A stretch of DNA of 49,882 bases from a virus, in the IMG/VR virus record IMGVR_UViG_3300005826_000013, positions 1-49,882 of that record; one strand, written 5' to 3'. The translations under genes and the position numbers were made by a program. The notes under the pieces were generated by a model. That model saw nothing but the letters and a program-made list of their open reading frames with translations. It did no database searches and was not told the DNA's origin. Numbering within the stretch: position 1 is the first letter of the stretch; each line of letters begins with the position of its first letter. Below are positions 1 through 49,882 of this stretch, piece after piece.

Positions 1-120
1 AGGAGGCTCTCGATGGCGAGTGAGGGGATGAGCGAAGGACGACAGGAAGTCATTCGGCATTACGCCGATAAGGGCGCTGAGCATATCGAGCTAACGCCAC
101 TCACGGCAAACCATCACCTG
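1..120. repeat. Terminal direct repeat, copy 1 (identical to 49763-49882)
   Basis: Both ends compared base by base: 120/120 identical. Consistent with a circular contig opened arbitrarily, or with terminal redundancy. Confidence 0.95.
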
Positions 121-213
121 TACGAGTGCCTCCGCGAGATCGACCGCCTACGCGCACGGGTGGCGGAGTTGGAGCAGGAAAACGAAGGGCTCCAAGACCA
201 GAAGGCAATGTGA
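13..213 (+). CDS. Hypothetical protein (66 aa), coiled-coil-like C-terminus
   Basis: ORF track. LRARVAELEQENEGLQ heptad-like segment. Its second copy (49775) overlaps the stop of 49501..49785, so it is the next gene across the circular junction. Confidence 0.5.
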   Translation: MASEGMSEGRQEVIRHYADKGAEHIELTPLTANHHLYECLREIDRLRARVAELEQENEGLQDQKAM

Positions 214-238
214 GCAGCAAGGACCGATAAGAACGATT

Positions 239-496
239 ATGTCTAACTCAACGTACGAGATAATGTTCGCTTGGTACAAGCCCCCAGGAGCCAGAGTCTG
301 GCATCTTTTCCGCAAGCGTGTGGGCTGGTGGCCCCCCTGGCAGTCGTATTGTGGGGGCTGGGGTGCACTGGTGTGCTGGCAAAGGCAAATGCCTGCCGAC
401 GCCAAACAGTGTAAGCGTTGCGGGAGGACCGATCGGGAGAGTCGGCCCGCAAGGGTGTACTCACAAACCGAATCGGACGATGGTGCGCTGCGATGA
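239..496 (+). CDS. Hypothetical W/C-rich protein (85 aa)
   Basis: ORF track. Contains a CKRCG CxxC. Stop overlaps the next start as ATGA. Weak RBS and competing antisense ORFs. Confidence 0.4.
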   Translation: MSNSTYEIMFAWYKPPGARVWHLFRKRVGWWPPWQSYCGGWGALVCWQRQMPADAKQCKRCGRTDRESRPARVYSQTESDDGALR

Positions 497-852
497 CCCG
501 CGCCAAGGAGAAGACGACGGCGGAGATGCTACGCGAGGTGCAGAGAAAAATGACACTTCGTCCGTGGCGTGCGGTTCTCCACAAGAAGTCCGCGCGTATC
601 ACCAACGGAGAAGTGCAAGTACATCGCATAGTCGATGACTTCGGTGCAGTGACGGAGTGCATCGAGCGTTGGCACGCCGACGCCCGCGGCATCGTCCTCG
701 CCGTCAACATCCTGGAGGAGGTGGCGGCGTTGGAAGACGAGGCCAGCGCGATCCTGCCCATCTTGGAGAAGGCTATCGGCGGGAAGAGCGAGTTGCGTAG
801 AGTCCTCGACGCCCTCGACGCGAAGGTGCGCAAGGAGCTGGGGGTGGAGTGA
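493..852 (+). CDS. Hypothetical protein (119 aa)
   Basis: Internal ATG of ORF 418..852 forms ATGA with the upstream stop. The longer start would overlap by 79 nt. Confidence 0.5.
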   Translation: MTRAKEKTTAEMLREVQRKMTLRPWRAVLHKKSARITNGEVQVHRIVDDFGAVTECIERWHADARGIVLAVNILEEVAALEDEASAILPILEKAIGGKSELRRVLDALDAKVRKELGVE

Positions 853-853
853 G

Positions 854-1078
854 ATGACTGCGACATCTTCTCGGTGCCAATTCTTGGTCAATGGCCGGCA
901 ATGCAGGAGGAGGAAAGACGTCTCCGAGACTCGCGTATTCGTGGACAGCGAGCTTTATGACGGCGTCGTTGCTGTGGTGGTTGCTCTAATGTGTCCGTTG
1001 CATTGGGCGATGCTGAACCCCTATGCCGAAGTGATGTTCGATGCAGGGAGAGAAGCAGCGAAGGAGCCCACGTCGTGA
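854..1078 (+). CDS. Hypothetical protein (74 aa)
   Basis: ORF track. ATG lies 2 nt after the upstream stop. Confidence 0.45.
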   Translation: MTATSSRCQFLVNGRQCRRRKDVSETRVFVDSELYDGVVAVVVALMCPLHWAMLNPYAEVMFDAGREAAKEPTS

Positions 1079-1386
1079 GCGAAGAGAAGACGTTGGCGAG
1101 CGAGCTGCGGCGGCTGATGCGATCGCGCGGAGAGGGGCAATGGCGTTTCGTCCCAGCCGATTCGTACTGCGCCTTCCCGATGATCTATGACGGCAAGGAC
1201 GACCAGTGGGACGACGTAGATGAGCAGGATGAACGCGCGGAACTCATCGTCCTTTTAATCAACCACGCCGAGGAGATCGCGGCGGCCTTGGAGTGGACTC
1301 AGAAGGTGGTAAGTGCTGACACGACATTGCTTCAGCTTGCGTCTCTCATCGTGGCCCTCGACCGCAAGACCCGCGAGGAGACGTGA
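1075..1386 (+). CDS. Hypothetical acidic protein (103 aa)
   Basis: GTG at 1075 sits in a GTGA overlap with the upstream stop (frame of ORF 991..1386). Confidence 0.5.
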   Translation: MSEEKTLASELRRLMRSRGEGQWRFVPADSYCAFPMIYDGKDDQWDDVDEQDERAELIVLLINHAEEIAAALEWTQKVVSADTTLLQLASLIVALDRKTREET

Positions 1387-1551
1387 ATGTCTCTCACCGT
1401 TTACACACACTGCGGCTGTGAACGCTGCCAAGAATTTCGGCTCCGCGAGGAGCTAGAGGAGGAGCACCGTGCCAAAGAAGAATACGGCTACGAAGCGACA
1501 GACGAAGTCAACGAAGCGAGCGACGAAGCTGCAGCCCACGAAGTCTGCTGA
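1387..1551 (+). CDS. Hypothetical small Cys-containing protein (54 aa)
   Basis: Hand-translated because it is below the track cut-off: MSLTVYTHCGCERCQEF... ATG lies directly after the upstream TGA. Confidence 0.4.
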   Translation: MSLTVYTHCGCERCQEFRLREELEEEHRAKEEYGYEATDEVNEASDEAAAHEVC

Positions 1552-1608
1552 CGAGATGCTGCGCGAAGGCGTCGAGAAGGCCAAGAAAGCGCTGCGAGGC
1601 GAAGACGA

Positions 1609-2610
1609 GTGATCTACAACAACTCGTCGCTCGTTGACGCCGGAGACTGCCTCCGTCTCTACTTCAACAAACACATTCGACGGCTCGGACTCAAGTTCGA
1701 AGAAGGCTTGCCCGGATTCTCCGATCGCTTCGAAGGTGTGCTCTGGCACGCGATCATGGCAGAACACTATAGCCACGGCGAGCACTTCGGTATCGGAGTC
1801 TCGGCAGTGATCGACGACGCCTACAAAGCTTCGTATGAAGCTGCTACGCTCGAAGAAGAGATCGCGCAGCTCGACGAGAAGCGCAGCTACTTCTCGCGGC
1901 TCTACGATGCCTACGCGAGCTATTACATCGACGACTCCGACCGCTGGGATATTCTCGGCATCGAAGAGCAATTCATCACGCCGCTGGGCGACTTCTGCCG
2001 TAGTTGCGGAGCAGCGTTTGACGACGAGATCATCCGAGGTCTTAGCACTCCAGCGACTCATTCCTGCGGAGAAGCGATTCGGTTTCTCGTCGGCCAGCTC
2101 GACCTCCGCATCCGCGAAGACGGCATCCAGAAGATAGTCGATCACAAGTCGAAGCGAACGTCGGTGAGTGAGTGGTATCTTGGCCAGTTCGTCGAGTCGA
2201 CGCAGTTCACCCAGTACCTCTATGGCGCTCGACGGAATTTCGGTGGCGATGTGTCCTGCGGCATAGCCAACGTCGTAGCGAAGCTCAAGCTCATCGACAA
2301 GAAGGGCCAGCCCTTCCACCGCAACAACGAGATCATCCGAGGTCTCGAAGACTTCGCTGTCTTCGTCGACGAGCGGAGGAGCCTCGTGGAGAGTCTAGAA
2401 GCGCGGGCGAAGCTTCAGCCAAGCGTCAGCTTGTGGCCTCGCAACGCCTCGCAGTGTCGTCGCTTTGGGCTCTGTGGATTTCACGGACTCTGCTTCCCTG
2501 CTCGTTTAAACATCCTGGAGATTCCCTACGATCTCGAAGACACGTACGAACAAAAAGAAGCCATCCACATCGACAACTATGCTAAACTCGTGGAGGAGGA
2601 GGTACGATGA
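1609..2610 (+). CDS. PD-(D/E)XK exonuclease, Cas4/RecB-like, with Fe-S type cysteines
   Basis: N-terminal Cys (DAGDCLRLYF). GQLDLRIREDG..IVDHKSK (D...DxK). QFTQYLY (QxxxY). C-terminal CRRFGLCGFHGLC. GTGA-coupled start. Confidence 0.8.
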   Translation: MIYNNSSLVDAGDCLRLYFNKHIRRLGLKFEEGLPGFSDRFEGVLWHAIMAEHYSHGEHFGIGVSAVIDDAYKASYEAATLEEEIAQLDEKRSYFSRLYDAYASYYIDDSDRWDILGIEEQFITPLGDFCRSCGAAFDDEIIRGLSTPATHSCGEAIRFLVGQLDLRIREDGIQKIVDHKSKRTSVSEWYLGQFVESTQFTQYLYGARRNFGGDVSCGIANVVAKLKLIDKKGQPFHRNNEIIRGLEDFAVFVDERRSLVESLEARAKLQPSVSLWPRNASQCRRFGLCGFHGLCFPARLNILEIPYDLEDTYEQKEAIHIDNYAKLVEEEVR

Positions 2611-2915
2611 CGAAGCAAGAACTCGTCTCTAAGCAGCAGTTTCTTCGCCGGCTCTTGGTAGGAGCTGTGATCCGTTTCGGGCATCCAGTGGCTGAGAGGC
2701 GCTTCGAAGTTCTCGTCGGCCAGTTCGACTTACCCATTGCTTGGCGAGAGCAAGGCGACGGCATCGTTCTCTCGATTGAGCTACCAGCTCCCGAGCCTGA
2801 AATGGGAGTCCTCGACGACGACGAGCCGACGGAGCCAGCGGAGCCTGAGCCGACCGATTCTACTTTCGACGCTGAGATGGATGATCTCGTCAAAGGCGTG
2901 CGGGGCGAGCTATGA
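2607..2915 (+). CDS. Hypothetical protein (102 aa), acidic tail
   Basis: ORF track. ATGA overlaps on both sides. Confidence 0.6.
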   Translation: MTKQELVSKQQFLRRLLVGAVIRFGHPVAERRFEVLVGQFDLPIAWREQGDGIVLSIELPAPEPEMGVLDDDEPTEPAEPEPTDSTFDAEMDDLVKGVRGEL

Positions 2916-3730
2916 GCCTCATCATCGACGAACCAACAGATGCTCAGCAGGCTATTCAAGTCCTCGCAGCGTCGTCCTGGCGAAGCGACCGCGTCAACGT
3001 ACTCGGCTATGGCGAGCCTGGCTCCGGCAAAACCGACTTCGGAGCTCGCTTTCCACGACCCGTCATCCTAGACACTGGCGAGAACGGACAGTTGACCGTC
3101 AAGAAGATGTTACGCGAAGGCCGAATCAAGCAGGACATTCCCGTCATTCGCACGGCAAGCTTCAGCGAGGTCATGGGCATCGCTCTCAACCCTCGCATTG
3201 CGATGAAGAATCTCTTGGCGTCGACGAAGTTCTCGAACTACGATCCCTTGACGCTCGTCGTCGACAATATCTCGGTGCTCGAAGGTTGGTGTATCGACGA
3301 GATCTTGATCTCGAAAGGTAAAGCTGACATGGAAGTCACCGAGATCAACACGCTCAAGCGGAGAATGTCGGCGTTCTTCCGCCAGATCTGGAACCTCGAC
3401 ATGAACACGGTGCTGCTCGCTCACATCTACGACGGGCGTGAAGCCTCAAAGATGATGAAAGCCAAAGACCCTGGCGTCGCACTCACTGGGCAGCTCGCCA
3501 AGATTGCTCCGGCAGCGGCTGACTTCTTTCTCTACTTCCGCATCGAAAACGAATACGACGGCACGAGCACCAACGAGACCTTCGTAGCGTACACGACTGG
3601 CGTGACAGGTTTCCCGGCCCGTACTCGCCTTCGCGGGCTGCTTCCCGAGCGGCTCGTCAACCCGAGCTACGAAGACTTGCGCAAGGCTCTCGATGCTTTG
3701 GAGCAGAACAATGACTCAGAAGCCAAATGA
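2912..3730 (+). CDS. RecA-fold ATPase of the AAA_24 / Sak4-like type (recombination)
   Basis: Walker A YGEPGSGKT near the N-terminus. Walker B-like LTLVVDNISVLE. Size and position next to a nuclease are typical of Sak4-like proteins. Confidence 0.7.
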   Translation: MSLIIDEPTDAQQAIQVLAASSWRSDRVNVLGYGEPGSGKTDFGARFPRPVILDTGENGQLTVKKMLREGRIKQDIPVIRTASFSEVMGIALNPRIAMKNLLASTKFSNYDPLTLVVDNISVLEGWCIDEILISKGKADMEVTEINTLKRRMSAFFRQIWNLDMNTVLLAHIYDGREASKMMKAKDPGVALTGQLAKIAPAAADFFLYFRIENEYDGTSTNETFVAYTTGVTGFPARTRLRGLLPERLVNPSYEDLRKALDALEQNNDSEAK

Positions 3731-3867
3731 ACCAAATGAATCCCCTTCGACATCCAACGAGCTCCTACTGTACGAGAAGTTCTCTCATTTATCCTCAGAG
3801 CTCAGAGGAAGCTGCCTCCAGCTCCTCCGAGAACCACGAAGTCAACTAAGCGAAAAGGAAAAGCCCA

Positions 3868-4356
3868 ATGACAGAAGAAACTCAAGCCCAAGACACCGAA
3901 GAGTTCGACCCTAACGATCTTACCGGCCTCGACCTCACGTTCGACGCGAAGACGTGGGAAGAAGGCGGGATGGAGCCAGCCGGAGCGGTCGGCTACAAGA
4001 TCGAGTCGGCCAAGATCGAGAAGCGCAAGACCAAGAAAGGAGAGCCCTTTGCGATTTGCTCGGTCGAAGTCCGTATTCACTCGCGTCCTGGCCAGAAGAT
4101 CGAGAAGCCTGCTCCGTTCTGGGATGACTTCTCGCTCAATCCTCGCTACATCGACACGTTTAAACGATTCGCCGCTGCCGCAGGCATCAAGCCGGCTCCC
4201 GGTGCTCCTGTCAACATTCCTGAAATGGTGAAGGCGCTGCCTGGCAAGAGTGGCTTCGGCGTCATCGTGCACAAGGAGTTCGTGCACAACGGTGAGAATA
4301 GAAAGAAGGCTCAGTTCTCGCGCAAGTTCGGCAAGAGCTTTGCTGAAGTGACCTAA
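3868..4356 (+). CDS. Hypothetical protein (162 aa), possibly a DUF669-like ssDNA-binding partner of Sak4
   Basis: ORF with an AAAAGGAAAAG RBS. The functional call rests on position after the AAA_24 gene and an acidic N-terminus only. Confidence 0.55.
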   Translation: MTEETQAQDTEEFDPNDLTGLDLTFDAKTWEEGGMEPAGAVGYKIESAKIEKRKTKKGEPFAICSVEVRIHSRPGQKIEKPAPFWDDFSLNPRYIDTFKRFAAAAGIKPAPGAPVNIPEMVKALPGKSGFGVIVHKEFVHNGENRKKAQFSRKFGKSFAEVT

Positions 4357-4475
4357 CGGTCAAAGGGATCCCATTGGAAATGGAGTTCGAGGGAGTGATC
4401 GGGATCCGCCCTCGCGTGGGCTGCGCATACGAAACCACGCAGACATCAAGCCCATGACCAGACGTGGAGTCCCAC

Positions 4476-7013
4476 ATGAAGAAGCCTAAGCTCCTCTGGG
4501 AGTCTGAGCCCTTCGGGCCGAAGTGCGCCGGTTGCGCATACCAGCCTTGGTCTCGACACTACGTGCCTCCTGAGATCAAAGACTCTCGGGTCGTGTTACT
4601 CGGCGAAGCCGCAGCTTACTGGGAGTGTCTCGAAGGAATGCCGTTCGCAGGGCGTTCTGGCGGCAAGCTGAATCACTGGCTCGGCTTCGCAGACCTCACT
4701 CGTCTCGACGTCGATATCGTCAATAGCTGTCGCTGCCGCCCCGTTGCCTGGGAGCTCTGCGATATCTGTCAGGGCGACGGAGAGATTCTCCGCGAGTTCA
4801 TCGACGACAACCCGCAGTTCGACGCCTGCGATCTCTGTGATGCACGCGGCTGGACGCCAGTGATTCAAGGCGACGGTGACTACCGCAACGCAACGCCCGA
4901 GCCCGACCAAATCTCCGAGTGTATGCGGCGCTACGGCCATGAGACGCTGCGCGGGCTCAAGCGGAAGAAACTCATCGTTGCCCTCGGCGGATCAGCTCTC
5001 TATGCTCTCACGGGCAAGTCGAGCCTCGGAGACTACTCCGGCTCGGTGCTCGACACGGAGCACGGTCCAGCCTTGATCACCTATCATCCCGCGTCCGCAC
5101 TGTACTCGGATGAGTTTGAGCCAGCGGCGATTCGAGCGTTTACACGCATCCCCGCGATCGTCGCGGGCACCGAAGGCGCAGGCTTGGAAGTCACTTACCT
5201 TACACACCCATCCCACGAGGATATCGATGAATACCGAACAGCGCGATCGTTTGTTTTGGACCTTGAGACGACTGGAGGAATGTCTCCAGAAGCCTCAGCT
5301 GGAGACATCAAAGTCGCGGGAGCTAGCCTCCGACCTGGTCACGCAATTACTGTCTTACCTGGTTCTCAGCTCCGCGAGCTCCTTGAGTCATGCGACTCCG
5401 TCACCGGCCAATACTTCTACGCCTACGACGCCTGGTGGCTCCACCACCGCAGCTACCCTGTACCCCCAACCATCGTCGACACCCAAGTCCTCGGCCACGC
5501 CGTCGACCCTCTCACTCCCAACGACATCACCTTCCTCACCACCCAATACGCCGAGCCCCCACTCAAGTCCTACTGGAAGTCCGAGACCGACTACGCCGAA
5601 GACCTCGGAGGCGTCGCTCTACGCGATGTCGATGCAACGAGCCGCATTGAGCGAGGGCTCTGGTCTTGGTTGCGCAAACAGTCCCAGCTCGATCTCGCCA
5701 ACGACGTTATCATTCCCTGGACCCGACTTGCCTTCGAGCTCCGGCGAGACGGTCTCCGCTGCAACGTCGCGGCTCTGCGAGACGGCGCTAAAGAACTCGA
5801 TCGAGAAGTTCGTGACGCAGGTCAAAAGCTTTCAAGCAAGTGTGGAATACCTCTACCCAAGAAGTCCAAGACCGGCATCCCTAGCCCTCAAGCTATCACT
5901 AAGCATCTGTACAGTGTCCTTGGACTCCCTGTCCAGAAGCATCGAAAGACAGGCAAAGTAACCGGTGACGAGCGTGCGCTCAAGAAGTTGAGGAGCTGGT
6001 GCTGGAAGCACGGTCACTCCGACGGGCTCTATTTTCTCTCGCAGCTTATTGGTGCGCCAGCCGCCATTGAGGGTGAGTGGGAGCAAGGACTCAAGCAGCG
6101 ATCGACGATGGTCAAAGACCTCAAGAAGTTCGCAGGTGAAGACGACGGAACGACGATTCGAACGCTCCATGCGTTCGTCAACCTGACCGGCACTGTCACG
6201 GGCCGACTCTCTTACGAGAGACCTGGTTTACACCAAGTCCCGAAGCACTGTCGCTCCGCGTTCCTCCCCGACCACGACGATCACGTCTTGATTGAGTTCG
6301 ACTACAAGCAGATTGAGTTCCTCACGATGCTATGGTTTGCGGGAGAGTGGGAGAAGCTGAGGCTCGGCCTCTCAGGCATCGATTTTCACCGTTACGCAGC
6401 TTCGCTGTTCTACGGAGTCGCGGAGTCCTCGGTCACACAGATTCAGCGGCGTAACGTCAAAGCTCTCAACTTCGGTATGATCTTCGGCAAGGGCGTCAAG
6501 ACTACAGCCGAAGACCTCGATGTCTCTTTTGGCGCAGCGCAGAAGCTTTATGATCGCTGGTTCGAGATGTTTCCTGGCGTGCCCAAGCTCCGCTCAACCT
6601 GGACTTCTCAAGTCTCGTCGCTCGGCTACCTTCAAACTCCTGCCGGTTGGCGTGTCCGTTTCAACAAAGACCAGCAGGAAAACACCCATCGTGGATCGGT
6701 CACCACTCAGATCTACAACTACCCGATCCAATCGACCGCAGGTATCCGCACGCGCGAAGCGCTCGTCAACCTCTGGCGCGAGCTGTCTCGCCTCTGGAGT
6801 CCCGACGACGTCCGCTTTGTCTTGACCGTTCACGACTCTGGTATTGTCTCAGCCCGCAAAGATCTCGTGAAAGAAGTCATCGAAGTGATTACCGAGGTTG
6901 CAACCGCACCCTACAAACACCTGCCTGCTGACATTCCCGGTCATCGAGACGGCCTTCGCTTCCCGATCGACGTTAAGGTCGGGCCTTCGTGGGGAGAACT
7001 GACGAAATGCTAA
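4476..7013 (+). CDS. Fusion of a family-4 UDG-like domain, 3'-5' exonuclease and family-A DNA polymerase
   Basis: UDG4-like: CAGC, LLGEAAAYWE..PFAGRSG, NSCRCRP, TYHPAS. Exonuclease: FVLDLETTG. Polymerase: DYKQIEF, RRNVKALNFGMIFG, LTVHDS. GGAG precedes ATG 4476; the track start is 4464 (GTG). Confidence 0.9.
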   Translation: MKKPKLLWESEPFGPKCAGCAYQPWSRHYVPPEIKDSRVVLLGEAAAYWECLEGMPFAGRSGGKLNHWLGFADLTRLDVDIVNSCRCRPVAWELCDICQGDGEILREFIDDNPQFDACDLCDARGWTPVIQGDGDYRNATPEPDQISECMRRYGHETLRGLKRKKLIVALGGSALYALTGKSSLGDYSGSVLDTEHGPALITYHPASALYSDEFEPAAIRAFTRIPAIVAGTEGAGLEVTYLTHPSHEDIDEYRTARSFVLDLETTGGMSPEASAGDIKVAGASLRPGHAITVLPGSQLRELLESCDSVTGQYFYAYDAWWLHHRSYPVPPTIVDTQVLGHAVDPLTPNDITFLTTQYAEPPLKSYWKSETDYAEDLGGVALRDVDATSRIERGLWSWLRKQSQLDLANDVIIPWTRLAFELRRDGLRCNVAALRDGAKELDREVRDAGQKLSSKCGIPLPKKSKTGIPSPQAITKHLYSVLGLPVQKHRKTGKVTGDERALKKLRSWCWKHGHSDGLYFLSQLIGAPAAIEGEWEQGLKQRSTMVKDLKKFAGEDDGTTIRTLHAFVNLTGTVTGRLSYERPGLHQVPKHCRSAFLPDHDDHVLIEFDYKQIEFLTMLWFAGEWEKLRLGLSGIDFHRYAASLFYGVAESSVTQIQRRNVKALNFGMIFGKGVKTTAEDLDVSFGAAQKLYDRWFEMFPGVPKLRSTWTSQVSSLGYLQTPAGWRVRFNKDQQENTHRGSVTTQIYNYPIQSTAGIRTREALVNLWRELSRLWSPDDVRFVLTVHDSGIVSARKDLVKEVIEVITEVATAPYKHLPADIPGHRDGLRFPIDVKVGPSWGELTKC

Positions 7014-7528
7014 AGCTAAAGCCCGAAGAGACTTTCTCCATCGATCCAGAGGAGTTCGGGAGTGTGCCCGAGAAGAACTTCCACGTCCTTCCCCATCCTA
7101 CTCTCCTGCTGCTAGGCAACGAGAAGATTCTCGACGTTCAGCGAGCGTTGCTGGCTGCGAAGCACTCGGTCATCTTCTTCGACGCGCCCGAGATTCCACG
7201 CCGCAAGTCCTCGGTCTACTTGTTCAAGAGCCTCTTCGAGACGCTGAAAAAGACAAGACTTGCGGAGCTGAAAGAAGCTCTACCCCCAAGGGGTTATTGG
7301 ATGGCGTTTCGTGTCGAGGCTCAACTAGACAGCATCAAGAAGCGCGATCTCTTTGCGTGGGTAGTGAAGAACAACGTCTTGCCGTGGCTGGAGACCGAGT
7401 CAGATGTCCGCCGCTTCTACCAGTTTACACAGCAGCACAAGGCTACGATCCAATATGTCTTCTGCGAAGTCGAGAGTGACACTCCCTTGACGCGTCTCCG
7501 TTCTAACATCGTCGTCACGGTCGAATGA
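7007..7528 (+). CDS. Hypothetical protein (173 aa)
   Basis: ATG at 7007 overlaps the polymerase stop (frame of ORF 6989..7528). Confidence 0.55.
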   Translation: MLKLKPEETFSIDPEEFGSVPEKNFHVLPHPTLLLLGNEKILDVQRALLAAKHSVIFFDAPEIPRRKSSVYLFKSLFETLKKTRLAELKEALPPRGYWMAFRVEAQLDSIKKRDLFAWVVKNNVLPWLETESDVRRFYQFTQQHKATIQYVFCEVESDTPLTRLRSNIVVTVE

Positions 7529-7531
7529 TTC

Positions 7532-8968
7532 ATGGCCGACGCCGCTTCTCAGCTCGTCGAGTTGCTTCGCGATCTTCAGACGAAGCAAGGCAAGCCTACT
7601 CCCGTCCAGATGTTCAAAGCTATTGACTTCGTCGACACGTATGTTCATCAGTTCAACGACGCTCAGAAGCGTGCCATTCGCGAAGCCTTCCTCGATACGT
7701 GTGGTCTCACGCCTGCCGAACTCAAGAACTTGTTTGAACGAGGCGTCGCCCGCACCAACGAGAAGAAAGAGACCGAGGACGACTTCACAAGCTTGCTTCC
7801 GAAGAAAAACCTGCTTATGACGTATGTTGAGCACACATCGAAGACCGAATGGCCTGCACCATTTCGAGCCTTTAGTTTCCTGACGACTCTTGGTGGATTG
7901 CTCGGTCGCCAAATCTGCGTCGACAGGAACGTTTACCAAGTCTGGCCGAACATGGTAACGCTTCTAGTCGGTCCTACGGGTGAAGGCCGCAAGACGACGT
8001 GCGCGGAGTTTGCCATGAAGATCGCACGCGAAGCGGATGAAGAGAGGTTTTACCAGCTTGGCGAGAAGATTACGTCCGAAGCTGTCCACACAGCACTCGC
8101 TGAGCGTGTCCCTGCGACGGGTATCCTTTATGCACCTGAGCTCTCAACGGTCATCAACAAGAAAGACTACACTCGGTCGCTCATCAACGACCTGACACGT
8201 CTCTGGGACTGTCCGACTCGTCTGCCCGTCCGCACACAATCACGAGGCACCGAAGAGCTCCAAGACGTCGCCGTCAGCTTCCTCGCGTGTTCGAATGAAG
8301 AGTGGTTGCTGAAAGCGATCCCTGAAGACGCCCACAAAGGCGGGTTCTTCGCTCGCATGATCCAGGTCTATCACCCTGGCGTCACGGCACTGTTTTCCGA
8401 CCCGAAGCCTATGGACAAAGCCCGCCACCAACACATTCTTGAGCAGTTGATTCAGACGCGGCGGTGCGTGAAGTCCGAGCTGACTCGGGCAGCGACGCTG
8501 TGGTTCGACAAACGCTACAAGCAGATTCGACGGACCCACTTCGCCGATCCTCGCATGGCCGCGTTCAACGCTCGTCGCCATGACCACTTGTTACGGATCG
8601 GTCTCTTGCTTGCGATCTGTGAGAGTCCGACAGACACCGTTTACATCACCGACTCCCATCTCCAGACCGCCGATGGTCTCGTGTCGTGGGTAGTGAAGTG
8701 GTTGCCGAAAATCTACATGCTGACCGGCTTGACAGAAGTCGGCGAAGACACTCGCCGCATCCTCTATATTTTGATGGCGAACGGAGGTCGCGCTACCCGC
8801 CAATGGCTGTTGTCACAGCTCTATGGACGCATGTCTGCGATGCAGGTCGACGACCGGCTTCGAACGTTGAAGCAAGCAGGATTTGTCAAGGAAGTTGATG
8901 GTTCAATCTTCGAGAAGCCTGCGATATATTACAAGATTCTCAAACACCCAGACGAGGAGACCGTATGA
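7532..8968 (+). CDS. P-loop NTPase, DUF3987/helicase-like (putative replicative helicase or loader)
   Basis: Walker A LLVGPTGEGRKTT about 150 aa in. Layout recalls DUF3987 proteins of phage and island replication modules. No Toprim/primase motif seen. Confidence 0.55.
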   Translation: MADAASQLVELLRDLQTKQGKPTPVQMFKAIDFVDTYVHQFNDAQKRAIREAFLDTCGLTPAELKNLFERGVARTNEKKETEDDFTSLLPKKNLLMTYVEHTSKTEWPAPFRAFSFLTTLGGLLGRQICVDRNVYQVWPNMVTLLVGPTGEGRKTTCAEFAMKIAREADEERFYQLGEKITSEAVHTALAERVPATGILYAPELSTVINKKDYTRSLINDLTRLWDCPTRLPVRTQSRGTEELQDVAVSFLACSNEEWLLKAIPEDAHKGGFFARMIQVYHPGVTALFSDPKPMDKARHQHILEQLIQTRRCVKSELTRAATLWFDKRYKQIRRTHFADPRMAAFNARRHDHLLRIGLLLAICESPTDTVYITDSHLQTADGLVSWVVKWLPKIYMLTGLTEVGEDTRRILYILMANGGRATRQWLLSQLYGRMSAMQVDDRLRTLKQAGFVKEVDGSIFEKPAIYYKILKHPDEETV

Positions 8969-9243
8969 CGAAGAAAGTCTGTCCTATTGAACCGCTGTTC
9001 GAGAACGTCCTGTGTAAACGTGTCGAGATCGAGGAGAAGCGCGTCGGCATGATCATCGTACCGCAGTCGGCTATCGAGAAGCCGATGGAAGCCGTCGTCG
9101 TGTCGGTTGGCGAGTCGGTCAAGAAGCTGAAAGCCGGTGACGCGATCCTGGTCGGACGCTACGCGGGTGCTGAGCTCTCGTTTCAGAACGAGAAGTACCT
9201 CGTGATTCGAGAGGATGAGGTCTTGGGAATCATCAATGGCTGA
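8965..9243 (+). CDS. groES: GroES/Cpn10 co-chaperonin homologue
   Basis: 92 aa. IEPLFENVLCKRVEIEEKRVGMIIVPQSAIEKPMEAVVVSVG..LKAGDAILV..YAG matches the Cpn10 pattern along its full length. Confidence 0.8.
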   Translation: MTKKVCPIEPLFENVLCKRVEIEEKRVGMIIVPQSAIEKPMEAVVVSVGESVKKLKAGDAILVGRYAGAELSFQNEKYLVIREDEVLGIING

Positions 9244-9418
9244 GAAGACTACGATTCGCATTCAGCCTACAGAGTACAAGCTAGGCTATCGCATTACCTC
9301 TGGATACTACGCTGATGATCCATCAGCCCTAGAGGAGGTTTCAATAGGTAAGGTGATCAAGATTATGAAGGCTCTTGAGGCCCGTGAGACGGAGTTCGGT
9401 CGATGGACGATAAGCTGA
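9236..9418 (+). CDS. Hypothetical protein (60 aa)
   Basis: ATG at 9236 overlaps the end of groES (frame of ORF 9215..9418). Confidence 0.45.
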   Translation: MAEKTTIRIQPTEYKLGYRITSGYYADDPSALEEVSIGKVIKIMKALEARETEFGRWTIS

Positions 9419-9585
9419 AGGAGCCGAAGAGCGTAGTAGACTACGACGACCTTCTACTTCCCGCTCTGAAGGAGATTTTCTTCTCAGTCATCAGCACTCC
9501 GTGGAAGGAGGGGAAGTCGTGTGTAGAGGAGTGGAAGTCGTTGAAGTCGTTGAAGTCCACGTTTGGTCGGTGGGACGTCACTTAG
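9403..9585 (+). CDS. Hypothetical protein (60 aa), last gene of the plus arm
   Basis: ORF track. Contains a 9-bp tandem repeat coding KSLKSLKS. Its 3' end overlaps the convergent minus-strand gene by 8 nt. Confidence 0.45.
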   Translation: MDDKLKEPKSVVDYDDLLLPALKEIFFSVISTPWKEGKSCVEEWKSLKSLKSTFGRWDVT

Positions 9586-9823
9586 GTAGCTCCCCCTCCT
9601 TGTTGAGGATGCTCACGACGCCGTCGACGACGTTGCCGACTGTCTCTGCGAGCTTGTCTTCGTCGACGAGCTCCTTGCCAGTCGCGGCTTCGGCCACCCG
9701 CACACCCGGTACAATCAGTTTGATCGCAGCGTCGCGCTTCTCTTTGCCTCGTCCCTTGCCGAAGACACCTTCCACCACAGGCACAATCTGTAGCACGAGT
9801 TTGAAAATCGTCATCCAATTCAT
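9578..9823 (-). CDS. Holin candidate (single N-terminal TM, LL-H-like layout)
   Basis: 81 aa. MNWMTIFKLVLQIVPVVEGVF TM followed by a charged tail. Strong AAGGAGG RBS. Lies directly downstream of the amidase. Confidence 0.5.
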   Translation of the reverse strand: MNWMTIFKLVLQIVPVVEGVFGKGRGKEKRDAAIKLIVPGVRVAEAATGKELVDEDKLAETVGNVVDGVVSILNKEGELPK

Positions 9824-9824
9824 C

Positions 9825-10283
9825 TTAGCCTCCTTGTATCAACTGCTCCCGGAACCAATCCATGTCGAGGTCAGGGCACGTCTTCTTTGCGCCCGTCTCA
9901 TAATGTCCAATGACGTTCTTGAACGGAACTTGAAATTTCATCGCTAGCTCGCGGCAGTGAAGCACCGCAGTCTGGATTTGCGCTCCGGTGAACGTCCCCC
10001 GTCGTCCGACGAGACAAATCCCAATCGACTTCTCGTTCCAGCCAAGCGCATGAGCTCCAACTTCCTCGATCGGTCGACCAATACCCAAAACACCGTCAGA
10101 CTTCGGCTCGGGACTGCCATCATGCAGCGACTCGAACGTCGGGTAGGCGTTGAGGATCAGGAAGTGATAGCCGATGTCTCGAAACGGCGGCTTGCGGATG
10201 TACTTGTGGTAGCGTCGAACCGATTCGACGTTGTCGGCGGTGCTGTCGGTGCAGTGGAGAATAAGGTGAGTGATGTCTCTCAT
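9825..10283 (-). CDS. N-acetylmuramoyl-L-alanine amidase (T7 lysozyme / PGRP-type endolysin)
   Basis: LILHCT, DIGYHFLI, GAHALGWNEKSIGICLVG and KKTCPDLD match the Amidase_2 zinc-site motifs. Confidence 0.9.
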   Translation of the reverse strand: MRDITHLILHCTDSTADNVESVRRYHKYIRKPPFRDIGYHFLILNAYPTFESLHDGSPEPKSDGVLGIGRPIEEVGAHALGWNEKSIGICLVGRRGTFTGAQIQTAVLHCRELAMKFQVPFKNVIGHYETGAKKTCPDLDMDWFREQLIQGG

Positions 10284-10537
10284 GGCGATCGCCCCTCCAG
10301 ACGCTCTAGTCTCCGATCGATCGACGTTAGCGTGTCGTCAATACGCTTGTTGAGGCGAGTTTCGAGCTCCCGTCGAGCTTGCTGGCTCTGTTCTTCGACC
10401 CGCGTAGCCTCTTGTCTTCCAAGGTAGTCACCTCGGATTACTCCGGCAATTCCCGTCACGACAACTCCGGCAAGAAACATACACGTTGCAAGTAGCACTG
10501 TCACAAGCCGACTTCCGTTTCCGCTCTCCATCATCAA
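10280..10537 (-). CDS. Small membrane-anchored coiled-coil protein (i-spanin-like)
   Basis: 85 aa. TM LVTVLLATCMFLAGVVVTGIAGVI followed by a charged helical segment. ATGA-coupled to the amidase. Confidence 0.55.
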   Translation of the reverse strand: MMMESGNGSRLVTVLLATCMFLAGVVVTGIAGVIRGDYLGRQEATRVEEQSQQARRELETRLNKRIDDTLTSIDRRLERLEGRSP

Positions 10538-10878
10538 CTCGCCTCACGCTTCCTTCGGTTGAACTCGATGATGAAGGGAGCTACGTCACGCTCCCAGAAC
10601 ATTGAGAAAGCAGCACGAGGAACACGCGAACGGTCGCTCCAGAGCTCGTGAGGCTGAAGCCAGAGACCGTCTACAGCCGTCCGGTCGCTCCGTAGCTTGA
10701 CGAACTCGCGGAGCGTCTTGAGGAGATTGAATGCTTTCGCCGAGTCTGCGACCGACTCTAACAACACTCGGTCTCCAGCTCCGATCGCGATCTCGTAGGA
10801 CGAAGTTGGGAAGGGAGTCCGCTTGAAGGGCTCGGATTTAATCGAGTTCCAGAGCGGTAGGAAGCGGTCGGCGGTCAC
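10534..10878 (-). CDS. Hypothetical protein (114 aa)
   Basis: ORF track. Start and stop overlaps with both neighbours. Confidence 0.5.
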   Translation of the reverse strand: MTADRFLPLWNSIKSEPFKRTPFPTSSYEIAIGAGDRVLLESVADSAKAFNLLKTLREFVKLRSDRTAVDGLWLQPHELWSDRSRVPRAAFSMFWERDVAPFIIEFNRRKREAS

Positions 10879-11288
10879 GGCACCACAGTTGCGACGAGTG
10901 ACGTCTGAAGATTTGACGCCGAGACAATCACACTCGTGACGCCGGTCGCCACTCCCTCGAACTGGATGATCCGTCCGTCAATCTCGACGAGGCGAAGAAC
11001 GCCTTGGTCTGAGATGTTGACGCTGAGATTCTCGCTCGGAACCTCGACACCGTTAGCGTTCGTTACAACGACCTGAACATTCGCCGACTCTCCGACTGCG
11101 ATCTGGAGGCTGGCAGGACTCAGAGCGATCGTTCCGACAGCGCCAGGGGGTGTGTCAACTGTCGTGGAGGTGTCAATAGCTGGATTGGTCACCGAGACGT
11201 CGACGCTCGACGGATTCAAGAACTGGTTCACTTCGGTACACGACGCTACCAGAGCAACTCCGCATAGCGCCATCAGTAGATCCTTCAT
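10875..11288 (-). CDS. Lipoprotein with a bacterial Ig-like (Big_2) domain
   Basis: Start MKDLLMALCGVALVASC (lipobox LVASC) preceded by AAGGAG. The C-terminal 80 aa fit the Big_2 pattern (LQIAVGESANVQV..GVATGVTSVIVSA). Confidence 0.7.
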   Translation of the reverse strand: MKDLLMALCGVALVASCTEVNQFLNPSSVDVSVTNPAIDTSTTVDTPPGAVGTIALSPASLQIAVGESANVQVVVTNANGVEVPSENLSVNISDQGVLRLVEIDGRIIQFEGVATGVTSVIVSASNLQTSLVATVVP

Positions 11289-11309
11289 CTTCGGACTCCT
11301 TTGGTGGGA

Positions 11310-11339
11310 GGGGCTGAGGGCTCTCACACCCTCAACCCC
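11310..11339 (-). other. GC-rich hairpin between gene 11419..11763 and the lipoprotein gene
   Basis: GGGGCTGAGGG / CCCTCAACCCC arms (one mismatch) around an 8-nt loop. No U-tract, so terminator function is uncertain. Confidence 0.35.
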
Positions 11340-11418
11340 GTCTGGCAGGTGGTCAGACCGCGCCCACGACCTAAATCACACAAATGGAGGTACGAGTGGC
11401 TACGGGCGCAGTGGCGGG

Positions 11419-11763
11419 TCAAAGAGAGCCTCCGTTGGTTGGTAGGTTTTCAAGGGATTTGGCAGCAGCAGCTTCGCGCTGAGCCTGCCAGCGAAGAAAT
11501 GCCTGCCAAGCCTGGGACAACTGCGTAGCAAGAGCAGCAGGTGTCGGAGTCGGCGTGAGGGCCGTCCGATCGAAGCACAACAGAGCGATCGACTCAGTAC
11601 CTTCGTACTCAGCGTCTCGCTGGACCTTACCTTGGGCGAGAAGCTTATCAGCCTCTTCGGCACTCGGCGCAATCGCGACGAAAGCCTCGACTTGGACGTT
11701 TACACGCAGGAGCCTATAATGCTTCAAGGCCCCACCATTCGTTGGGATCGTATTTTCAGCCAT
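11419..11763 (-). CDS. Hypothetical protein (114 aa)
   Basis: ORF track. No SD sequence. The ATG is preceded by the conserved promoter/operator element at 11764..11798. Confidence 0.6.
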   Translation of the reverse strand: MAENTIPTNGGALKHYRLLRVNVQVEAFVAIAPSAEEADKLLAQGKVQRDAEYEGTESIALLCFDRTALTPTPTPAALATQLSQAWQAFLRWQAQREAAAAKSLENLPTNGGSL

Positions 11764-11798
11764 GCTTAGATCCTACTACACCATATTGTGGTCGTCAA
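11764..11798 (-). promoter_or_regulatory. Conserved promoter/operator element, copy B (upstream of the lysis-proximal genes)
   Basis: Minus strand reads TTGACgaccacaatatggtgtagTAGGATctaagcATG. A 26-nt core matches 40344..40369 at 23/26, and the CTTAGA just before the ATG is also shared. Confidence 0.55.
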
Positions 11799-13702
11799 CG
11801 TCTGCGGCGGGTTGCAAGGCTCGGATCTGTGAGATTGAAGCCTAGTCCCAGCAGCATCGCCGACGTCGGGTCTTCTTCAGCCATCGCCTGGAAAAGGTTC
11901 GTGGTCTGACCGCCAAACGGGTTAAACACGCCGCCCATGAAGCCTGCGGTCGAGTTGCCGAAGACCTTCCGAAGCTTCGCCGTCGCTTCACGTCGCTCGA
12001 ACTCGTTCGTCGAGACGCCGAGCGTCGAAACGTCGCGAAATGTCTGGAACCAAGGCCCGCCTTCGAACGTCAGCGGGTTGGAGAACAGCCACGTCGACGT
12101 GTCGACTCCCGTCGACTTCGACAGTCCAATGAGTCCTAGTTGAAGAGCGGCCCAGCGAGTCCCAAATCTTGTCACCCACCTCGCATCTCGCGCTCCCACC
12201 GTGTTTTCGAGCATGTACTCTGCGAAGGAGACCGGAAACATTCCGAACTGCCCCGCCATCCGCCCGATCGTTCCTCGAAACATCATCGGAGCGTTGGCTT
12301 GAGTGTAAAGGAACTGAGTGTCGGCGGCGAGGATCTTGCCATACTCGGTCGCAGCCTTCCCAACATTCGGCGTCTCACCCAGCAGCAAGGCTTGGATCTT
12401 GCTCTGCTCGACCGTCGGCGATCCCTTGAGCCCAGTCTCGAAGAGAAACTCCTCCCACGACAACTTCCCTTCCAACAGCTTAGGGGCGTGTCGCTCGATT
12501 GCAGACTCGCCCATTCCGAAGGCTGCGAAGCGATTCATCTTGTCGCCCCAGCGGTACGGCAGAAGTCCTGCTTGCTGAGCCTTGAGAACAGCTCGTCCCG
12601 TTCGCGAAGCTATAAGACTCTCACCTGACTCCACGAGCATCACGGGAGCTCCGGCTTCGAGCGGAATGTTCAGGGCGCTAGCGGCTTTTCTACGAAATGC
12701 CTCACCAACTTCCCCTCGGGCGTATGCCTTTTTGAAGCCCTCTCCCATCGTCGACCATCCGACCTTCATCCCGCCGAGTACCGGTTGCATCAACTGTCTC
12801 ATAACGAGAGCAGGATTGAATGCCATTGCGAAGCCGCCGAAGTACGACGTCGCATTGTCGACCATCCGAATGATCGTGTCGTCGTCGAGGATCTTCGAAG
12901 CAGCTAGACGCTTCGCTCCAGGAATCTTTCCCTGTTCTCCAAGGTGGTCTAGCAAGCCTCGCATGAGGTAGGAGGCATTCTGCACGATCTGATCGCTGTT
13001 GCTCAGGCGAGCGTTGACGAAGTCGTCGGTGAACTCTCGCGCCGTCGTGATGTCTTGCTTCGAGACCGTCTTGAGTCCCTGCCACGAGGCCGACAACTTC
13101 CGCGCTTCTGCTACCGCAGGTCTCACATGCCGGACACGAGAGACTGCGTTGATCAAGTCCCAGCCAAGCGCGTAGGCGTTGTTCTGGTTGACTCGAAGAC
13201 TCCCAAGATCGATCTCGTCGAGTAGACCACGAAACGACGCTGGCCGAAGGTTGTTAGGATCGAGACGCGAGACATCCCCACCAACTTCTCGAAGCTTCGG
13301 GAGGTCTTTTCTCAAGAATCTCGTCGCTTGCTCCGGCGTCATGCCGACGTGGCTCAGCGTCTCAACCATGAAGTCGGAGAACGCTTCCGCCGCTTTCGCG
13401 TGCTTTGGATTGGTGAAGCCTACGGCGCTCGCAGTTTCAGGACTCATTGCGTGTGCGAGAATACCTTCGGTGTCTGTCGCGTGGAACTTCCCCAAGATCC
13501 CGTTCAACCGCTTGTGCAGGATGTCTCGGAGTGCCTTCGATCGAGCGTCAGCTTCGAGTACAGGCTCCAGCACTCGCGTGTAAACAGGCAGATCGGGCAG
13601 CGCACTCTCGATCTTTCGAGCGATGTTGCGCTGAGTCCCTAACGCGCGCTGAAACCCCGAGACCACTTTGCGGACGATTGGCGCAGCCGTGTCACATCTC
13701 AT
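11795..13702 (-). CDS. Large virion-internal/ejection-type protein (635 aa)
   Basis: Third of three consecutive very large ORFs after the tubular-tail-like genes, as in T7 gp14-16. No catalytic motif recognised. Confidence 0.55.
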   Translation of the reverse strand: MRCDTAAPIVRKVVSGFQRALGTQRNIARKIESALPDLPVYTRVLEPVLEADARSKALRDILHKRLNGILGKFHATDTEGILAHAMSPETASAVGFTNPKHAKAAEAFSDFMVETLSHVGMTPEQATRFLRKDLPKLREVGGDVSRLDPNNLRPASFRGLLDEIDLGSLRVNQNNAYALGWDLINAVSRVRHVRPAVAEARKLSASWQGLKTVSKQDITTAREFTDDFVNARLSNSDQIVQNASYLMRGLLDHLGEQGKIPGAKRLAASKILDDDTIIRMVDNATSYFGGFAMAFNPALVMRQLMQPVLGGMKVGWSTMGEGFKKAYARGEVGEAFRRKAASALNIPLEAGAPVMLVESGESLIASRTGRAVLKAQQAGLLPYRWGDKMNRFAAFGMGESAIERHAPKLLEGKLSWEEFLFETGLKGSPTVEQSKIQALLLGETPNVGKAATEYGKILAADTQFLYTQANAPMMFRGTIGRMAGQFGMFPVSFAEYMLENTVGARDARWVTRFGTRWAALQLGLIGLSKSTGVDTSTWLFSNPLTFEGGPWFQTFRDVSTLGVSTNEFERREATAKLRKVFGNSTAGFMGGVFNPFGGQTTNLFQAMAEEDPTSAMLLGLGFNLTDPSLATRRRR

Positions 13703-16554
13703 GGCTCTGTAGGCCCTTTCTGCACGTCTTCTACCAGCTTAGCCTGCATCTTCTTCATGTTGTCGATGCTTCCACCATAGTCTTCGGGAGCTGTAGGACA
13801 CGATGGAGGAGCTTGCTCAGTCGCTAGTCCTCCGATGTTGCCCGGTCCCGGCACACGAGGCACCGAAGGAGGCATCAACTCGGGAGCAGCGTCGAGGAGC
13901 CTGGGAGCGTTCCGAACAAGCTCCTCCGCTTCTGCAAGGCTCGTGATTCCTGGAATCGTCTCACCCGTTGCCTGGTTCGTCACTCTCAAAGCTTTGCCGT
14001 CGAAATCGACAACAATACCTCTCGGGTATGCCAAGGCTCGTAGCTGTGCGAGGTTTTCTGGAGGCGTTCCATTTTCCAAGGCTCGCAAGAAGTCGAGAGC
14101 TTCGCCAGGACTCTTGAAGGTTCTACCGAGGTTCTGTCCGTTGATTGTTCCATACGTTGACTTTCCGCTCCAGTCGAGAGCGACTCCAAAATCACTCGCA
14201 TCTGCCGCCAAGCTACTCTCCGGAGAGCTGCGAGGTCTCTCTGCTCCCACCATCTTCGCGATACGTTTCTGCTCTGCTACAAGATCCTTCAAGCTCTTAA
14301 CGAACTCGTCTCCACGCTGGTAGTGCGTCGGCAGCTCTTCGACGAAGCTATCAAGACGCTCTGGCGACAACGACGACAACTCCTGTCGCGCTGTCTTCAG
14401 AGCCTCTTCGTTGCTTGCGAATGTGACGTCGGGAGACGAGAGGATCTTCTCTTGAGCTTTTAGCAGCCTGTTTGCCTCCCGAAAGTCCAGCGGCTTCTGC
14501 TTCTCCGATCGCGCCTCAGCCCACAACTGCTCTAGCTGCGCAGCCTTCGTGCCTTGACCTTGAGCTCGCATGTCTTGGATCGCCTTCTCGCGCAACGCGC
14601 GACTAACAAACGGCGACGTAGGATCGGCCTGAATCAAGTCGACGCCTCGAAGCTGCGGTGGCTGAATGTTCGCAGTCGGAGCATTCGCTGGTACGTAGCT
14701 GTACCGCTTCTCTGCCAACGCTCGCTGAATCGTCTTCGTTGCCGGAGCCTCTGTGCCATTGACCTCGACAGACTTCGTCAAGCTAGCACTCAGCTTCGTC
14801 TCGTCGACCGTCGACAACAGCTTGACCCGCGCTGCCTCCGCCTCTAACTCTGCTTTCAGTGCATCGGCTCCACCGACGTTCGCACCGAAGTCAAACGACG
14901 TCGCAGCGTCTTCTTCAAGCTTTTGAAGCTCCAGCATCTTCGCCCACTCTTCAGCCGCTGTTGCGTCAGTCAGACTTTCCTCCGAGAACTGCCGCAGCTT
15001 CGAGTACACGCGACCAGCCTCTGTGCCTTCTTTCTTCGAGAAGATGTCTTTCTCTAGCATCCGTAGAAACTCGTCGATGCCTCGGTCTTCGGGGATGTCA
15101 AATCCATCCTCACGAAGCGCCACGATCATTTCCTCGATGCTCTTCCCTTTCTTAGAGACCAGTGGTTTACCTGTAAGTCTTCCGGCTTGTCGTACTCGCT
15201 CGCCTTTCTTGTTGAGCCGCGTACCTTCTGTTCTTCGGGTGTCGAGAGATCGAATCTCCTCCTTGATAGGAGAGTTTGCGTCGATCTTGATCCCGCCTTT
15301 CATCAGAACAGCGTCGTGTATCGAGTGATACTCAGGATCGAAGCCTTTGCCTTTGGGCGGTTTCTTGCGAGCTGTTGGCTTCCAGCCCTTCGATAGCACG
15401 TCCGTCAGCTCGCCCGACAGCGTCTTGGACTCGCCAAACAACGGACCTTCGAACGGAAGAACTTTCTGAGTCTTCTTTGGCTTGCGACGAGCCCGACGAG
15501 GCGGAGGTTCAGGCGGAGGAGTGAGTGTAAACGCAGCTTCTTCGATCAGCTCGACTTGAGACTTCGGGCGTAGTGCGTTCTCAATCGCGAAGCCTCGGAT
15601 GGGATCTTCGGCAAACTCAGGGCGTGGCGTCGACTTGAATTCCGGTCGCTTCGAGCGCTCAAACGCTGCTTGCGCAGCTTCAGCCGCAGCCTTGATCGGG
15701 TGTTTGCCCGGTGTCGGTGTCAGAGGCGGTTCGAACGGCCCTCGTTTAAACAAGTCATACGTCGAGATGCTTGCAGGAGCCTCGTTGAACGCTGGGCGAG
15801 GTGTCGAAGGAAAGTCGGGAGCAAGATTGCGAAGCCTCTGAGCTTGTCCGAGCTTGACGATCGCTGCGACATCTGGGTCCGCACCTTCAAACACCGTCGC
15901 CGCCTGCTCACTCTTCGCGGCTTCACCTGTCACCCGATGTCCTTCCATCGGACCAAACAGCAACGCGATAGCTCCCGCCGTCCCAGCCTGAGACAGCGAC
16001 GATCCCAAGGCTAGCTCAGATGCTGCAACGACGGGAGCTAGAGCAAGACGAGGTAGCGGGAGAGAGAATGCAGCTCCCGACACGATGCTGCGCAGCGCGT
16101 CTTTAGGTTGTAGCTCCTGTTGCAACACTTGGCGCAAGACCTCTGGAGCACCGAAAGTTGTCGCACCGCGCAGCAATCGCGCCGATAGATCCGCACCTCG
16201 AAACAGCTTACCCGCGACAGAAGCTGCGCCAATATACGGAACGAACGAGCCGCCTATCTCTCCCGCTACCTCCAAAGCAGAGCGCAAATGCGTTGGTGGA
16301 GCAATCGAGCCTAGCCCTGCTGCAATCTCTTGCGTTGGATCGAGCAATCCAAAGCTCAAACCCTTGGTAGCGCCACCGAGGGCGGTTAGTGGACCTGTGA
16401 AAGGAAGACTTGCGCCTTGAGCGAGCGAGAGCGTCGAGAGCTCGTCTAGGAACTGCTCACCGTATGACTTCTTGCGGGGCGGTTGCGAGAGAATCGACGC
16501 CGCCAGAGGCGAGGGACTAGCTTGTCCCCACGGAGTCAAGAACGGCGAAGCCAC
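13699..16554 (-). CDS. Large virion-internal/ejection-type protein (951 aa)
   Basis: ORF track. Charged, helix-rich composition. Call rests on position. Confidence 0.55.
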   Translation of the reverse strand: MASPFLTPWGQASPSPLAASILSQPPRKKSYGEQFLDELSTLSLAQGASLPFTGPLTALGGATKGLSFGLLDPTQEIAAGLGSIAPPTHLRSALEVAGEIGGSFVPYIGAASVAGKLFRGADLSARLLRGATTFGAPEVLRQVLQQELQPKDALRSIVSGAAFSLPLPRLALAPVVAASELALGSSLSQAGTAGAIALLFGPMEGHRVTGEAAKSEQAATVFEGADPDVAAIVKLGQAQRLRNLAPDFPSTPRPAFNEAPASISTYDLFKRGPFEPPLTPTPGKHPIKAAAEAAQAAFERSKRPEFKSTPRPEFAEDPIRGFAIENALRPKSQVELIEEAAFTLTPPPEPPPRRARRKPKKTQKVLPFEGPLFGESKTLSGELTDVLSKGWKPTARKKPPKGKGFDPEYHSIHDAVLMKGGIKIDANSPIKEEIRSLDTRRTEGTRLNKKGERVRQAGRLTGKPLVSKKGKSIEEMIVALREDGFDIPEDRGIDEFLRMLEKDIFSKKEGTEAGRVYSKLRQFSEESLTDATAAEEWAKMLELQKLEEDAATSFDFGANVGGADALKAELEAEAARVKLLSTVDETKLSASLTKSVEVNGTEAPATKTIQRALAEKRYSYVPANAPTANIQPPQLRGVDLIQADPTSPFVSRALREKAIQDMRAQGQGTKAAQLEQLWAEARSEKQKPLDFREANRLLKAQEKILSSPDVTFASNEEALKTARQELSSLSPERLDSFVEELPTHYQRGDEFVKSLKDLVAEQKRIAKMVGAERPRSSPESSLAADASDFGVALDWSGKSTYGTINGQNLGRTFKSPGEALDFLRALENGTPPENLAQLRALAYPRGIVVDFDGKALRVTNQATGETIPGITSLAEAEELVRNAPRLLDAAPELMPPSVPRVPGPGNIGGLATEQAPPSCPTAPEDYGGSIDNMKKMQAKLVEDVQKGPTEP

Positions 16555-16556
16555 TT

Positions 16557-19500
16557 CTACGACACTCCCAAATACTGTTGAAGATACGCCGCTGCTTCAG
16601 GTGTCATTGTCGACGGAGCTACAGGCTGTCCACCCGAAGCGTCAGCGGGAGGCGCAGTCGGAGTTAGCTCGTAATCGGGAGCTCCGAACAGTCGCCGGAA
16701 CCATCCGTTCTCTTGGATGTTGAGACCGCGAGACTTCAGAATCTCGTTCAAGATTGCCTCGCCCATCGCAGCTCCACGCTCTGTCTTAGCCAAGCCCGAC
16801 GCCTCGAACGTATTGAGCAACTGAGCCAGCATAGGGTCGTTCGCTGCTGCCTCCTGAAGCACCTTGGCGTAAGCCGCTTCCGCCGTCGTCTGCTGTGCCG
16901 CAGCTCGCAACCTCGAAGCCGTCGCCTCGTTTAACATCGCCTCAGCCTTCGTCGCTTCGACTTCAGCCAGCCGCTCTGCAATCTTCCGCTGCGCTCCAGC
17001 CTCGACCTGCTTCACCATCGAGTCGATGTCTTGCTGAGCCCGCTGAGCCGCATTCTCAAGCCGCGCTCGCTTCGCAGGCGAGCCAACAGGATCCGCCGCT
17101 AGCGCCGAGTTGATCAAGTCGCGTCGTTGCATCGCGTAATCCAGCGCCTCTTGCTGGCGCTGCTCAACCGATCTCGGCTGAGCCGACGGCACCGTCGTCG
17201 ACATAGCTGAGAACGAACCCTTACCAGCCTGCGGGGTAATCCGCCCGAACCCCGCGTCCCCAGCCTGCGTCAAGTGCTTCGAACTCATACTGACTTCGCC
17301 AGGTCCACGAGCCTTCTCTATAGATGCAGGTGAGCCCGCCGAAGGCATGTCGACCGGTCCCACAGGAGGCTTGAATTGCTCCGCACTGAACTGCTCTCTC
17401 GCGTTGGGCAGACTCTTTGGGGGCTCGAACGAGTAGAAGTCTTCGGGCACTCCTGGAGCTGCCTCGCGAGGAGGAGGCGTCCCCGCTTCCATCGACCAAG
17501 GCGCTTGGCCCGTCCACTCAGGCAGAGCCTTCCCTGCTCGTGGCTGCTCAGGAAACAGTGATGCCAACCACTCCAAGAACCCAGGGCGTGTATCAGCTCT
17601 TCCGCCCTCCGCAGCCACGAACTCACCGTGATCGTCCGAGTAGTCCAACGGCTTCCGATAGAGGCTCTGAAGATCACCGATCAAGCCGCCGTGGGGTCCA
17701 ACCGGCTTCGCCATGTCGATTCGCCGCGCAAGCTCTGGCGTCACAACGAGCTCTTCGGCTCGAAGCATCGCAGGAATGCGGTCGGTGCCGTCGTCAACTC
17801 CCGGCGCAACCCCTCCACCATCGTCGTAGAATTGCCGTCTCGGCGTCATCAAGCCAGGGCTCAGCACACCTTCTTCGAAGGGCATCGGCGGGGCGAATAC
17901 GCCGCCTGGAGCCAAGTCTTGTGGCTGCCCACCTTCGGCTCCGTATTGCCTCGGAGCGCCAGCGTAAGCCATCTCGACAGCACGATCTTGGGCTATCTGG
18001 TCTTGGTTGAAGCCGTGCTTCGCAGAGCTACCGGGTCGACCAATCGTAGCGAGCCGCCCAGTCTGCATCAACCCCTCGTGAACCCGCTGCGGTCCCATCC
18101 ACTGCAACCACGCATCGAGAGCTCGCGGGTCAGTCTGCCCGATAGGCGCGACGCCCTTCCCAGCGACCGAGAGATAATCCCTCAACCCTCTCGGGTCCAA
18201 GGACGGTGCGGGCCTCCCTTGTGACTGAGTCATCGGCTGGTTGTAATCGCGAACCGGTTCAGGTCCGAGTCGCGATCCATACGACGAGGGCTCTCGATAA
18301 CGGCTTGGTTCGGGCTGAGCATCGGGGCGTGTAAACGTCTTGCCGTACACCAGATTCGATAGGTAATCGCCGTAGTCTACGCGACCGCCTTTGGCGTAGC
18401 CAAACTTGCTGTAATAAGGGTCTGTTCTTCTAGCGGAGGTCGATCCCAAGATTCCACCACTAGCAGGCTTCTGCGGCATCGGTGTCTGTACGACCTGGTT
18501 GACTTGCGGAGACAGCGTGCCGAAGATGTTGCCCGTCGCTCCAGCTTTAGCTGTCTGACCCTGAAGGTTCAGACCCGCCGACGTCCCGGCTGCACCTGCC
18601 GCACTCTGCAACCCCGAGAGCTGTTGGCCTGACTGTCCGAGCGAGCCTTCGAGCGCTCCTTGCGTCGCACCAAGCCTCTGCGCTGACCCACCGAGCTCGG
18701 TAGACAACGCACCTTGCCGCCGTCCTGCCGCCGCTTCTTTCGCTGCGACACCGGCTTCAAGCCCCTGTGCCGCCACGCCGCCCGCCAACCTCGACCGCTC
18801 ACGTGCAAGCGCAGCTTCACGAGCCGTCGACGACCCGAGCCCCAACGCCGCATATTTCTCGTTTAGCTTGTCCGACAATCCAGAGAACTCGTTCTGAGCT
18901 CGAATTGAAGCGGCTTGGGTGATCGGATCGACGTTGGTCTCCAGTCCGCTCGTCAAGAGCTGGTTCTGCGTCGTTGCGGCTGCACCCGTTAGTGGATTGA
19001 AACCTCGCAGCGCATTGATGTCTTGGCCTCCGCCCGGTGTAAACCCAGCGAGATTGCCTGCATACTTATCAAGTGCTCCCGTGTTTGCTTTGATGCCCGT
19101 CGCAGCTCCTAGCGTCGTATCATAAAGAGGTTGGTCAGGAGGCGTCATCTGACCAGGTCGTCCAAGCTGCGTGATTCCAGGAATTCCACCAACCGCGAAG
19201 CGCTGACGCTCCCCAGTCTTCGCCATCTCCTTGCCGCCCATCTCAAGAGCAGATGTCTCGAAAGGGTTGTCAAGGTACGGATCCTTGCCTCGCGCCGACT
19301 GTACCATCGAAGCAATAGCGGCGAACGCTGGAAGCAGTGGCCCAAAATAGCTGCCCTGAGCGACGTGGCCGAGCTCATGTTGAGGAACAGCAGTGTCTCT
19401 CCATCTACCTTGCGGCAGCAACATCACTTCTCCGAGAGTCTGGGGATCGATCGTTCCCGACTTGTCGGGATACTCTGCAATGATCGAGTCGCCTGGTCCA

Positions 19501-19865
19501 GGCCCGAACGTCGCTCCACGAGCTAGACCCAGACCGAGCCCCGCAAGTGTCGGCAACGAGTTCATAATCTTGCGGTGAATAGGCGTCTTGTCGCGATGTG
19601 CGTCGATGATTGGCGAGCGAGCATACGCCGGAACGTCTCCACCATCTTCGTAGTGACGTCGACGGCGCTCTTCAGTAGCGGCTCCGCCTGTCGCTGCCTT
19701 GCGGCGCTTCTTCTTCGCCATTCCCGCTTCGCTCATCGCAATAGCAACGGCTTGCTTGCGACTCGTCACCTTCGGGCCTTTCTTCGAGCCCGAATGCAGC
19801 TTTCCCCGCTTGAACTCTCCCATCACCTTCGCGACCTTCTTCTTACCCTTCTTCATAGCTTCCAT
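16557..19865 (-). CDS. Large ejection-type protein (1103 aa) with a basic N-terminal module and an HExxH zincin motif
   Basis: Start at MEAMKKGKKK (GGGTAGG RBS, 7 nt after the upstream stop). VMGEFKRGKLHSGSKKGPKVTSRKQAVAIAMSEAG. PQHELGHVAQ. Long Gly/Ala/Gln-rich regions. Confidence 0.65.
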   Translation of the reverse strand: MEAMKKGKKKVAKVMGEFKRGKLHSGSKKGPKVTSRKQAVAIAMSEAGMAKKKRRKAATGGAATEERRRRHYEDGGDVPAYARSPIIDAHRDKTPIHRKIMNSLPTLAGLGLGLARGATFGPGPGDSIIAEYPDKSGTIDPQTLGEVMLLPQGRWRDTAVPQHELGHVAQGSYFGPLLPAFAAIASMVQSARGKDPYLDNPFETSALEMGGKEMAKTGERQRFAVGGIPGITQLGRPGQMTPPDQPLYDTTLGAATGIKANTGALDKYAGNLAGFTPGGGQDINALRGFNPLTGAAATTQNQLLTSGLETNVDPITQAASIRAQNEFSGLSDKLNEKYAALGLGSSTAREAALARERSRLAGGVAAQGLEAGVAAKEAAAGRRQGALSTELGGSAQRLGATQGALEGSLGQSGQQLSGLQSAAGAAGTSAGLNLQGQTAKAGATGNIFGTLSPQVNQVVQTPMPQKPASGGILGSTSARRTDPYYSKFGYAKGGRVDYGDYLSNLVYGKTFTRPDAQPEPSRYREPSSYGSRLGPEPVRDYNQPMTQSQGRPAPSLDPRGLRDYLSVAGKGVAPIGQTDPRALDAWLQWMGPQRVHEGLMQTGRLATIGRPGSSAKHGFNQDQIAQDRAVEMAYAGAPRQYGAEGGQPQDLAPGGVFAPPMPFEEGVLSPGLMTPRRQFYDDGGGVAPGVDDGTDRIPAMLRAEELVVTPELARRIDMAKPVGPHGGLIGDLQSLYRKPLDYSDDHGEFVAAEGGRADTRPGFLEWLASLFPEQPRAGKALPEWTGQAPWSMEAGTPPPREAAPGVPEDFYSFEPPKSLPNAREQFSAEQFKPPVGPVDMPSAGSPASIEKARGPGEVSMSSKHLTQAGDAGFGRITPQAGKGSFSAMSTTVPSAQPRSVEQRQQEALDYAMQRRDLINSALAADPVGSPAKRARLENAAQRAQQDIDSMVKQVEAGAQRKIAERLAEVEATKAEAMLNEATASRLRAAAQQTTAEAAYAKVLQEAAANDPMLAQLLNTFEASGLAKTERGAAMGEAILNEILKSRGLNIQENGWFRRLFGAPDYELTPTAPPADASGGQPVAPSTMTPEAAAYLQQYLGVS

Positions 19866-19872
19866 CCTACCC

Positions 19873-20565
19873 TTAATTCCGGCTAAGCTCCACCCAACGC
19901 TTGTTGCCGCTGGCAGGGGCATTGTTCCAGAGAAGCGTCAGTGTGCCGTCGGCTCGCGAGGTATAGTCACCCGTTGGCATTGAGATTGTCTCCGCAGCAC
20001 CTCCAGTTCCCGCGTTGGTAATCGTAACGTTGGAGTTGTCGAAGATGATGTGGAGGACTGTCGGATAGTCACCTGGAGGAGCGCTGATTTTCGCCACAGA
20101 TGCCGCTGCTCCCGCTGTGAGCTTGAAGCATTGGGCTGGCGGAGTCACGGTTTGTGCAGCTCCAGTAACCGACGTGGCCCCCACCAAAGCAAACCCGAAC
20201 GCGGGCGCACTATTCCAAGTCGTGGGAGCTACAGCATCACTTACAAACTGGAATCCATTCAACCACAGCATTCCTATTCGAGCAGAGACCGTTCCAAGCC
20301 TCAAACCTCCCGAAGTAGTAAGGGTCGTCGCGGCTGCCGTAGACTCATCCATATGCAAGATGGTGCTGTCTAACGTCATCTTCACGTTGCCCCCGAGATA
20401 AAAACGGATGGTTCCATCGGACGTAGAGCCGATAGAGGCGAACAAAGACAAGTCGTCTCCATTCACTCCATCCGAGTACGAAGCCACGAAAGATTCTCCA
20501 GCAACCGCAGAAGGAGCAGCGAAGTTCTTGTAGACTCGCGCTTCCTTCGAGGCTTGTCCATGCAT
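19873..20565 (-). CDS. Virion/tail-associated protein (230 aa)
   Basis: ORF track. Beta-rich, T/S/G/A-rich composition typical of fibre-like proteins. Call rests on position. Confidence 0.5.
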   Translation of the reverse strand: MHGQASKEARVYKNFAAPSAVAGESFVASYSDGVNGDDLSLFASIGSTSDGTIRFYLGGNVKMTLDSTILHMDESTAAATTLTTSGGLRLGTVSARIGMLWLNGFQFVSDAVAPTTWNSAPAFGFALVGATSVTGAAQTVTPPAQCFKLTAGAAASVAKISAPPGDYPTVLHIIFDNSNVTITNAGTGGAAETISMPTGDYTSRADGTLTLLWNNAPASGNKRWVELSRN

Positions 20566-21119
20566 TAGCTTGCGACTCCAAACGCAGCGAAAGTCAGGTT
20601 GGCTGTAGAGGCGTAGACGATGATCTTGTCACTCGCCGACATCGAAATCATGTTGTCCGAGGCAAAGAACAACGTGTCGGCTGAGGGAATAGCCACGTCA
20701 TAGAACAGGTAATCCTCATTGGCTAGAGCACCCCCACCTACCGAGACTCCCAAACGAAACGTCGCTGTGGTCGATCGATTACAGATCCACAACGAATTGA
20801 TCTTCGCTGTCTTGCTCGCAGGTACTTCGTAAAGGTCCGTCTCGGTCGTAGCATTCGGCGCTACTTGCCCCAAAGCCGTCGGCCCAGCAACAACTTCTAC
20901 CTGCAACTGATCGTCCGAGTTTACCCTCAGCGACTTGAGCGCTGCACTAGAATTCTTACCGTACAACGAACTCTTGAGAGTTCCATCGTTCTCGGCCAGC
21001 AGCTTGACCGGATTGCCCGCAGCATTGAATCCCTTCACTCTCATCTGGCCGAACAGTTCCCCAATCGAGAGTGGCAGACCTCCGGGAACCCACGAGCTCC
21101 GCCGCTTTGGGTAGCTCAA
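20565..21119 (-). CDS. Virion-associated protein (184 aa)
   Basis: ORF track. DLYEVPASKTAKINSLWICNRS...ASDKIIVYAS resembles a small conserved phage structural family. Recalled from memory, not verified. Confidence 0.5.
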   Translation of the reverse strand: MSYPKRRSSWVPGGLPLSIGELFGQMRVKGFNAAGNPVKLLAENDGTLKSSLYGKNSSAALKSLRVNSDDQLQVEVVAGPTALGQVAPNATTETDLYEVPASKTAKINSLWICNRSTTATFRLGVSVGGGALANEDYLFYDVAIPSADTLFFASDNMISMSASDKIIVYASTANLTFAAFGVAS

Positions 21120-23944
21120 AACTCACTCCCAGTCTCATACTCGACCAACAGCTTCGAGATCTTCAGACGCTGCCGCGCAGTCTCGTCTGTCTGGTTGTTG
21201 CGAATACGAAGAGTCAGTTCACGTCCTGCCGTCGGAGTGACGAGATCTGCAAAGACCTGTCTAGACTCCGTCGGACTGTCTGCCTTCTTCTGCTCCCATC
21301 CTTCAAAACCAAAATCAACGCTTGAAGTCTGCGAGAAGACGACGCCACCATCACGCGACACATCGAATGTCAACGCGACTCGTCCTCGATCCTCATACTC
21401 CATCCATACGCGATGCAGCGAAGCGTGCTGAAGCAGATCCTTCTCTCCGAGAACCATCGCACCGGTCTCCAACGAAAAATCGATCGGAGTCTCTCGAATG
21501 GAGTTAGGGTGGTCGAAGTTGCCCGTGCGTGACGTAAAGAACTCGTTACGAAAGTTCAACGGTCCCGGAGCTGTGAGCCAGTCAGACGCTTGATCGTAGT
21601 CAAAGAAGAAAGGAACTCCTAGCTCGGTCCCCAGTACCATCGTCTTGACGCCGTCTCGCGGGTCTGCGACGCCATAAGGATCGCCTTCGATAGATCCCGT
21701 TGCTGCGTCTCTTACGAGCGTCCACTCTCCCGCGCAAGTAATACCGAAAGGAAACTCCCATCGAGTCCACCGTCCTTGATCGAGATGAAACACCCAGGCT
21801 TGTCGAGGAAAAATATCATCACCCTCCGGAACAAACAGCACATACAGATTCTGCTGGCGCTCAATCCCAGCGAACGCAAAATCCATAAACCCTCGGTTCG
21901 TAAGCTCTTTGATGTCTAGATCGATCTCTTGGGACACCCAGTCGACGTTCGTCCCGTTGAACATATAGACTCCGAGACCTTGAGGACCTCTCCCAAAGAA
22001 CAGATGCGTCGCCTGCCCACCTTGATCGAGAATCGGAAGACACGATCGGGGTGCAACGATACCGGTGTCCGAGTCCACGAGAATCGGCACGAATGGCGCA
22101 TCATCATCGCCAGTCCACCGAATCGTGTAAACGCCCTTGTCGAGGTACACCGCACTGACGTGCGACGACAACGGCAGACCTTTCCTCACTCGCCCTTCAC
22201 CTCCATGCGTCAAGTCGAGATCGCCTGACGTAGCTCCAGTCCAGTCGTCGGGGTCTGCAAGCGCTGTCCAAGCGACTCGCTTGATAGTCCGCGTACCGCT
22301 CAAGATCGTATCGGCTTTAAACAGCCGCTGTGCGAACGACCAGATCGTGTGTCCGAGTGGCAAGCCTGTCGTCAACTGCGTGATCACCGAGTCCGATCCG
22401 CCATAGACGTACGTGTCGTTGATCGAATTCTCGATATACAAGCTTCCGAAGAATTCCGCCACATCCCAGTTAACAAAAGCTGCCGAAGGCTGCGTCGCCG
22501 AATCAAGGATATCGACGAGATCCGCGCCTTCCTCGGGACTCTGCTGATTCAACCGCTGAAAGCTTCGAGTCGTTCCCATGATCCGACCAAGCTGAATCTG
22601 TTGCGTCGTCGCCGACGTCTGCCTAGCAGCCGCGTAGAGATTGACCTGCGTGATGTCGACACCTTCGGTATCTGTCGGACCTTCAACGAAAAGCTCAGCT
22701 GCCGAGAAATACATGTCGGGCGAACCTGTCTCAATCTCGACACCAAACTCCAAGCCGTTCGAGACCTCGGTCGGAGTGAAGGCTGCGGACGTTTCAGGAT
22801 TGGTAGTGACCTCAACGTCGATCAGCGAGAGTCCTGCATTAGGCTTGACCTCAAAGATCTGACAGCCTTCGTCGAACTCTCCCGGAGGATCATAGGTAGA
22901 GAACCACTCGTCGGGAGGAAAGAACTGCTTCGAGACCACAACACCCGTAGCGACGTTTCGCCTCACCGCGTCTGTCCCAACATGGTACACCGTCACAGTA
23001 CCGTTGATATTAGGCGGAACATTCGCTAACGCGAAGCGGACATCCACTGAGTCAATTGAGCTCATCGCGACGCTCAGACCCTCAAACTGAATTGACAACC
23101 GATCGCCTGCCGATCCACGAACCGTCGTCGTGTAGTCAACGAAGAACGACATCGGATACTCTTCAGTACCCTTCCACGAGTCCGATCCAGCCGGAAGCCA
23201 GTCGTCATCCTGCCCCGTCGTCGAAGCCGCGCAGAGAACGATCCCAGGCTCCTCCTCCTTCGTCATTACGAGCTCAGCCTGAAAAGCGTTGACCGTCGAC
23301 TCAATCCAAGGGTAGCCATCTTGGGCAACCGGTACCGGCAAGAAGAAGTCCATATAGCCGTCGGAGACGTTCTCCTCGACGTTGTCATACGAGCAGTTCG
23401 AGATCTCGACCGAACCGATCAGTTCACCATCCAGCGCTCCATTGCCATAGTAAGCGAAGATTTTCTGCTTTGCAGGCTTCGTCGCAACAGCCCGAAAATG
23501 CAGAATCACCGTGTCGATGAACTCTGCTGACGGCGACAGCGAAGCGAAGTCAAGCGTCATCGTCGAACCGCTCGTCACAGCCCGAACCTTCGTCGTCGCG
23601 TCATCTGGCGCAGCCTCATCCAACGCCGCATGAACCGACGCAGCCCCCGTGATCGTCCAGCCGGTGTTTGCTATAGTCGCGTTCGGGATCAAGACTTGCT
23701 GCGAGCCTACCGACGAGTCCTCGTCTCCCCACGCTACGGCCTCCCGCAAAAACGTAATAACTCCCGCAGCTCGGCTCGACGTGTCTTGCGACGGTGGTCC
23801 AACAGGCCGAAGTCCTGGCCGAGTTACAAACCAGCCATCGTCAATAAGGACGTTTGTCAGGCGTCGCCACGCTACCTGATTCAGTGGACGAGACGAGTCC
23901 ATCCCATTGACATCGAGCGGAAAATACGCCCTCGCAGTCTTCAT
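21116..23944 (-). CDS. Tail tubular protein B / nozzle-like protein (942 aa)
   Basis: Size, position after a ~230-aa gene, and an N-terminus (NGMDSSRPLNQV..FVTRPGL) reminiscent of T7 gp12-type proteins. Confidence 0.5.
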   Translation of the reverse strand: MKTARAYFPLDVNGMDSSRPLNQVAWRRLTNVLIDDGWFVTRPGLRPVGPPSQDTSSRAAGVITFLREAVAWGDEDSSVGSQQVLIPNATIANTGWTITGAASVHAALDEAAPDDATTKVRAVTSGSTMTLDFASLSPSAEFIDTVILHFRAVATKPAKQKIFAYYGNGALDGELIGSVEISNCSYDNVEENVSDGYMDFFLPVPVAQDGYPWIESTVNAFQAELVMTKEEEPGIVLCAASTTGQDDDWLPAGSDSWKGTEEYPMSFFVDYTTTVRGSAGDRLSIQFEGLSVAMSSIDSVDVRFALANVPPNINGTVTVYHVGTDAVRRNVATGVVVSKQFFPPDEWFSTYDPPGEFDEGCQIFEVKPNAGLSLIDVEVTTNPETSAAFTPTEVSNGLEFGVEIETGSPDMYFSAAELFVEGPTDTEGVDITQVNLYAAARQTSATTQQIQLGRIMGTTRSFQRLNQQSPEEGADLVDILDSATQPSAAFVNWDVAEFFGSLYIENSINDTYVYGGSDSVITQLTTGLPLGHTIWSFAQRLFKADTILSGTRTIKRVAWTALADPDDWTGATSGDLDLTHGGEGRVRKGLPLSSHVSAVYLDKGVYTIRWTGDDDAPFVPILVDSDTGIVAPRSCLPILDQGGQATHLFFGRGPQGLGVYMFNGTNVDWVSQEIDLDIKELTNRGFMDFAFAGIERQQNLYVLFVPEGDDIFPRQAWVFHLDQGRWTRWEFPFGITCAGEWTLVRDAATGSIEGDPYGVADPRDGVKTMVLGTELGVPFFFDYDQASDWLTAPGPLNFRNEFFTSRTGNFDHPNSIRETPIDFSLETGAMVLGEKDLLQHASLHRVWMEYEDRGRVALTFDVSRDGGVVFSQTSSVDFGFEGWEQKKADSPTESRQVFADLVTPTAGRELTLRIRNNQTDETARQRLKISKLLVEYETGSEF

Positions 23945-24643
23945 TTAGTGCCGTCCCATCCCAGACGAGGGTCGGTGCTGATGAGAGCCTTGGATCATCC
24001 GAGCATCTCGATCTTCTCGATTCTCGATGTCCTTCGAGTTGTCGAGCACAAAGTTGATAGACTCTTGGAACAGCGCCATCGTCTCTTCTCGACGCTCCCG
24101 ATCCCCCGTCAGCGTAAACAGCTTATACGCTGCGCGTAGCACCGTCGGCTCCTCCCACTCAGCATTGAGAGGAAACGTATCGGCATCCGCAGACAGAACC
24201 GTCGGCCTCAACAGCATCCGAACCTGAATCGACCAGTTGTTACCGTCGTTGTCATCAGGCACCTTGTTGTACAAGATGATCTCGTTCGCATACCGAAAAT
24301 ACTTCCTCGGTCTGCCGATGTTGTTGGAGTCCGTGAAGTCCTGATCCATAGCGTCAAATTCACGCCAATTCCCCCGGATCAGCCTTCTGTCGTTCGAGTC
24401 GATGTTCGTGTTGAGGAGGGTCGCTCCTAGAACGGCCAGCACGTCGCTTGTCGCCAAGATGTCGTAGTCTGGCGTCTGAGTTGTCGTTGTGATCGTCACG
24501 GTTGAGAAAAACTCCGGCGGTTTTACCAACAACATGACGTCGAGCACGGCCTGATTGATCTTCGACTTCACGTACGTTATTAGATCCGTCCGCTGCCGAA
24601 TGTGGTACTGCACCTCGTTCTGGATCTGAAGAAACGTCGTCAT
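23945..24643 (-). CDS. Adaptor / tail tubular protein A-like (232 aa)
   Basis: Positional call only; it directly precedes the nozzle-like gene. Confidence 0.4.
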   Translation of the reverse strand: MTTFLQIQNEVQYHIRQRTDLITYVKSKINQAVLDVMLLVKPPEFFSTVTITTTTQTPDYDILATSDVLAVLGATLLNTNIDSNDRRLIRGNWREFDAMDQDFTDSNNIGRPRKYFRYANEIILYNKVPDDNDGNNWSIQVRMLLRPTVLSADADTFPLNAEWEEPTVLRAAYKLFTLTGDRERREETMALFQESINFVLDNSKDIENREDRDARMIQGSHQHRPSSGMGRH

Positions 24644-25536
24644 CAGTCCCTCTCAAACACCGTAGCGTTACGTCGCCGCTCGCGGTTAATTTCATCTCGA
24701 TCCGTAGAGACTTCTCGGCGGGCGACAACCAGACCGCTCGCAGACTCAAGAACAAGCTCTGACTCAGGGAAAGGAATTCCGCTTCGGTCGGACTCCTTCC
24801 AAAGCTCTCCTCGGAATCCGCGAGAAAGCGTCTCAACACCGGCTGGACGTCCTGGAGTGTGGGAGGCTTGACCAAAACGACTAAGACTTCCGGCTGATCC
24901 ACCATTCTTGCCGAAAGTGCTTGGACCTCCGAAGAGGTACAGCTCGGGAGCAACTCCAACACCTCGCAAGGCTCCGGGTCCAAGTCCGATTTGCTCTCTA
25001 CGCGCACCGTAGAATTTTCGTCGGTTCGCCTCCACGGCAAGGCTCTTGTAGGCGGTCGAGAAGAAGACATAGTCAAAAGCTCCATTGAAAAAAGAAGTCG
25101 CTGCGTCCGCTCCATCGTTCGATGCCCCAACCCACCAAGGGTCATCGAGGTCAATCGCCGAGTCGACGATCGTAGGGGTGTCGGCGTAATCAGTATCGTT
25201 TACACGAAGCTGAGCCGCCACATTCCCAAGATCCACCGCCGCAAGCAAAAAGTACCACGTCGACGCGGCGAGCGTAAGACCCGTCGAGGCCAAGCCAAGA
25301 TTCTGCGCGGCGAGAGAATCCCGCCCGACAATACTCAAACCAGCGGACGAGTTGATCGCGACGGACAATCCAGGCACAGCGGACGCCGCAGGTACGATCG
25401 ACAGCAAGACTCTCGTTGCGCCAGTCACCGCGCTCCCAGTCTTGAACCAGACCGCGAGTGTAAACGTCTTCGATGCTGACGCAAGCGCAGTCTCTGACTG
25501 CCAGTAGTCACTCGTTCCGTCGAGCTGCACAGCCAT
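24643..25536 (-). CDS. LamG/concanavalin-A-like lectin-fold protein (297 aa)
   Basis: LDGTSDYW..FTLAVWFK..W(Y)FLLAAVD..LRVND..WWVG...FNGAFDYVFF follows the Laminin_G_3 pattern. Confidence 0.65.
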   Translation of the reverse strand: MAVQLDGTSDYWQSETALASASKTFTLAVWFKTGSAVTGATRVLLSIVPAASAVPGLSVAINSSAGLSIVGRDSLAAQNLGLASTGLTLAASTWYFLLAAVDLGNVAAQLRVNDTDYADTPTIVDSAIDLDDPWWVGASNDGADAATSFFNGAFDYVFFSTAYKSLAVEANRRKFYGARREQIGLGPGALRGVGVAPELYLFGGPSTFGKNGGSAGSLSRFGQASHTPGRPAGVETLSRGFRGELWKESDRSGIPFPESELVLESASGLVVARREVSTDRDEINRERRRNATVFERD

Positions 25537-25541
25537 CGTCG

Positions 25542-25706
25542 CTATCTTCCATGCCGCCGAACGTGATTGAACACCGCCGCAAACGTCCGCAGAACCGTCG
25601 CAACAACGCCAATGGACGCTGCACCGCTCTCAGCCCAGTAGTTCGTCTCCCAGTATCCCTGATGCCAATACCCCGAGTGCCAGTAGCCGTCTCCTCCTAG
25701 AGCCAT
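25542..25706 (-). CDS. Small protein with GYW repeats (54 aa)
   Basis: Hand-translated: MALGGDGYWHSGYWHQGYWETNYWAESGAASIGVVATVL... Fills the gap between two fibre-module genes. Confidence 0.45.
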   Translation of the reverse strand: MALGGDGYWHSGYWHQGYWETNYWAESGAASIGVVATVLRTFAAVFNHVRRHGR

Positions 25707-25960
25707 AGCTTGCCTTTCATGCGCCGGACGGCGATCTCAATCGCAAAGCCGATGTCGTCTTTCTGCTCCTTGGGAAACGCCTTCTGAAGCCGAGAGTAAA
25801 CCTGTGAGCGTTTAAACTCCCCGCCGCGCGGCAACTCGTCGATAGCAATGATGAGAGCTAGCGCCGATACAACGATCCGCTTGACGTTATCCGGCACTCG
25901 AATCGTATCATGCGCCTCTGGCACTTCACGTCTCGGATGAGCAATACCTAGAGTTATCAT
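25697..25960 (-). CDS. Hypothetical protein (87 aa)
   Basis: Internal ATG of ORF 25697..26086 overlaps the upstream TAA by 1 nt (TAATG). The longer form would lie inside the fibre gene. Confidence 0.5.
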   Translation of the reverse strand: MITLGIAHPRREVPEAHDTIRVPDNVKRIVVSALALIIAIDELPRGGEFKRSQVYSRLQKAFPKEQKDDIGFAIEIAVRRMKGKLWL

Positions 25961-27225
25961 TATGAACTCGGTGTCATGGTCATCGCAGTACGTTCCTGCG
26001 AGCCGTTGATTGTCGCTGCGATGCGAGTCGAGGTGCCTGACGGATCTTTCAACGTCGCGCCAAAATCCGTCGTCACACCAGCACAAGCAGCGAGTAGCAG
26101 GCTCAAGACTTGCTGCGCAGTGATCGAGCCGTTCGACTCGACGACCTTAGCCCAAATCTCAGTGACTGCATCCGCAGCCAACTCACTCGCCCCGATAGCG
26201 TCGGCAGCCAGCGACGCAGCCGTGATTGCGCCTGCGGCAAATGTCGACGACGTGATCGAGCCGTCCGCTAGCGCGAGCGCAGTCAACTGATCGCCCGTCC
26301 CTCCAGCCTCAGTCAGATGATCACCATCGCCGCCAGCTTCCGTCAGTCCAGCTCCCGCAGCTCCAATTTCCGCAGTGTCCACCAGGATAGCAGCGGTATC
26401 GCTCTTGACCGCAGCAATCGAGGTCGGGTAGTCATCCGACTGAAGCTCGTTCGTATCTGCAAGGATGTCCTTGACCGCTACTCCGAGGCTATCCGCTGTG
26501 ACATGAGCCGTGAGTGTCTCGTCGAGAATGGCGTCCACGCTCGCGGCGTCGATGGTAACGGCGGCCGTCACCGAGCCCACGGCGCCAGTGACCGAACCCA
26601 CCGAGCCGCTCAGGTTGCCGGTGATGTTGCCGACAATGTCCATCGTCTGATTTGGCAAGTTGATAGCGGTGAGATGGTCTCCAGTGCCCCCCGCTTCGGT
26701 GAGTCCCGCGCCAGCGACTCCAATCTCTGCCGTGTCCACGAGAATGTCGTCGACGATTCCGTCCACTACGTCGACCTTGCCCGAGATCGCCGCGAGAGCA
26801 CTCGGTGTGTCGTCCGCCTGGAGCTCGTTCGTATCTGCTAGGATTGTAGCGGTCTCTGCTTTGATGGCTCCAAGACCATCCGTAGCATTTGCGAGATCAA
26901 CTGCCGCCGCCGAACGAGAGAGCGAAAAGGTTCCAACAACCTCCCCGACAACCGACACACTACTCACCGTCCCCGTCGTAATGACGAGATTGTAATCCTT
27001 CCCCGCGTCATAGCCGTTTGCCGCTGTTGCAACGACGGTGATGAGATTGAGACCCGTTACGGAGTCATGGTCAACTCCAAGAGTGATCCCGGCTGTGATC
27101 TGAGTGAGACTCTCGTTCTCATAAGCAGAGACCACAGGAGTCCCTGCAAGAGTCGTAGGAATGCCCGTCGCGAACGCTCGCGTCGTGAACATCAAGTAGA
27201 TGGTGTCTTCTACGGTATAGTCCAT
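25960..27225 (-). CDS. Tail fibre protein with internal repeats (421 aa)
   Basis: Repeated ILADTNELQ(A/S)DD...(I/V)LVDTAEIG(V/A)AGAGLTEAGG(T/D)GDHLT blocks. A/T/G/S-rich. Confidence 0.65.
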   Translation of the reverse strand: MDYTVEDTIYLMFTTRAFATGIPTTLAGTPVVSAYENESLTQITAGITLGVDHDSVTGLNLITVVATAANGYDAGKDYNLVITTGTVSSVSVVGEVVGTFSLSRSAAAVDLANATDGLGAIKAETATILADTNELQADDTPSALAAISGKVDVVDGIVDDILVDTAEIGVAGAGLTEAGGTGDHLTAINLPNQTMDIVGNITGNLSGSVGSVTGAVGSVTAAVTIDAASVDAILDETLTAHVTADSLGVAVKDILADTNELQSDDYPTSIAAVKSDTAAILVDTAEIGAAGAGLTEAGGDGDHLTEAGGTGDQLTALALADGSITSSTFAAGAITAASLAADAIGASELAADAVTEIWAKVVESNGSITAQQVLSLLLAACAGVTTDFGATLKDPSGTSTRIAATINGSQERTAMTMTPSS

Positions 27226-27953
27226 TAGCCTGCTAGTCCTCCACCTCTTCCGGCGATTCCTCCAAGACCTGCAAGCCCTCCCGCCGCCGCGAGACTCGAC
27301 ATGATCCTACCGCTCGCCGCCACCACAGGCTTCAGCGCAAACCCCAACATCACCATCTGAATGCCAGAGGTGCTTGTCCAAGTTCGCGACATGCTTGTAG
27401 AAGTTGCTGCTCCGGCCTTCTCTGTGCTGTAAATATCGCTCACTCCATCTACAGCCAATCGCTCAGTCTGTCCGCCGCCATACGTCATTGCCTGTGTGCC
27501 ACAATGCAAATCCACCACGAGATCATCGACTGCCGAAGCAGGAGTTATGGTCAGCGTGTCCGCTGGAAGTTGAGAATCTTCTCCAGTAGATGGCGTGCCA
27601 GTTGGAGTAGTCTGATCAACCCCGGTGTAGTACGACACTCCCGCCAGTGGGTGCTCAACAGTTGTGTCACCCCACGTAGCAACGAAATCCGCTGTCTTTA
27701 CGTCTGGCGCGATAAGCCGATAAGCGCAAGCACTCCTCTGGTTGTTGCCTGCCGCTATAGTACCGAGTATCGTAGAAACCTCAGTAAGAGAATTGCCGTC
27801 AAAAGTCATTCCGGTGATAACCTGAGTATCGTCTCTCCACCCGGCCCATCCAATGAGGATGCGATCTGATCCGGAAGCCACCGTGAAAGAAATCGTAATG
27901 GTTGCTCCCGACGAAGTGTCAGAGCCGCTAGTGGATACGTGGGCAATTGCCAC
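27225..27953 (-). CDS. Fibre-module protein (242 aa) with a Gly-rich C-terminus
   Basis: ORF track. Beta-rich, and ends AAAGGLAGLGGIAGRGGGLAG. Confidence 0.5.
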   Translation of the reverse strand: MAIAHVSTSGSDTSSGATITISFTVASGSDRILIGWAGWRDDTQVITGMTFDGNSLTEVSTILGTIAAGNNQRSACAYRLIAPDVKTADFVATWGDTTVEHPLAGVSYYTGVDQTTPTGTPSTGEDSQLPADTLTITPASAVDDLVVDLHCGTQAMTYGGGQTERLAVDGVSDIYSTEKAGAATSTSMSRTWTSTSGIQMVMLGFALKPVVAASGRIMSSLAAAGGLAGLGGIAGRGGGLAG

Positions 27954-28276
27954 TATCTACCTCCTGACCACTCCAAAAATCTACCGTCACTTTTCCTCAC
28001 CCACCTCCACTGTCCTCGCACGAACACTCGGTCTGCAATGCTGAATAGCCGAGCCGAAAGTGGGTTTACTGCGGCACAAGCGGCTAGCTGCTCGGGAGTT
28101 CCTACCCAGCGTCTTGCGGTCAGACCATTCCTGTCGCGAAACTGTTCGTCCACCACCGCGATATTGAGATCCTTTGTCACTTGATCTAGCACTTGGTCTT
28201 CGATCACCTCTGTGAAAGGTTCGTCTGCTAAGATGCCGTCAGGGTCTCTAGCTATCAGCGAAATAGAGCGAGGCAC
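27953..28276 (-). CDS. Hypothetical protein (107 aa)
   Basis: ORF track. Packed tightly between neighbours. Confidence 0.45.
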   Translation of the reverse strand: MPRSISLIARDPDGILADEPFTEVIEDQVLDQVTKDLNIAVVDEQFRDRNGLTARRWVGTPEQLAACAAVNPLSARLFSIADRVFVRGQWRWVRKSDGRFLEWSGGR

Positions 28277-28277
28277 T

Positions 28278-31091
28278 TCAGTTCACCGGGACTACCGTGA
28301 ATGCGCGGTCGTAACTTTTGCCGTAGTCCTGCTCCACGCACGCGCCGTTGATGGGCGGCACACCTAGACAGAACGTGTCGTTCTTGTCATAGGGTCGGAG
28401 CAGCTCTCCTGGGACATCAACGTTCTTAAACGTGATTCGGGCTCGCTGTCTCCACGTCGCAGGGACTGGCAGCGGTACTTTGTTCGTCAGCGAGCCTCTG
28501 AGTATCGAATCACGAAACTGTGGGAGCGCCAACTCCGAGATCTCGCGCCACTCCGGATGCTCGTCCGGTATCGCAGCGAGCATCTCTTCCCACACAGTAA
28601 AGGCGTTCGCCTTCAGCCACGAGGACCACTCCGCCTTCTCTGGGTCGTTCATCACGGGATACGTACTCTTGATGTCCCATCCCGTACACGCTGGCTCTCC
28701 GTAGCATGTCTGTTGGTAGCCGTCTATAGAGAGCGTCAGCTCTGGGAGAGACGCCCAGTCCGCCTCGTCGAATCCTGGCTCGCCCCACTTCAGCCTCTCC
28801 CACTGACCGTTGACGATAGCGCCAGTGTCGCACGTGTTCATCGCTTCACGCCAGCGGTAGCTCGCTCCCCATCGAACGTATTGATCAACGTTGCGCCGGA
28901 TGACGTGGACGTCTCGCAGATCGTGGATGCCGCAGACGTAGACCTCCAGCGGGTGCATTCCCTCGAAGACGCGGGTAGCGGGCTGCATCGGGTTCGAGCC
29001 GACCGGCAACACCGAGCCATCGAGCTGGACGTTCGAGACGGAGACCCGCTCGATGATGCAACGGCGGGCGATGCACCGGAGCGCGTGCCCCCATCCTGGA
29101 GATTCGAAGGTAGAATCGTATACCCACGCCATCGCAGCACCATCAATATACGCGAGGTGGGAGGACGCCATCTGGAAGTGCGACCGCCCGATCTCGACGT
29201 AGAGGTGATGGGCGCTCGGTGACGTGATGAAAGCGTGGTGCCCACACTGAGTCACGTCCGAATCACGCACGATGAAGAATCGCCGCTTGTTGGGAACGCC
29301 GATGCAGTCTCCATTCGCTACATTCATCTCAGGGCGCATAACGCGAGCCTTGCCGGGAGAGACGTCGAGGTGCTCGACAATCTGTCCTCCCTCCTCGATG
29401 ATTCCCTTGAATGATAGCGTCCCGCTCACGCCAGCAACGATGGGGCGCTCTCCGTTGGGTCCAAGGACACCAACGACGCGTACGCATCGCAGAGCCGACG
29501 TGGATAGTGGGGGATAGGGCTCAGGACGCCAATGCACGCGCACTGTTACTCTGTCTGTCGTGCGGCTGAGTTGACGTACTGCATCGGCTTCGTCGTCCGT
29601 GGTGACGTCGTACACCGACCAGTCGGCCACAGGACCACACACGTGCTCGACAATAGAGTCGCCGGGCGGGTCGGCCCAGTACGGGTTCGCTCCGAGGTCT
29701 CCCTCGACTGGCGGGGGCGGAGGCGGCGGCGGCGGAAGAACAATCTCCCGCTCGCAGGTGGCAGAGCACCCGTCGCCATCGATGTTGTTGCCGTCGTCGC
29801 ACTGCTCGGTGCCCTGAAGGACGCCGTCACCGCAGACGGGCTCGTCCGGCGGCGGAGGCGGAGGCTCCTCGCCGTTCAGTCCGACGTAGAACACCGGCTT
29901 GTCGAAGCCGTTCAGGACCACGAGCCTGCCGCCGCATACGGAGAATCGTCCGAAGGTTCCGGCGTTGAATTGATCGCCTGGGTCTTCTCCGCCTATCTCG
30001 ACTGTACGCCATGTCTCTGTGGAAACGTCGAGCGCGACGAAGACGTGGCCGCCGAGCCAAAACAAGATTTCGCCTGTCGGCTCCCACCACGTCACGCCGG
30101 GATACCTAACCTCCGACATCAAGTAGGAAGGTCGCCCATCGAGCGCTGGGACCTGAAAGTCTGAGAGTGCGTGGCCGTCCTCTCCGTTTTCAAGTTGAGC
30201 CCGCGTGCGTGTCCAGAGCCCTCGCGCGCCACCGACCGCATAGAAGCTGTCCGTCAGCGGTGAATACTCGATGCCAGTCTCGTGGTTCGATCCACCAGCC
30301 CCTCCTGACCATGCGCCCGTTGCGAAGTCATAGATGTCCACACCGCGATAGCTGATCTTGTAAAGCTTGCCATCGAGATAGAAGACAGAGCCGCTGATAC
30401 CTGGGCGAGATGGATCGGAAGCTAGCGGAGACCACGCCGAAGGAGGCGCGACCACACCAGGTGCGGGCACTTCGAAACGCCATGAGGTCGGAGAGTCGCC
30501 GGCTGTTCCGCTGCTCCACACCGATCCGCCGATCGCGTAGAGATATTGACCGTCCGTCGTTAGCGTGTCGTAGGTGTGCCTAGCAACGGGAGTGCCATCC
30601 GGATTCGTCGGTCCGTTCGATGGTAGCGCTCGCGTCGGCCAGGACGGCATCGACATTCTCCGCCACTGTCCCGTGTGGACGTTGATCGCAAATACTCCGT
30701 TATTCGCACCGTCGCCATGCCCGCCGCCCCACACTGCAAGCTCATCGCCGAGACACACACCGCCTCCCCAATTTTTCTGTATCGCCTCGAAGGAGCGGGA
30801 CGCGCCCTGGTCGTCCCATCGATCGTCGATTCCAGGGTCGAAGATGGAGAGCATCTCGGAGCCTGGGATCGATACCCACATGCCGTCTTCGAGATTGCCT
30901 GATGGCGGCGGCTCCGGAGCGGAGTCGATACACCCTTCGCCAGCGACGAACGCTTGCCCAACGGGGCACTCGCACGCCGTCGTCCAGTCCCCGCCGCTCT
31001 GGAGGCATTCGAGCCGGTCAACGCGCGGTTCGAGCTCCTGCGTCCAAGCGACAGTCGCCACCAACATCAACGCAACAAGAAGTCGTTTCAC
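28278..31091 (-). CDS. Signal-peptide-bearing multidomain protein (937 aa): Kelch-like propeller, Myxococcus-type Cys-rich repeat, poly-Pro linkers, large C-terminal domain
   Basis: GTG start after TAGGAGG. KRLLVALMLVATVAWTQE. GGGHGDG and repeated GG/W blades. CGDGVLQGTEQCDDGNNIDGDGCSATCE. PPPPPP and PPPPPPPPP runs. Confidence 0.75.
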   Translation of the reverse strand: MKRLLVALMLVATVAWTQELEPRVDRLECLQSGGDWTTACECPVGQAFVAGEGCIDSAPEPPPSGNLEDGMWVSIPGSEMLSIFDPGIDDRWDDQGASRSFEAIQKNWGGGVCLGDELAVWGGGHGDGANNGVFAINVHTGQWRRMSMPSWPTRALPSNGPTNPDGTPVARHTYDTLTTDGQYLYAIGGSVWSSGTAGDSPTSWRFEVPAPGVVAPPSAWSPLASDPSRPGISGSVFYLDGKLYKISYRGVDIYDFATGAWSGGAGGSNHETGIEYSPLTDSFYAVGGARGLWTRTRAQLENGEDGHALSDFQVPALDGRPSYLMSEVRYPGVTWWEPTGEILFWLGGHVFVALDVSTETWRTVEIGGEDPGDQFNAGTFGRFSVCGGRLVVLNGFDKPVFYVGLNGEEPPPPPPDEPVCGDGVLQGTEQCDDGNNIDGDGCSATCEREIVLPPPPPPPPPVEGDLGANPYWADPPGDSIVEHVCGPVADWSVYDVTTDDEADAVRQLSRTTDRVTVRVHWRPEPYPPLSTSALRCVRVVGVLGPNGERPIVAGVSGTLSFKGIIEEGGQIVEHLDVSPGKARVMRPEMNVANGDCIGVPNKRRFFIVRDSDVTQCGHHAFITSPSAHHLYVEIGRSHFQMASSHLAYIDGAAMAWVYDSTFESPGWGHALRCIARRCIIERVSVSNVQLDGSVLPVGSNPMQPATRVFEGMHPLEVYVCGIHDLRDVHVIRRNVDQYVRWGASYRWREAMNTCDTGAIVNGQWERLKWGEPGFDEADWASLPELTLSIDGYQQTCYGEPACTGWDIKSTYPVMNDPEKAEWSSWLKANAFTVWEEMLAAIPDEHPEWREISELALPQFRDSILRGSLTNKVPLPVPATWRQRARITFKNVDVPGELLRPYDKNDTFCLGVPPINGACVEQDYGKSYDRAFTVVPVN

Positions 31092-31099
31092 AGAACCTC

Positions 31100-31411
31100 C
31101 TAACGCCGACCGAGGTAAATAAAGATCCGTCCACCCGTCGGAATATTCGTTGCAAACAGACTCTTGTTCTGGACGCAGACATTCCCTTCGACAGCGAACT
31201 CACCAGGAGGAGTCGAGCCGTCGGCTGCCGCCGCATACTTCGGAACGATGTCGATGCCTCCAGAGCCGTCGGTCAACTGGAAGTCCGCAGCCTCGCTCAC
31301 AGCCGTCGTCTCGAAAGCGACGTATCGAACGTAGGGCGGAGCGTCGGTGAACGCAAGTTCGTCGGAGTCCGCTGTCATAACGACCAGGTCTCCGTTTCGA
31401 GTAACAGCCAT
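31100..31411 (-). CDS. Hypothetical protein (103 aa)
   Basis: ORF track. GGAGG RBS. Confidence 0.55.
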   Translation of the reverse strand: MAVTRNGDLVVMTADSDELAFTDAPPYVRYVAFETTAVSEAADFQLTDGSGGIDIVPKYAAAADGSTPPGEFAVEGNVCVQNKSLFATNIPTGGRIFIYLGRR

Positions 31412-31422
31412 TGAAAGCCTCC

Positions 31423-31461
31423 GAAAACTTGGGGGCCGAAGGCTCGTCGCCTCCTAGCCCC
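31423..31461 (-). terminator. Candidate intrinsic terminator after the capsid/beta-helix genes
   Basis: Minus strand: GGGGGCuaggAGGCgacgaGCCUucgGCCCCC followed by aagUUUU, 9 nt after the stop at 31470. Confidence 0.45.
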
Positions 31462-31469
31462 CTCTCAAC

Positions 31470-32453
31470 TTAGACCGCAGGCTCAACGGCAATACCGCTC
31501 GTCGCAGCAATACCGCTCGCACCAACGATCAGGATGTTACCCGTGTCCCCAGCATCCCACTCCGCCGCTCCATAGAGCCCGCAGTTCTTCAGGACGATCG
31601 TTCCACCCTGCGAAGCATGAAGGTCGAAAGCCTCCGTCATCGCAGTAGCCGCCGAATCGACGGGGTTGTAGAAGATACAGTCCTCGAAGATCAACACACG
31701 GTCCATCGAGCTCGAATTGGCAATGAGGAACTGATGAGTGTTCGCTTCAGCGTTCGTCGGGATGATGCAACGACGGAAGACATTCCGAGCTGCGGAATTG
31801 CCGCTTCCATCGAGCAAAATCTCACTGTTCGCCGCAGTGCCACGCGCAATCGTATCGAGACCGATCACACACTCTTCGAAGAGATTCTCAGCGCCCTGAA
31901 GCGACAGCGAGGCTGCGCCGGCCACATCCATCGTCGCATGACCAATCCCAGCGAAGTGACACCTGAAGAAGTAGTTCCGATCTCCCGAGACTCTCACCGC
32001 GATCTTCGACGTCGCGTCACCCACACCATGAAAGACGTGGAGATTAGCGAAGACTCCGTTATCGCAAGAGATCGTTACGAGAGGCGAAACACCTGTCGCC
32101 GTCGACAACTGCGCAATACGACTCCGCATCGCGAAGACACCGCCAGCGTTCTGACCGAGAATCCTCGTTCCGTCTTTGGAGATCGTCAGCGTCGACGACT
32201 GATAGTCCGTCGTAGACGCCGCCGAATTGCTCTCCGCAAACGCGACGATCGTGTCCTGCTTATCCGCCGTGACAAGAGAAAGCGCCTGCGAATACGTCTT
32301 GACCGCTTGGTCAGGAGTCTTCCCAGTCTTCCCATCATCACCCGAACTCGGCTTCAGGAAGATCACTCGGCCCTGAGACATCGGAACACCCAGACCCACG
32401 GGCAGCCCATAGGAATAGAGTCCGTTCGGAAAGTTCGTTCCCGGCTGAGTCAT
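31470..32453 (-). CDS. Right-handed parallel beta-helix (pectate-lyase-fold) protein (327 aa)
   Basis: Successive ~22-aa coils: NGVFANLHVF, NYFFRCHFAG, NLFEECVIG, NVFRRCIIP, VLIFEDCIFYN, TIVLKNCGLYG. Confidence 0.7.
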   Translation of the reverse strand: MTQPGTNFPNGLYSYGLPVGLGVPMSQGRVIFLKPSSGDDGKTGKTPDQAVKTYSQALSLVTADKQDTIVAFAESNSAASTTDYQSSTLTISKDGTRILGQNAGGVFAMRSRIAQLSTATGVSPLVTISCDNGVFANLHVFHGVGDATSKIAVRVSGDRNYFFRCHFAGIGHATMDVAGAASLSLQGAENLFEECVIGLDTIARGTAANSEILLDGSGNSAARNVFRRCIIPTNAEANTHQFLIANSSSMDRVLIFEDCIFYNPVDSAATAMTEAFDLHASQGGTIVLKNCGLYGAAEWDAGDTGNILIVGASGIAATSGIAVEPAV

Positions 32454-32455
32454 GC

Positions 32456-33376
32456 TTAGCCCCCAGTCGAGATGTAGACGCCAAACGCCTCAGTGGCTCC
32501 AACACCAATCCGGCAATAGCCGTTGACCTTGACGTCCTTGGTGTCTTTGTCGTCATACGTCTCGAAGATCGGACGCTCTCTCCAAATAAACTGCATCGAG
32601 TGACCTGCGTCACCGTCCACAGCCGGATCCGAGATCAACGCCCAGAGGTCGGAGTCGTCCAGGTAGTGCGAGACGAACATCGAGATCCCTTTGTTCGAGA
32701 CCGTGTTGTCGTCACGCTCTGCCGAGTTCGGCTTCGCGTCCTGTTTGAAGATCTCCTCCGCGATGAATCGGAACGTCGGCGTAACAATACACTTTCGAGG
32801 AACGATCCTCACGGGCAAGCCCGCATGGTCCGTCAAGTTCTCGAAGTGCGTGTAAGCGTTCTGGACCTCGACATACGAAAGATCGGTCGTAGCCAAGTTC
32901 GAGAACGTTCCGCCCGTCCGCAAAAGATCATGGTTCGTCGCGGCGAGAGCCTTGCCATCCGCAGTCGCATAGGGAGCCGACGTCGAAGTGCAATTGTTGA
33001 AGAGAGAGGCTCCAAGAGTCTCAGCAAGATGAGAGAAAGAGATCGACAGAGCACCTGTCATTCCCTTCATCTTCCCATACTGATCGTCCGTCCACATCGG
33101 TCGAGTGATGCGGAAACCAAGAGCGTACTCTTTCATCGTGATCCGAAGGACATCTCCCTGCACGGGATCTTCGAAGTCGACACCCTGACCCTCGTTCTTC
33201 TCCGGCACAGTACCGAAGCCAGCGAACGTCAGGTCTTCTTCGAAGTTCCTCTGCGAGGAGAGCACATTCATAAACTGTGAATACTCCTCGGGGAAACGTC
33301 CGAACCGATTGAGAAAGATGCTCTTGAGCCCCGGTTCGAGCAGCTCAGCAGCACTCGCAGTTGAAAAAGCAGGCAT
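32456..33376 (-). CDS. Major capsid protein (306 aa)
   Basis: Strong AAGGAGA RBS. Size and position fit (portal-scaffold-decoration-capsid). Sequence style resembles HK97-fold capsid proteins. Not confirmed by search. Confidence 0.75.
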   Translation of the reverse strand: MPAFSTASAAELLEPGLKSIFLNRFGRFPEEYSQFMNVLSSQRNFEEDLTFAGFGTVPEKNEGQGVDFEDPVQGDVLRITMKEYALGFRITRPMWTDDQYGKMKGMTGALSISFSHLAETLGASLFNNCTSTSAPYATADGKALAATNHDLLRTGGTFSNLATTDLSYVEVQNAYTHFENLTDHAGLPVRIVPRKCIVTPTFRFIAEEIFKQDAKPNSAERDDNTVSNKGISMFVSHYLDDSDLWALISDPAVDGDAGHSMQFIWRERPIFETYDDKDTKDVKVNGYCRIGVGATEAFGVYISTGG

Positions 33377-33388
33377 TGTATTATCTCC

Positions 33389-33868
33389 TTATGCCCCACG
33401 GGGAATGATCTGAGCGCTTTCCCAGCGGAAATATACTCGTCCATCCACCGTGCCGACAGCATCTACCAAGCCAATGACGTGAAGCACGTCAGCCTGAGTA
33501 TCGCTGAGGTCGACGACGGTCTTCGCCGTCTCCCCAGTCACTGTCGACTTGATGTACGAGCATCGAAGCCCGACGTCGGTTTGCGCAAGAGTATGCGTCG
33601 CACCAGCCTCCGACGCGCTCGCGGTGTACCAATCGATCGTGTTGTGGAGGGTGACGCGCGTCAATTCGAGCGCAGTAGAGGGCGCATCCTGAGCTGCAAT
33701 ACCAACAGAACCTCCGGTATCCACAGCAATCAGGAGTTGCCCGTTCGTATCGAGCATCACCGGATCTCCCTTTTTGAACGTTTGTCCAGACTTCACAGGG
33801 AAATAGCCCGGATTGGAGTAACCCGACCCGTGCCCCGACTTTGCCCAATCCATGGCGTAGACGGTCAT
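33389..33868 (-). CDS. Head decoration-like protein (DUF2190-like, 159 aa)
   Basis: AAAGGAGA RBS. FKKGDPVMLDTNGQLLIA...VGIAAQDA resembles DUF2190 proteins found just upstream of capsid genes. Confidence 0.5.
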   Translation of the reverse strand: MTVYAMDWAKSGHGSGYSNPGYFPVKSGQTFKKGDPVMLDTNGQLLIAVDTGGSVGIAAQDAPSTALELTRVTLHNTIDWYTASASEAGATHTLAQTDVGLRCSYIKSTVTGETAKTVVDLSDTQADVLHVIGLVDAVGTVDGRVYFRWESAQIIPRGA

Positions 33869-33883
33869 GCTTTTATCTCCTTT

Positions 33884-34645
33884 TTACTTTCCAAGGAAGA
33901 CACGCCGAACGTCCGGTCCCAGCTCTTTCTCAAGATACGCAAGAATTCGCTGAGCCTTCGGTCCGCCCATATCTCCCTCTGTTACCTCTACACCCAGCTT
34001 CTCACCCTGGTTGTAGAGAGGACTTCGGGCTCTCGCCTCACCTCGACGAGTCTTGTCCCGAACCGCTTGCTTCAATCGCTCGTTCTGCTCACGGGTCGTA
34101 GCCATCAGAACGAGATCCCCACAAACAACAAAGCCTTCAGGCGACGTCGAGAACGCATACGTCCCACCACGCGCCATCGTCATCTTGTCAAAATCCTTCT
34201 TCACTACCGCCCACCGACCTCGCGCACGATGATAATCGACCATCGACTTGTGTCCCCACCGAAACGCCAACCGCGAGTCGAGGTGCTTCTCCGCGATCCA
34301 GTTGAGCTTGCGATCGCTCGGATTGAACCCAGGACCTTTCATCGAAGGCAGCGTCACCGGAATATCACCTTCGAGATAGGCTTCTCCCGACTTGAAGTCC
34401 TCGATCTGACGCATCAGCCTCTCAACGACTTCCTGTGCTGCACGAGCTTGCTCGATGAGATGTTGAGGAACTTCCGTCGGAGGCTCTGGCGATGGCGAAG
34501 CCACCGCTGCATCTTCAGGCTTCGTCTCAACCGTCGGAGCTGCCGGAGGCTTCTCGGCCTTGATCTCGTTGAGCTCGCTCTCCACCTTCTGCTCCGCAGA
34601 AGCCTCGGGCAACGGATTCTTTCTAGGTCTTCCTCGCTGTGCCAT
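33884..34645 (-). CDS. Head-module protein (253 aa) with an AT-hook-like N-terminus
   Basis: MAQRGRPRKNP, then a Pro/Glu-rich linker and a globular C-terminus. TAATG coupling to the scaffold gene. Confidence 0.55.
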   Translation of the reverse strand: MAQRGRPRKNPLPEASAEQKVESELNEIKAEKPPAAPTVETKPEDAAVASPSPEPPTEVPQHLIEQARAAQEVVERLMRQIEDFKSGEAYLEGDIPVTLPSMKGPGFNPSDRKLNWIAEKHLDSRLAFRWGHKSMVDYHRARGRWAVVKKDFDKMTMARGGTYAFSTSPEGFVVCGDLVLMATTREQNERLKQAVRDKTRRGEARARSPLYNQGEKLGVEVTEGDMGGPKAQRILAYLEKELGPDVRRVFLGK

Positions 34646-35376
34646 TACTTCTCCTCCCGAAATCCAAGGCTTCGAGCATAGCCGTCTTCGAACTTCGCAT
34701 CACGGCCATACCGCTGCTTGAAGTAGACCGAAGGCGAAACCCCCATACCCTTAGCGACAGCGATCTCCTCTCCATTGAGCTTGTCGAACGTCTCTTTCTT
34801 CGACTCCTTGCCGGTCGGAGCGTTGGGCGTCGGCGTCGGCTCCTTGAGCGCGTCCTGTCGATCCATGTCGTTCAACTCCTTCATATACTGCCCTCGCATC
34901 GAGTAGAAGACCTTCTTGACCGCTCCAGGCCGCTTCGCATGAGGATTCTCGTCGAACCAGTCTTTCATCAAGCGCTCAAGCCGACGGAAGTTCTTCGGAT
35001 CCTCTCCACGAACCTTCTCCCACTCCATGTCAAGAACCGCGTCCCGCAACTCCCCGATCTCACCAGACTGCGACTCGTGGTACTGCGTCAACCCACGCTT
35101 CAGCATCGCCGCAGCAAGCCGCGCAGTCGCACTTGGATAGTCTTCTTCAAAATCCTCTTGGGTTGGAAGAGGCTCTTCAGGCTCACGCGGTGTCGGAGCA
35201 GGTGCCGTCGCTCGCGCAGTCTTAAGAACCTGTGTAAACGTCTCACGGAGCTGCTGCGACGCCTGCTGCTCCGCTGCGAGCGACTGACGCGCCTCCGTAA
35301 GCTCTCTGAGTAGATCCTCCGCCGAAGGACTAGCCTTCGCTTCGGGCGTAGGGTCTTGGGTAACCGGGTCTGCCAT
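34645..35376 (-). CDS. Scaffolding protein candidate (243 aa)
   Basis: GAGAGGAG RBS. Helical, charged and Q/E-rich. Lies directly after the portal. Confidence 0.55.
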   Translation of the reverse strand: MADPVTQDPTPEAKASPSAEDLLRELTEARQSLAAEQQASQQLRETFTQVLKTARATAPAPTPREPEEPLPTQEDFEEDYPSATARLAAAMLKRGLTQYHESQSGEIGELRDAVLDMEWEKVRGEDPKNFRRLERLMKDWFDENPHAKRPGAVKKVFYSMRGQYMKELNDMDRQDALKEPTPTPNAPTGKESKKETFDKLNGEEIAVAKGMGVSPSVYFKQRYGRDAKFEDGYARSLGFREEK

Positions 35377-35429
35377 GACTCAATCTCCTCTCTAACATCT
35401 CTACTTCTCGGTTCAACAAGTGGTACAAC

Positions 35430-37463
35430 CTAAGACGCTCCCGCAGGATTTGGAGTCGCTGGGGCGGGCAATCCCCCGTTAATGGGTCGTCCTGGAGCAG
35501 TGCTTGGAGAGTATCCCGCTCCTGGGTTTGGCAGTAGCCCTTGAGGCGATCCCACGCCTGGCGTAGATCCACTTCCACTTCCACTTCCTTTTCCAACGTC
35601 GGCAAGAGGGGCCTGGACTGGACTGATGTCATCGAGAATTCCTCCGGGTTTAGGCAAAAGATTCTGCGTGTCCTTCGCAAACTCAAAAGTCTCCAGCTCC
35701 CGCTCCATCACAAGATGCGAAGCATCCATCGTCTGACGCAAATACGCTTTCAACGTCGGGTCGACAGCCTGGAGGTAATAGTTCAAGAACGTGATCTGCT
35801 GGGTGTTGTAAGCGACGAGGCGATCGTGGAGAATCCCCATCTCCTGCCGCAACACCGACTTGTTCAGTGACGCCGTCGACATCGTCGGCTTGATCATGAC
35901 GCGCCGCCGAAACGCCTCCTCACCCTTAAAGTGCCAGCGCAACAGCGTCGGAGCTTCGCGCGTCGCCATGTCTTCATCACCATCGACAAGAAGATCCGTC
36001 TGGTCTTCTTGATACGGGAACTCCAGGATCGGCGAGAACTGCGCATACAGCTCCAAAACCTGCATCCAGAACTCCGACAGACCCTCCCGAATCCCACCGA
36101 TAACCAAGTCGATACGACGCGACGCCTCTTGGAGAATCGCAAGCGTCGCTGTCGCTGTCGCGCGGTTGTCTTGCGTTCCACCAGCGGCAGCGTCGGGCAA
36201 GCCCGTCCGCCGATCCCCCGCATCCATCAACAACTGAAGGTCCGTCATCGACGTGTTGAAATTCGAGTCACCAAGCCTGAACACTTCGAGATCGTCCATC
36301 TCTCGAACGAACCAAATCCTCGCAGGGTGCCAGCGCTCATCAGGCTGAATCGTTCCACCCTCTTTCGCCTTGATTGTTTGCGTGTTCTTGAACGTGTTAT
36401 TATCTTGGATCTGGCGGAAAGTCACATCGACGTTTCGCTGAACGTCCTGCAACATCTCAGGCACGCCGATCGAATAAAAGATGCCGTCACGACGCATATA
36501 ATGAAAGTCGATAAACGGTCTGCGACGGTGTCGATAGTGCGAGTAGGCGAGTCGGGCAATGATACCAGTTGCAGGGTGGAGGTGGAAGTTAATCTCCTCC
36601 TCAATACCATCACCATCGATGTCGACTCGCGCGAATATATGGACCATGTCCACTTCGTCACTCGCCTTCGGACGCGACAAGCCCGCAGCATCTTCCCGCG
36701 CCTTCTGCACGGTATTGACAGTATTTTGGCCCGTGGGGATCAAGACTTGTGGTGCGCCTTCTTGACTCTGACCCGAGAAGAAGGTTTCGAGCTGCTCAGC
36801 GGCGTCTTCGGTGAAGAACCCCGAGTTCTTCCAGAGCCTGAGCTCGGGCAGCCGTAGCTTATACCGATATCCACACCAGGGCGCAGTCTGAGGATCCATC
36901 GAGTGAATGGGCTGAAGGTAATCTTCAGGATGAAGCACGCGAGGATTAGGGCGATTGAGCAAGTCGTCTTCGACCGGCACCATCTGGCCTTCGGCATTCA
37001 TTGTCTGGAATTTGACCGGACGATTCTCCCAAGGATTGTAGATCACGACGGTGCCGAACTTCGCCAAGATCATAAACGTCTGCGAGTACAGTGCGTAGAG
37101 CGGAATCTGCGTCTCTTCCACCCACTCCGACAGCTTCTGCGTCTCCCGCGCAAACGTCACCCACTCCGCCGACAACGGCCTCAACATTGCCTGCGGCGTC
37201 TGTCCAAACACTGCGCCCATGAACCGAGCGAACGCAATATCGACGTCCGTCGCCGTCTTAGGAATATGGCCGTCGCTTGCGCCCTCCCACGGCTTCTCAC
37301 TCTCCGCAGGCTTCACGTCGCCTTCGTAGTTCTTCACCCACTGCGCGTAATCGTCGACGATCTCTTGACGACCCGTCTCAACTGCTCGAATCTCCAAGAC
37401 GAACGTCTGACCGAGATCCATCAGCTCGGACGGCGTCAGCGAATCGATCTGTGGGACAGCCAC
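35430..37463 (-). CDS. Portal protein (677 aa)
   Basis: Size and position downstream of the terminase. Low-complexity G/S/P C-terminal tail. GTG start is uncertain (alternative ATG at 37421). Confidence 0.7.
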   Translation of the reverse strand: MAVPQIDSLTPSELMDLGQTFVLEIRAVETGRQEIVDDYAQWVKNYEGDVKPAESEKPWEGASDGHIPKTATDVDIAFARFMGAVFGQTPQAMLRPLSAEWVTFARETQKLSEWVEETQIPLYALYSQTFMILAKFGTVVIYNPWENRPVKFQTMNAEGQMVPVEDDLLNRPNPRVLHPEDYLQPIHSMDPQTAPWCGYRYKLRLPELRLWKNSGFFTEDAAEQLETFFSGQSQEGAPQVLIPTGQNTVNTVQKAREDAAGLSRPKASDEVDMVHIFARVDIDGDGIEEEINFHLHPATGIIARLAYSHYRHRRRPFIDFHYMRRDGIFYSIGVPEMLQDVQRNVDVTFRQIQDNNTFKNTQTIKAKEGGTIQPDERWHPARIWFVREMDDLEVFRLGDSNFNTSMTDLQLLMDAGDRRTGLPDAAAGGTQDNRATATATLAILQEASRRIDLVIGGIREGLSEFWMQVLELYAQFSPILEFPYQEDQTDLLVDGDEDMATREAPTLLRWHFKGEEAFRRRVMIKPTMSTASLNKSVLRQEMGILHDRLVAYNTQQITFLNYYLQAVDPTLKAYLRQTMDASHLVMERELETFEFAKDTQNLLPKPGGILDDISPVQAPLADVGKGSGSGSGSTPGVGSPQGLLPNPGAGYSPSTAPGRPINGGLPAPATPNPAGAS

Positions 37464-37467
37464 GAGA

Positions 37468-37842
37468 TTACTTCTTTGCCTTCGGCGTCTTCGACGACTT
37501 CGTCTTCTTCATCACGCTTTTGAGAACCCCTTCCCACGCTCCCTCATCATCTGGCCCTTGAGATTCGCCGACACTTTCTTCGACTTGTCGGGCCGCATCT
37601 TCGGAGCCTTCGTCCCGCCCCGAGCCGCTCCCATGTCCGGCTTCGAGTTCGACGGCGGCAACGGACTCTTCTTCTCTCGCCACGGAGCTCCGTTCGACGA
37701 CGTCGGCAGACCCTTCGGCGGAATCGCCTTCGCCAAGCTTCTCATCTTGTCGACCTTGACCTTCGTCATTCCGTACTTCATTCCTGCTGGCACGTTCAAC
37801 CTCCTGTCGTCTGCGACGCACTGCGCGACTCGCGGCGCTCAC
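37468..37842 (-). CDS. Acidic protein (124 aa) with a Lys-rich tail; frame uncertain
   Basis: GTGA-coupled start. An overlapping K/P-rich ORF (37512..37799) has equally coding-like third positions. Confidence 0.4.
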   Translation of the reverse strand: MSAASRAVRRRRQEVERASRNEVRNDEGQGRQDEKLGEGDSAEGSADVVERSSVAREEESVAAVELEAGHGSGSGRDEGSEDAARQVEESVGESQGPDDEGAWEGVLKSVMKKTKSSKTPKAKK

Positions 37843-38033
37843 GATGACTGCTCCAGCTTCGCACGAACGAAACAGTCTTTTGCTTCGAGCAGCTTGCGAA
37901 GTCCTGCTGTCTTCTCAGCCGACTCATCCAGTGACTCATCCATCTGCTGCGCGAGCTGAGCACAAGACTTCGAAGGCTCTTGAAGGCGCTCCGGCAGATG
38001 CTCATACTTGAAGAACTGCATCAATCGGTTCAT
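37839..38033 (-). CDS. Hypothetical protein (64 aa)
   Basis: ATG MNRLMQFFKYEH. TGATG coupling to the 38-aa ORF upstream. The track's longer form starts at 38102. Confidence 0.45.
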   Translation of the reverse strand: MNRLMQFFKYEHLPERLQEPSKSCAQLAQQMDESLDESAEKTAGLRKLLEAKDCFVRAKLEQSS

Positions 38034-38149
38034 CACTTCGCTCCCGGTGTCTTTGGCGGAGCTCCGTTGCTCTTCGGCTTCGCGCCCTTCGGCGGCTTCC
38101 ACTTCGTCGGCAAGCCACCTCGCGGAATCTTCTTAGTACCTCGTTGCAT
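38033..38149 (-). CDS. Basic K/P-rich microprotein (38 aa)
   Basis: Hand-translated: MQRGTKKIPRGGLPTKWKPPKGAKPKSNGAPPKTPGAK. GAGGAGGA lies 7 nt upstream. Overlaps the terL end by 17 nt. Confidence 0.35.
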   Translation of the reverse strand: MQRGTKKIPRGGLPTKWKPPKGAKPKSNGAPPKTPGAK

Positions 38150-39866
38150 AGTGTCTTCCTCCTCGGACACGAGCCGCCTGAACCTTGTTCCAGTTCGCTC
38201 CCGCATACGTTGGATCGCCCGGCATCTTCCAGATGTAGTCCAAATAAGACCAGGCGTCAAGCAAGTCGACAGGGCGGGCACGCGGGAACTTAGCATACTG
38301 AGCCAAGAAATCCGACATACCGGCTTGAAAATGCCACTGGCCTTGGCCTAGAAAAAGCTGCTGAGCTTTGATACGCCGCTTCTTCGCGTTGTCGGAGTTG
38401 TCAGGCTTGAGGTCGGTGATAAGGAGATCGGTCGGGATTTTCCGCTTCAAGTCGTCGCTCAAGAGCTTCCGCATCGATCGCATGTGCTCGAAGAAAAACT
38501 TATACAGTTTCTGCGAGGCGACAGACTCAATCCCGACTTCCTTGAGAAACGGCGCGAACTCCGCCACTGTCACAACGATCTCATCCCACAGCTCGTCCGG
38601 CTCAACACGATCAGCCCACGCCTTCAACAGGAAGCGACAGCCGTCGGGTGCTAACGCCCCGACAGTGATCGCGCTCTGCGCGGCGTCGTCGTTGTCGGAC
38701 CACGCTGGGTCGACTGTCGCCGCGACATGACACTCGAACAACGAGTGCCGGTGCTTCGAGTGGGCTTTGCACTCGCAGTGCAGATCTCCATCGATCGTCC
38801 GAGTGAAATAGTTGATGTATGAGGGCGAAAACCCCGACTGCGACGGATCAAACGGCGCACAAAGGTAGTTACACGAGAACAGAAACGGTCCATACTTCCG
38901 CTCAATGCGTTCGAGCTCCGTGCGAGGATACCGCTCTGGAAAAATCGGCTCAGACGGCACCTCAGCCTTGAAAAGCATCGACGAAGAACCCTCGTAGAGT
39001 GGAGCCTCATAGAGCTGCGTCCACGGGTCGATCTCCAAGGGCATGAATTCGGGCGATGCGATCTCGGGCGAGCAATAGAAGTCTCCGTAACACCCAATCT
39101 TCCATAACAACATCTCACCGGTCGAGACTTCGTTCTCAAGCGCGTACTCGACGACGTCACCGAAGCCCCAAGGCGTCGCAACGAGGTCGATCGTCGAGCT
39201 CGCGTAGTCTTGAAGCGTCGATTCGAGGAGTTTGTAGAGTCCGACGGCCCGATCGACGAGTCTTGGTGAGTCAACGGTCATCTCGTTGACCGGATCATCC
39301 AAGATCACATGGCGAACGTGCTTCGAGGCTTGACCAGAGATAATCGAAGTCGCTTGAATGCTCGGTTGAGGCTCTGGCATAAGACTTTCGTCTCGTCGAA
39401 CCGTGAATCGAGTCTTCGATTTTTCGACGTGATGCCAGTTGACCGGCAAGAGTTCGGGAAAGAGCCACTGAAACTTCTCATTTCCACGAAAAACCCTCTG
39501 AATCGCACCCAACCACGCGACCGAGTTCTCCTCAACCGCCGAAATCACGTTGATCGTCGCGCACGGGTCGTTGATCAGCAGCCAGATCGGCTTGCCGACG
39601 CTCGAATTCGTCGACTTGAAGTGGTTGCGAGGCATGATTCCGCCCTTGAGGCGGGCGCTCGGGAGACCAGAAGCCTCAGCGGAGAGCTGGAGGAAGTTGC
39701 AGAACGGAAGGTGAAGGCGAGGAGTCAAGTCTTTGAAGCCAAGAATGCCTTTGTTGAGGACGTAGAGCGACCGTTTACACATGTCGCGCAGCGTCGCCCA
39801 GAGAAACTCCTGCTCGTCATCGCTCAGACGCGACCACTCAGTGCTTTCTGGCGCTCTCGTCTGCAT
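38133..39866 (-). CDS. terL: Terminase large subunit (577 aa)
   Basis: ATPase half with VRHVILDDPVNE (Walker B). Nuclease half with AATVDPAWSDNDDAAQSAITVGA. Size and position fit. Confidence 0.85.
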   Translation of the reverse strand: MQTRAPESTEWSRLSDDEQEFLWATLRDMCKRSLYVLNKGILGFKDLTPRLHLPFCNFLQLSAEASGLPSARLKGGIMPRNHFKSTNSSVGKPIWLLINDPCATINVISAVEENSVAWLGAIQRVFRGNEKFQWLFPELLPVNWHHVEKSKTRFTVRRDESLMPEPQPSIQATSIISGQASKHVRHVILDDPVNEMTVDSPRLVDRAVGLYKLLESTLQDYASSTIDLVATPWGFGDVVEYALENEVSTGEMLLWKIGCYGDFYCSPEIASPEFMPLEIDPWTQLYEAPLYEGSSSMLFKAEVPSEPIFPERYPRTELERIERKYGPFLFSCNYLCAPFDPSQSGFSPSYINYFTRTIDGDLHCECKAHSKHRHSLFECHVAATVDPAWSDNDDAAQSAITVGALAPDGCRFLLKAWADRVEPDELWDEIVVTVAEFAPFLKEVGIESVASQKLYKFFFEHMRSMRKLLSDDLKRKIPTDLLITDLKPDNSDNAKKRRIKAQQLFLGQGQWHFQAGMSDFLAQYAKFPRARPVDLLDAWSYLDYIWKMPGDPTYAGANWNKVQAARVRGGRHYATRY

Positions 39867-40329
39867 CTATGAGTTTCCGAAGGAGCCCGTTGAACTCGTT
39901 ACACGCGTCGATCAGCGGGTTGATGTGCGTCGAAGGCAGCGAGATGTGAAGCTCCGGTGGCTTCTCGGACTGAGACTGCCGAAGCTTGATTCCGAGCTCC
40001 AGCAACTGCTTCGAGGCGACTGCCGACGCCTTACCACTCAACACGTCGTCGACAAGCTTCCGTGCAGCTTTCGTCGCGCCCTGCTCGATGATCTTCAGCG
40101 GGTCGCCTTCGAGCGCATCGACTTCGGCAGCGAGAGCTTTCAGCTCTTCGGCTCGCTCGGGATTCCACTGCTCTACCAGCAGGATCGTGTCGGGCTCCAG
40201 CGCTAGCTCTTCGGCTTCGAGCGCTGAGATCGCGAGGTGCTTCGCCGCGTCTAGCGGCTCGTCACCGTCGGCTAGTCTGCGGGCTAGCGCTTCGCGGGTT
40301 GCGCTCGACCGGACTTCGTCTAGAGACAT
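39838..40329 (-). CDS. terS: Terminase small subunit candidate (163 aa)
   Basis: First gene of the late arm. Overlaps the terL start by 29 nt. Helical and acidic. Positional call. Confidence 0.45.
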   Translation of the reverse strand: MSLDEVRSSATREALARRLADGDEPLDAAKHLAISALEAEELALEPDTILLVEQWNPERAEELKALAAEVDALEGDPLKIIEQGATKAARKLVDDVLSGKASAVASKQLLELGIKLRQSQSEKPPELHISLPSTHINPLIDACNEFNGLLRKLIDADESARKH

Positions 40330-40369
40330 TCTTAGACACGACGCTACTACAACATATTGTAGTAGTCAA
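40330..40369 (-). promoter_or_regulatory. Conserved promoter/operator element, copy A (upstream of terS)
   Basis: Minus strand reads TTGACtactacaatatgttgtagTAGCGTcgtgtctaagaATG. Contains the 9+9 bp palindrome CTACTACAA-cata-TTGTAGTAG (40344..40365). Confidence 0.55.
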
Positions 40370-40413
40370 GCAGGAAAGCAGTGAGGTAGAATTCTTCTCG
40401 GAGGAACGAGCCG

Positions 40414-40587
40414 ATGAACAACTCTATGAAGTGTCGGTTTTGTGGCCGGACTGCGCCCGCTCGGGAGACCCGCGAGCTGCGAAGCGGTGTCACGAAGATC
40501 ACGCAGACTCGGCCCGAGGGCTGGAAGTCAATCGAGCTGGAGCTCTGGTGTGGAAGCTGCGACCCGAGAGAGCGGAAGGTGGGCTGA
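40414..40587 (+). CDS. Small zinc-ribbon protein (57 aa)
   Basis: Hand-translated: MNNSMKCRFCGR...ELWCGSCDPRERKVG (CxxC...CxxC). GAGGAA RBS. Confidence 0.45.
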   Translation: MNNSMKCRFCGRTAPARETRELRSGVTKITQTRPEGWKSIELELWCGSCDPRERKVG

Positions 40588-40856
40588 TGGTGGGTTGGGG
40601 AGCTCCCGAAGGCATGGCTCTGCTGCTAGTTCCGCTCCGCAAGCTATTTCTCCAGATTCCCGCAAATGAGCGCTGTCTCTTAGAGATCAACTACGATCTT
40701 GATCTGCTGCGATGCTTGACGTGCGGTCGAGTCTACGCGACGAGGCAAGAGTTTGAAGACGACCAGCTCGGTCTTGTCGCCTCGCGCGTCGCTCGGTGTG
40801 GGTGGTTTGATACTTTTGGTAGGTGGAGCTTGGGTGAAAGTGCTCAGATTTTGTAG
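40587..40856 (+). CDS. Hypothetical protein (89 aa)
   Basis: ATG in a TGATG overlap with the previous ORF (frame of ORF 40299..40856). Contains CLTCG. Confidence 0.4.
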   Translation: MVGWGAPEGMALLLVPLRKLFLQIPANERCLLEINYDLDLLRCLTCGRVYATRQEFEDDQLGLVASRVARCGWFDTFGRWSLGESAQIL

Positions 40857-40921
40857 AAATTTTCGAGAGGTCACCCTTCGGGTCCCGTCGACGGGGGTGC
40901 CCCGCGGCGGGCTGGTACGGG

Positions 40922-41013
40922 CTGTGGAAAACCTGTTGAAAACCTGTGGAAAACTCAGCCGCTCTGGCCGAGCGAGTTATCCACAAGCTGTTGAAAACCT
41001 GTGGATAACTCAG
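40922..41013. promoter_or_regulatory. DnaA-box array with 11-bp phasing (candidate origin element)
   Basis: Perfect TTATCCACA (40977..40985) and TGTGGATAA (41000..41008). TGTGGAAAA at 40923 and 40945. TGTTGAAAA at 40934 and 40989. 26-nt repeat 40933..40958 / 40988..41013 (25/26). Confidence 0.6.
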
Positions 41014-41022
41014 GCTCAGCGT

Positions 41023-41358
41023 TTACACGCGCCGAGGCTCCACGAGCTCGCGCGCGATCCCGGCGTCGTCATACGCCCGCATCGGCGGGTCGAGCTCTGG
41101 CGTCGACCAGACGAACGCCGCGAGCGCTTCGCCGAGCGCGGCTCGCGCGGCAACGGTCGTCCGCTCGGAGTACCGTCGTGCAGGAGCGAGCGCCAGCTCG
41201 CGCAGCGCGACGCCGCAGCCGTAGCCGCCAGGCGACGACTGTGTAAACACAGTTCCCTCCGCGTCCTGGCCGCGCAGCACGCGCTTTAGCGCGACGAGCG
41301 AGCGGCCCGAGTTCTCATCGACCGCGAAGCGAATTAAGCGAGCCATGTTTTTCAGCAT
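41023..41358 (-). CDS. Orphan GC-rich gene (111 aa), unknown function
   Basis: ATG MLKNMARLIRF after GGAGAAAAG. Hand counts give about 65-77% GC per 60-nt line, against about 53-57% elsewhere. Confidence 0.5.
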   Translation of the reverse strand: MLKNMARLIRFAVDENSGRSLVALKRVLRGQDAEGTVFTQSSPGGYGCGVALRELALAPARRYSERTTVAARAALGEALAAFVWSTPELDPPMRAYDDAGIARELVEPRRV

Positions 41359-41493
41359 TTTGCTTTTCTCCTCGATGTAATTTAATTGCAAGCAGCGTGC
41401 CACATGGCGGGTGCTGGCGGTATAAACACCTCTTCTTGACCCGACATGCTGTGAAATGGCGGTCGAGGTCAAAAATAACTCTTTTCGCCTCAA

Positions 41494-41914
41494 CGAGTTA
41501 AGTCAACATTCCGCCATCTTATGTGTATCCCCGAAAAAAACTCGTAAAACGCCCCTGTCACCAAAATAGGACAGTATGTAAAAATTACACTCTCGCTCAA
41601 ATTTAAACGCCTCGACGAAAAAGTGGCACCAAAAAATGTAACTCTGACAAAATCTGTAATACTAATGGTATATTCCTATAAATATATGTATCTATATGAT
41701 AATAAACGACTTATTTTATCGTTAAAACATTTTACCGCCGTCCGACCGGGAGCTTCCAGCGACTTTTTCCACAACCTCACAAAACATGGCGGAATCTTCC
41801 ACCAACCCACTGATTCCAAACGACTTATTTTCAACCCCACCCGCCATCTACCACCATCCCCCACCAACTACGGCATAACTATTGCAATACTCCGCCATGG
41901 AGGTACAAACACAA
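41494..41914. promoter_or_regulatory. AT-rich control region with iteron-like CCGCCAT repeats (early promoters and/or origin unwinding region)
   Basis: 41641..41700 is 14/60 GC. CCGCCAT at 41511, 41841, 41892 (+) and 41404, 41456, 41786 (-). AAACGACTTATTTT at 41704 and 41818. Confidence 0.55.
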
Positions 41915-43084
41915 ATGCCCAAACCTAAGACCGCCAAGTACAACGTCGCATGCTCGCTATGCGGCGACACCATCACCAAAGACGCGACCTTCGTCTGGTG
42001 GAACTTCACCAGCGAAAAAGCCGCAGGCCGAAGCGGAATGGTTCACCCCCAGTGCTACAGCTCGAAAGAAGGAACCAAGCCGGCGAAGCCCGCGAAGCCC
42101 GCACCCACCACGCCACTATTCGACAAAGCCCTTGAAGACCGCATCACCAACTTGGAAACCGCCATCGAAACTCTCGACTCGACGATCAAAGACAAACTCG
42201 ACGCGAGCGACACACTCGCCGACCTCGCAACCGACCTTGAAGAACTCCGCGCCAAAGTCGCCGAAGCTAGCGCCCACAACTCTCTCACCATCGAGATCAA
42301 AAACCCCAAAGCGGCTACGCCGCTAACGATCGAAACTGCCCACAACAAGCTCCCCGAGCTCCTCACGACGCTAACAACCCTCCATCAAGCGTACGTCTTC
42401 GGACCTGCTGGCGCAGGCAAAACTACAATGGCTCGCCAGGCCGCCGAAGCGCTCGGAGTCGACTTCTATTATGTCCAGCTCGGAGGAGTCCCGCCTTGGG
42501 TGCTCACAGGATTTCCGACCGCCAACGGGACCGTTCTGGAGACCGACTTCCGCCGCGCCTACGTCAACGGCGGACTCGTCTTGCTCGACGAGTTGGACAA
42601 CACCCAGGCCGCCACCGCAGTCACGTTGAACGGCGCTCTGGAGAACGGTCGCATCGCCTTTCCCGACGGCCAGCGCGACCGTCACGCAGATTGTTACGTC
42701 GTCGGCGCGGGTAACACCGCTATGACCGGAGCCGACGAGACCTACAGCGCCCGCACAGCGCAAGACGGCGCGTTCCGCGAGCGCTTCGCCTTCATTGAGA
42801 TCCTCCATGACGCCGCGCTCGAAGAGAAACTCACGTACTCCCAAGGCGCGGACCCGACGCTAGCTCACGCGTGGCTCGATCGCGTCCGCGAGATCCGAGC
42901 CGACCTCGCTACAGCAGCCCCCCACATCCTAGTCACCCCGCGAGCCTCGATCCGAGGCGCTCAAATCCTCGCCGACCACCCCGAGACCAAATTTAGCTGG
43001 CTCGTCGAAGCCCTCATCCTCAAAGGCGCAGCCCCACAAGGTAGCGACATCCGAGGTCGCCTAGAAGGCAACGGTCTGCTATGA
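41915..43084 (+). CDS. AAA+ ATPase of the MoxR/CobS (AAA_5) type with an N-terminal zinc ribbon and coiled coil
   Basis: GGAGGT RBS before ATG 41915. CSLCGD...HPQCY. Walker A FGPAGAGKTT. Walker B LVLLDELD. Sensor region VVGAGNT...FRERF. Confidence 0.8.
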   Translation: MPKPKTAKYNVACSLCGDTITKDATFVWWNFTSEKAAGRSGMVHPQCYSSKEGTKPAKPAKPAPTTPLFDKALEDRITNLETAIETLDSTIKDKLDASDTLADLATDLEELRAKVAEASAHNSLTIEIKNPKAATPLTIETAHNKLPELLTTLTTLHQAYVFGPAGAGKTTMARQAAEALGVDFYYVQLGGVPPWVLTGFPTANGTVLETDFRRAYVNGGLVLLDELDNTQAATAVTLNGALENGRIAFPDGQRDRHADCYVVGAGNTAMTGADETYSARTAQDGAFRERFAFIEILHDAALEEKLTYSQGADPTLAHAWLDRVREIRADLATAAPHILVTPRASIRGAQILADHPETKFSWLVEALILKGAAPQGSDIRGRLEGNGLL

Positions 43085-44064
43085 CCGACTTCCTCAGCCC
43101 CCTAGACCCCGAGCACCGGCCACTAGCCCGCCGTGACGACTCCAATCCTCGCACCCACCATCCGATCCTAGGGTTTCCCTACCTCACGAAGCCCAACGTT
43201 TACACCTGGCGACAAGACTACCGATCAGCCCACGACATGATGCGCGCTTTCAGCGACTTCGACAACTCCGAGACGTACCACAACGACTACACCCCTGGAG
43301 AGATCTCCGGTTTCCTTTATGCACGCGATCTCATGCTCAAAGGCTGGCCCGAAGGAGCCTCGCGCTTGCTAAGACAGCATAAGCTACTTCTAAGCTACAC
43401 GACGCAGCTTGTCGAAGCCCCCAAGGCCGTCACCGACGTATACGGCGACTTTTACGACATCGGATCGTTCATGGCTGGCCAGCCTGACCACTGGCTCCGC
43501 TTCGAGCGCGAGACCAAACGCGGCTTCTCAAAGAAAGGTCCGATCCGCCTTGTCATTCAGCACGCGGTCAGCACAGGAGCCTCCACCGATCGTCTCATCC
43601 AACGAGGCGCACTAGCATTAACCCTCGCGACGCTCTTCGAGCGTGCCGGTCGACCTACTGAAATCGTTAGCGCCGACGCTGGCCGCTGGCACTTCGAAGG
43701 CAACCAACAAAACCTCTATTGGACGGTCTTAGTGAAACCCATGAGTCGCCCCCTCAACGTCTCTTCAATGGCCTTCGCCATCGCCCACGAGTGCATGGAA
43801 CGGACGTTCTACCTCAGCACAGGCCGCAGCCTCGCCGCCACTATCTCAGAATCTTTTGGAGAACGTGCGAAAGATGGCACCCTCATAACTTTCACAAACG
43901 GTTGTGGAATGCCACTCAACGCCCCCGTAGGTTCGCCAACCGACACGATCACCCTTGACTATCTCCCCGACCACGTAAGCTTAGGAAAGCCCGAAGCAAC
44001 CACCAACTATCTGATTCGAAGCCTCGAAGCCCAGGGCGTAGAAATCTCTCGGAGGAAACAATGA
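43081..44064 (+). CDS. Partner protein of the AAA+ ATPase (327 aa), possibly a degenerate vWA/CobT-like fold
   Basis: ATGA-coupled to the ATPase. IRLVIQHAVSTGAS sits where a vWA MIDAS DxSxS would be, with Asp replaced by His. Weak inference. Confidence 0.5.
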   Translation: MTDFLSPLDPEHRPLARRDDSNPRTHHPILGFPYLTKPNVYTWRQDYRSAHDMMRAFSDFDNSETYHNDYTPGEISGFLYARDLMLKGWPEGASRLLRQHKLLLSYTTQLVEAPKAVTDVYGDFYDIGSFMAGQPDHWLRFERETKRGFSKKGPIRLVIQHAVSTGASTDRLIQRGALALTLATLFERAGRPTEIVSADAGRWHFEGNQQNLYWTVLVKPMSRPLNVSSMAFAIAHECMERTFYLSTGRSLAATISESFGERAKDGTLITFTNGCGMPLNAPVGSPTDTITLDYLPDHVSLGKPEATTNYLIRSLEAQGVEISRRKQ

Positions 44065-44957
44065 CCCGTAAATGTAAACATGGTAACACTCTAGAACCTT
44101 ACTCTGGCAATGGCTGGGGATGTATCTCGGAGCAACAAGCCCCGTCACTCGCTACCTGGTGGCCCGGACCTGACGGGCTGTGCGGGTGCGGATTTTGCGA
44201 CGAACACGCTCCAGCAGACCCAGCTACCGCGCAGCTCCCCGACAGCGACAGCGACAGCGACTACACCAATCAACAAACTTGGGCTTCCATGGCCTACGAC
44301 GTACTACGCGAAAGCCTACTCCCCGACGCGCCCGAGCGCGCGATCATCACCTACGGCTTTCCCAGTGTCGCTAACGCCGCCCGAGGTGAGACTTGGCTCA
44401 CCGAGGCAATGGGAGCCGAAGCGAGCGGCGCGTTGAAGAAAGACTCCAAAGCCGTAATCTTCATTCACCCCTCGCAATGGGACGATCCTTCAACCGTCCT
44501 CATGGTCCTCACCCACGAGATGATCCACGCGTGCGGAGCCATGAACCACGGCGCGCCCTACGCCGCCGTCGCCAAGGCTATCGGCCTAGGCGAATCGAAG
44601 CCGGGAATCTTTGACGTCGTCGAGCAGAGCCTAGCCGCTCAGTTCCTCGAAATTATCGACATGCTCCCGAGCTTCCCGAGCTCCGCCATGACGCCGCACG
44701 ATACGCCAATCCCGCACGGCGGAGGAGCACCCTCGCCGACGTTCGCCGAGCCTACAGACTTTTGTCATGGTGGAACCAAGATTGACCCCAACAACCCACC
44801 CTCACCCCCCAAACCACAGAAATGCCGCCAGCGCTTGCACGAATGCCGCTGCGGTCAGAAGATTCGAGCCGCCCGAGACGAAGCAAACGCAACGTGTGAC
44901 CTATGTCACACGGCTTACAAACTCAAACCCCGCAAGACCAAAGGAGCAACGACATGA
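44061..44957 (+). CDS. SprT-like zinc metalloprotease-domain protein with Cys clusters (298 aa)
   Basis: VLTHEMIHACG (HExxH). N-terminal CKHG..C..CGCGFC and C-terminal CRQRLHECRCG...CDLCH zinc-finger-like clusters. ATGA-coupled. Confidence 0.7.
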   Translation: MTRKCKHGNTLEPYSGNGWGCISEQQAPSLATWWPGPDGLCGCGFCDEHAPADPATAQLPDSDSDSDYTNQQTWASMAYDVLRESLLPDAPERAIITYGFPSVANAARGETWLTEAMGAEASGALKKDSKAVIFIHPSQWDDPSTVLMVLTHEMIHACGAMNHGAPYAAVAKAIGLGESKPGIFDVVEQSLAAQFLEIIDMLPSFPSSAMTPHDTPIPHGGGAPSPTFAEPTDFCHGGTKIDPNNPPSPPKPQKCRQRLHECRCGQKIRAARDEANATCDLCHTAYKLKPRKTKGATT

Positions 44958-45208
44958 GCAGCCCCTTCAGAGCCACCAATTTTATGACCCCGCACATCTT
45001 AGATCAGACGCAACACCCCAACGGCCTATGGACCGAGCTTTCAACAGACGACGGATCCTGGAGTCGAGCAGTCGACGGTCTCGGCCCTATCTACGGCGTT
45101 ACAGTCCTCAGGAGCAACGGATCCGATCCTGGACTATCGAAGAGCTTCCGCGACAAGACCGAGGCTCTCGCATACGTCCAAACTATCCGCCAAGGAGCGT
45201 ATCCATGA
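44954..45208 (+). CDS. Hypothetical protein (84 aa)
   Basis: ATG at 44954 sits in an ATGA overlap (frame of ORF 44903..45208). Confidence 0.5.
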   Translation: MSSPFRATNFMTPHILDQTQHPNGLWTELSTDDGSWSRAVDGLGPIYGVTVLRSNGSDPGLSKSFRDKTEALAYVQTIRQGAYP

Positions 45209-45294
45209 TCTTAGCTCTTTTGATACTTCTTTACGGCGTAGCTCTTATGCTAGGATGGATCATCACACACGGAACGCGAGGTGACGACCAATGA
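45205..45294 (+). CDS. Tiny hydrophobic protein (29 aa)
   Basis: Hand-translated: MILALLILLYGVALMLGWIITHGTRGDDQ. AAGGAG RBS. ATGA overlaps at both ends. Confidence 0.4.
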   Translation: MILALLILLYGVALMLGWIITHGTRGDDQ

Positions 45295-45572
45295 CCGAGC
45301 TGTTCAATAGACAAACTGACATAGAACTAGCAGTTATCAACGATGGGAATGGGGAGTTTTGCGGACTCACCTATCGCCAGCGATGCGAGCTGGCAGATCG
45401 TGGCGGATATGGGTTGTACCGCTTGGAGCAGGCGTGCAGAGCCTACGATAGACACGCCCATCGTTACTTCGAAACGGAGCGGGCTACGGATGAGGAGATT
45501 CGCCTAGCGGCGGAGGAGATCTTCGCCTACTACAGGCGTCACAACTTAGAATCCGCAGGGCCTACCGCGTGA
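45291..45572 (+). CDS. Hypothetical protein (93 aa)
   Basis: ORF track. ATGA-coupled. Confidence 0.55.
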   Translation: MTELFNRQTDIELAVINDGNGEFCGLTYRQRCELADRGGYGLYRLEQACRAYDRHAHRYFETERATDEEIRLAAEEIFAYYRRHNLESAGPTA

Positions 45573-45600
45573 TCGCCTCAAAGCTAGAGTTTACTCGCCA

Positions 45601-46143
45601 ATGACCGACCCGATCGTTTACACGCGGGGCGCGTCGACCGACCACTGGGAGACGCCCCCGCAGCTCTTCGAGCTCGCGTCGCGGGCCTTCGCAGAGCCGA
45701 CCGGCTTCGCCCTCGATGCAGCGGCGAACGCTGCGAACACCCTCGCGCCTCGATGGCTCGGCCCTGGCGGGCTCTCGCCCGACGCTCTCAGCTTGGATGA
45801 TTGGCCGCTGGCCGAAGGCCAAGCCGCATGGATGAACCCGCCGTACAGCAAACTCGCAGGCCCGCTAGCTCGCTGGGTCGAACGAGCGGATGAAGTCGCA
45901 AGCGAAGCGAGCCGCCGTCGCGTCGTCTGCCTGCTCAAAGCCGACACCTCGACGAAGTGGTTCCGCTTCGCCGCTGCACGAGCATGGCGGATCGTCTTCC
46001 TGCAACCCCGCGTGCGCCACCTGCTCGCTGGTCACGAGCAAGCAACGCCGCCCTGGGGCTCACTCCTCGCTGTCTTCGATGCTGCGCAGCGAGGCGAAGC
46101 TAGAGCGATCGTCACAGTCGCCTACTGGAGAAAACGCCGATGA
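45601..46143 (+). CDS. dam: Phage-type DNA N6-adenine methyltransferase (small Dam family)
   Basis: DHWETPPQLFE, FALDAAANA and WMNPPYS (NPPY catalytic motif) in a ~180-aa protein match the small phage Dam family layout. Confidence 0.8.
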   Translation: MTDPIVYTRGASTDHWETPPQLFELASRAFAEPTGFALDAAANAANTLAPRWLGPGGLSPDALSLDDWPLAEGQAAWMNPPYSKLAGPLARWVERADEVASEASRRRVVCLLKADTSTKWFRFAAARAWRIVFLQPRVRHLLAGHEQATPPWGSLLAVFDAAQRGEARAIVTVAYWRKRR

Positions 46144-46397
46144 GTCTAGATCAAGAGTTTGCGAAGCTAGCGGAAGCAGTAGCCCTTGAAGTATTTAGCC
46201 CTGCCTACAATGATGGACCTTGGTATGTTTACTTCAGGGGATCCAGGCATCTTTGCCGCAACAAGGTTACTGCCGACGCATGGGCGAAATATCTCATGCG
46301 CAGGTACGGATCCTGGTCCCGTTGGGGAATTGGTACGGGTAAAGCTCATTGCGCGACGGCACACACATCCCGAAGGAGCCTTCAATGCGCACGCTAA
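46140..46397 (+). CDS. Hypothetical protein (85 aa)
   Basis: ORF track. ATGA-coupled to dam. Confidence 0.45.
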   Translation: MSLDQEFAKLAEAVALEVFSPAYNDGPWYVYFRGSRHLCRNKVTADAWAKYLMRRYGSWSRWGIGTGKAHCATAHTSRRSLQCAR

Positions 46398-46579
46398 TCA
46401 CCGAACAAGAACCAGCAAAGCTTTGGTGGGTTGTCTTCGACGAGAGAGACCAAGAAGACGGAATCTTCTTCGGACCCGTCCCCTCTCGCCAAGCCGCCGA
46501 AGCCTTCATTCAAGGTTATGAATTCGCTCTTACGACCGACGACAGCCGAACGCTAGAAGCCCTGACGGACGACGAATGA
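46385..46579 (+). CDS. Hypothetical acidic protein (64 aa)
   Basis: ATG after an AAGGAG RBS (frame of ORF 46349..46579). Confidence 0.5.
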   Translation: MRTLITEQEPAKLWWVVFDERDQEDGIFFGPVPSRQAAEAFIQGYEFALTTDDSRTLEALTDDE

Positions 46580-46734
46580 CGCTACGTTTACACGCTCGCA
46601 CTCTCCGAGCCTTCGCCTGGATTCTCTTCTTCTCGGCGTGGCTCTTCGCCGAAGCGATGCTGCTCTGCACGTTTCTATCCCTCCACGATGACTTCGCCGA
46701 GCTCGAAGCTGGCATGGAGGATCTCAGGCGCTGA
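46576..46734 (+). CDS. Small membrane protein (52 aa)
   Basis: Hand-translated: MTLRLHARTLRAFAWILFFSAWLFAEAMLLCTFLSL... ATGA-coupled. Confidence 0.4.
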   Translation: MTLRLHARTLRAFAWILFFSAWLFAEAMLLCTFLSLHDDFAELEAGMEDLRR

Positions 46735-46750
46735 CGCGAACGAGGCGACG

Positions 46751-46846
46751 ATGAGACGACTCTGCTGGCAATTCGCGCTGCTGCTGCTCTACTACGTCTT
46801 CGTGACGAGCATGCTCGTCTATGGGCTCTATCGATGGCTAAATTAA
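46751..46846 (+). CDS. Tiny membrane protein (31 aa)
   Basis: Hand-translated: MRRLCWQFALLLLYYVFVTSMLVYGLYRWLN. Confidence 0.3.
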   Translation: MRRLCWQFALLLLYYVFVTSMLVYGLYRWLN

Positions 46847-47067
46847 GCAACGACGACGGCGACGACGTCGCCGGCCTCTGGCGCGTCAGCGCCCGCCACC
46901 TATGCGCAGGCATCATCGTGCGAGACGGCGAAGTGGTCGAAGCTGCACCCATCCTTCGATGGATGATCGGAAGTCCGCTTCGCGAGATCGCAGACTACTG
47001 CTCTCGACGAGGCTGGAAGCTCGAAAGACTGGCGAAGCCGTGTCTCTTGTTACTTTTCTACCCTTGA
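46834..47067 (+). CDS. Hypothetical protein (77 aa)
   Basis: ORF track. Confidence 0.45.
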   Translation: MAKLSNDDGDDVAGLWRVSARHLCAGIIVRDGEVVEAAPILRWMIGSPLREIADYCSRRGWKLERLAKPCLLLLFYP

Positions 47068-47092
47068 CTCATACCGTCACATGACGTAAGCT
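47064..47092 (+). promoter_or_regulatory. Sigma-70-like promoter candidate
   Basis: TTGACT, a 17-bp spacer, then TAAGCT, in one of the few intergenic gaps. Followed by GGAGGA and ATG 47116. Confidence 0.3.
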
Positions 47093-47115
47093 CAGAGAGA
47101 ACCTGGAGGAACGAA

Positions 47116-47298
47116 ATGAGCGCCAACGCAAAGCAAGCCCGACAGCAGCGTCTACGCGAAGCAGTCCGCGACGGCAAAATCAACCGAGCGGATGGTTCGC
47201 TGGCGCGTGCAGATTCCGGCTGTCCTCGCTTCCGCGCACTCGCCTTCGGCTACAAGCTCGGCGACTCACTCGGGCTGATGCGCAAGCGGAGCAAATAA
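47116..47298 (+). CDS. Hypothetical basic protein (60 aa)
   Basis: ORF track. GGAGGA RBS. Confidence 0.5.
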   Translation: MSANAKQARQQRLREAVRDGKINRADGSLARADSGCPRFRALAFGYKLGDSLGLMRKRSK

Positions 47299-47300
47299 CA

Positions 47301-47642
47301 ATGGTGAAGCTAGATATAGACGGCTACCCTACTGAGGAGTTCCTCGAACGCATCCGAACGTGGGAGCTACCAGTCAAGGAGTCGGCTCAACGTCTCCTTC
47401 GCTTCATTGAAGACGGAGGCTGGTACTACCCTGAATGGTTTCGAGCTGTAGACTGGAACGATCGCATCTGGATCGTATCGACTGGCGGATGGTCGGGCAA
47501 CGAAGACGTGATCGCAGCGCTTCACGAGAACACTTCCTTCTTCTGGAACTTCTGTTTCATGAGCCACCGACGCGGGGGACACTACATGTTTGAGACGGAG
47601 GTCAGACGGAGGTCAAGCGGAGCAAATGAAAAGGAGACCTGA
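47301..47642 (+). CDS. Hypothetical protein (113 aa)
   Basis: ORF track. Confidence 0.55.
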   Translation: MVKLDIDGYPTEEFLERIRTWELPVKESAQRLLRFIEDGGWYYPEWFRAVDWNDRIWIVSTGGWSGNEDVIAALHENTSFFWNFCFMSHRRGGHYMFETEVRRRSSGANEKET

Positions 47643-47643
47643 G

Positions 47644-47994
47644 ATGAAGCCAAGAAAATTCACATGGATCTGCGGAGCGGAATTCACTGTCAAGCTCTCG
47701 AAGAACCGCCAAACAATCTACTACCAGTATCTCTTCTCTTACCCAGAGGCGGGAGGAGGTCGGTCCGCCTTGCAGAATAGTAGTTGTCTCGTCAAGCAAC
47801 TTCGCAAGATCCTCGATCGCAAGAACGAGAGACCTTGTTACGACGGTGGTGGTCCATACTGCCGAGTGCTTCCAGGCATCCACGTCTCCGATGGCGACAT
47901 GCATTTGGAAAAAGACGAAGTCGTGGCTATGCGTCGAACCATCCGCGCAGTCTTCCGACACCTCGGACTCTCGACGACGGAGGTCACAACGTGA
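47644..47994 (+). CDS. Hypothetical protein (116 aa)
   Basis: ATG after an AAGGAGA RBS (frame of ORF 47590..47994). Confidence 0.55.
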   Translation: MKPRKFTWICGAEFTVKLSKNRQTIYYQYLFSYPEAGGGRSALQNSSCLVKQLRKILDRKNERPCYDGGGPYCRVLPGIHVSDGDMHLEKDEVVAMRRTIRAVFRHLGLSTTEVTT

Positions 47995-48173
47995 AACGAC
48001 CAGACTTCGTCACAGACGAGCACTTGGAGTATCTAGACGAGCTGCGCGAATCTGGAGTCACGAACATGTACGGAGCGGCGGCTTACGTAGCAGACGAGTT
48101 CGATATGGATAAACGCAGGGCCAGGGAAGTGTTCACCTACTGGAAGCAGTCTTTCGGGAGTCCAGTACGATGA
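47991..48173 (+). CDS. DUF5049-like small phage protein (60 aa)
   Basis: GTGA-coupled GTG start. LDELRESGVTNMYGAAAYVADEF...W resembles the DUF5049 signature, as I recall it. Confidence 0.5.
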   Translation: MKRPDFVTDEHLEYLDELRESGVTNMYGAAAYVADEFDMDKRRAREVFTYWKQSFGSPVR

Positions 48174-48580
48174 GCTACCCTTCGCGCAAATACCGCTGGA
48201 TGAGAGCGACCGAGCGAGCTTTCAAGCGACTTGACATCCTCGCCTCGCAGATTGCGACGGGACGCAACTTCTCGATCTCCGAGATCATCCAGCTCGGCCA
48301 CGACTTCGTCTCTCTGGGCTCGCGCGGTCTCGCTCTTCACCAAGGCGGAGGCGAGCACTACCGTCGTCGCGTCGAGACCCGAACAGTGGAAATCGAGATG
48401 GCACTCGGCTTGCTCCGTGACTTCGTCACATCACGCCGCTTCAACATCGACAACTTTCCCAAATTCTCTTCGCCCTGGACGCGTTCTCGCGAAGACGTTG
48501 CCGAAGGCACCGACGCTATCGATCGCCTGGACGACCTGCGTCGAGACTTCGGCTTGGTCGACGAAGAGGTAGAAGCTTGA
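48170..48580 (+). CDS. Hypothetical protein (136 aa)
   Basis: ORF track. ATGA-coupled. Confidence 0.55.
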   Translation: MSYPSRKYRWMRATERAFKRLDILASQIATGRNFSISEIIQLGHDFVSLGSRGLALHQGGGEHYRRRVETRTVEIEMALGLLRDFVTSRRFNIDNFPKFSSPWTRSREDVAEGTDAIDRLDDLRRDFGLVDEEVEA

Positions 48581-48852
48581 AGTCTTTCATCTCCGACCTC
48601 AAACGAGCAGCTCTGATCGTCTTGACGTGGATGCTCGTTTGGACGTTCGCTCTCATGCTCCAGCGGAGCTGCACGGCAAAGCCGACGGATCTACGTGTAA
48701 ACAGTTATGACATTTCGCTCGCGGCGGTGTGGAAAGCAGACACGCAAGGGGAGGGTAATATAAAGCGGTACCGGGAGGAAAGAGTGGCCCGTAGCCGCCC
48801 AGCGATTGACCGCCGAACACTAAGCGGGTGGCAGGAGCTGTCGTCGCTATGA
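48577..48852 (+). CDS. Hypothetical membrane-anchored protein (91 aa)
   Basis: TTGA-coupled TTG start. Hydrophobic AALIVLTWMLVWTFALML. Confidence 0.4.
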   Translation: MKSFISDLKRAALIVLTWMLVWTFALMLQRSCTAKPTDLRVNSYDISLAAVWKADTQGEGNIKRYREERVARSRPAIDRRTLSGWQELSSL

Positions 48853-49130
48853 GAGACTACTCGATGAAAGCTCGCGAGAGTGCGCGGATGATCCTCGAAG
48901 AGATTGGAGAGCCGGACGAGCCTTTGGTCTCGTCGGCCTCGTCGATCTGCTACTGCTGCAAGCGCCTGCTGCCTCGCCAGGGCGCGTGTTTAAACGCTCC
49001 CCACATCTGCAAATCGTGTCGCTACCACTTAAAGAAGGGCGCAAAGAACCTGGAGAAGACTCGCAAAGCCCTCGACTTCCACCTTGCAGCACACCGAGCG
49101 GAGCGCCGGGTGAAGACGGAGGCGAAATGA
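48849..49130 (+). CDS. Zinc-finger-like protein (93 aa)
   Basis: ATGA-coupled ATG (frame of ORF 48828..49130). CYCC...C..HIC..C cluster. Confidence 0.5.
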   Translation: MRDYSMKARESARMILEEIGEPDEPLVSSASSICYCCKRLLPRQGACLNAPHICKSCRYHLKKGAKNLEKTRKALDFHLAAHRAERRVKTEAK

Positions 49131-49504
49131 GCGAGACGAAGCCGACGCGGGAAGACGTGGAGCGGTGGGCGTCGATGTCATCGGATGGAGCCTACGTAGT
49201 CAATCAGCTTGCTCGCCTCGCTCGCGCCTACCTCGCGCAGATGGACGAGCTGGAGCGGCTGCGGGAGGAGCAGGACGGATTGACGGCATTGCGCACTTGT
49301 CAGGATGAACAAGACGATGGCAACGGTCCATGCGGAGCTTGCCTTCAGTGCCTCCGCGCCCGCGTCGCCAAGCTGGAGAAGGTGCGAGAGGCGGTGCTCC
49401 GGGCGGACGGACACACGCAAACAACTCATCGCCTCGCTGGGCTCATACGTGCCGCGCGCCTCGCCGACTGCGAGCCCGAGCCGGGAACGGAGGGCGGGCG
49501 GTGA
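49127..49504 (+). CDS. Hypothetical protein (125 aa) with a CGACLQC motif
   Basis: ATGA-coupled ATG (frame of ORF 48986..49504). Confidence 0.55.
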   Translation: MSETKPTREDVERWASMSSDGAYVVNQLARLARAYLAQMDELERLREEQDGLTALRTCQDEQDDGNGPCGACLQCLRARVAKLEKVREAVLRADGHTQTTHRLAGLIRAARLADCEPEPGTEGGR

Positions 49505-49785
49505 GCGAGAAGAGAACGGACGCGGAGCTGGTGAGGGAGTGGGCGAGGGATCTTGATACAGGTTGTCGCCACCGGCGAGGTGGACACAATTCCGACCTCC
49601 TCCGCCGACTCGCGGCGCAGAGCGAGGAGCGAGACCAGCTGTTGAAAGCTACCTCGAAGTACCTCGTCGACATCGGGCCTTGTGACGAGGCAACACAGCC
49701 CGACGAGACTCCACTCTGTGGCGACGAGACCTGCTCATACTGCGAACTTGCGGTTTTTGTTCAGGAGGCTCTCGATGGCGAGTGA
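49501..49785 (+). CDS. Hypothetical protein (94 aa)
   Basis: GTGA-coupled GTG (frame of ORF 49330..49785). CGDETCSYC. Confidence 0.5.
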   Translation: MSEKRTDAELVREWARDLDTGCRHRRGGHNSDLLRRLAAQSEERDQLLKATSKYLVDIGPCDEATQPDETPLCGDETCSYCELAVFVQEALDGE

Positions 49786-49882
49786 GGGGATGAGCGAAGG
49801 ACGACAGGAAGTCATTCGGCATTACGCCGATAAGGGCGCTGAGCATATCGAGCTAACGCCACTCACGGCAAACCATCACCTG
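49763..49882. repeat. Terminal direct repeat, copy 2 (identical to 1-120)
   Basis: Same comparison. The unique genome length is therefore 49,762 bp. Confidence 0.95.
49775..49882 (+). CDS. 5' part of the same gene as 13..213 (duplicate created by the terminal overlap)
   Basis: Sequence is identical to 13..120. Truncated by the window end. Confidence 0.5.
   Translation, partial: MASEGMSEGRQEVIRHYADKGAEHIELTPLTANHHL

What the first reader, a model, noticed from the sequence alone, without database searches (positions are those of the whole stretch)
1398..48996. Frame-independent, strand-biased 9-mer CGTTTACAC scattered through the genome
**Counts.** Exact CGTTTACAC occurs at 1398, 5137, 11697, 25197, 39772, 41020, 43197, 45615 and 46585. 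It occurs as GTGTAAACG at 9012, 15525, 18329, 22125, 25458 and 35232. That is 15 copies, against about 0.4 expected for a random 9-mer on both strands (2 x 49762 / 4^9).

**Variants.** Five more sites keep the 8-mer GTTTACAC: 6226 and 7423, and reversed at 13578, 41241 and 48705. Five carry the one-base variant CGTTTAAAC: 2503, 4157, 15743 and 25809, and reversed at 48988.

**DNA-level conservation.** The word is translated in all three frames, so the DNA is conserved rather than a peptide:
- V-Y-T at 1398, 43197, 45615 and 22125
- F-T at 5137, 15525, 18329, 25458 and 35232
- R-L-H at 46585

**Orientation and spacing.** 14 of the 20 GTTTACAC copies point the same way as their host gene, so orientation flips with the two convergent arms. 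Spacing is roughly 1-5 kb, with a gap at 25.5-35.2 kb. Flanks are only weakly conserved.

**Possible roles.** No annotated feature explains this. Candidates are:
- a polar Chi/KOPS-like signal, perhaps shared with the host
- strand-specific nick sites, as in T5- or phiKMV-type phages
- binding sites for a phage DNA-binding protein
- the target of the encoded N6-adenine methyltransferase (45601..46143)
Basis: seen in the sequence. Interest (0 to 1): 0.8.

Follow-up and report, generated by a model that had tools for sequence, protein, structure and literature searches.

The report
Phage-borne highly iterated octamer GTTTAMAC
This phage genome carries 26 copies of an 8-base word (GTTTACAC/GTTTAAAC) where fewer than one is expected, and the same word is scattered at about 0.5-1 per kb through two other unrelated phage groups but not through flanking host DNA, so it is a real phage-specific DNA signal whose reader and function are still unknown.

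Summary
The core is the 8-mer GTTTAMAC: 21 GTTTACAC plus 5 palindromic GTTTAAAC, with C favoured at -1 and G or A at +1. That is 26 sites in a circular 49,762-bp genome, against about 0.5 expected. Single-mismatch variants sit at background and GTGTACAC is absent. Flanks are unrelated. Synonymous-codon shuffles do not reproduce the count.

The 15/21 co-orientation with genes matches the 70% predicted by codon constraints. Sense, antisense and palindromic forms are each enriched about 31-37-fold. The word therefore behaves as an orientation-neutral duplex signal, not a polar Chi/KOPS-type one.

The closest relatives by large terminase (57-76% identity) lack it. The same word, with the same flanking bias and the same exclusion of GTGTACAC, fills two unrelated lineages:
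- a very abundant IMG/VR family (at least 593 contigs, about 1 site per kb);
- HK97-like prophages of Micromonosporaceae (11-15 sites per 22 kb).

13.7 kb of flanking host DNA contains none. That refutes an uptake-sequence-like host word and weakens a Chi-like reading. One-strand nick sites and a methylase target are also disfavoured.

My best reading, at low confidence, is genome-wide binding sites for an unidentified small duplex-DNA-binding protein. I found no published description.

The parts
1399..1406 (+). GTTTACAC site (with 5' C), intergenic between ORFs 1075-1386 and 1469-1612
2504..2511 (.). palindromic GTTTAAAC site inside PD-(D/E)XK nuclease gene 1609-2610
4158..4165 (.). palindromic GTTTAAAC site (full CGTTTAAACG) inside SSB-like gene 3868-4356
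5138..5145 (+). GTTTACAC site, sense, in UDG-PolA gene (F-T frame)
6226..6233 (+). GTTTACAC site, sense, in UDG-PolA gene (L-H frame)
7423..7430 (+). GTTTACAC site, sense, in ORF 7007-7528
9012..9019 (-). GTTTACAC site, antisense, in GroES gene 8965-9243
11698..11705 (+). GTTTACAC site, antisense, in ORF 11419-11763(-)
13578..13585 (-). GTTTACAC site, sense, in ORF 11795-13702(-)
15525..15532 (-). GTTTACAC site, sense, in ORF 13699-16554(-)
15744..15751 (.). palindromic GTTTAAAC site in ORF 13699-16554(-)
18329..18336 (-). GTTTACAC site, sense, in ORF 16557-19922(-)
19037..19044 (-).
22125..22132 (-). GTTTACAC site, sense, in ORF 21116-23944(-)
25198..25205 (+). GTTTACAC site, antisense, in Laminin_G_3 gene 24643-25536(-); relatives have V-N here with other codons
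25458..25465 (-). GTTTACAC site, sense, in gene 24643-25536(-); TTT ACA here versus TTC ACC in relative L004
25810..25817 (.). palindromic GTTTAAAC site in ORF 25697-25924(-)
35232..35239 (-). GTTTACAC site, sense, in gene 34645-35376(-)
39773..39780 (+). GTTTACAC site, antisense, in the N-terminus of the large terminase gene 38133-39866(-), 58 nt below the small-terminase candidate
41021..41028 (+). GTTTACAC site 12 nt from the DnaA-box cluster; supplies the TAA stop of (-) ORF 41023-41358
41241..41248 (-). GTTTACAC site, sense, in (-) ORF 41023-41358
43198..43205 (+). GTTTACAC site, sense (V-Y-T), in DUF7192 gene 43081-44064
45616..45623 (+). GTTTACAC site, sense, 15 nt into the Dam-like methylase gene 45601-46143
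46586..46593 (+). GTTTACAC site at the start of a ~720-bp stretch with no convincing ORF (46580-47300)
48695..48702 (-).
48988..48995 (.). palindromic GTTTAAAC site in ORF 48849-49130(+)

Best explanation
GTTTAMAC (extended form Y-GTTTAMAC-R, ideally CGTTTAAACG) is a recognition word read on duplex DNA regardless of orientation. It is kept at about 0.5-1 copy per kb in phage DNA by positive selection on the DNA itself. I think the copies are most likely binding sites for a small sequence-specific, probably dimeric, DNA-binding protein that loads at many places along the phage chromosome. That would tag phage DNA as distinct from a host chromosome in which this AT-rich word is very rare.

Shown:
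- the enrichment;
- its sharpness;
- its independence from peptide, frame and orientation;
- its restriction to phage DNA;
- its recurrence in three unrelated phage lineages.

Inferred:
- what process it serves.

My guess for the process is control of late-stage DNA handling (late-operon or packaging region). The locally densest sites sit next to the terminase genes in all three lineages. In the abundant IMG/VR family a conserved 77-aa LexA-type winged-helix protein lies directly beside the tight site cluster. No reader was identified in this window.
For: Enrichment and sharpness:
- 26 sites against about 0.5 expected.
- Codon-preserving shuffles do not reproduce the count.
- All 24 tested one-mismatch variants occur 0-2 times and GTGTACAC 0 times.
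- About half of all positions where the protein sequence allows the word actually carry it: 12/19 sense, 5/10 antisense, 5/19 palindromic.

Orientation neutrality:
- Enrichment is equal, 31-37-fold, for sense, antisense and palindromic forms.
- Spacing looks random, with gap CV 0.95.

DNA-level selection:
- Relatives keep the amino acids with other codons.

The same word elsewhere:
- IMG/VR family F has 564 GTTTAAAC, 319 GTTTACAC and 8 GTGTACAC in 858 kb. The word is the top 8-mer in nearly every member across 58-100% primase-helicase identity and 41-57% GC.
- Prophages of Catellatospora, Micromonospora coerulea and Asanoa have 15, 11 and 12 sites per ~22 kb. At -1, C occurs in 38 of 55; at +1, G occurs in 42 of 55; GTGTACAC is absent.

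Restriction to phage DNA:
- There are 0 sites in 6.4 + 3.2 + 4.1 kb of host flank.

Arguments for a phage-borne determinant:
- Presence or absence varies within one phage lineage and one host genus. L414 is rich; L416 and L417 are poor.
- A sub-lineage of family F has a shifted word, CGTTTAAA[C/T/G]. That pattern is expected for a co-evolving reader.

Candidate reader and location:
- A LexA-type winged-helix protein lies next to a tight cluster of 2-4 sites in 18 of 23 motif-rich loci.
- Sites crowd around the terminase genes in family F, in the prophages and in the window (39773, 41021, 41241).
Against: - No DNA-binding protein was found in the window by Pfam, PHROGs or NCBIfam over all ORFs.
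- The family-F winged-helix protein has no detectable homologue in the window (hmmsearch E 0.78; hhalign 12%).
- No protein family detectable by phmmer or tblastn is common to all three motif-bearing lineages. An identical 8-10-bp specificity in three lineages with no shared reader gene fits a conserved host factor better.
- Transcription-factor sites usually tolerate mismatches. This word is as sharp as an enzyme site.
- An 8-bp palindrome is too short for two helix-turn-helix units on successive major grooves.
- The link to packaging or late genes rests only on local site density.
Confidence: 0.35

Rival explanations
1. A conserved host factor reads the word, and phages accumulate it because it helps them. 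The most concrete version is a Chi-like signal that tames a host helicase-nuclease (RecBCD, AddAB or AdnAB) entering broken or linear phage DNA from either side.
For: - The same specificity occurs in three lineages that share no detectable reader gene.
- The closest terminase relatives of the window and of family F lack the word, as expected after host shifts.
- The density matches Chi-rich phage LLS, which has 23 Chi sites, one per 1.86 kb (PMC12315714).
- Chi-like words are sharp 5-8-mers.
- The window and family F avoid an overlapping set of 6-bp palindromes, which hints at similar hosts.
Against: - There is no orientation bias beyond the coding null (11+/10-). LLS has 20 of 23 and MD8 32 of 32 sites in one orientation.
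- The palindromic form dominates in family F.
- 13.7 kb of host flank contains 0 sites. This is weak against a density of 1 per 5 kb.
- Prophages of the same lineage in the same genus (Micromonospora) are either rich or poor in the word.
- The window encodes its own PD-(D/E)XK nuclease, AAA_24 and SSB-like recombination set. Chi-rich phages typically lack such a module.
- The word is AT-rich and would be hard to maintain in a 72% GC chromosome.
Confidence: 0.2
2. The sites are operators of a global phage repressor of the stoperator type, like the many asymmetric repressor sites of cluster A mycobacteriophages, which silence transcription across the genome.
For: - The site number per genome is similar: L5 has more than twenty 13-mers (PMC9283540).
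- Family F encodes a LexA-type winged-helix protein with sites just upstream of its own gene.
- The third lineage is temperate and actinobacterial, with an integrase and WhiB.
- Non-coding DNA in family F is about 3-fold richer in sites than coding DNA.
Against: - In the window 23 of 26 sites lie inside genes, mostly far from their ends.
- Orientation is explained by codon constraints, whereas stoperator function depends on orientation.
- No integrase or repressor was found in the window.
- The word is only 8-10 bp and partly palindromic.
- The winged-helix protein is absent from the window.
Confidence: 0.15
3. The word is the target of a DNA methyltransferase or another modification enzyme. 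Its abundance would then be maintained as for the cyanobacterial highly iterated palindrome HIP1, whose abundance has been linked to cognate methyltransferases.
For: - It is an octamer palindrome with a one-step variant, sharply defined, enriched in all frames and with lineage-specific variants. HIP1 is described in the same terms: 16-317-fold over-represented, function unknown (PMC5861425; PMC4390886).
- The window encodes a PF05869 adenine methylase.
- The word contains adenines on both strands.
Against: - PF05869 methylases also occur in motif-free relatives L002 and L004, at 32% identity.
- No methylase was seen in 32 kb of a family-F genome or 22 kb of the Catellatospora prophage.
- HIP1 itself is not enriched here.
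- HIP1 fills host chromosomes, whereas this word is absent from host flanks.
- Being a methylation target does not by itself select for more copies.
Confidence: 0.12
4. The sites are positions of programmed single-strand nicks made by a phage nickase, as in Pseudomonas phage tf, T5 and phiKMV-like phages.
For: - The sequence anatomy closely resembles tf: a 9-mer, TACTRTGMC, with two degenerate positions, 14 copies in 46 kb, inside genes, with few one-mismatch variants that are not cut. The tf genome also has two convergent gene arms (PMC3517423).
Against: - In tf, T5 and phiKMV-like phages all sites lie on one strand. Here the split is 11+/10- plus 5 palindromes.
- The palindromic form is enriched as much as the asymmetric one, and dominates in family F. 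A nickase would then cut both strands and break the genome.
- The word is equally frequent in integrated prophages.
- No HNH or other nickase candidate was found in the window.
Confidence: 0.08
5. The word is a host genome-wide word, such as a DNA uptake sequence, that phages pick up passively while resident in the host.
For: - The statistics resemble uptake sequences: both orientations, all frames, random spacing, 520 per Mb.
- Temperate Pasteurellaceae phages reach 100-750 uptake sequences per Mb (PMC6776037).
Against: - Host DNA next to the prophages has 0 sites in 13.7 kb, against 0.6-0.7 per kb inside them.
- The window shows no sign of a temperate lifestyle.
- A scan of 185,579 species genomes for close pairs of the 9-mer gave only tandem repeats and scattered chance hits. 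That scan was cut off at 120 rows and had low power.
Confidence: 0.02

Closest known systems
Localized nick sites of Pseudomonas phage tf (5'-TACT/RTGMC-3') and LUZ24-like phages
   Same: - A sharply defined 9-mer with one or two two-fold degenerate positions.
- 14 copies in a 46-kb podophage genome with two convergent gene arms.
- Sites inside genes, with one-mismatch variants rare (PMC3517423).
   Different: - tf sites are all on one strand and were shown experimentally to be nicked.
- Here the sites are on both strands.
- A palindromic variant is equally enriched.
- The word also fills integrated prophages.
- No nicking data exist for this word.
Chi-rich phages (E. coli phage LLS, Pseudomonas phage MD8, P1)
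   Same: - An octamer accumulated far above expectation. LLS has 23 sites, one per 1.86 kb, almost the same density as here.
- The word is lineage-specific within a phage group (PMC12315714).
   Different: - Chi is the host's own abundant word. It is strongly one-oriented relative to the packaging end and is associated with the absence of a phage recombination module.
- Here the word is absent from host flanks, neutral in orientation and partly palindromic.
- The window has recombination genes.
Stoperators of cluster A mycobacteriophages (L5 gp71 13-mer)
   Same: - More than twenty copies of one short asymmetric site spread over a ~50-kb actinophage genome.
- The sites are read by a small phage-encoded HTH protein (PMC9283540).
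   Different: - Stoperators are 13 bp, mostly intergenic, and function only in one orientation relative to transcription.
- Here the word is 8-10 bp, mostly intragenic in the window, and neutral in orientation once coding constraints are removed.
HIP1 (GCGATCGC), the highly iterated palindrome of cyanobacteria
   Same: - An octamer palindrome, 16-317-fold over-represented.
- Found in all reading frames, with lineage-specific replacement octamers.
- Function unresolved for decades (PMC5861425; PMC4390886).
   Different: - HIP1 is a property of cellular chromosomes and is GC-rich.
- This word is AT-rich, confined to phage or prophage DNA, and accompanied by an equally enriched one-step asymmetric variant.
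DNA uptake sequences (USS/DUS) in temperate phages of Pasteurellaceae and Neisseriaceae
   Same: - Both orientations, random spacing, all frames.
- 100-750 copies per Mb in phages (PMC6776037).
   Different: - Uptake sequences are at least as dense in the host as in the prophage.
- Here the host flanks have none.

Membership tests
tf/T5/phiKMV-type localized nick sites | All sites confined to one DNA strand | tested here: not met
   11 on +, 10 on -, plus 5 palindromic sites. The one-strand rule is taken from PMC3517423.
tf/T5/phiKMV-type localized nick sites | Ligatable single-strand breaks in virion DNA at the sites | not testable with these tools
   This needs denaturing gels or read-start analysis of virion DNA.
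tf/T5/phiKMV-type localized nick sites | Sharply defined 7-19-bp word, far above chance, with one-mismatch variants rare | tested here: met
   26 sites against about 0.5 expected; variants occur 0-2 times each.
Chi-like recombination/protection signal | Strong orientation bias relative to replication or the packaging end | tested here: not met
   The split is 11+/10-. Co-orientation with the gene arms (71%) equals the codon-permutation null of 70%. LLS shows 20 of 23 and MD8 32 of 32.
Chi-like recombination/protection signal | The same word is over-represented in the host chromosome | tested here: inconclusive
   13.7 kb of Micromonosporaceae host flank contains 0 sites. That excludes phage-like density but not one per ~5 kb. 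The host of the window is unknown.
Chi-like recombination/protection signal | Phage lacks its own recombination or anti-RecBCD module | tested here: not met
   The window encodes a PD-(D/E)XK nuclease, an AAA_24 ATPase and an SSB-like protein.
DNA uptake sequence (USS/DUS-like) | Host genome carries the word at equal or higher density than the resident phage | tested here: not met
   Host flanks have 0 sites in 13.7 kb. The adjoining phage DNA has 11 sites in 15.3 kb and 12 in 18.6 kb.
Stoperator-type global repressor sites | Sites predominantly in short intergenic spaces or promoters | tested here: not met
   In the window 23 of 26 sites are inside ORFs, many more than 500 nt from either end. 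Family F is partly different: 2.1 sites per kb in non-coding DNA against 0.66 in coding DNA.
Stoperator-type global repressor sites | Orientation tied to the direction of transcription beyond chance | tested here: not met
   The observed 12:5 equals the coding-constraint expectation of 0.70.
Stoperator-type global repressor sites | Cognate repressor encoded by the phage | tested here: inconclusive
   None was found in the window. Family F has a LexA-type winged-helix protein next to a site cluster. Small DNA-binding ORFans cannot be excluded.
HIP1-like highly iterated palindrome | Octamer palindrome enriched more than 15-fold in all reading frames | tested here: met
   GTTTAAAC is enriched 31-fold in window coding DNA and 48-fold in family F. 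It occurs in all usable frames.
HIP1-like highly iterated palindrome | Property of the cellular chromosome, with a cognate methyltransferase present | tested here: not met
   The word is absent from host flanks. No methylase was found in the sampled family-F or prophage DNA. The window's Dam-like enzyme is also present in motif-free relatives.
Promoter or terminator element | Fixed position upstream of genes, or a partner element at fixed spacing | tested here: not met
   There is no conserved flank within +/-25 nt. Sites lie deep inside genes. They do not coincide with promoter- or terminator-like matches.
DnaA box | Match to TTWTNCACA | tested here: not met
   The word has G at box position 1 and tolerates A at the conserved C6. 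The true DnaA boxes (TTATCCACA, TTTTCCACA) form a separate cluster at 40923-41008.

The most novel reading that the evidence does not exclude
GTTTAMAC is the signature of an undescribed, phage-restricted 'iterated octamer' system. It would be a self-recognition code written about once per 1-2 kb into the DNA of several unrelated phage lineages:
- this phage;
- a very abundant uncultured family with at least 593 IMG/VR contigs;
- temperate prophages of Micromonosporaceae.

One conserved but still unknown reader would recognise it. It differs from Chi, uptake sequences, HIP1, stoperators and nick sites in being confined to phage DNA, neutral in orientation and shared across lineages.
Probability: 0.45. 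Interest if true: 0.85.

Novelty: new variant of a known kind. Interest (0 to 1): 0.75.

Why it matters
Short words kept at high copy number are among the few genome-wide signals that can be read straight from sequence. Each known class (Chi, KOPS, uptake sequences, stoperators, nick sites) led to a mechanism.

This word is unusually clean: 8 fixed positions, one two-fold degenerate position, 31-48-fold enrichment and no tolerance for the double variant. It occurs only in phage DNA, yet it recurs in unrelated phages, including one of the more abundant uncultured families in IMG/VR and inducible-looking prophages of cultivable actinomycetes.

That combination makes it testable. The Catellatospora, Micromonospora and Asanoa strains exist, and a 10-bp oligonucleotide is all that is needed as bait.

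- reveal how these phages mark or handle their own DNA;
- give a sequence tag for recognising such phages and prophages;
- possibly bear on the unsolved HIP1 and T5/tf-nick problems.

Tried and rejected
- **Longer dispersed repeat:** rejected. Flanks are unrelated beyond -1/+1.
- **Peptide or codon artefact:** rejected. The word occurs in all frames and uses rare codons, and codon shuffles do not reproduce it.
- **Sequencing-adapter artefact:** considered and dropped. The word is not part of common adapter ends (my own knowledge), and it recurs in independent NCBI genomes.
- **Near-identical relatives:** none in the phage collection or IMG/VR. The best large-terminase relative is 76% identical.
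- **A different over-represented word in the relatives:** nothing comparable. L005 has AAAACCGG x5 and L003 has ACTACTTC x6, both borderline.
- **Host identification:** failed.
  - No tRNA genes.
  - No Rfam hits.
  - GroES gave 3 uninformative hits.
  - The window contig could not be looked up by its terminase.
- **Scan of species genomes for pairs of the 9-mer:** truncated at 120 rows and dominated by tandem repeats. Uninformative.
- **DnaA box, LacI/GalR half-site, parS half-site, PhoP/CpxR half-sites, sigma-B -35:** resemblances recalled from memory. None fits the full word or the AAC variant. Only the DnaA box was tested.
- **Shared reader gene:**
  - tblastn, phmmer, hmmsearch and hhalign between the window, family F and the prophages found only the capsid protein, a MoxR-type AAA ATPase, a SprT-like protein and one small helical protein shared with family F.
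  - Nothing was shared with the prophages.
  - The family-F small terminase and the window's candidate are not detectably related.
- **AlphaFold model of (-) ORF 41023-41358:** too poor to use (pLDDT 47), so no fold search was run.
- **Literature:** no paper in the searchable library mentions GTTTACAC or GTGTAAAC, or links GTTTAAAC with phage-genome enrichment.

Full report
**1. The observation**

Expected by dinucleotide shuffles: 0.17; none of 100 shuffles reaches 15.

The 8-mer GTTTACAC occurs 21 times, 11 on + and 10 on -, against 0.50 expected.

An exhaustive k-mer scan ranks GTTTACAC and the palindrome GTTTAAAC (5 sites) as by far the most over-represented 8-mers.

Every other single-base variant I tested occurs 0-2 times, and the double variant GTGTACAC never occurs. 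The unit is therefore GTTTAMAC, 26 sites.

Flanks within +/-25 nt share nothing except C at -1 (19 of 26) and G or A at +1 (20 of 26). This is not a longer dispersed element.

The contig ends in an exact 120-bp overlap, so the genome is a 49,762-bp circle. There are two arms:
- early and replication genes on + from about 40.3 kb through the origin of coordinates to about 9.6 kb;
- structural genes on - from 9.6 to 40.3 kb.

**2. Is it more than chance or coding?**

Shuffling synonymous codons genome-wide while keeping every protein gives a mean of 4.4 sites and a maximum of 8. Four of those 4.4 are sites outside my gene calls that were not shuffled. The observed count is 26.

The favoured sense frame (xxG TTT ACA C) uses the rarer Phe and Thr codons of this 57% GC genome.

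Of the positions where the protein sequence would allow the word, a large share carry it:

| Form | Positions allowing the word | Positions carrying it |
|---|---|---|
| Sense GTTTACAC | 19 | 12 |
| Antisense GTGTAAAC | 10 | 5 |
| Palindrome GTTTAAAC | 19 | 5 |
| Control GTGTACAC | 6 | 0 |

At orthologous codons, relatives keep the amino acids but spell them differently:
- window ACG TTT ACA CTC against L004 GAG TTC ACC CTC;
- window CGT GTA AAC against L002 TAC GTC AAC.

The DNA word itself is under selection.

**3. The strand bias is a by-product**

15 of 21 asymmetric sites point the same way as their arm. Of the 17 inside called genes, 12 are sense and 5 antisense. A further site, 43198, is sense within the longer ORF 43081-44064.

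Permuting codons within each gene predicts 70% sense, because the antisense spelling GTGTAAAC contains TAA in one frame.

| Form | Expected per genome | Observed in called genes | Enrichment |
|---|---|---|---|
| Sense GTTTACAC | 0.32 | 12 | 37-fold |
| Antisense GTGTAAAC | 0.14 | 5 | 37-fold |
| Palindrome GTTTAAAC | 0.16 | 5 | 31-fold |
| GTGTACAC | 0.30 | 0 | none |

The selected object is an orientation-neutral duplex word. Spacing is indistinguishable from random (gap CV 0.95; the 9.4-kb gap is not exceptional).

Sites are not placed like promoters or terminators.

**4. What the phage is**

It has no close relative in the phage collection or in IMG/VR. It encodes:
- an SU10-type portal, a large terminase and an HK97-fold capsid protein;
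- a family-A DNA polymerase with an N-terminal UDG-like domain;
- a DUF3987 primase/helicase, a PD-(D/E)XK nuclease, an AAA_24 ATPase and an SSB-like protein;
- a MoxR-type AAA ATPase with DUF7192 and a SprT-like protein;
- a PF05869 adenine methylase, GroES and a T7-lysozyme-like amidase.

No integrase, repressor, HNH nuclease or recognisable DNA-binding domain was found in any ORF.

**5. Relatives by terminase lack the word**

Contigs encoding terminases 57-76% identical (L001-L006, about 78 kb in all) contain no GTTTAMAC at all. They also have no other 8-mer of comparable enrichment.

Two of them encode PF05869 methylases. The methylase therefore does not track the word.

**6. The same word in unrelated phages**

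A scan of IMG/VR for two copies of the 9-mer within 30 nt was meant as a long shot. It returned many contigs in which GTTTAAAC and GTTTACAC are dispersed at about one per kb, with unrelated flanks.

*Family F*
- The contigs belong to one family, which I call family F. It is defined by a Terminase_6C-type large terminase, a T7-like primase-helicase, a MoxR-VWA-SprT-like module and a 77-aa LexA-type winged-helix protein.
- At least 593 IMG/VR contigs encode this terminase. Contigs reach 62 kb.
- In 80 loci (858 kb) there are 564 GTTTAAAC, 319 GTTTACAC and only 8 GTGTACAC, which is 1.03 sites per kb.
- The word is the top 8-mer in almost every member over 58-100% primase-helicase identity and 41-57% GC.
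- For GTTTACAC, the -1 base is C in 77 and T in 16 of 98 sites, and the +1 base is G in 58 of 98. This matches the window.
- Cultured phages with 54-59% identical terminases lack the word: DSL-LC04, 023Pt_psg01 and Pelagibacter phage HTVC027P.
- One sub-lineage has a shifted word, CGTTTAAA[C/T/G].
- In family F, non-coding DNA is about three times richer in sites than coding DNA. Even so, coding DNA is still enriched 48-fold for the palindrome (crude gene calls and redundant loci).
- A tight cluster of 2-4 sites lies between a 212-aa ORF and the winged-helix gene, which abuts the large terminase.
- From its N-terminal motif I read the 212-aa ORF as a Terminase_2-type small terminase. This is my reading of alignment A4, not a database test.

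*Third lineage: Micromonosporaceae prophages*
- Locus L242 has 11 sites in 12.4 kb against 0.32 matches expected.
- It carries a classical HK97-type module, with no similarity to family F or the window: Terminase_4, TerL_ATPase/nuclease, Phage_portal, S78 protease, Phage_capsid and a tail tube.
- Its terminase is 100% identical to one annotated in Catellatospora sichuanensis. Homologues of 70-74% occur in Micromonospora and Asanoa.
- Site counts per ~22 kb are 15 for the Catellatospora prophage (which also has WhiB, PD-(D/E)XK, DnaB_C, Toprim and HNH), 11 for the Micromonospora coerulea element and 12 for the Asanoa prophage.
- C is at -1 in 38 of 55 sites and G at +1 in 42 of 55. GTGTACAC is absent.
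- Several sites are positionally conserved among the three prophages: a pair 36 bp apart in the gene after the capsid gene, one at the portal start and one in the terminase.

**7. Phage DNA only**

- In the M. coerulea locus all 11 sites lie within the phage part (15.3 kb, 60.5% GC). None lies in the 6.4 kb of host DNA (recX, recA and others; 72.2% GC).
- In Asanoa all 12 sites lie beyond the integrase. None is in the 3.2-kb host flank.
- A further 4.1 kb of host flank in L417 also has none.
- At phage density about 8 sites would be expected in these 13.7 kb.

This refutes a passively acquired host-wide word (uptake-sequence or HIP-like in the host). It weakens, but does not exclude, a Chi-like word at about one per 5 kb.

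Two elements of the same prophage lineage in other Micromonospora strains are motif-poor:
- L416 (terminase 70% identical to L242's) has 2 sites in 21.7 kb.
- L417 (69%) has 2 sites in 21.7 kb.

Presence therefore varies within one host genus and one phage lineage. That pattern favours a phage-borne determinant.

**8. Who reads it?**

- The window shares with family F only the capsid protein (29% identity), the MoxR ATPase (29-31%), the SprT-like protein (32-38%) and one small helical protein. It shares nothing detectable with the prophages.
- The family-F winged-helix protein is conserved across the family and sits by the site cluster. Its nearest solved relative is the LexA DNA-binding domain. 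It has no homologue in the window.
- No methylase or integrase was seen in 32 kb of a family-F genome.
- A single-sequence AlphaFold model of the (-) ORF 41023-41358 was unusable. That ORF lies between the origin-like region and the terminase genes and contains or abuts two sites.

**9. Weighing the explanations**

Features that any model must fit:
- sharpness;
- a two-fold degenerate position (A or C, both amino bases in the major groove);
- intolerance of the double variant;
- a weakly palindromic 10-bp extension;
- neutrality to orientation;
- restriction to phage DNA;
- local crowding near the terminase genes.

Together these fit recognition of duplex DNA by a symmetric or near-symmetric binder that needs one perfect GTTTA half.

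- **Nicking** is disfavoured by the two-strand distribution and by the enriched palindrome.
- **Chi-like function** is disfavoured by the lack of polarity, the host-flank result and the within-genus variation. The precedent of Chi-rich phages at the same density is nevertheless striking.
- **A methylation target** does not explain the enrichment, and the methylase does not co-vary with the word.
- **A stoperator-like global repressor** is possible for family F and the prophages, but it fits the window poorly.

I therefore commit, at 0.35, to genome-wide binding sites for a small DNA-binding protein that marks phage DNA, probably connected with late or packaging functions. A host-encoded reader is at 0.2 and the remaining rivals are lower.

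**10. Novelty**

I found no paper that mentions the word in this sense. The phenomenon belongs to the known kind 'iterated short recognition words', but it fails at least one defining feature of every described class. Its recurrence in three unrelated phage lineages, one of them very abundant and one in cultivable hosts, is new as far as I can tell, and it makes the question experimentally tractable.

Noticed in passing
window 40919-41013 and 41360-41900: All five matches to the DnaA-box consensus TTWTNCACA in the whole genome lie at 40923-41773. Four fall within 86 bp: two inverted TTATCCACA and two TTTTCCACA, embedded in 29-nt direct repeats. A 35-47% GC stretch follows. This looks like a DnaA-dependent origin or early control region at the point where the two gene arms diverge.
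   Followed up: partly
window 1-120 and 49763-49882: There is an exact 120-bp terminal direct repeat. The contig is a circular assembly of a 49,762-bp genome.
   Followed up: yes
window, whole genome: GC-rich 6-bp palindromes are strongly avoided: CTCGAG 0 against 35 expected, GGCGCC 1/14, CTGCAG 1/12.6, CGGCCG 1/12.6, CCGCGG 2/13.6, CAGCTG 3/17.7. Family F avoids an overlapping set (CCGCGG 3/189, GGGCCC, GTCGAC, GCGCGC, GGCGCC, CAGCTG, CGGCCG). This points to pressure from Type II restriction systems and possibly to related hosts.
   Followed up: partly
window 4464-7013 (+): The family-A DNA polymerase carries an N-terminal uracil-DNA-glycosylase-superfamily domain (residues 40-220).
   Followed up: no
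window 41023-41358 (-): A (-) strand ORF of 111 aa has coding-like GC3 (0.80) and sits in a locally 72% GC stretch inside the early (+) arm. Its TAA stop codon is provided by the motif site at 41021, and a second site lies inside it. There are no homologues, and the structure model was poor.
   Followed up: partly
window 46580-47300: About 720 bp have no convincing ORF on either strand. The stretch begins right at motif site 46586.
   Followed up: no
window 2025, 2328, 2880, 24275, 27518, 48280: The 10-mer GATGATCTCG occurs 6 times, on both strands and in different genes. I did not examine whether this is codon-driven.
   Followed up: no
window 8965-9243 (+): The phage encodes a GroES co-chaperonin. 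GroES genes are also annotated in DSL-LC04, 023Pt_psg01 and HTVC027P.
   Followed up: no
L367 and L368 (family F sub-lineage): Here the iterated word is shifted by one base and asymmetric: CGTTTAAA followed by C, T or G (22 copies in 17.7 kb). This suggests that the specificity drifts within the family.
   Followed up: partly
L260 (phage 023Pt_psg01, MW574966.1, first 50 kb): GGTGGTGG/CCACCACC occurs 42 times against 1.3 expected. I did not check whether this reflects a Gly-rich repeat gene or a Chi-like word (it matches the Haemophilus Chi form GNTGGTGG, from memory).
   Followed up: no
L002 8813-9130 and L003 638-1039: The motif-free terminase relatives encode dGTP_diPhyd_N (PF18909) proteins. 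This domain is known from the MazZ enzymes of 2-aminoadenine (Z-genome) phages. No counterpart was detected in the window.
   Followed up: no
L416 and L417 (Micromonospora sp. WMMA1363 and PSH03): Elements of the same HK97-like prophage lineage carry only 2 sites each. A 212-219-aa protein that is intact in the three motif-rich prophages (L413 6111-6749, L414 6667-7326, L415 5310-5843) is not among their called genes. With only five elements this is a weak correlation.
   Followed up: partly
L413 7786-7803 and 9090-9290: In the Catellatospora prophage one site sits in a 16-bp perfect palindrome, CCGGGTTTAAACCCGG. tRNA-like sequence lies between the small terminase gene and the next site.
   Followed up: no
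L005 2165-4376: The closest terminase relative (76%) has AAAACCGG five times in 4.4 kb (0.19 expected). This is of borderline significance and could be a different iterated word in that lineage.
   Followed up: partly

Follow-up and report, generated by a model that had tools for sequence, protein, structure and literature searches.

Why would a phage that carries its own replication genes also carry a tight array of boxes for the bacterial initiator DnaA? The question is raised by an uncultured, virulent-type phage whose genome is a 49,762-bp circle, with bases 1-120 of the window (the whole 49,882-nt stretch of DNA that was analysed) equal to bases 49763-49882. Its own replication genes encode PolA, a DUF3987 primase/helicase, Sak4 and an exonuclease. 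Early genes are read rightward and late genes leftward, both from a single hub, which is the main non-coding control region of the phage and contains the array (Table 1). The leftward reading takes in an ORFan gene, the terminase and the structural genes, and an AAA_5 ATPase gene forms the right border of the hub. The array sits in a convergent gap, 66 nt past a plus-strand stop codon (40856) and 10 nt from a minus-strand stop codon (41023), and lies approximately 600 bp from the putative small-terminase gene. An assembly artefact is excluded by the independent JGI contig L132 (961 bp), whose sequence over the array is 100% identical.

Architecture of the array and its likely ligand

Six helically phased DnaA-box elements occupy the 92 bp between 40922 and 41013, and four of them fit TTWTNCACA. 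All coordinates and sequences given for the array in a preliminary description proved correct on re-reading the stretch. The 9-mer boxes of the left triplet (40923-31, 40934-42 and 40945-53) are separated by 2-bp gaps, which produces the 11-bp phasing, and read TTTTCCACA, TTTTCAACA and TTTTCCACA on the minus strand. The outer two, earlier classed as one-mismatch boxes (TGTGGAAAA, equal to TTTTCCACA), in fact fit TTWTNCACA and are of the mioC/R5 type, which is a good DnaA binder (PMC5835720). The middle box is a 1-off variant that also occurs in other phage arrays and, as TTATCAACA, in T5.

Table 1. Features of the array and of the surrounding hub, in window coordinates
Feature	Position	Strand	Remarks
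Putative small-terminase gene	39838-40329	-	diverges from the two small plus-strand ORFs
Two small ORFs	40414..40856	+	57 and 89 aa; converge on the array
G4..C4 mini-palindrome	40892-40903		beside GGCGGGCTGGTACGGG
GGCGGGCTGGTACGGG	40906..40921	.	non-coding motif; directly adjoins the array; kept in relatives
Left triplet	40922..40954	+	head-to-tail 11-mers CTGTGGAAAAC (40922-32), CTGTTGAAAAC (40933-43), CTGTGGAAAAC (40944-54), then TCAG; 11-bp phasing
GC-rich spacer	40959-76		18 nt; between left triplet and right module
Short hairpin in spacer	40959..40975	-	DNA fold; 6-pair stem, 5-nt loop
Head-to-head (right) module	40974..41011	.	TTATCCACA 40977-85, TGTTGAAAA 40989-97, TGTGGATAA 41000-08
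ORFan gene	41023..41358	-	111 aa; ~70% GC
AT-rich non-coding block	41359..41881	.	between divergent ORFan gene and early operon
ATGGCGG x6, two triplets	41404+, 41456+, 41511-; 41786+, 41841-, 41892-		flank the AT core
Promoter-like site	41725-41696	-	within the AT core
Distal consensus box TTTTCCACA	41765..41773	+	inverted relative to left triplet
AAA_5 (MoxR/CobS-like) ATPase gene	41882..43084	+	first gene of early/replication module

On the minus strand, the hairpin of the spacer runs into the T-rich repeats that make up the left triplet, and together these form a weak terminator-like site (40975-40959) for the ORFan gene. The right module reads TTATCCACA and AG, followed by the 11-mers CTGTTGAAAAC (40988-98) and CTGTGGATAAC (40999-41009) and then TCAG, with gaps of 3 bp between TTATCCACA and TGTTGAAAA and of 2 bp between TGTTGAAAA and TGTGGATAA. 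One perfect box lies in each arm of an inverted repeat that is perfect over 12 nt (GAGTTATCCACA / TGTGGATAACTC, 14 nt between arms). The corresponding hairpin appears in the minimum-free-energy and centroid DNA folds (z = -2.67), and its 12-bp perfect stem holds a whole DnaA box. The 26-nt duplication reported between 40933-58 and 40988-41013 was likewise borne out, at 25 of 26 identical positions. A copy of CGTTTACAC does begin at 41020 as described, but it was rejected as a part of the array, the motif being scattered genome-wide on both strands.

The box cluster is real and far beyond chance. With up to one mismatch, TTATCCACA occurs at 11 sites against 3.7 expected, a number reached by none of 100 shuffles, and the 11-mer CTGTKGAWAAC occurs at 9 against 1.6 expected (0/100 shuffles). 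TTWTNCACA is found five times in the whole genome (1.5 expected), and all five sites (40923, 40945, 40977, 41000 and 41765) fall within the 850-bp hub. From the last of these, the distal box, the AT core is approximately 45 bp to the left and the first early gene approximately 115 bp to the right. It is the sole DnaA-like site (up to two mismatches) in the AT-rich block, and no weak boxes linking the array to the AT core were found.

The boxes of the array share 11-13 nt, flanks included, with the E. coli oriC sites R1 (CTGTGGATAAC) and R4 (GAGTTATCCACAG). The element CTGTGGATAAC equals R1 and GAGTTATCCACA(G) equals R4, two of the four consensus boxes matching R4 over 12-13 nt with their flanks. 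The CC..CT flanks seen at R1 and R4 are also found on 194 non-seed boxes of the other viral arrays listed. In the E. coli oriC sequence, low-affinity sites, reportedly assigned as such by Rozgaja et al. in 2011, follow one another at 11-bp steps. A layout for head-to-tail oligomerisation is present in the phage array, as three boxes at 11-bp steps and two in the right module. Same-orientation, closely spaced boxes bind DnaA cooperatively, which the 11-bp head-to-tail phasing fits (PMC5716108). In bacterial genomes, the tandem pattern is strongly enriched beside dnaA, which it adjoins at 34 of 120 loci, and it is a mark of genuine oriCs, among them textbook-like ones of Thermus and Deinococcus. 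Searches for a phage-encoded protein with DnaA domain IV were negative, both with phmmer (the window and the 120 viral loci listed) and with Pfam (approximately 35 ORFs), and host DnaA is therefore the likely ligand. The match to R1 and R4 with their flanks, the adjacency to bacterial dnaA and the lack of a detectable phage binder all uphold the original identification of the sites as DnaA boxes. Judged from its sequence, the array is predicted to bind DnaA, and it is very probably the means by which the phage recruits this host protein.

The hub as a candidate origin

The preliminary description proposed a DnaA-dependent, plasmid/P1-like origin or, as a fallback that is still a candidate, a DnaA-titrating or regulated site. 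Of the three outcomes that it gave as refuting, two, concerning the skew and the relatives, went against the origin, both in weak tests. In favour of this are an AT-rich block bracketed by DnaA boxes and six copies of ATGGCGG, but GC skew, relatives, flanks, DnaA-trios and GATC sites speak against it. Among 40-bp windows, the genome's highest AT content falls in the AT core (~41640-41740), where GC content is 0.20 at 41650-41700. An AT-rich block does lie near the array, but not at the ~500 bp first given, as its edge is ~350 bp and its core ~630-700 bp away. Between the two stands a real gene (41023-41358, minus strand), the ORFan, whose GC contents by codon position are 0.73/0.54/0.80 (GC3 0.80). 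Neither word-indexed nor exhaustive HMMER protein searches returned homologues, no Pfam or PHROG match was obtained, and the AlphaFold model (pLDDT 47) is unusable. The array and the distal box, seven sites in all, bracket the ORFan gene and the block in which the genome is most AT-rich, and the distal box itself separates the AT core, with its promoter-like sites, from the early operon. The ATGGCGG copies are spaced 51-56 bp apart and span 41404..41898; the genome has 14 copies, six of which fall within 552 bp (Poisson P ~2e-8), and they are presumably a second, phage-specific set of iterons.

Against an origin of the oriC type stand the GC-rich flanks, the intervening ORFan, the lack of DnaA-trios, the wrong skew polarity and the absence of the boxes from relatives. 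Neither an AT-rich unwinding element nor DnaA-trios adjoin a correctly oriented box, both flanks of the array being GC-rich, and no trio periodicity follows the box at 41765. The oriC layout of box, GC cluster, trios and AT-rich sequence was found at no box of the array, and in oriC-type unwinding the spacing from box to unwinding element tolerates almost no change (PMC5716108). The cumulative GC skew, suggested earlier as a check, reaches its minimum at ~46.8-48.8 kb, away from the hub, a weak test for a phage. Locally, the skew at the hub switches from plus to minus (~41.2-41.6 kb), a polarity that is terminus-like and not origin-like. That the phage has PolA, a DUF3987 primase/helicase, Sak4 and an exonuclease of its own also counts against an origin served by DnaA. 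GATC is absent from both the array and the AT block, the five hub sites being at 40497-40701 and 41056. The array likewise has no IHF site, and the only hub match to WATCARNNNNTTR is at 41803. No Rep-like match was obtained in the ~35 ORFs scanned, the adjacent gene being the 111-aa ORFan. Family searches assigned no function to several small ORFs near the array and gave no match for the two on the plus strand; neither Rfam families nor tRNAs were detected in the hub or the window, and the hub has no nucleotide-level similarity to GenBank phages.

Comparison with relatives, also suggested earlier and also a weak test, covered the nearest ones available (TerL 57-67% identical), and their syntenic hubs do not contain the array. 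Relatives that are closest by protein (TerL 74-76% identical) are represented by contigs that stop before the syntenic spot. In place of the boxes, the relatives' hubs contain other, differing and phage-specific repeats at the equivalent spot. These hubs have an extremely AT-rich core with its own phased repeats; in L122 the repeats lie inverted on both flanks of the core, and L123 shows them on one side. The only non-coding motif kept in relatives is GGCGGGCTGGTACGGG, identical at 16/16 positions in L127 and at 12/12 in L123, where it is collinear with CGGGGGTGCCCC; the remaining hub is not alignable. An initial equation of the DnaA array with the relatives' iterons by position was revised. 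The repeats of L122 have a better equivalent in the ATGGCGG repeats flanking the AT core, and the position of the array matches the repeats of L123 and L127 beside the conserved 16-mer. The relatives' small hub proteins gave no significant Pfam match as repressors or initiators.

Compared with bacterial oriCs, the array has the identical extended box (CTGTGGATAAC, GAGTTATCCACAG), same-orientation boxes with 2-bp gaps and opposed sets. In contrast to them, it lacks an unwinding element, GC cluster and DnaA-trios between its GC-rich flanks, and offers only 6+1 sites; the phage, moreover, brings its own replisome, and its skew is not origin-like. The oriCs of Thermus and Deinococcus, for example, continue from their boxes into a GC cluster plus DnaA-trios, which the phage array does not.

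The layout resembles plasmid origins that combine iterons with DnaA sites. In iteron plasmids, helically phased iterons are accompanied by DnaA sites that can bound an A+T region from either side (PMC5043065), and the hub has in common with P1 oriR, R6K ori-gamma, RK2 oriV, pSC101 and F an A+T region, presumably element-specific repeats and DnaA sites. Unlike these, it has no recognisable Rep gene, and its array lacks both the GATC cluster of P1 and an IHF site. Its ATGGCGG repeats are 51-56 bp apart rather than ~22 bp, and its main DnaA cluster lies at least ~350 bp from the AT block, behind a gene. A second likeness to R6K concerns the 'A site', which Masai and Arai in 1995 are said to have described as a DnaA-dependent ABC-primosome hairpin. 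As single-stranded DNA, the 12-bp inverted repeat of the array would give a hairpin with a DnaA box in its stem; nothing, however, points to single-stranded DNA or to priming by host DnaB/DnaC, and the phage has its own primase/helicase.

The best reading, a tentative one, is that the array serves as a DnaA-binding accessory of a hybrid origin and control hub of the iteron-plasmid type. It would act as a high-affinity assembly site for host DnaA, with binding nucleated by the four consensus boxes and the two TGTTGAAAA sites, 2-3 bp from strong boxes, filled cooperatively. Two DnaA trimers could result, 55 bp (five helical turns) apart and on one face of the helix. The hub would then combine an AT-rich opening region, element-specific iterons and bounding DnaA sites; that the ORFs scanned include no recognisable initiator gene of the phage itself is counted in favour of this reading. 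In hypothetical further steps, the hub would be bent or looped by DnaA, which would also assist in opening or priming the AT block for the helicase-primase and polymerase of the phage; the part of the ATGGCGG repeats in such an origin is equally hypothetical.

Comparable arrays and alternative roles

Similar arrays are common in phages and little studied. The 11-bp tandem pattern occurs in at least 120 viral contigs of IMG/VR and in none for the reversed control, and among the contigs listed, extra boxes follow at 11-12, 22-23 and 32-34 bp with CC...CTT flanks. None of these listed contigs is related to the present phage. The same architecture is found in 151 records of cultured phages, including T7-like terminal repeats and Microviridae. 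Comparable arrays lie inside the direct terminal repeat of a T7-like Berlinvirus, in the long terminal repeat or injection-stop region of T5-like phages and, in Arthrobacter phage records, behind an HNH gene and ~50 nt short of the right end. A Siara match in a repeat predicted by PhageTerm was not counted, its printed sequence lacking clean boxes. Weighing against an origin role, some of these phages, such as Berlinvirus and T5, replicate independently of DnaA or have their origins elsewhere. Across the class, the surroundings of arrays are enriched in AT by only ~5%, with no one-sided signal of an unwinding element, which points the same way. Extreme AT windows within 150 bp of arrays are 2.8-fold enriched, a value confounded by array composition and intergenic location and not used here. 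As sequence anatomy, with its architecture, statistics and comparative distribution directly observed, the array is a solid finding and ordinary in kind; its functional reading is a proposal.

The first alternative to a hybrid origin, on the unlikely side, is a transcription roadblock or insulator, in which a DnaA-coated array would halt convergent transcripts in a gap without a canonical terminator. Leftward transcripts from the AT-rich hub through the ORFan would be kept out of the minus-strand terminase/structural operon and, in one variant, multiplying genomes would out-titrate DnaA, lifting the block and tying late expression to replication. Consistent with this, the array fills the convergent gap to within 66 and 10 nt of the two stops, the sole terminator-like site is weak and inside it, and the ORFan, terminase and structural genes are all leftward. 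The distal box, with the promoter-like sites of the AT core on one side and the early operon on the other, is also suitably placed. Complexes of DnaA with its boxes are said to block RNA polymerase, as in the work of Schaefer and Messer on asnC. The mioC promoter is repressed by DnaA in proportion to box quality (PMC5835720). Across the class, however, arrays are not enriched at convergent junctions (17% vs 14% background) but at divergent ones (26% vs 12.5%) and at locus edges, and six phased sites with a head-to-head module exceed what a roadblock would need.

A function at genome ends is rather improbable. Here, the physical ends of the virion DNA (terminal repeat, pac or cos) would lie in the hub beside the terminase genes, and the array would anchor or pause the entering DNA, a role proposed in T5, or would assist terminase as an architectural cofactor in the way that IHF does at lambda cosB. 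The arrays near mapped or record ends in Berlinvirus, Arthrobacter and T5-like phages argue for such a role. So too do the viral matches listed, of which 25/120 lie within 300 bp of a locus end and 32/120 have no ORF between array and edge, although enrichment at contig ends may merely reflect assembly breaks at repeats. The array adjoins the sole non-coding motif kept in relatives, close to the putative small-terminase gene, and the early-right/late-left layout would fit a linear genome with its ends in the hub. The assembly is circular, however, and does not itself give the virion ends. TerL searches returned no relatives in IMG/VR and only two remote matches among cultured phages, so that the packaging type cannot be inferred from cultured relatives. 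The T5 model is itself only a proposal. The T5 injection-stop region resembles the array in being non-coding, in pairing consensus with variant (TTATCAACA-type) boxes, in its inverted repeats and in having no proven origin role. It differs in that T5 has 3-bp spaced pairs, with eight boxes in four inverted-repeat arms of a long terminal repeat, whereas the phage array has 2-bp gaps and a triplet plus a head-to-head triplet on a circular assembly.

Manipulation of the host DnaA pool is very unlikely. The array would then be a datA-like sink, or its head-to-head module a DARS-like site for regeneration of ATP-DnaA, and the target would be host initiation rather than phage DNA. Four consensus and two near-consensus boxes do give a datA-like content, with room for many DnaA molecules, datA having two consensus and four one-misfit boxes and needing an IHF site for function (PMC5835720). 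Yet datA extends over ~1 kb, and the array is 92 bp with no IHF consensus. In DARS, box I is head-to-head with box II, and II is head-to-tail with III (PMC6868365). The right module has this polarity, 5'-TTATCCACA ... TGTGGATAA ... TGTGGATAA-like-3' in the E. coli DARS1 core (MG1655), and its head-to-head composite recurs in five unrelated viral contigs; in addition, the ColE1 plasmid carries a DARS (PMC5835720). The gaps of the module, 3 and 2 bp, nevertheless differ from the 5 and 3 bp of DARS1, and its strong boxes are the outer ones, with a weak middle TGTTGAAAA where box II of DARS is consensus. Furthermore, one infecting genome cannot titrate DnaA, and to stop new host initiations late in a lytic cycle would bring little obvious gain.

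Most unlikely of all is that the repeats serve, as iterons or operators, a DNA-binding protein of the phage that has escaped recognition and mimics the specificity of DnaA or competes with it, such as the ORFan, a small zinc-ribbon protein or the small terminase. The phage-specific repeats of relatives at the equivalent spot, the neighbouring small ORFs without assigned function and the DnaA DNA-binding domains encoded by some phages, including HTVC010P-type pelagiphages (PMC8477408), would suit it, but no DnaA-domain-IV-like ORF was detected here or near the 120 other arrays listed, and one extended consensus is common to unrelated phages (33-67% GC) and bacterial oriCs, which argues for one universal ligand.

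DnaA-box arrays as possible docking sites

On mobile DNA, DnaA boxes are familiar from the origins of plasmids and prophages, and one preprint treats those of T5. A broader proposal, put forward as speculative, is that phased, oriC-grade DnaA-box arrays are widespread docking sites for a host factor in virulent phages, forming an essentially uncharacterised class that unrelated lineages carry in terminal repeats and in long non-coding hubs, with the present one acting as a hybrid origin or a DnaA gate. As a hybrid origin, the seven boxes and the phage-specific iterons would constitute a DnaA-assisted origin on a phage carrying its own replisome. As a gate, DnaA would stand between early leftward transcription and the late operon, and the gate would open once replicating genomes out-titrate DnaA, providing a replication-coupled late switch. 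The array is an unusually clean example of its kind, and the phage that carries it, uncultured and of the virulent type, encodes a polymerase and a helicase-primase of its own; the seven boxes present a compact, mutable target. If DnaA binds such arrays, phages of many lineages would exploit one universally conserved host protein, and DnaA, if the proposal is true, would be a general host factor for phages, beyond its role as a cofactor of plasmid and prophage origins.

Organization of the genome and its control hub

The window carries an exact 120-bp terminal overlap (1-120 = 49763-49882) and is thus a circularly closed assembly of 49,762 unique bp, in which the coordinate origin is arbitrary. 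The packaging and structural module, which includes an SU10-type portal in relatives, occupies the minus strand from 40329 down to ~10.5 kb. The early/replication module extends on the plus strand from 41882 across the circle junction to ~10.4 kb, and encodes an AAA_5 ATPase, DUF7192, a Dam-type methylase, a PD-(D/E)XK exonuclease, Sak4, PolA and a DUF3987 primase/helicase. Between them lies a 1.55 kb hub composed, in order, of a palindrome, two small plus-strand ORFs, the array of DnaA boxes, a minus-strand ORFan gene and an AT-rich block. The palindrome sits where a putative small-terminase gene and the small plus-strand ORFs diverge, in a gap of 84 bp; two promoter-like sites overlap with it, and it resembles an operator. 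The ORFan gene returned no homologue in word-indexed or exhaustive protein searches.

Features of the hub and neighboring sequence
Feature	Position	Strand	Description
TerL	38133-39866	-	packaging/structural module
Palindrome	40344-40365		perfect, 9-bp arms; CTACTACAA-CATA-TTGTAGTAG
Conserved 16-mer	40906-40921		GGCGGGCTGGTACGGG
Left triplet	40922-40954		head-to-tail 11-mers CTGTGGAAAAC, CTGTTGAAAAC, CTGTGGAAAAC; then TCAG
Spacer			18 nt, GC-rich, after left triplet and TCAG; small hairpin possible
Perfect box	40977		TTATCCACA; then AG
Right pair	40988-41009		CTGTTGAAAAC + CTGTGGATAAC; then TCAG
ORFan gene	41023-41358	-	clearly coding by GC3
AT-rich block			520 bp, right of ORFan gene; genome's most AT-rich window
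Fifth consensus box	41765		inside AT-rich block
AAACGACTTATTTT	41704-41717, 41818-41831		114 bp apart, straddling the fifth box
AAACGACTTATTTT, partial inverted copy	41472-41485

Elsewhere, a GroES/Cpn10-like co-chaperonin is encoded at 8965-9243 (Pfam PF00166, E = 2.7e-19). The motif CGTTTACAC, allowing ≤1 mismatch, is dispersed and over-represented across the whole window (32 copies against 6.4 expected; 0/100 shuffles), mainly within genes and on both strands, at positions including 1398, 5137, 9012, 11697, 15525, 18329, 22125, 25197, 25458, 35232, 39772, 41020, 43197, 45615 and 46585. A Dam-family methylase gene is located at 45601-46143.

The array and its likely ligand

The sequence and layout of the array match exactly those of the preliminary description, save that the box TGTGGAAAA, scored there as a mismatch, is the reverse complement of TTTTCCACA, a mioC/R5-type consensus box that is reported to bind well (PMC5835720). 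The two perfect boxes form the arms of a perfect 12-nt inverted repeat, GAGTTATCCACA / TGTGGATAACTC, which as single-stranded DNA folds better than shuffles (z = -2.67). Genome-wide, boxes with ≤1 mismatch occur at 11 sites against 3.7 expected, a number reached by 0/100 shuffles; for the 11-mer, under the same tolerance, 9 sites compare with an expected 1.6. All five copies of the TTWTNCACA consensus fall within 850 bp, four of them in the array. The array region is identical in an independent JGI contig, and a chance origin of the array is excluded.

The boxes agree with R1 (CTGTGGATAAC) and R4 (GAGTTATCCACAG) of Escherichia coli oriC over 11-13 nt, flanks included. As a search pattern for the class, the degenerate tandem TGTKGAWAACCTGTKGAWAAC was found in at least 120 IMG/VR contigs of 33-67% GC and its reversed control in none; extra boxes in these contigs lie at 11-12, 22-23 and 32-34 bp, nearly all in the same orientation, and share CC...CTT flanks. 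Bacterial genomes gave at least 120 matches, and dnaA adjoins 34 of the 120 listed, including Thermus and Deinococcus origins whose layout of boxes, GC cluster, trio and AT is complete. A DnaA-like protein is encoded in none of the 120 viral loci listed, which are thus not stray bacterial origins. Some pelagiphages encode a DnaA DNA-binding domain (PMC8477408); none was found in this phage by phmmer over the window or Pfam on ~35 ORFs, and a phage protein is accordingly a very improbable ligand. Taken with the oriC match and the distribution of the tandem pattern, this makes host DnaA very probably the ligand, and the designation of these elements as DnaA boxes is, at the level of sequence comparison, strongly supported.

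The hub as a candidate origin

The proposed DnaA-dependent, plasmid/P1-like origin is a candidate reading. The hub recalls an iteron-type, DnaA-assisted origin (PMC5043065) in that seven DnaA sites bracket an AT core and presumed element-specific repeats lie on either side of it, and relatives possess an extremely AT-rich core with phased repeats of their own. Six of the 14 genomic copies of ATGGCGG lie in the AT-rich intergenic block (41404-41898; Poisson P ~2e-8) as triplets (+,+,- and +,-,-), one on each side of the core, with copies 51-56 bp apart, and probably form the binding array of an initiator or regulator specific to the phage. The left triplet borders on the ORFan gene. No initiator gene was recognizable among ~35 ORFs scanned, and the AT-rich block, scanned with ≤2 mismatches, holds no DnaA site besides the fifth box.

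Unlike oriC, where changes in box-to-DUE spacing are hardly tolerated (PMC5716108), the array is flanked by GC-rich DNA and separated from the AT block by a gene, and DnaA-trios are absent after every box of the array and hub. GC skew, a weak test for a phage, also speaks against an oriC-like origin, with terminus-like polarity at the hub and the global minimum of the cumulative curve ~6-8 kb away. In the first early genes (41600-45200), the coding strand has a strongly negative GC skew (-0.13 to -0.36) and a positive AT skew, a pattern missing from the remaining plus-strand genes (47 kb to 3 kb); an abrupt, local change of skew results at the hub. DnaA boxes are absent from hubs of relatives at 57-67% TerL identity. 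An origin is plausible as a hypothesis, and the hub fails on the oriC-type features.

The only non-coding hub sequence conserved in relatives (TerL 63-67%) is GGCGGGCTGGTACGGG (L127, 184-199; L123, 3950-3961), which directly adjoins the array in the window and may be a cis-acting site, either a pac, cos or terminal-repeat boundary or a terminator. A G4..C4 mini-palindrome lies beside it. Relatives carry other repeats next to this motif. The phased repeats of their hubs are of the GGCGACAT type, at 10-bp steps, in L122 (2676-3003), where they flank a ~60-bp core of almost pure A+T on both sides in inverted orientation, and in L123 (3540-3800), where they were seen on one side only of the AT core; L127 (48-160) has a 16-bp GCTACGT-type array beside the 16-mer. 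Between members of the family, one type of repeat appears to have been exchanged for another. The best explanation, offered tentatively, is that DnaA would assemble on the array as a platform, with the array serving as accessory to a hybrid origin/control hub.

Phage arrays and possible alternative functions

DnaA boxes in 11-bp-phased tandem are widespread and not confined to related phages, as drawn from IMG/VR loci (L001-L120, L138-L148) and GenBank phages; with three tandem boxes as BLAST query, matches were obtained in 151 records of cultured phages. Among the IMG/VR arrays listed, the gaps that house them are long (median 413 bp), ~1/4 lie at locus edges, and divergent junctions are enriched ~2-fold. 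Convergent junctions are not, which counts against a transcription roadblock or replication-timed gate, a rather unlikely reading. AT enrichment around IMG/VR arrays is only ~5%, without a one-sided signal. A genome-end function, itself unlikely, would accord with several array locations: a T7-like Berlinvirus has one within its terminal repeat, in records of Arthrobacter phages they stand ~50 nt short of the right end, and T5-like phages have them in the long terminal repeat, for which an injection-stop role has been put forward in a preprint. A match in phage Siara, inside a PhageTerm-predicted repeat, was left out for want of clean boxes in the stretch inspected. In many marine T7-like contigs, a G-rich tract (ccgggggaggg) follows 10-15 nt past the last box.

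Titration or DARS-like action is improbable. The right module, TTATCCACA-N3-TGTTGAAAA-N2-TGTGGATAA, shares box polarity with the E. coli DARS1 core (TTATCCACt-N5-TGTGGATAA-N3-TGTGtATtA; PMC6868365), but the boxes are more closely spaced and the weak one stands in the middle; the composite is also present in five unrelated viral contigs. The array contains neither an IHF site, as datA-type titration would call for, nor a GATC cluster, which argues against datA- or P1-type membership.

Arrays also occur in intergenic regions of Microviridae and where long non-coding gaps separate early genes. Given such varied settings, no single role fits the class, and in T7- and T5-like phages the arrays are unlikely to serve as origins alone. 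DnaA-box clusters on mobile elements are already known, and the array described here is a further member; the breadth of the class is an unexpected by-product worth pursuing.
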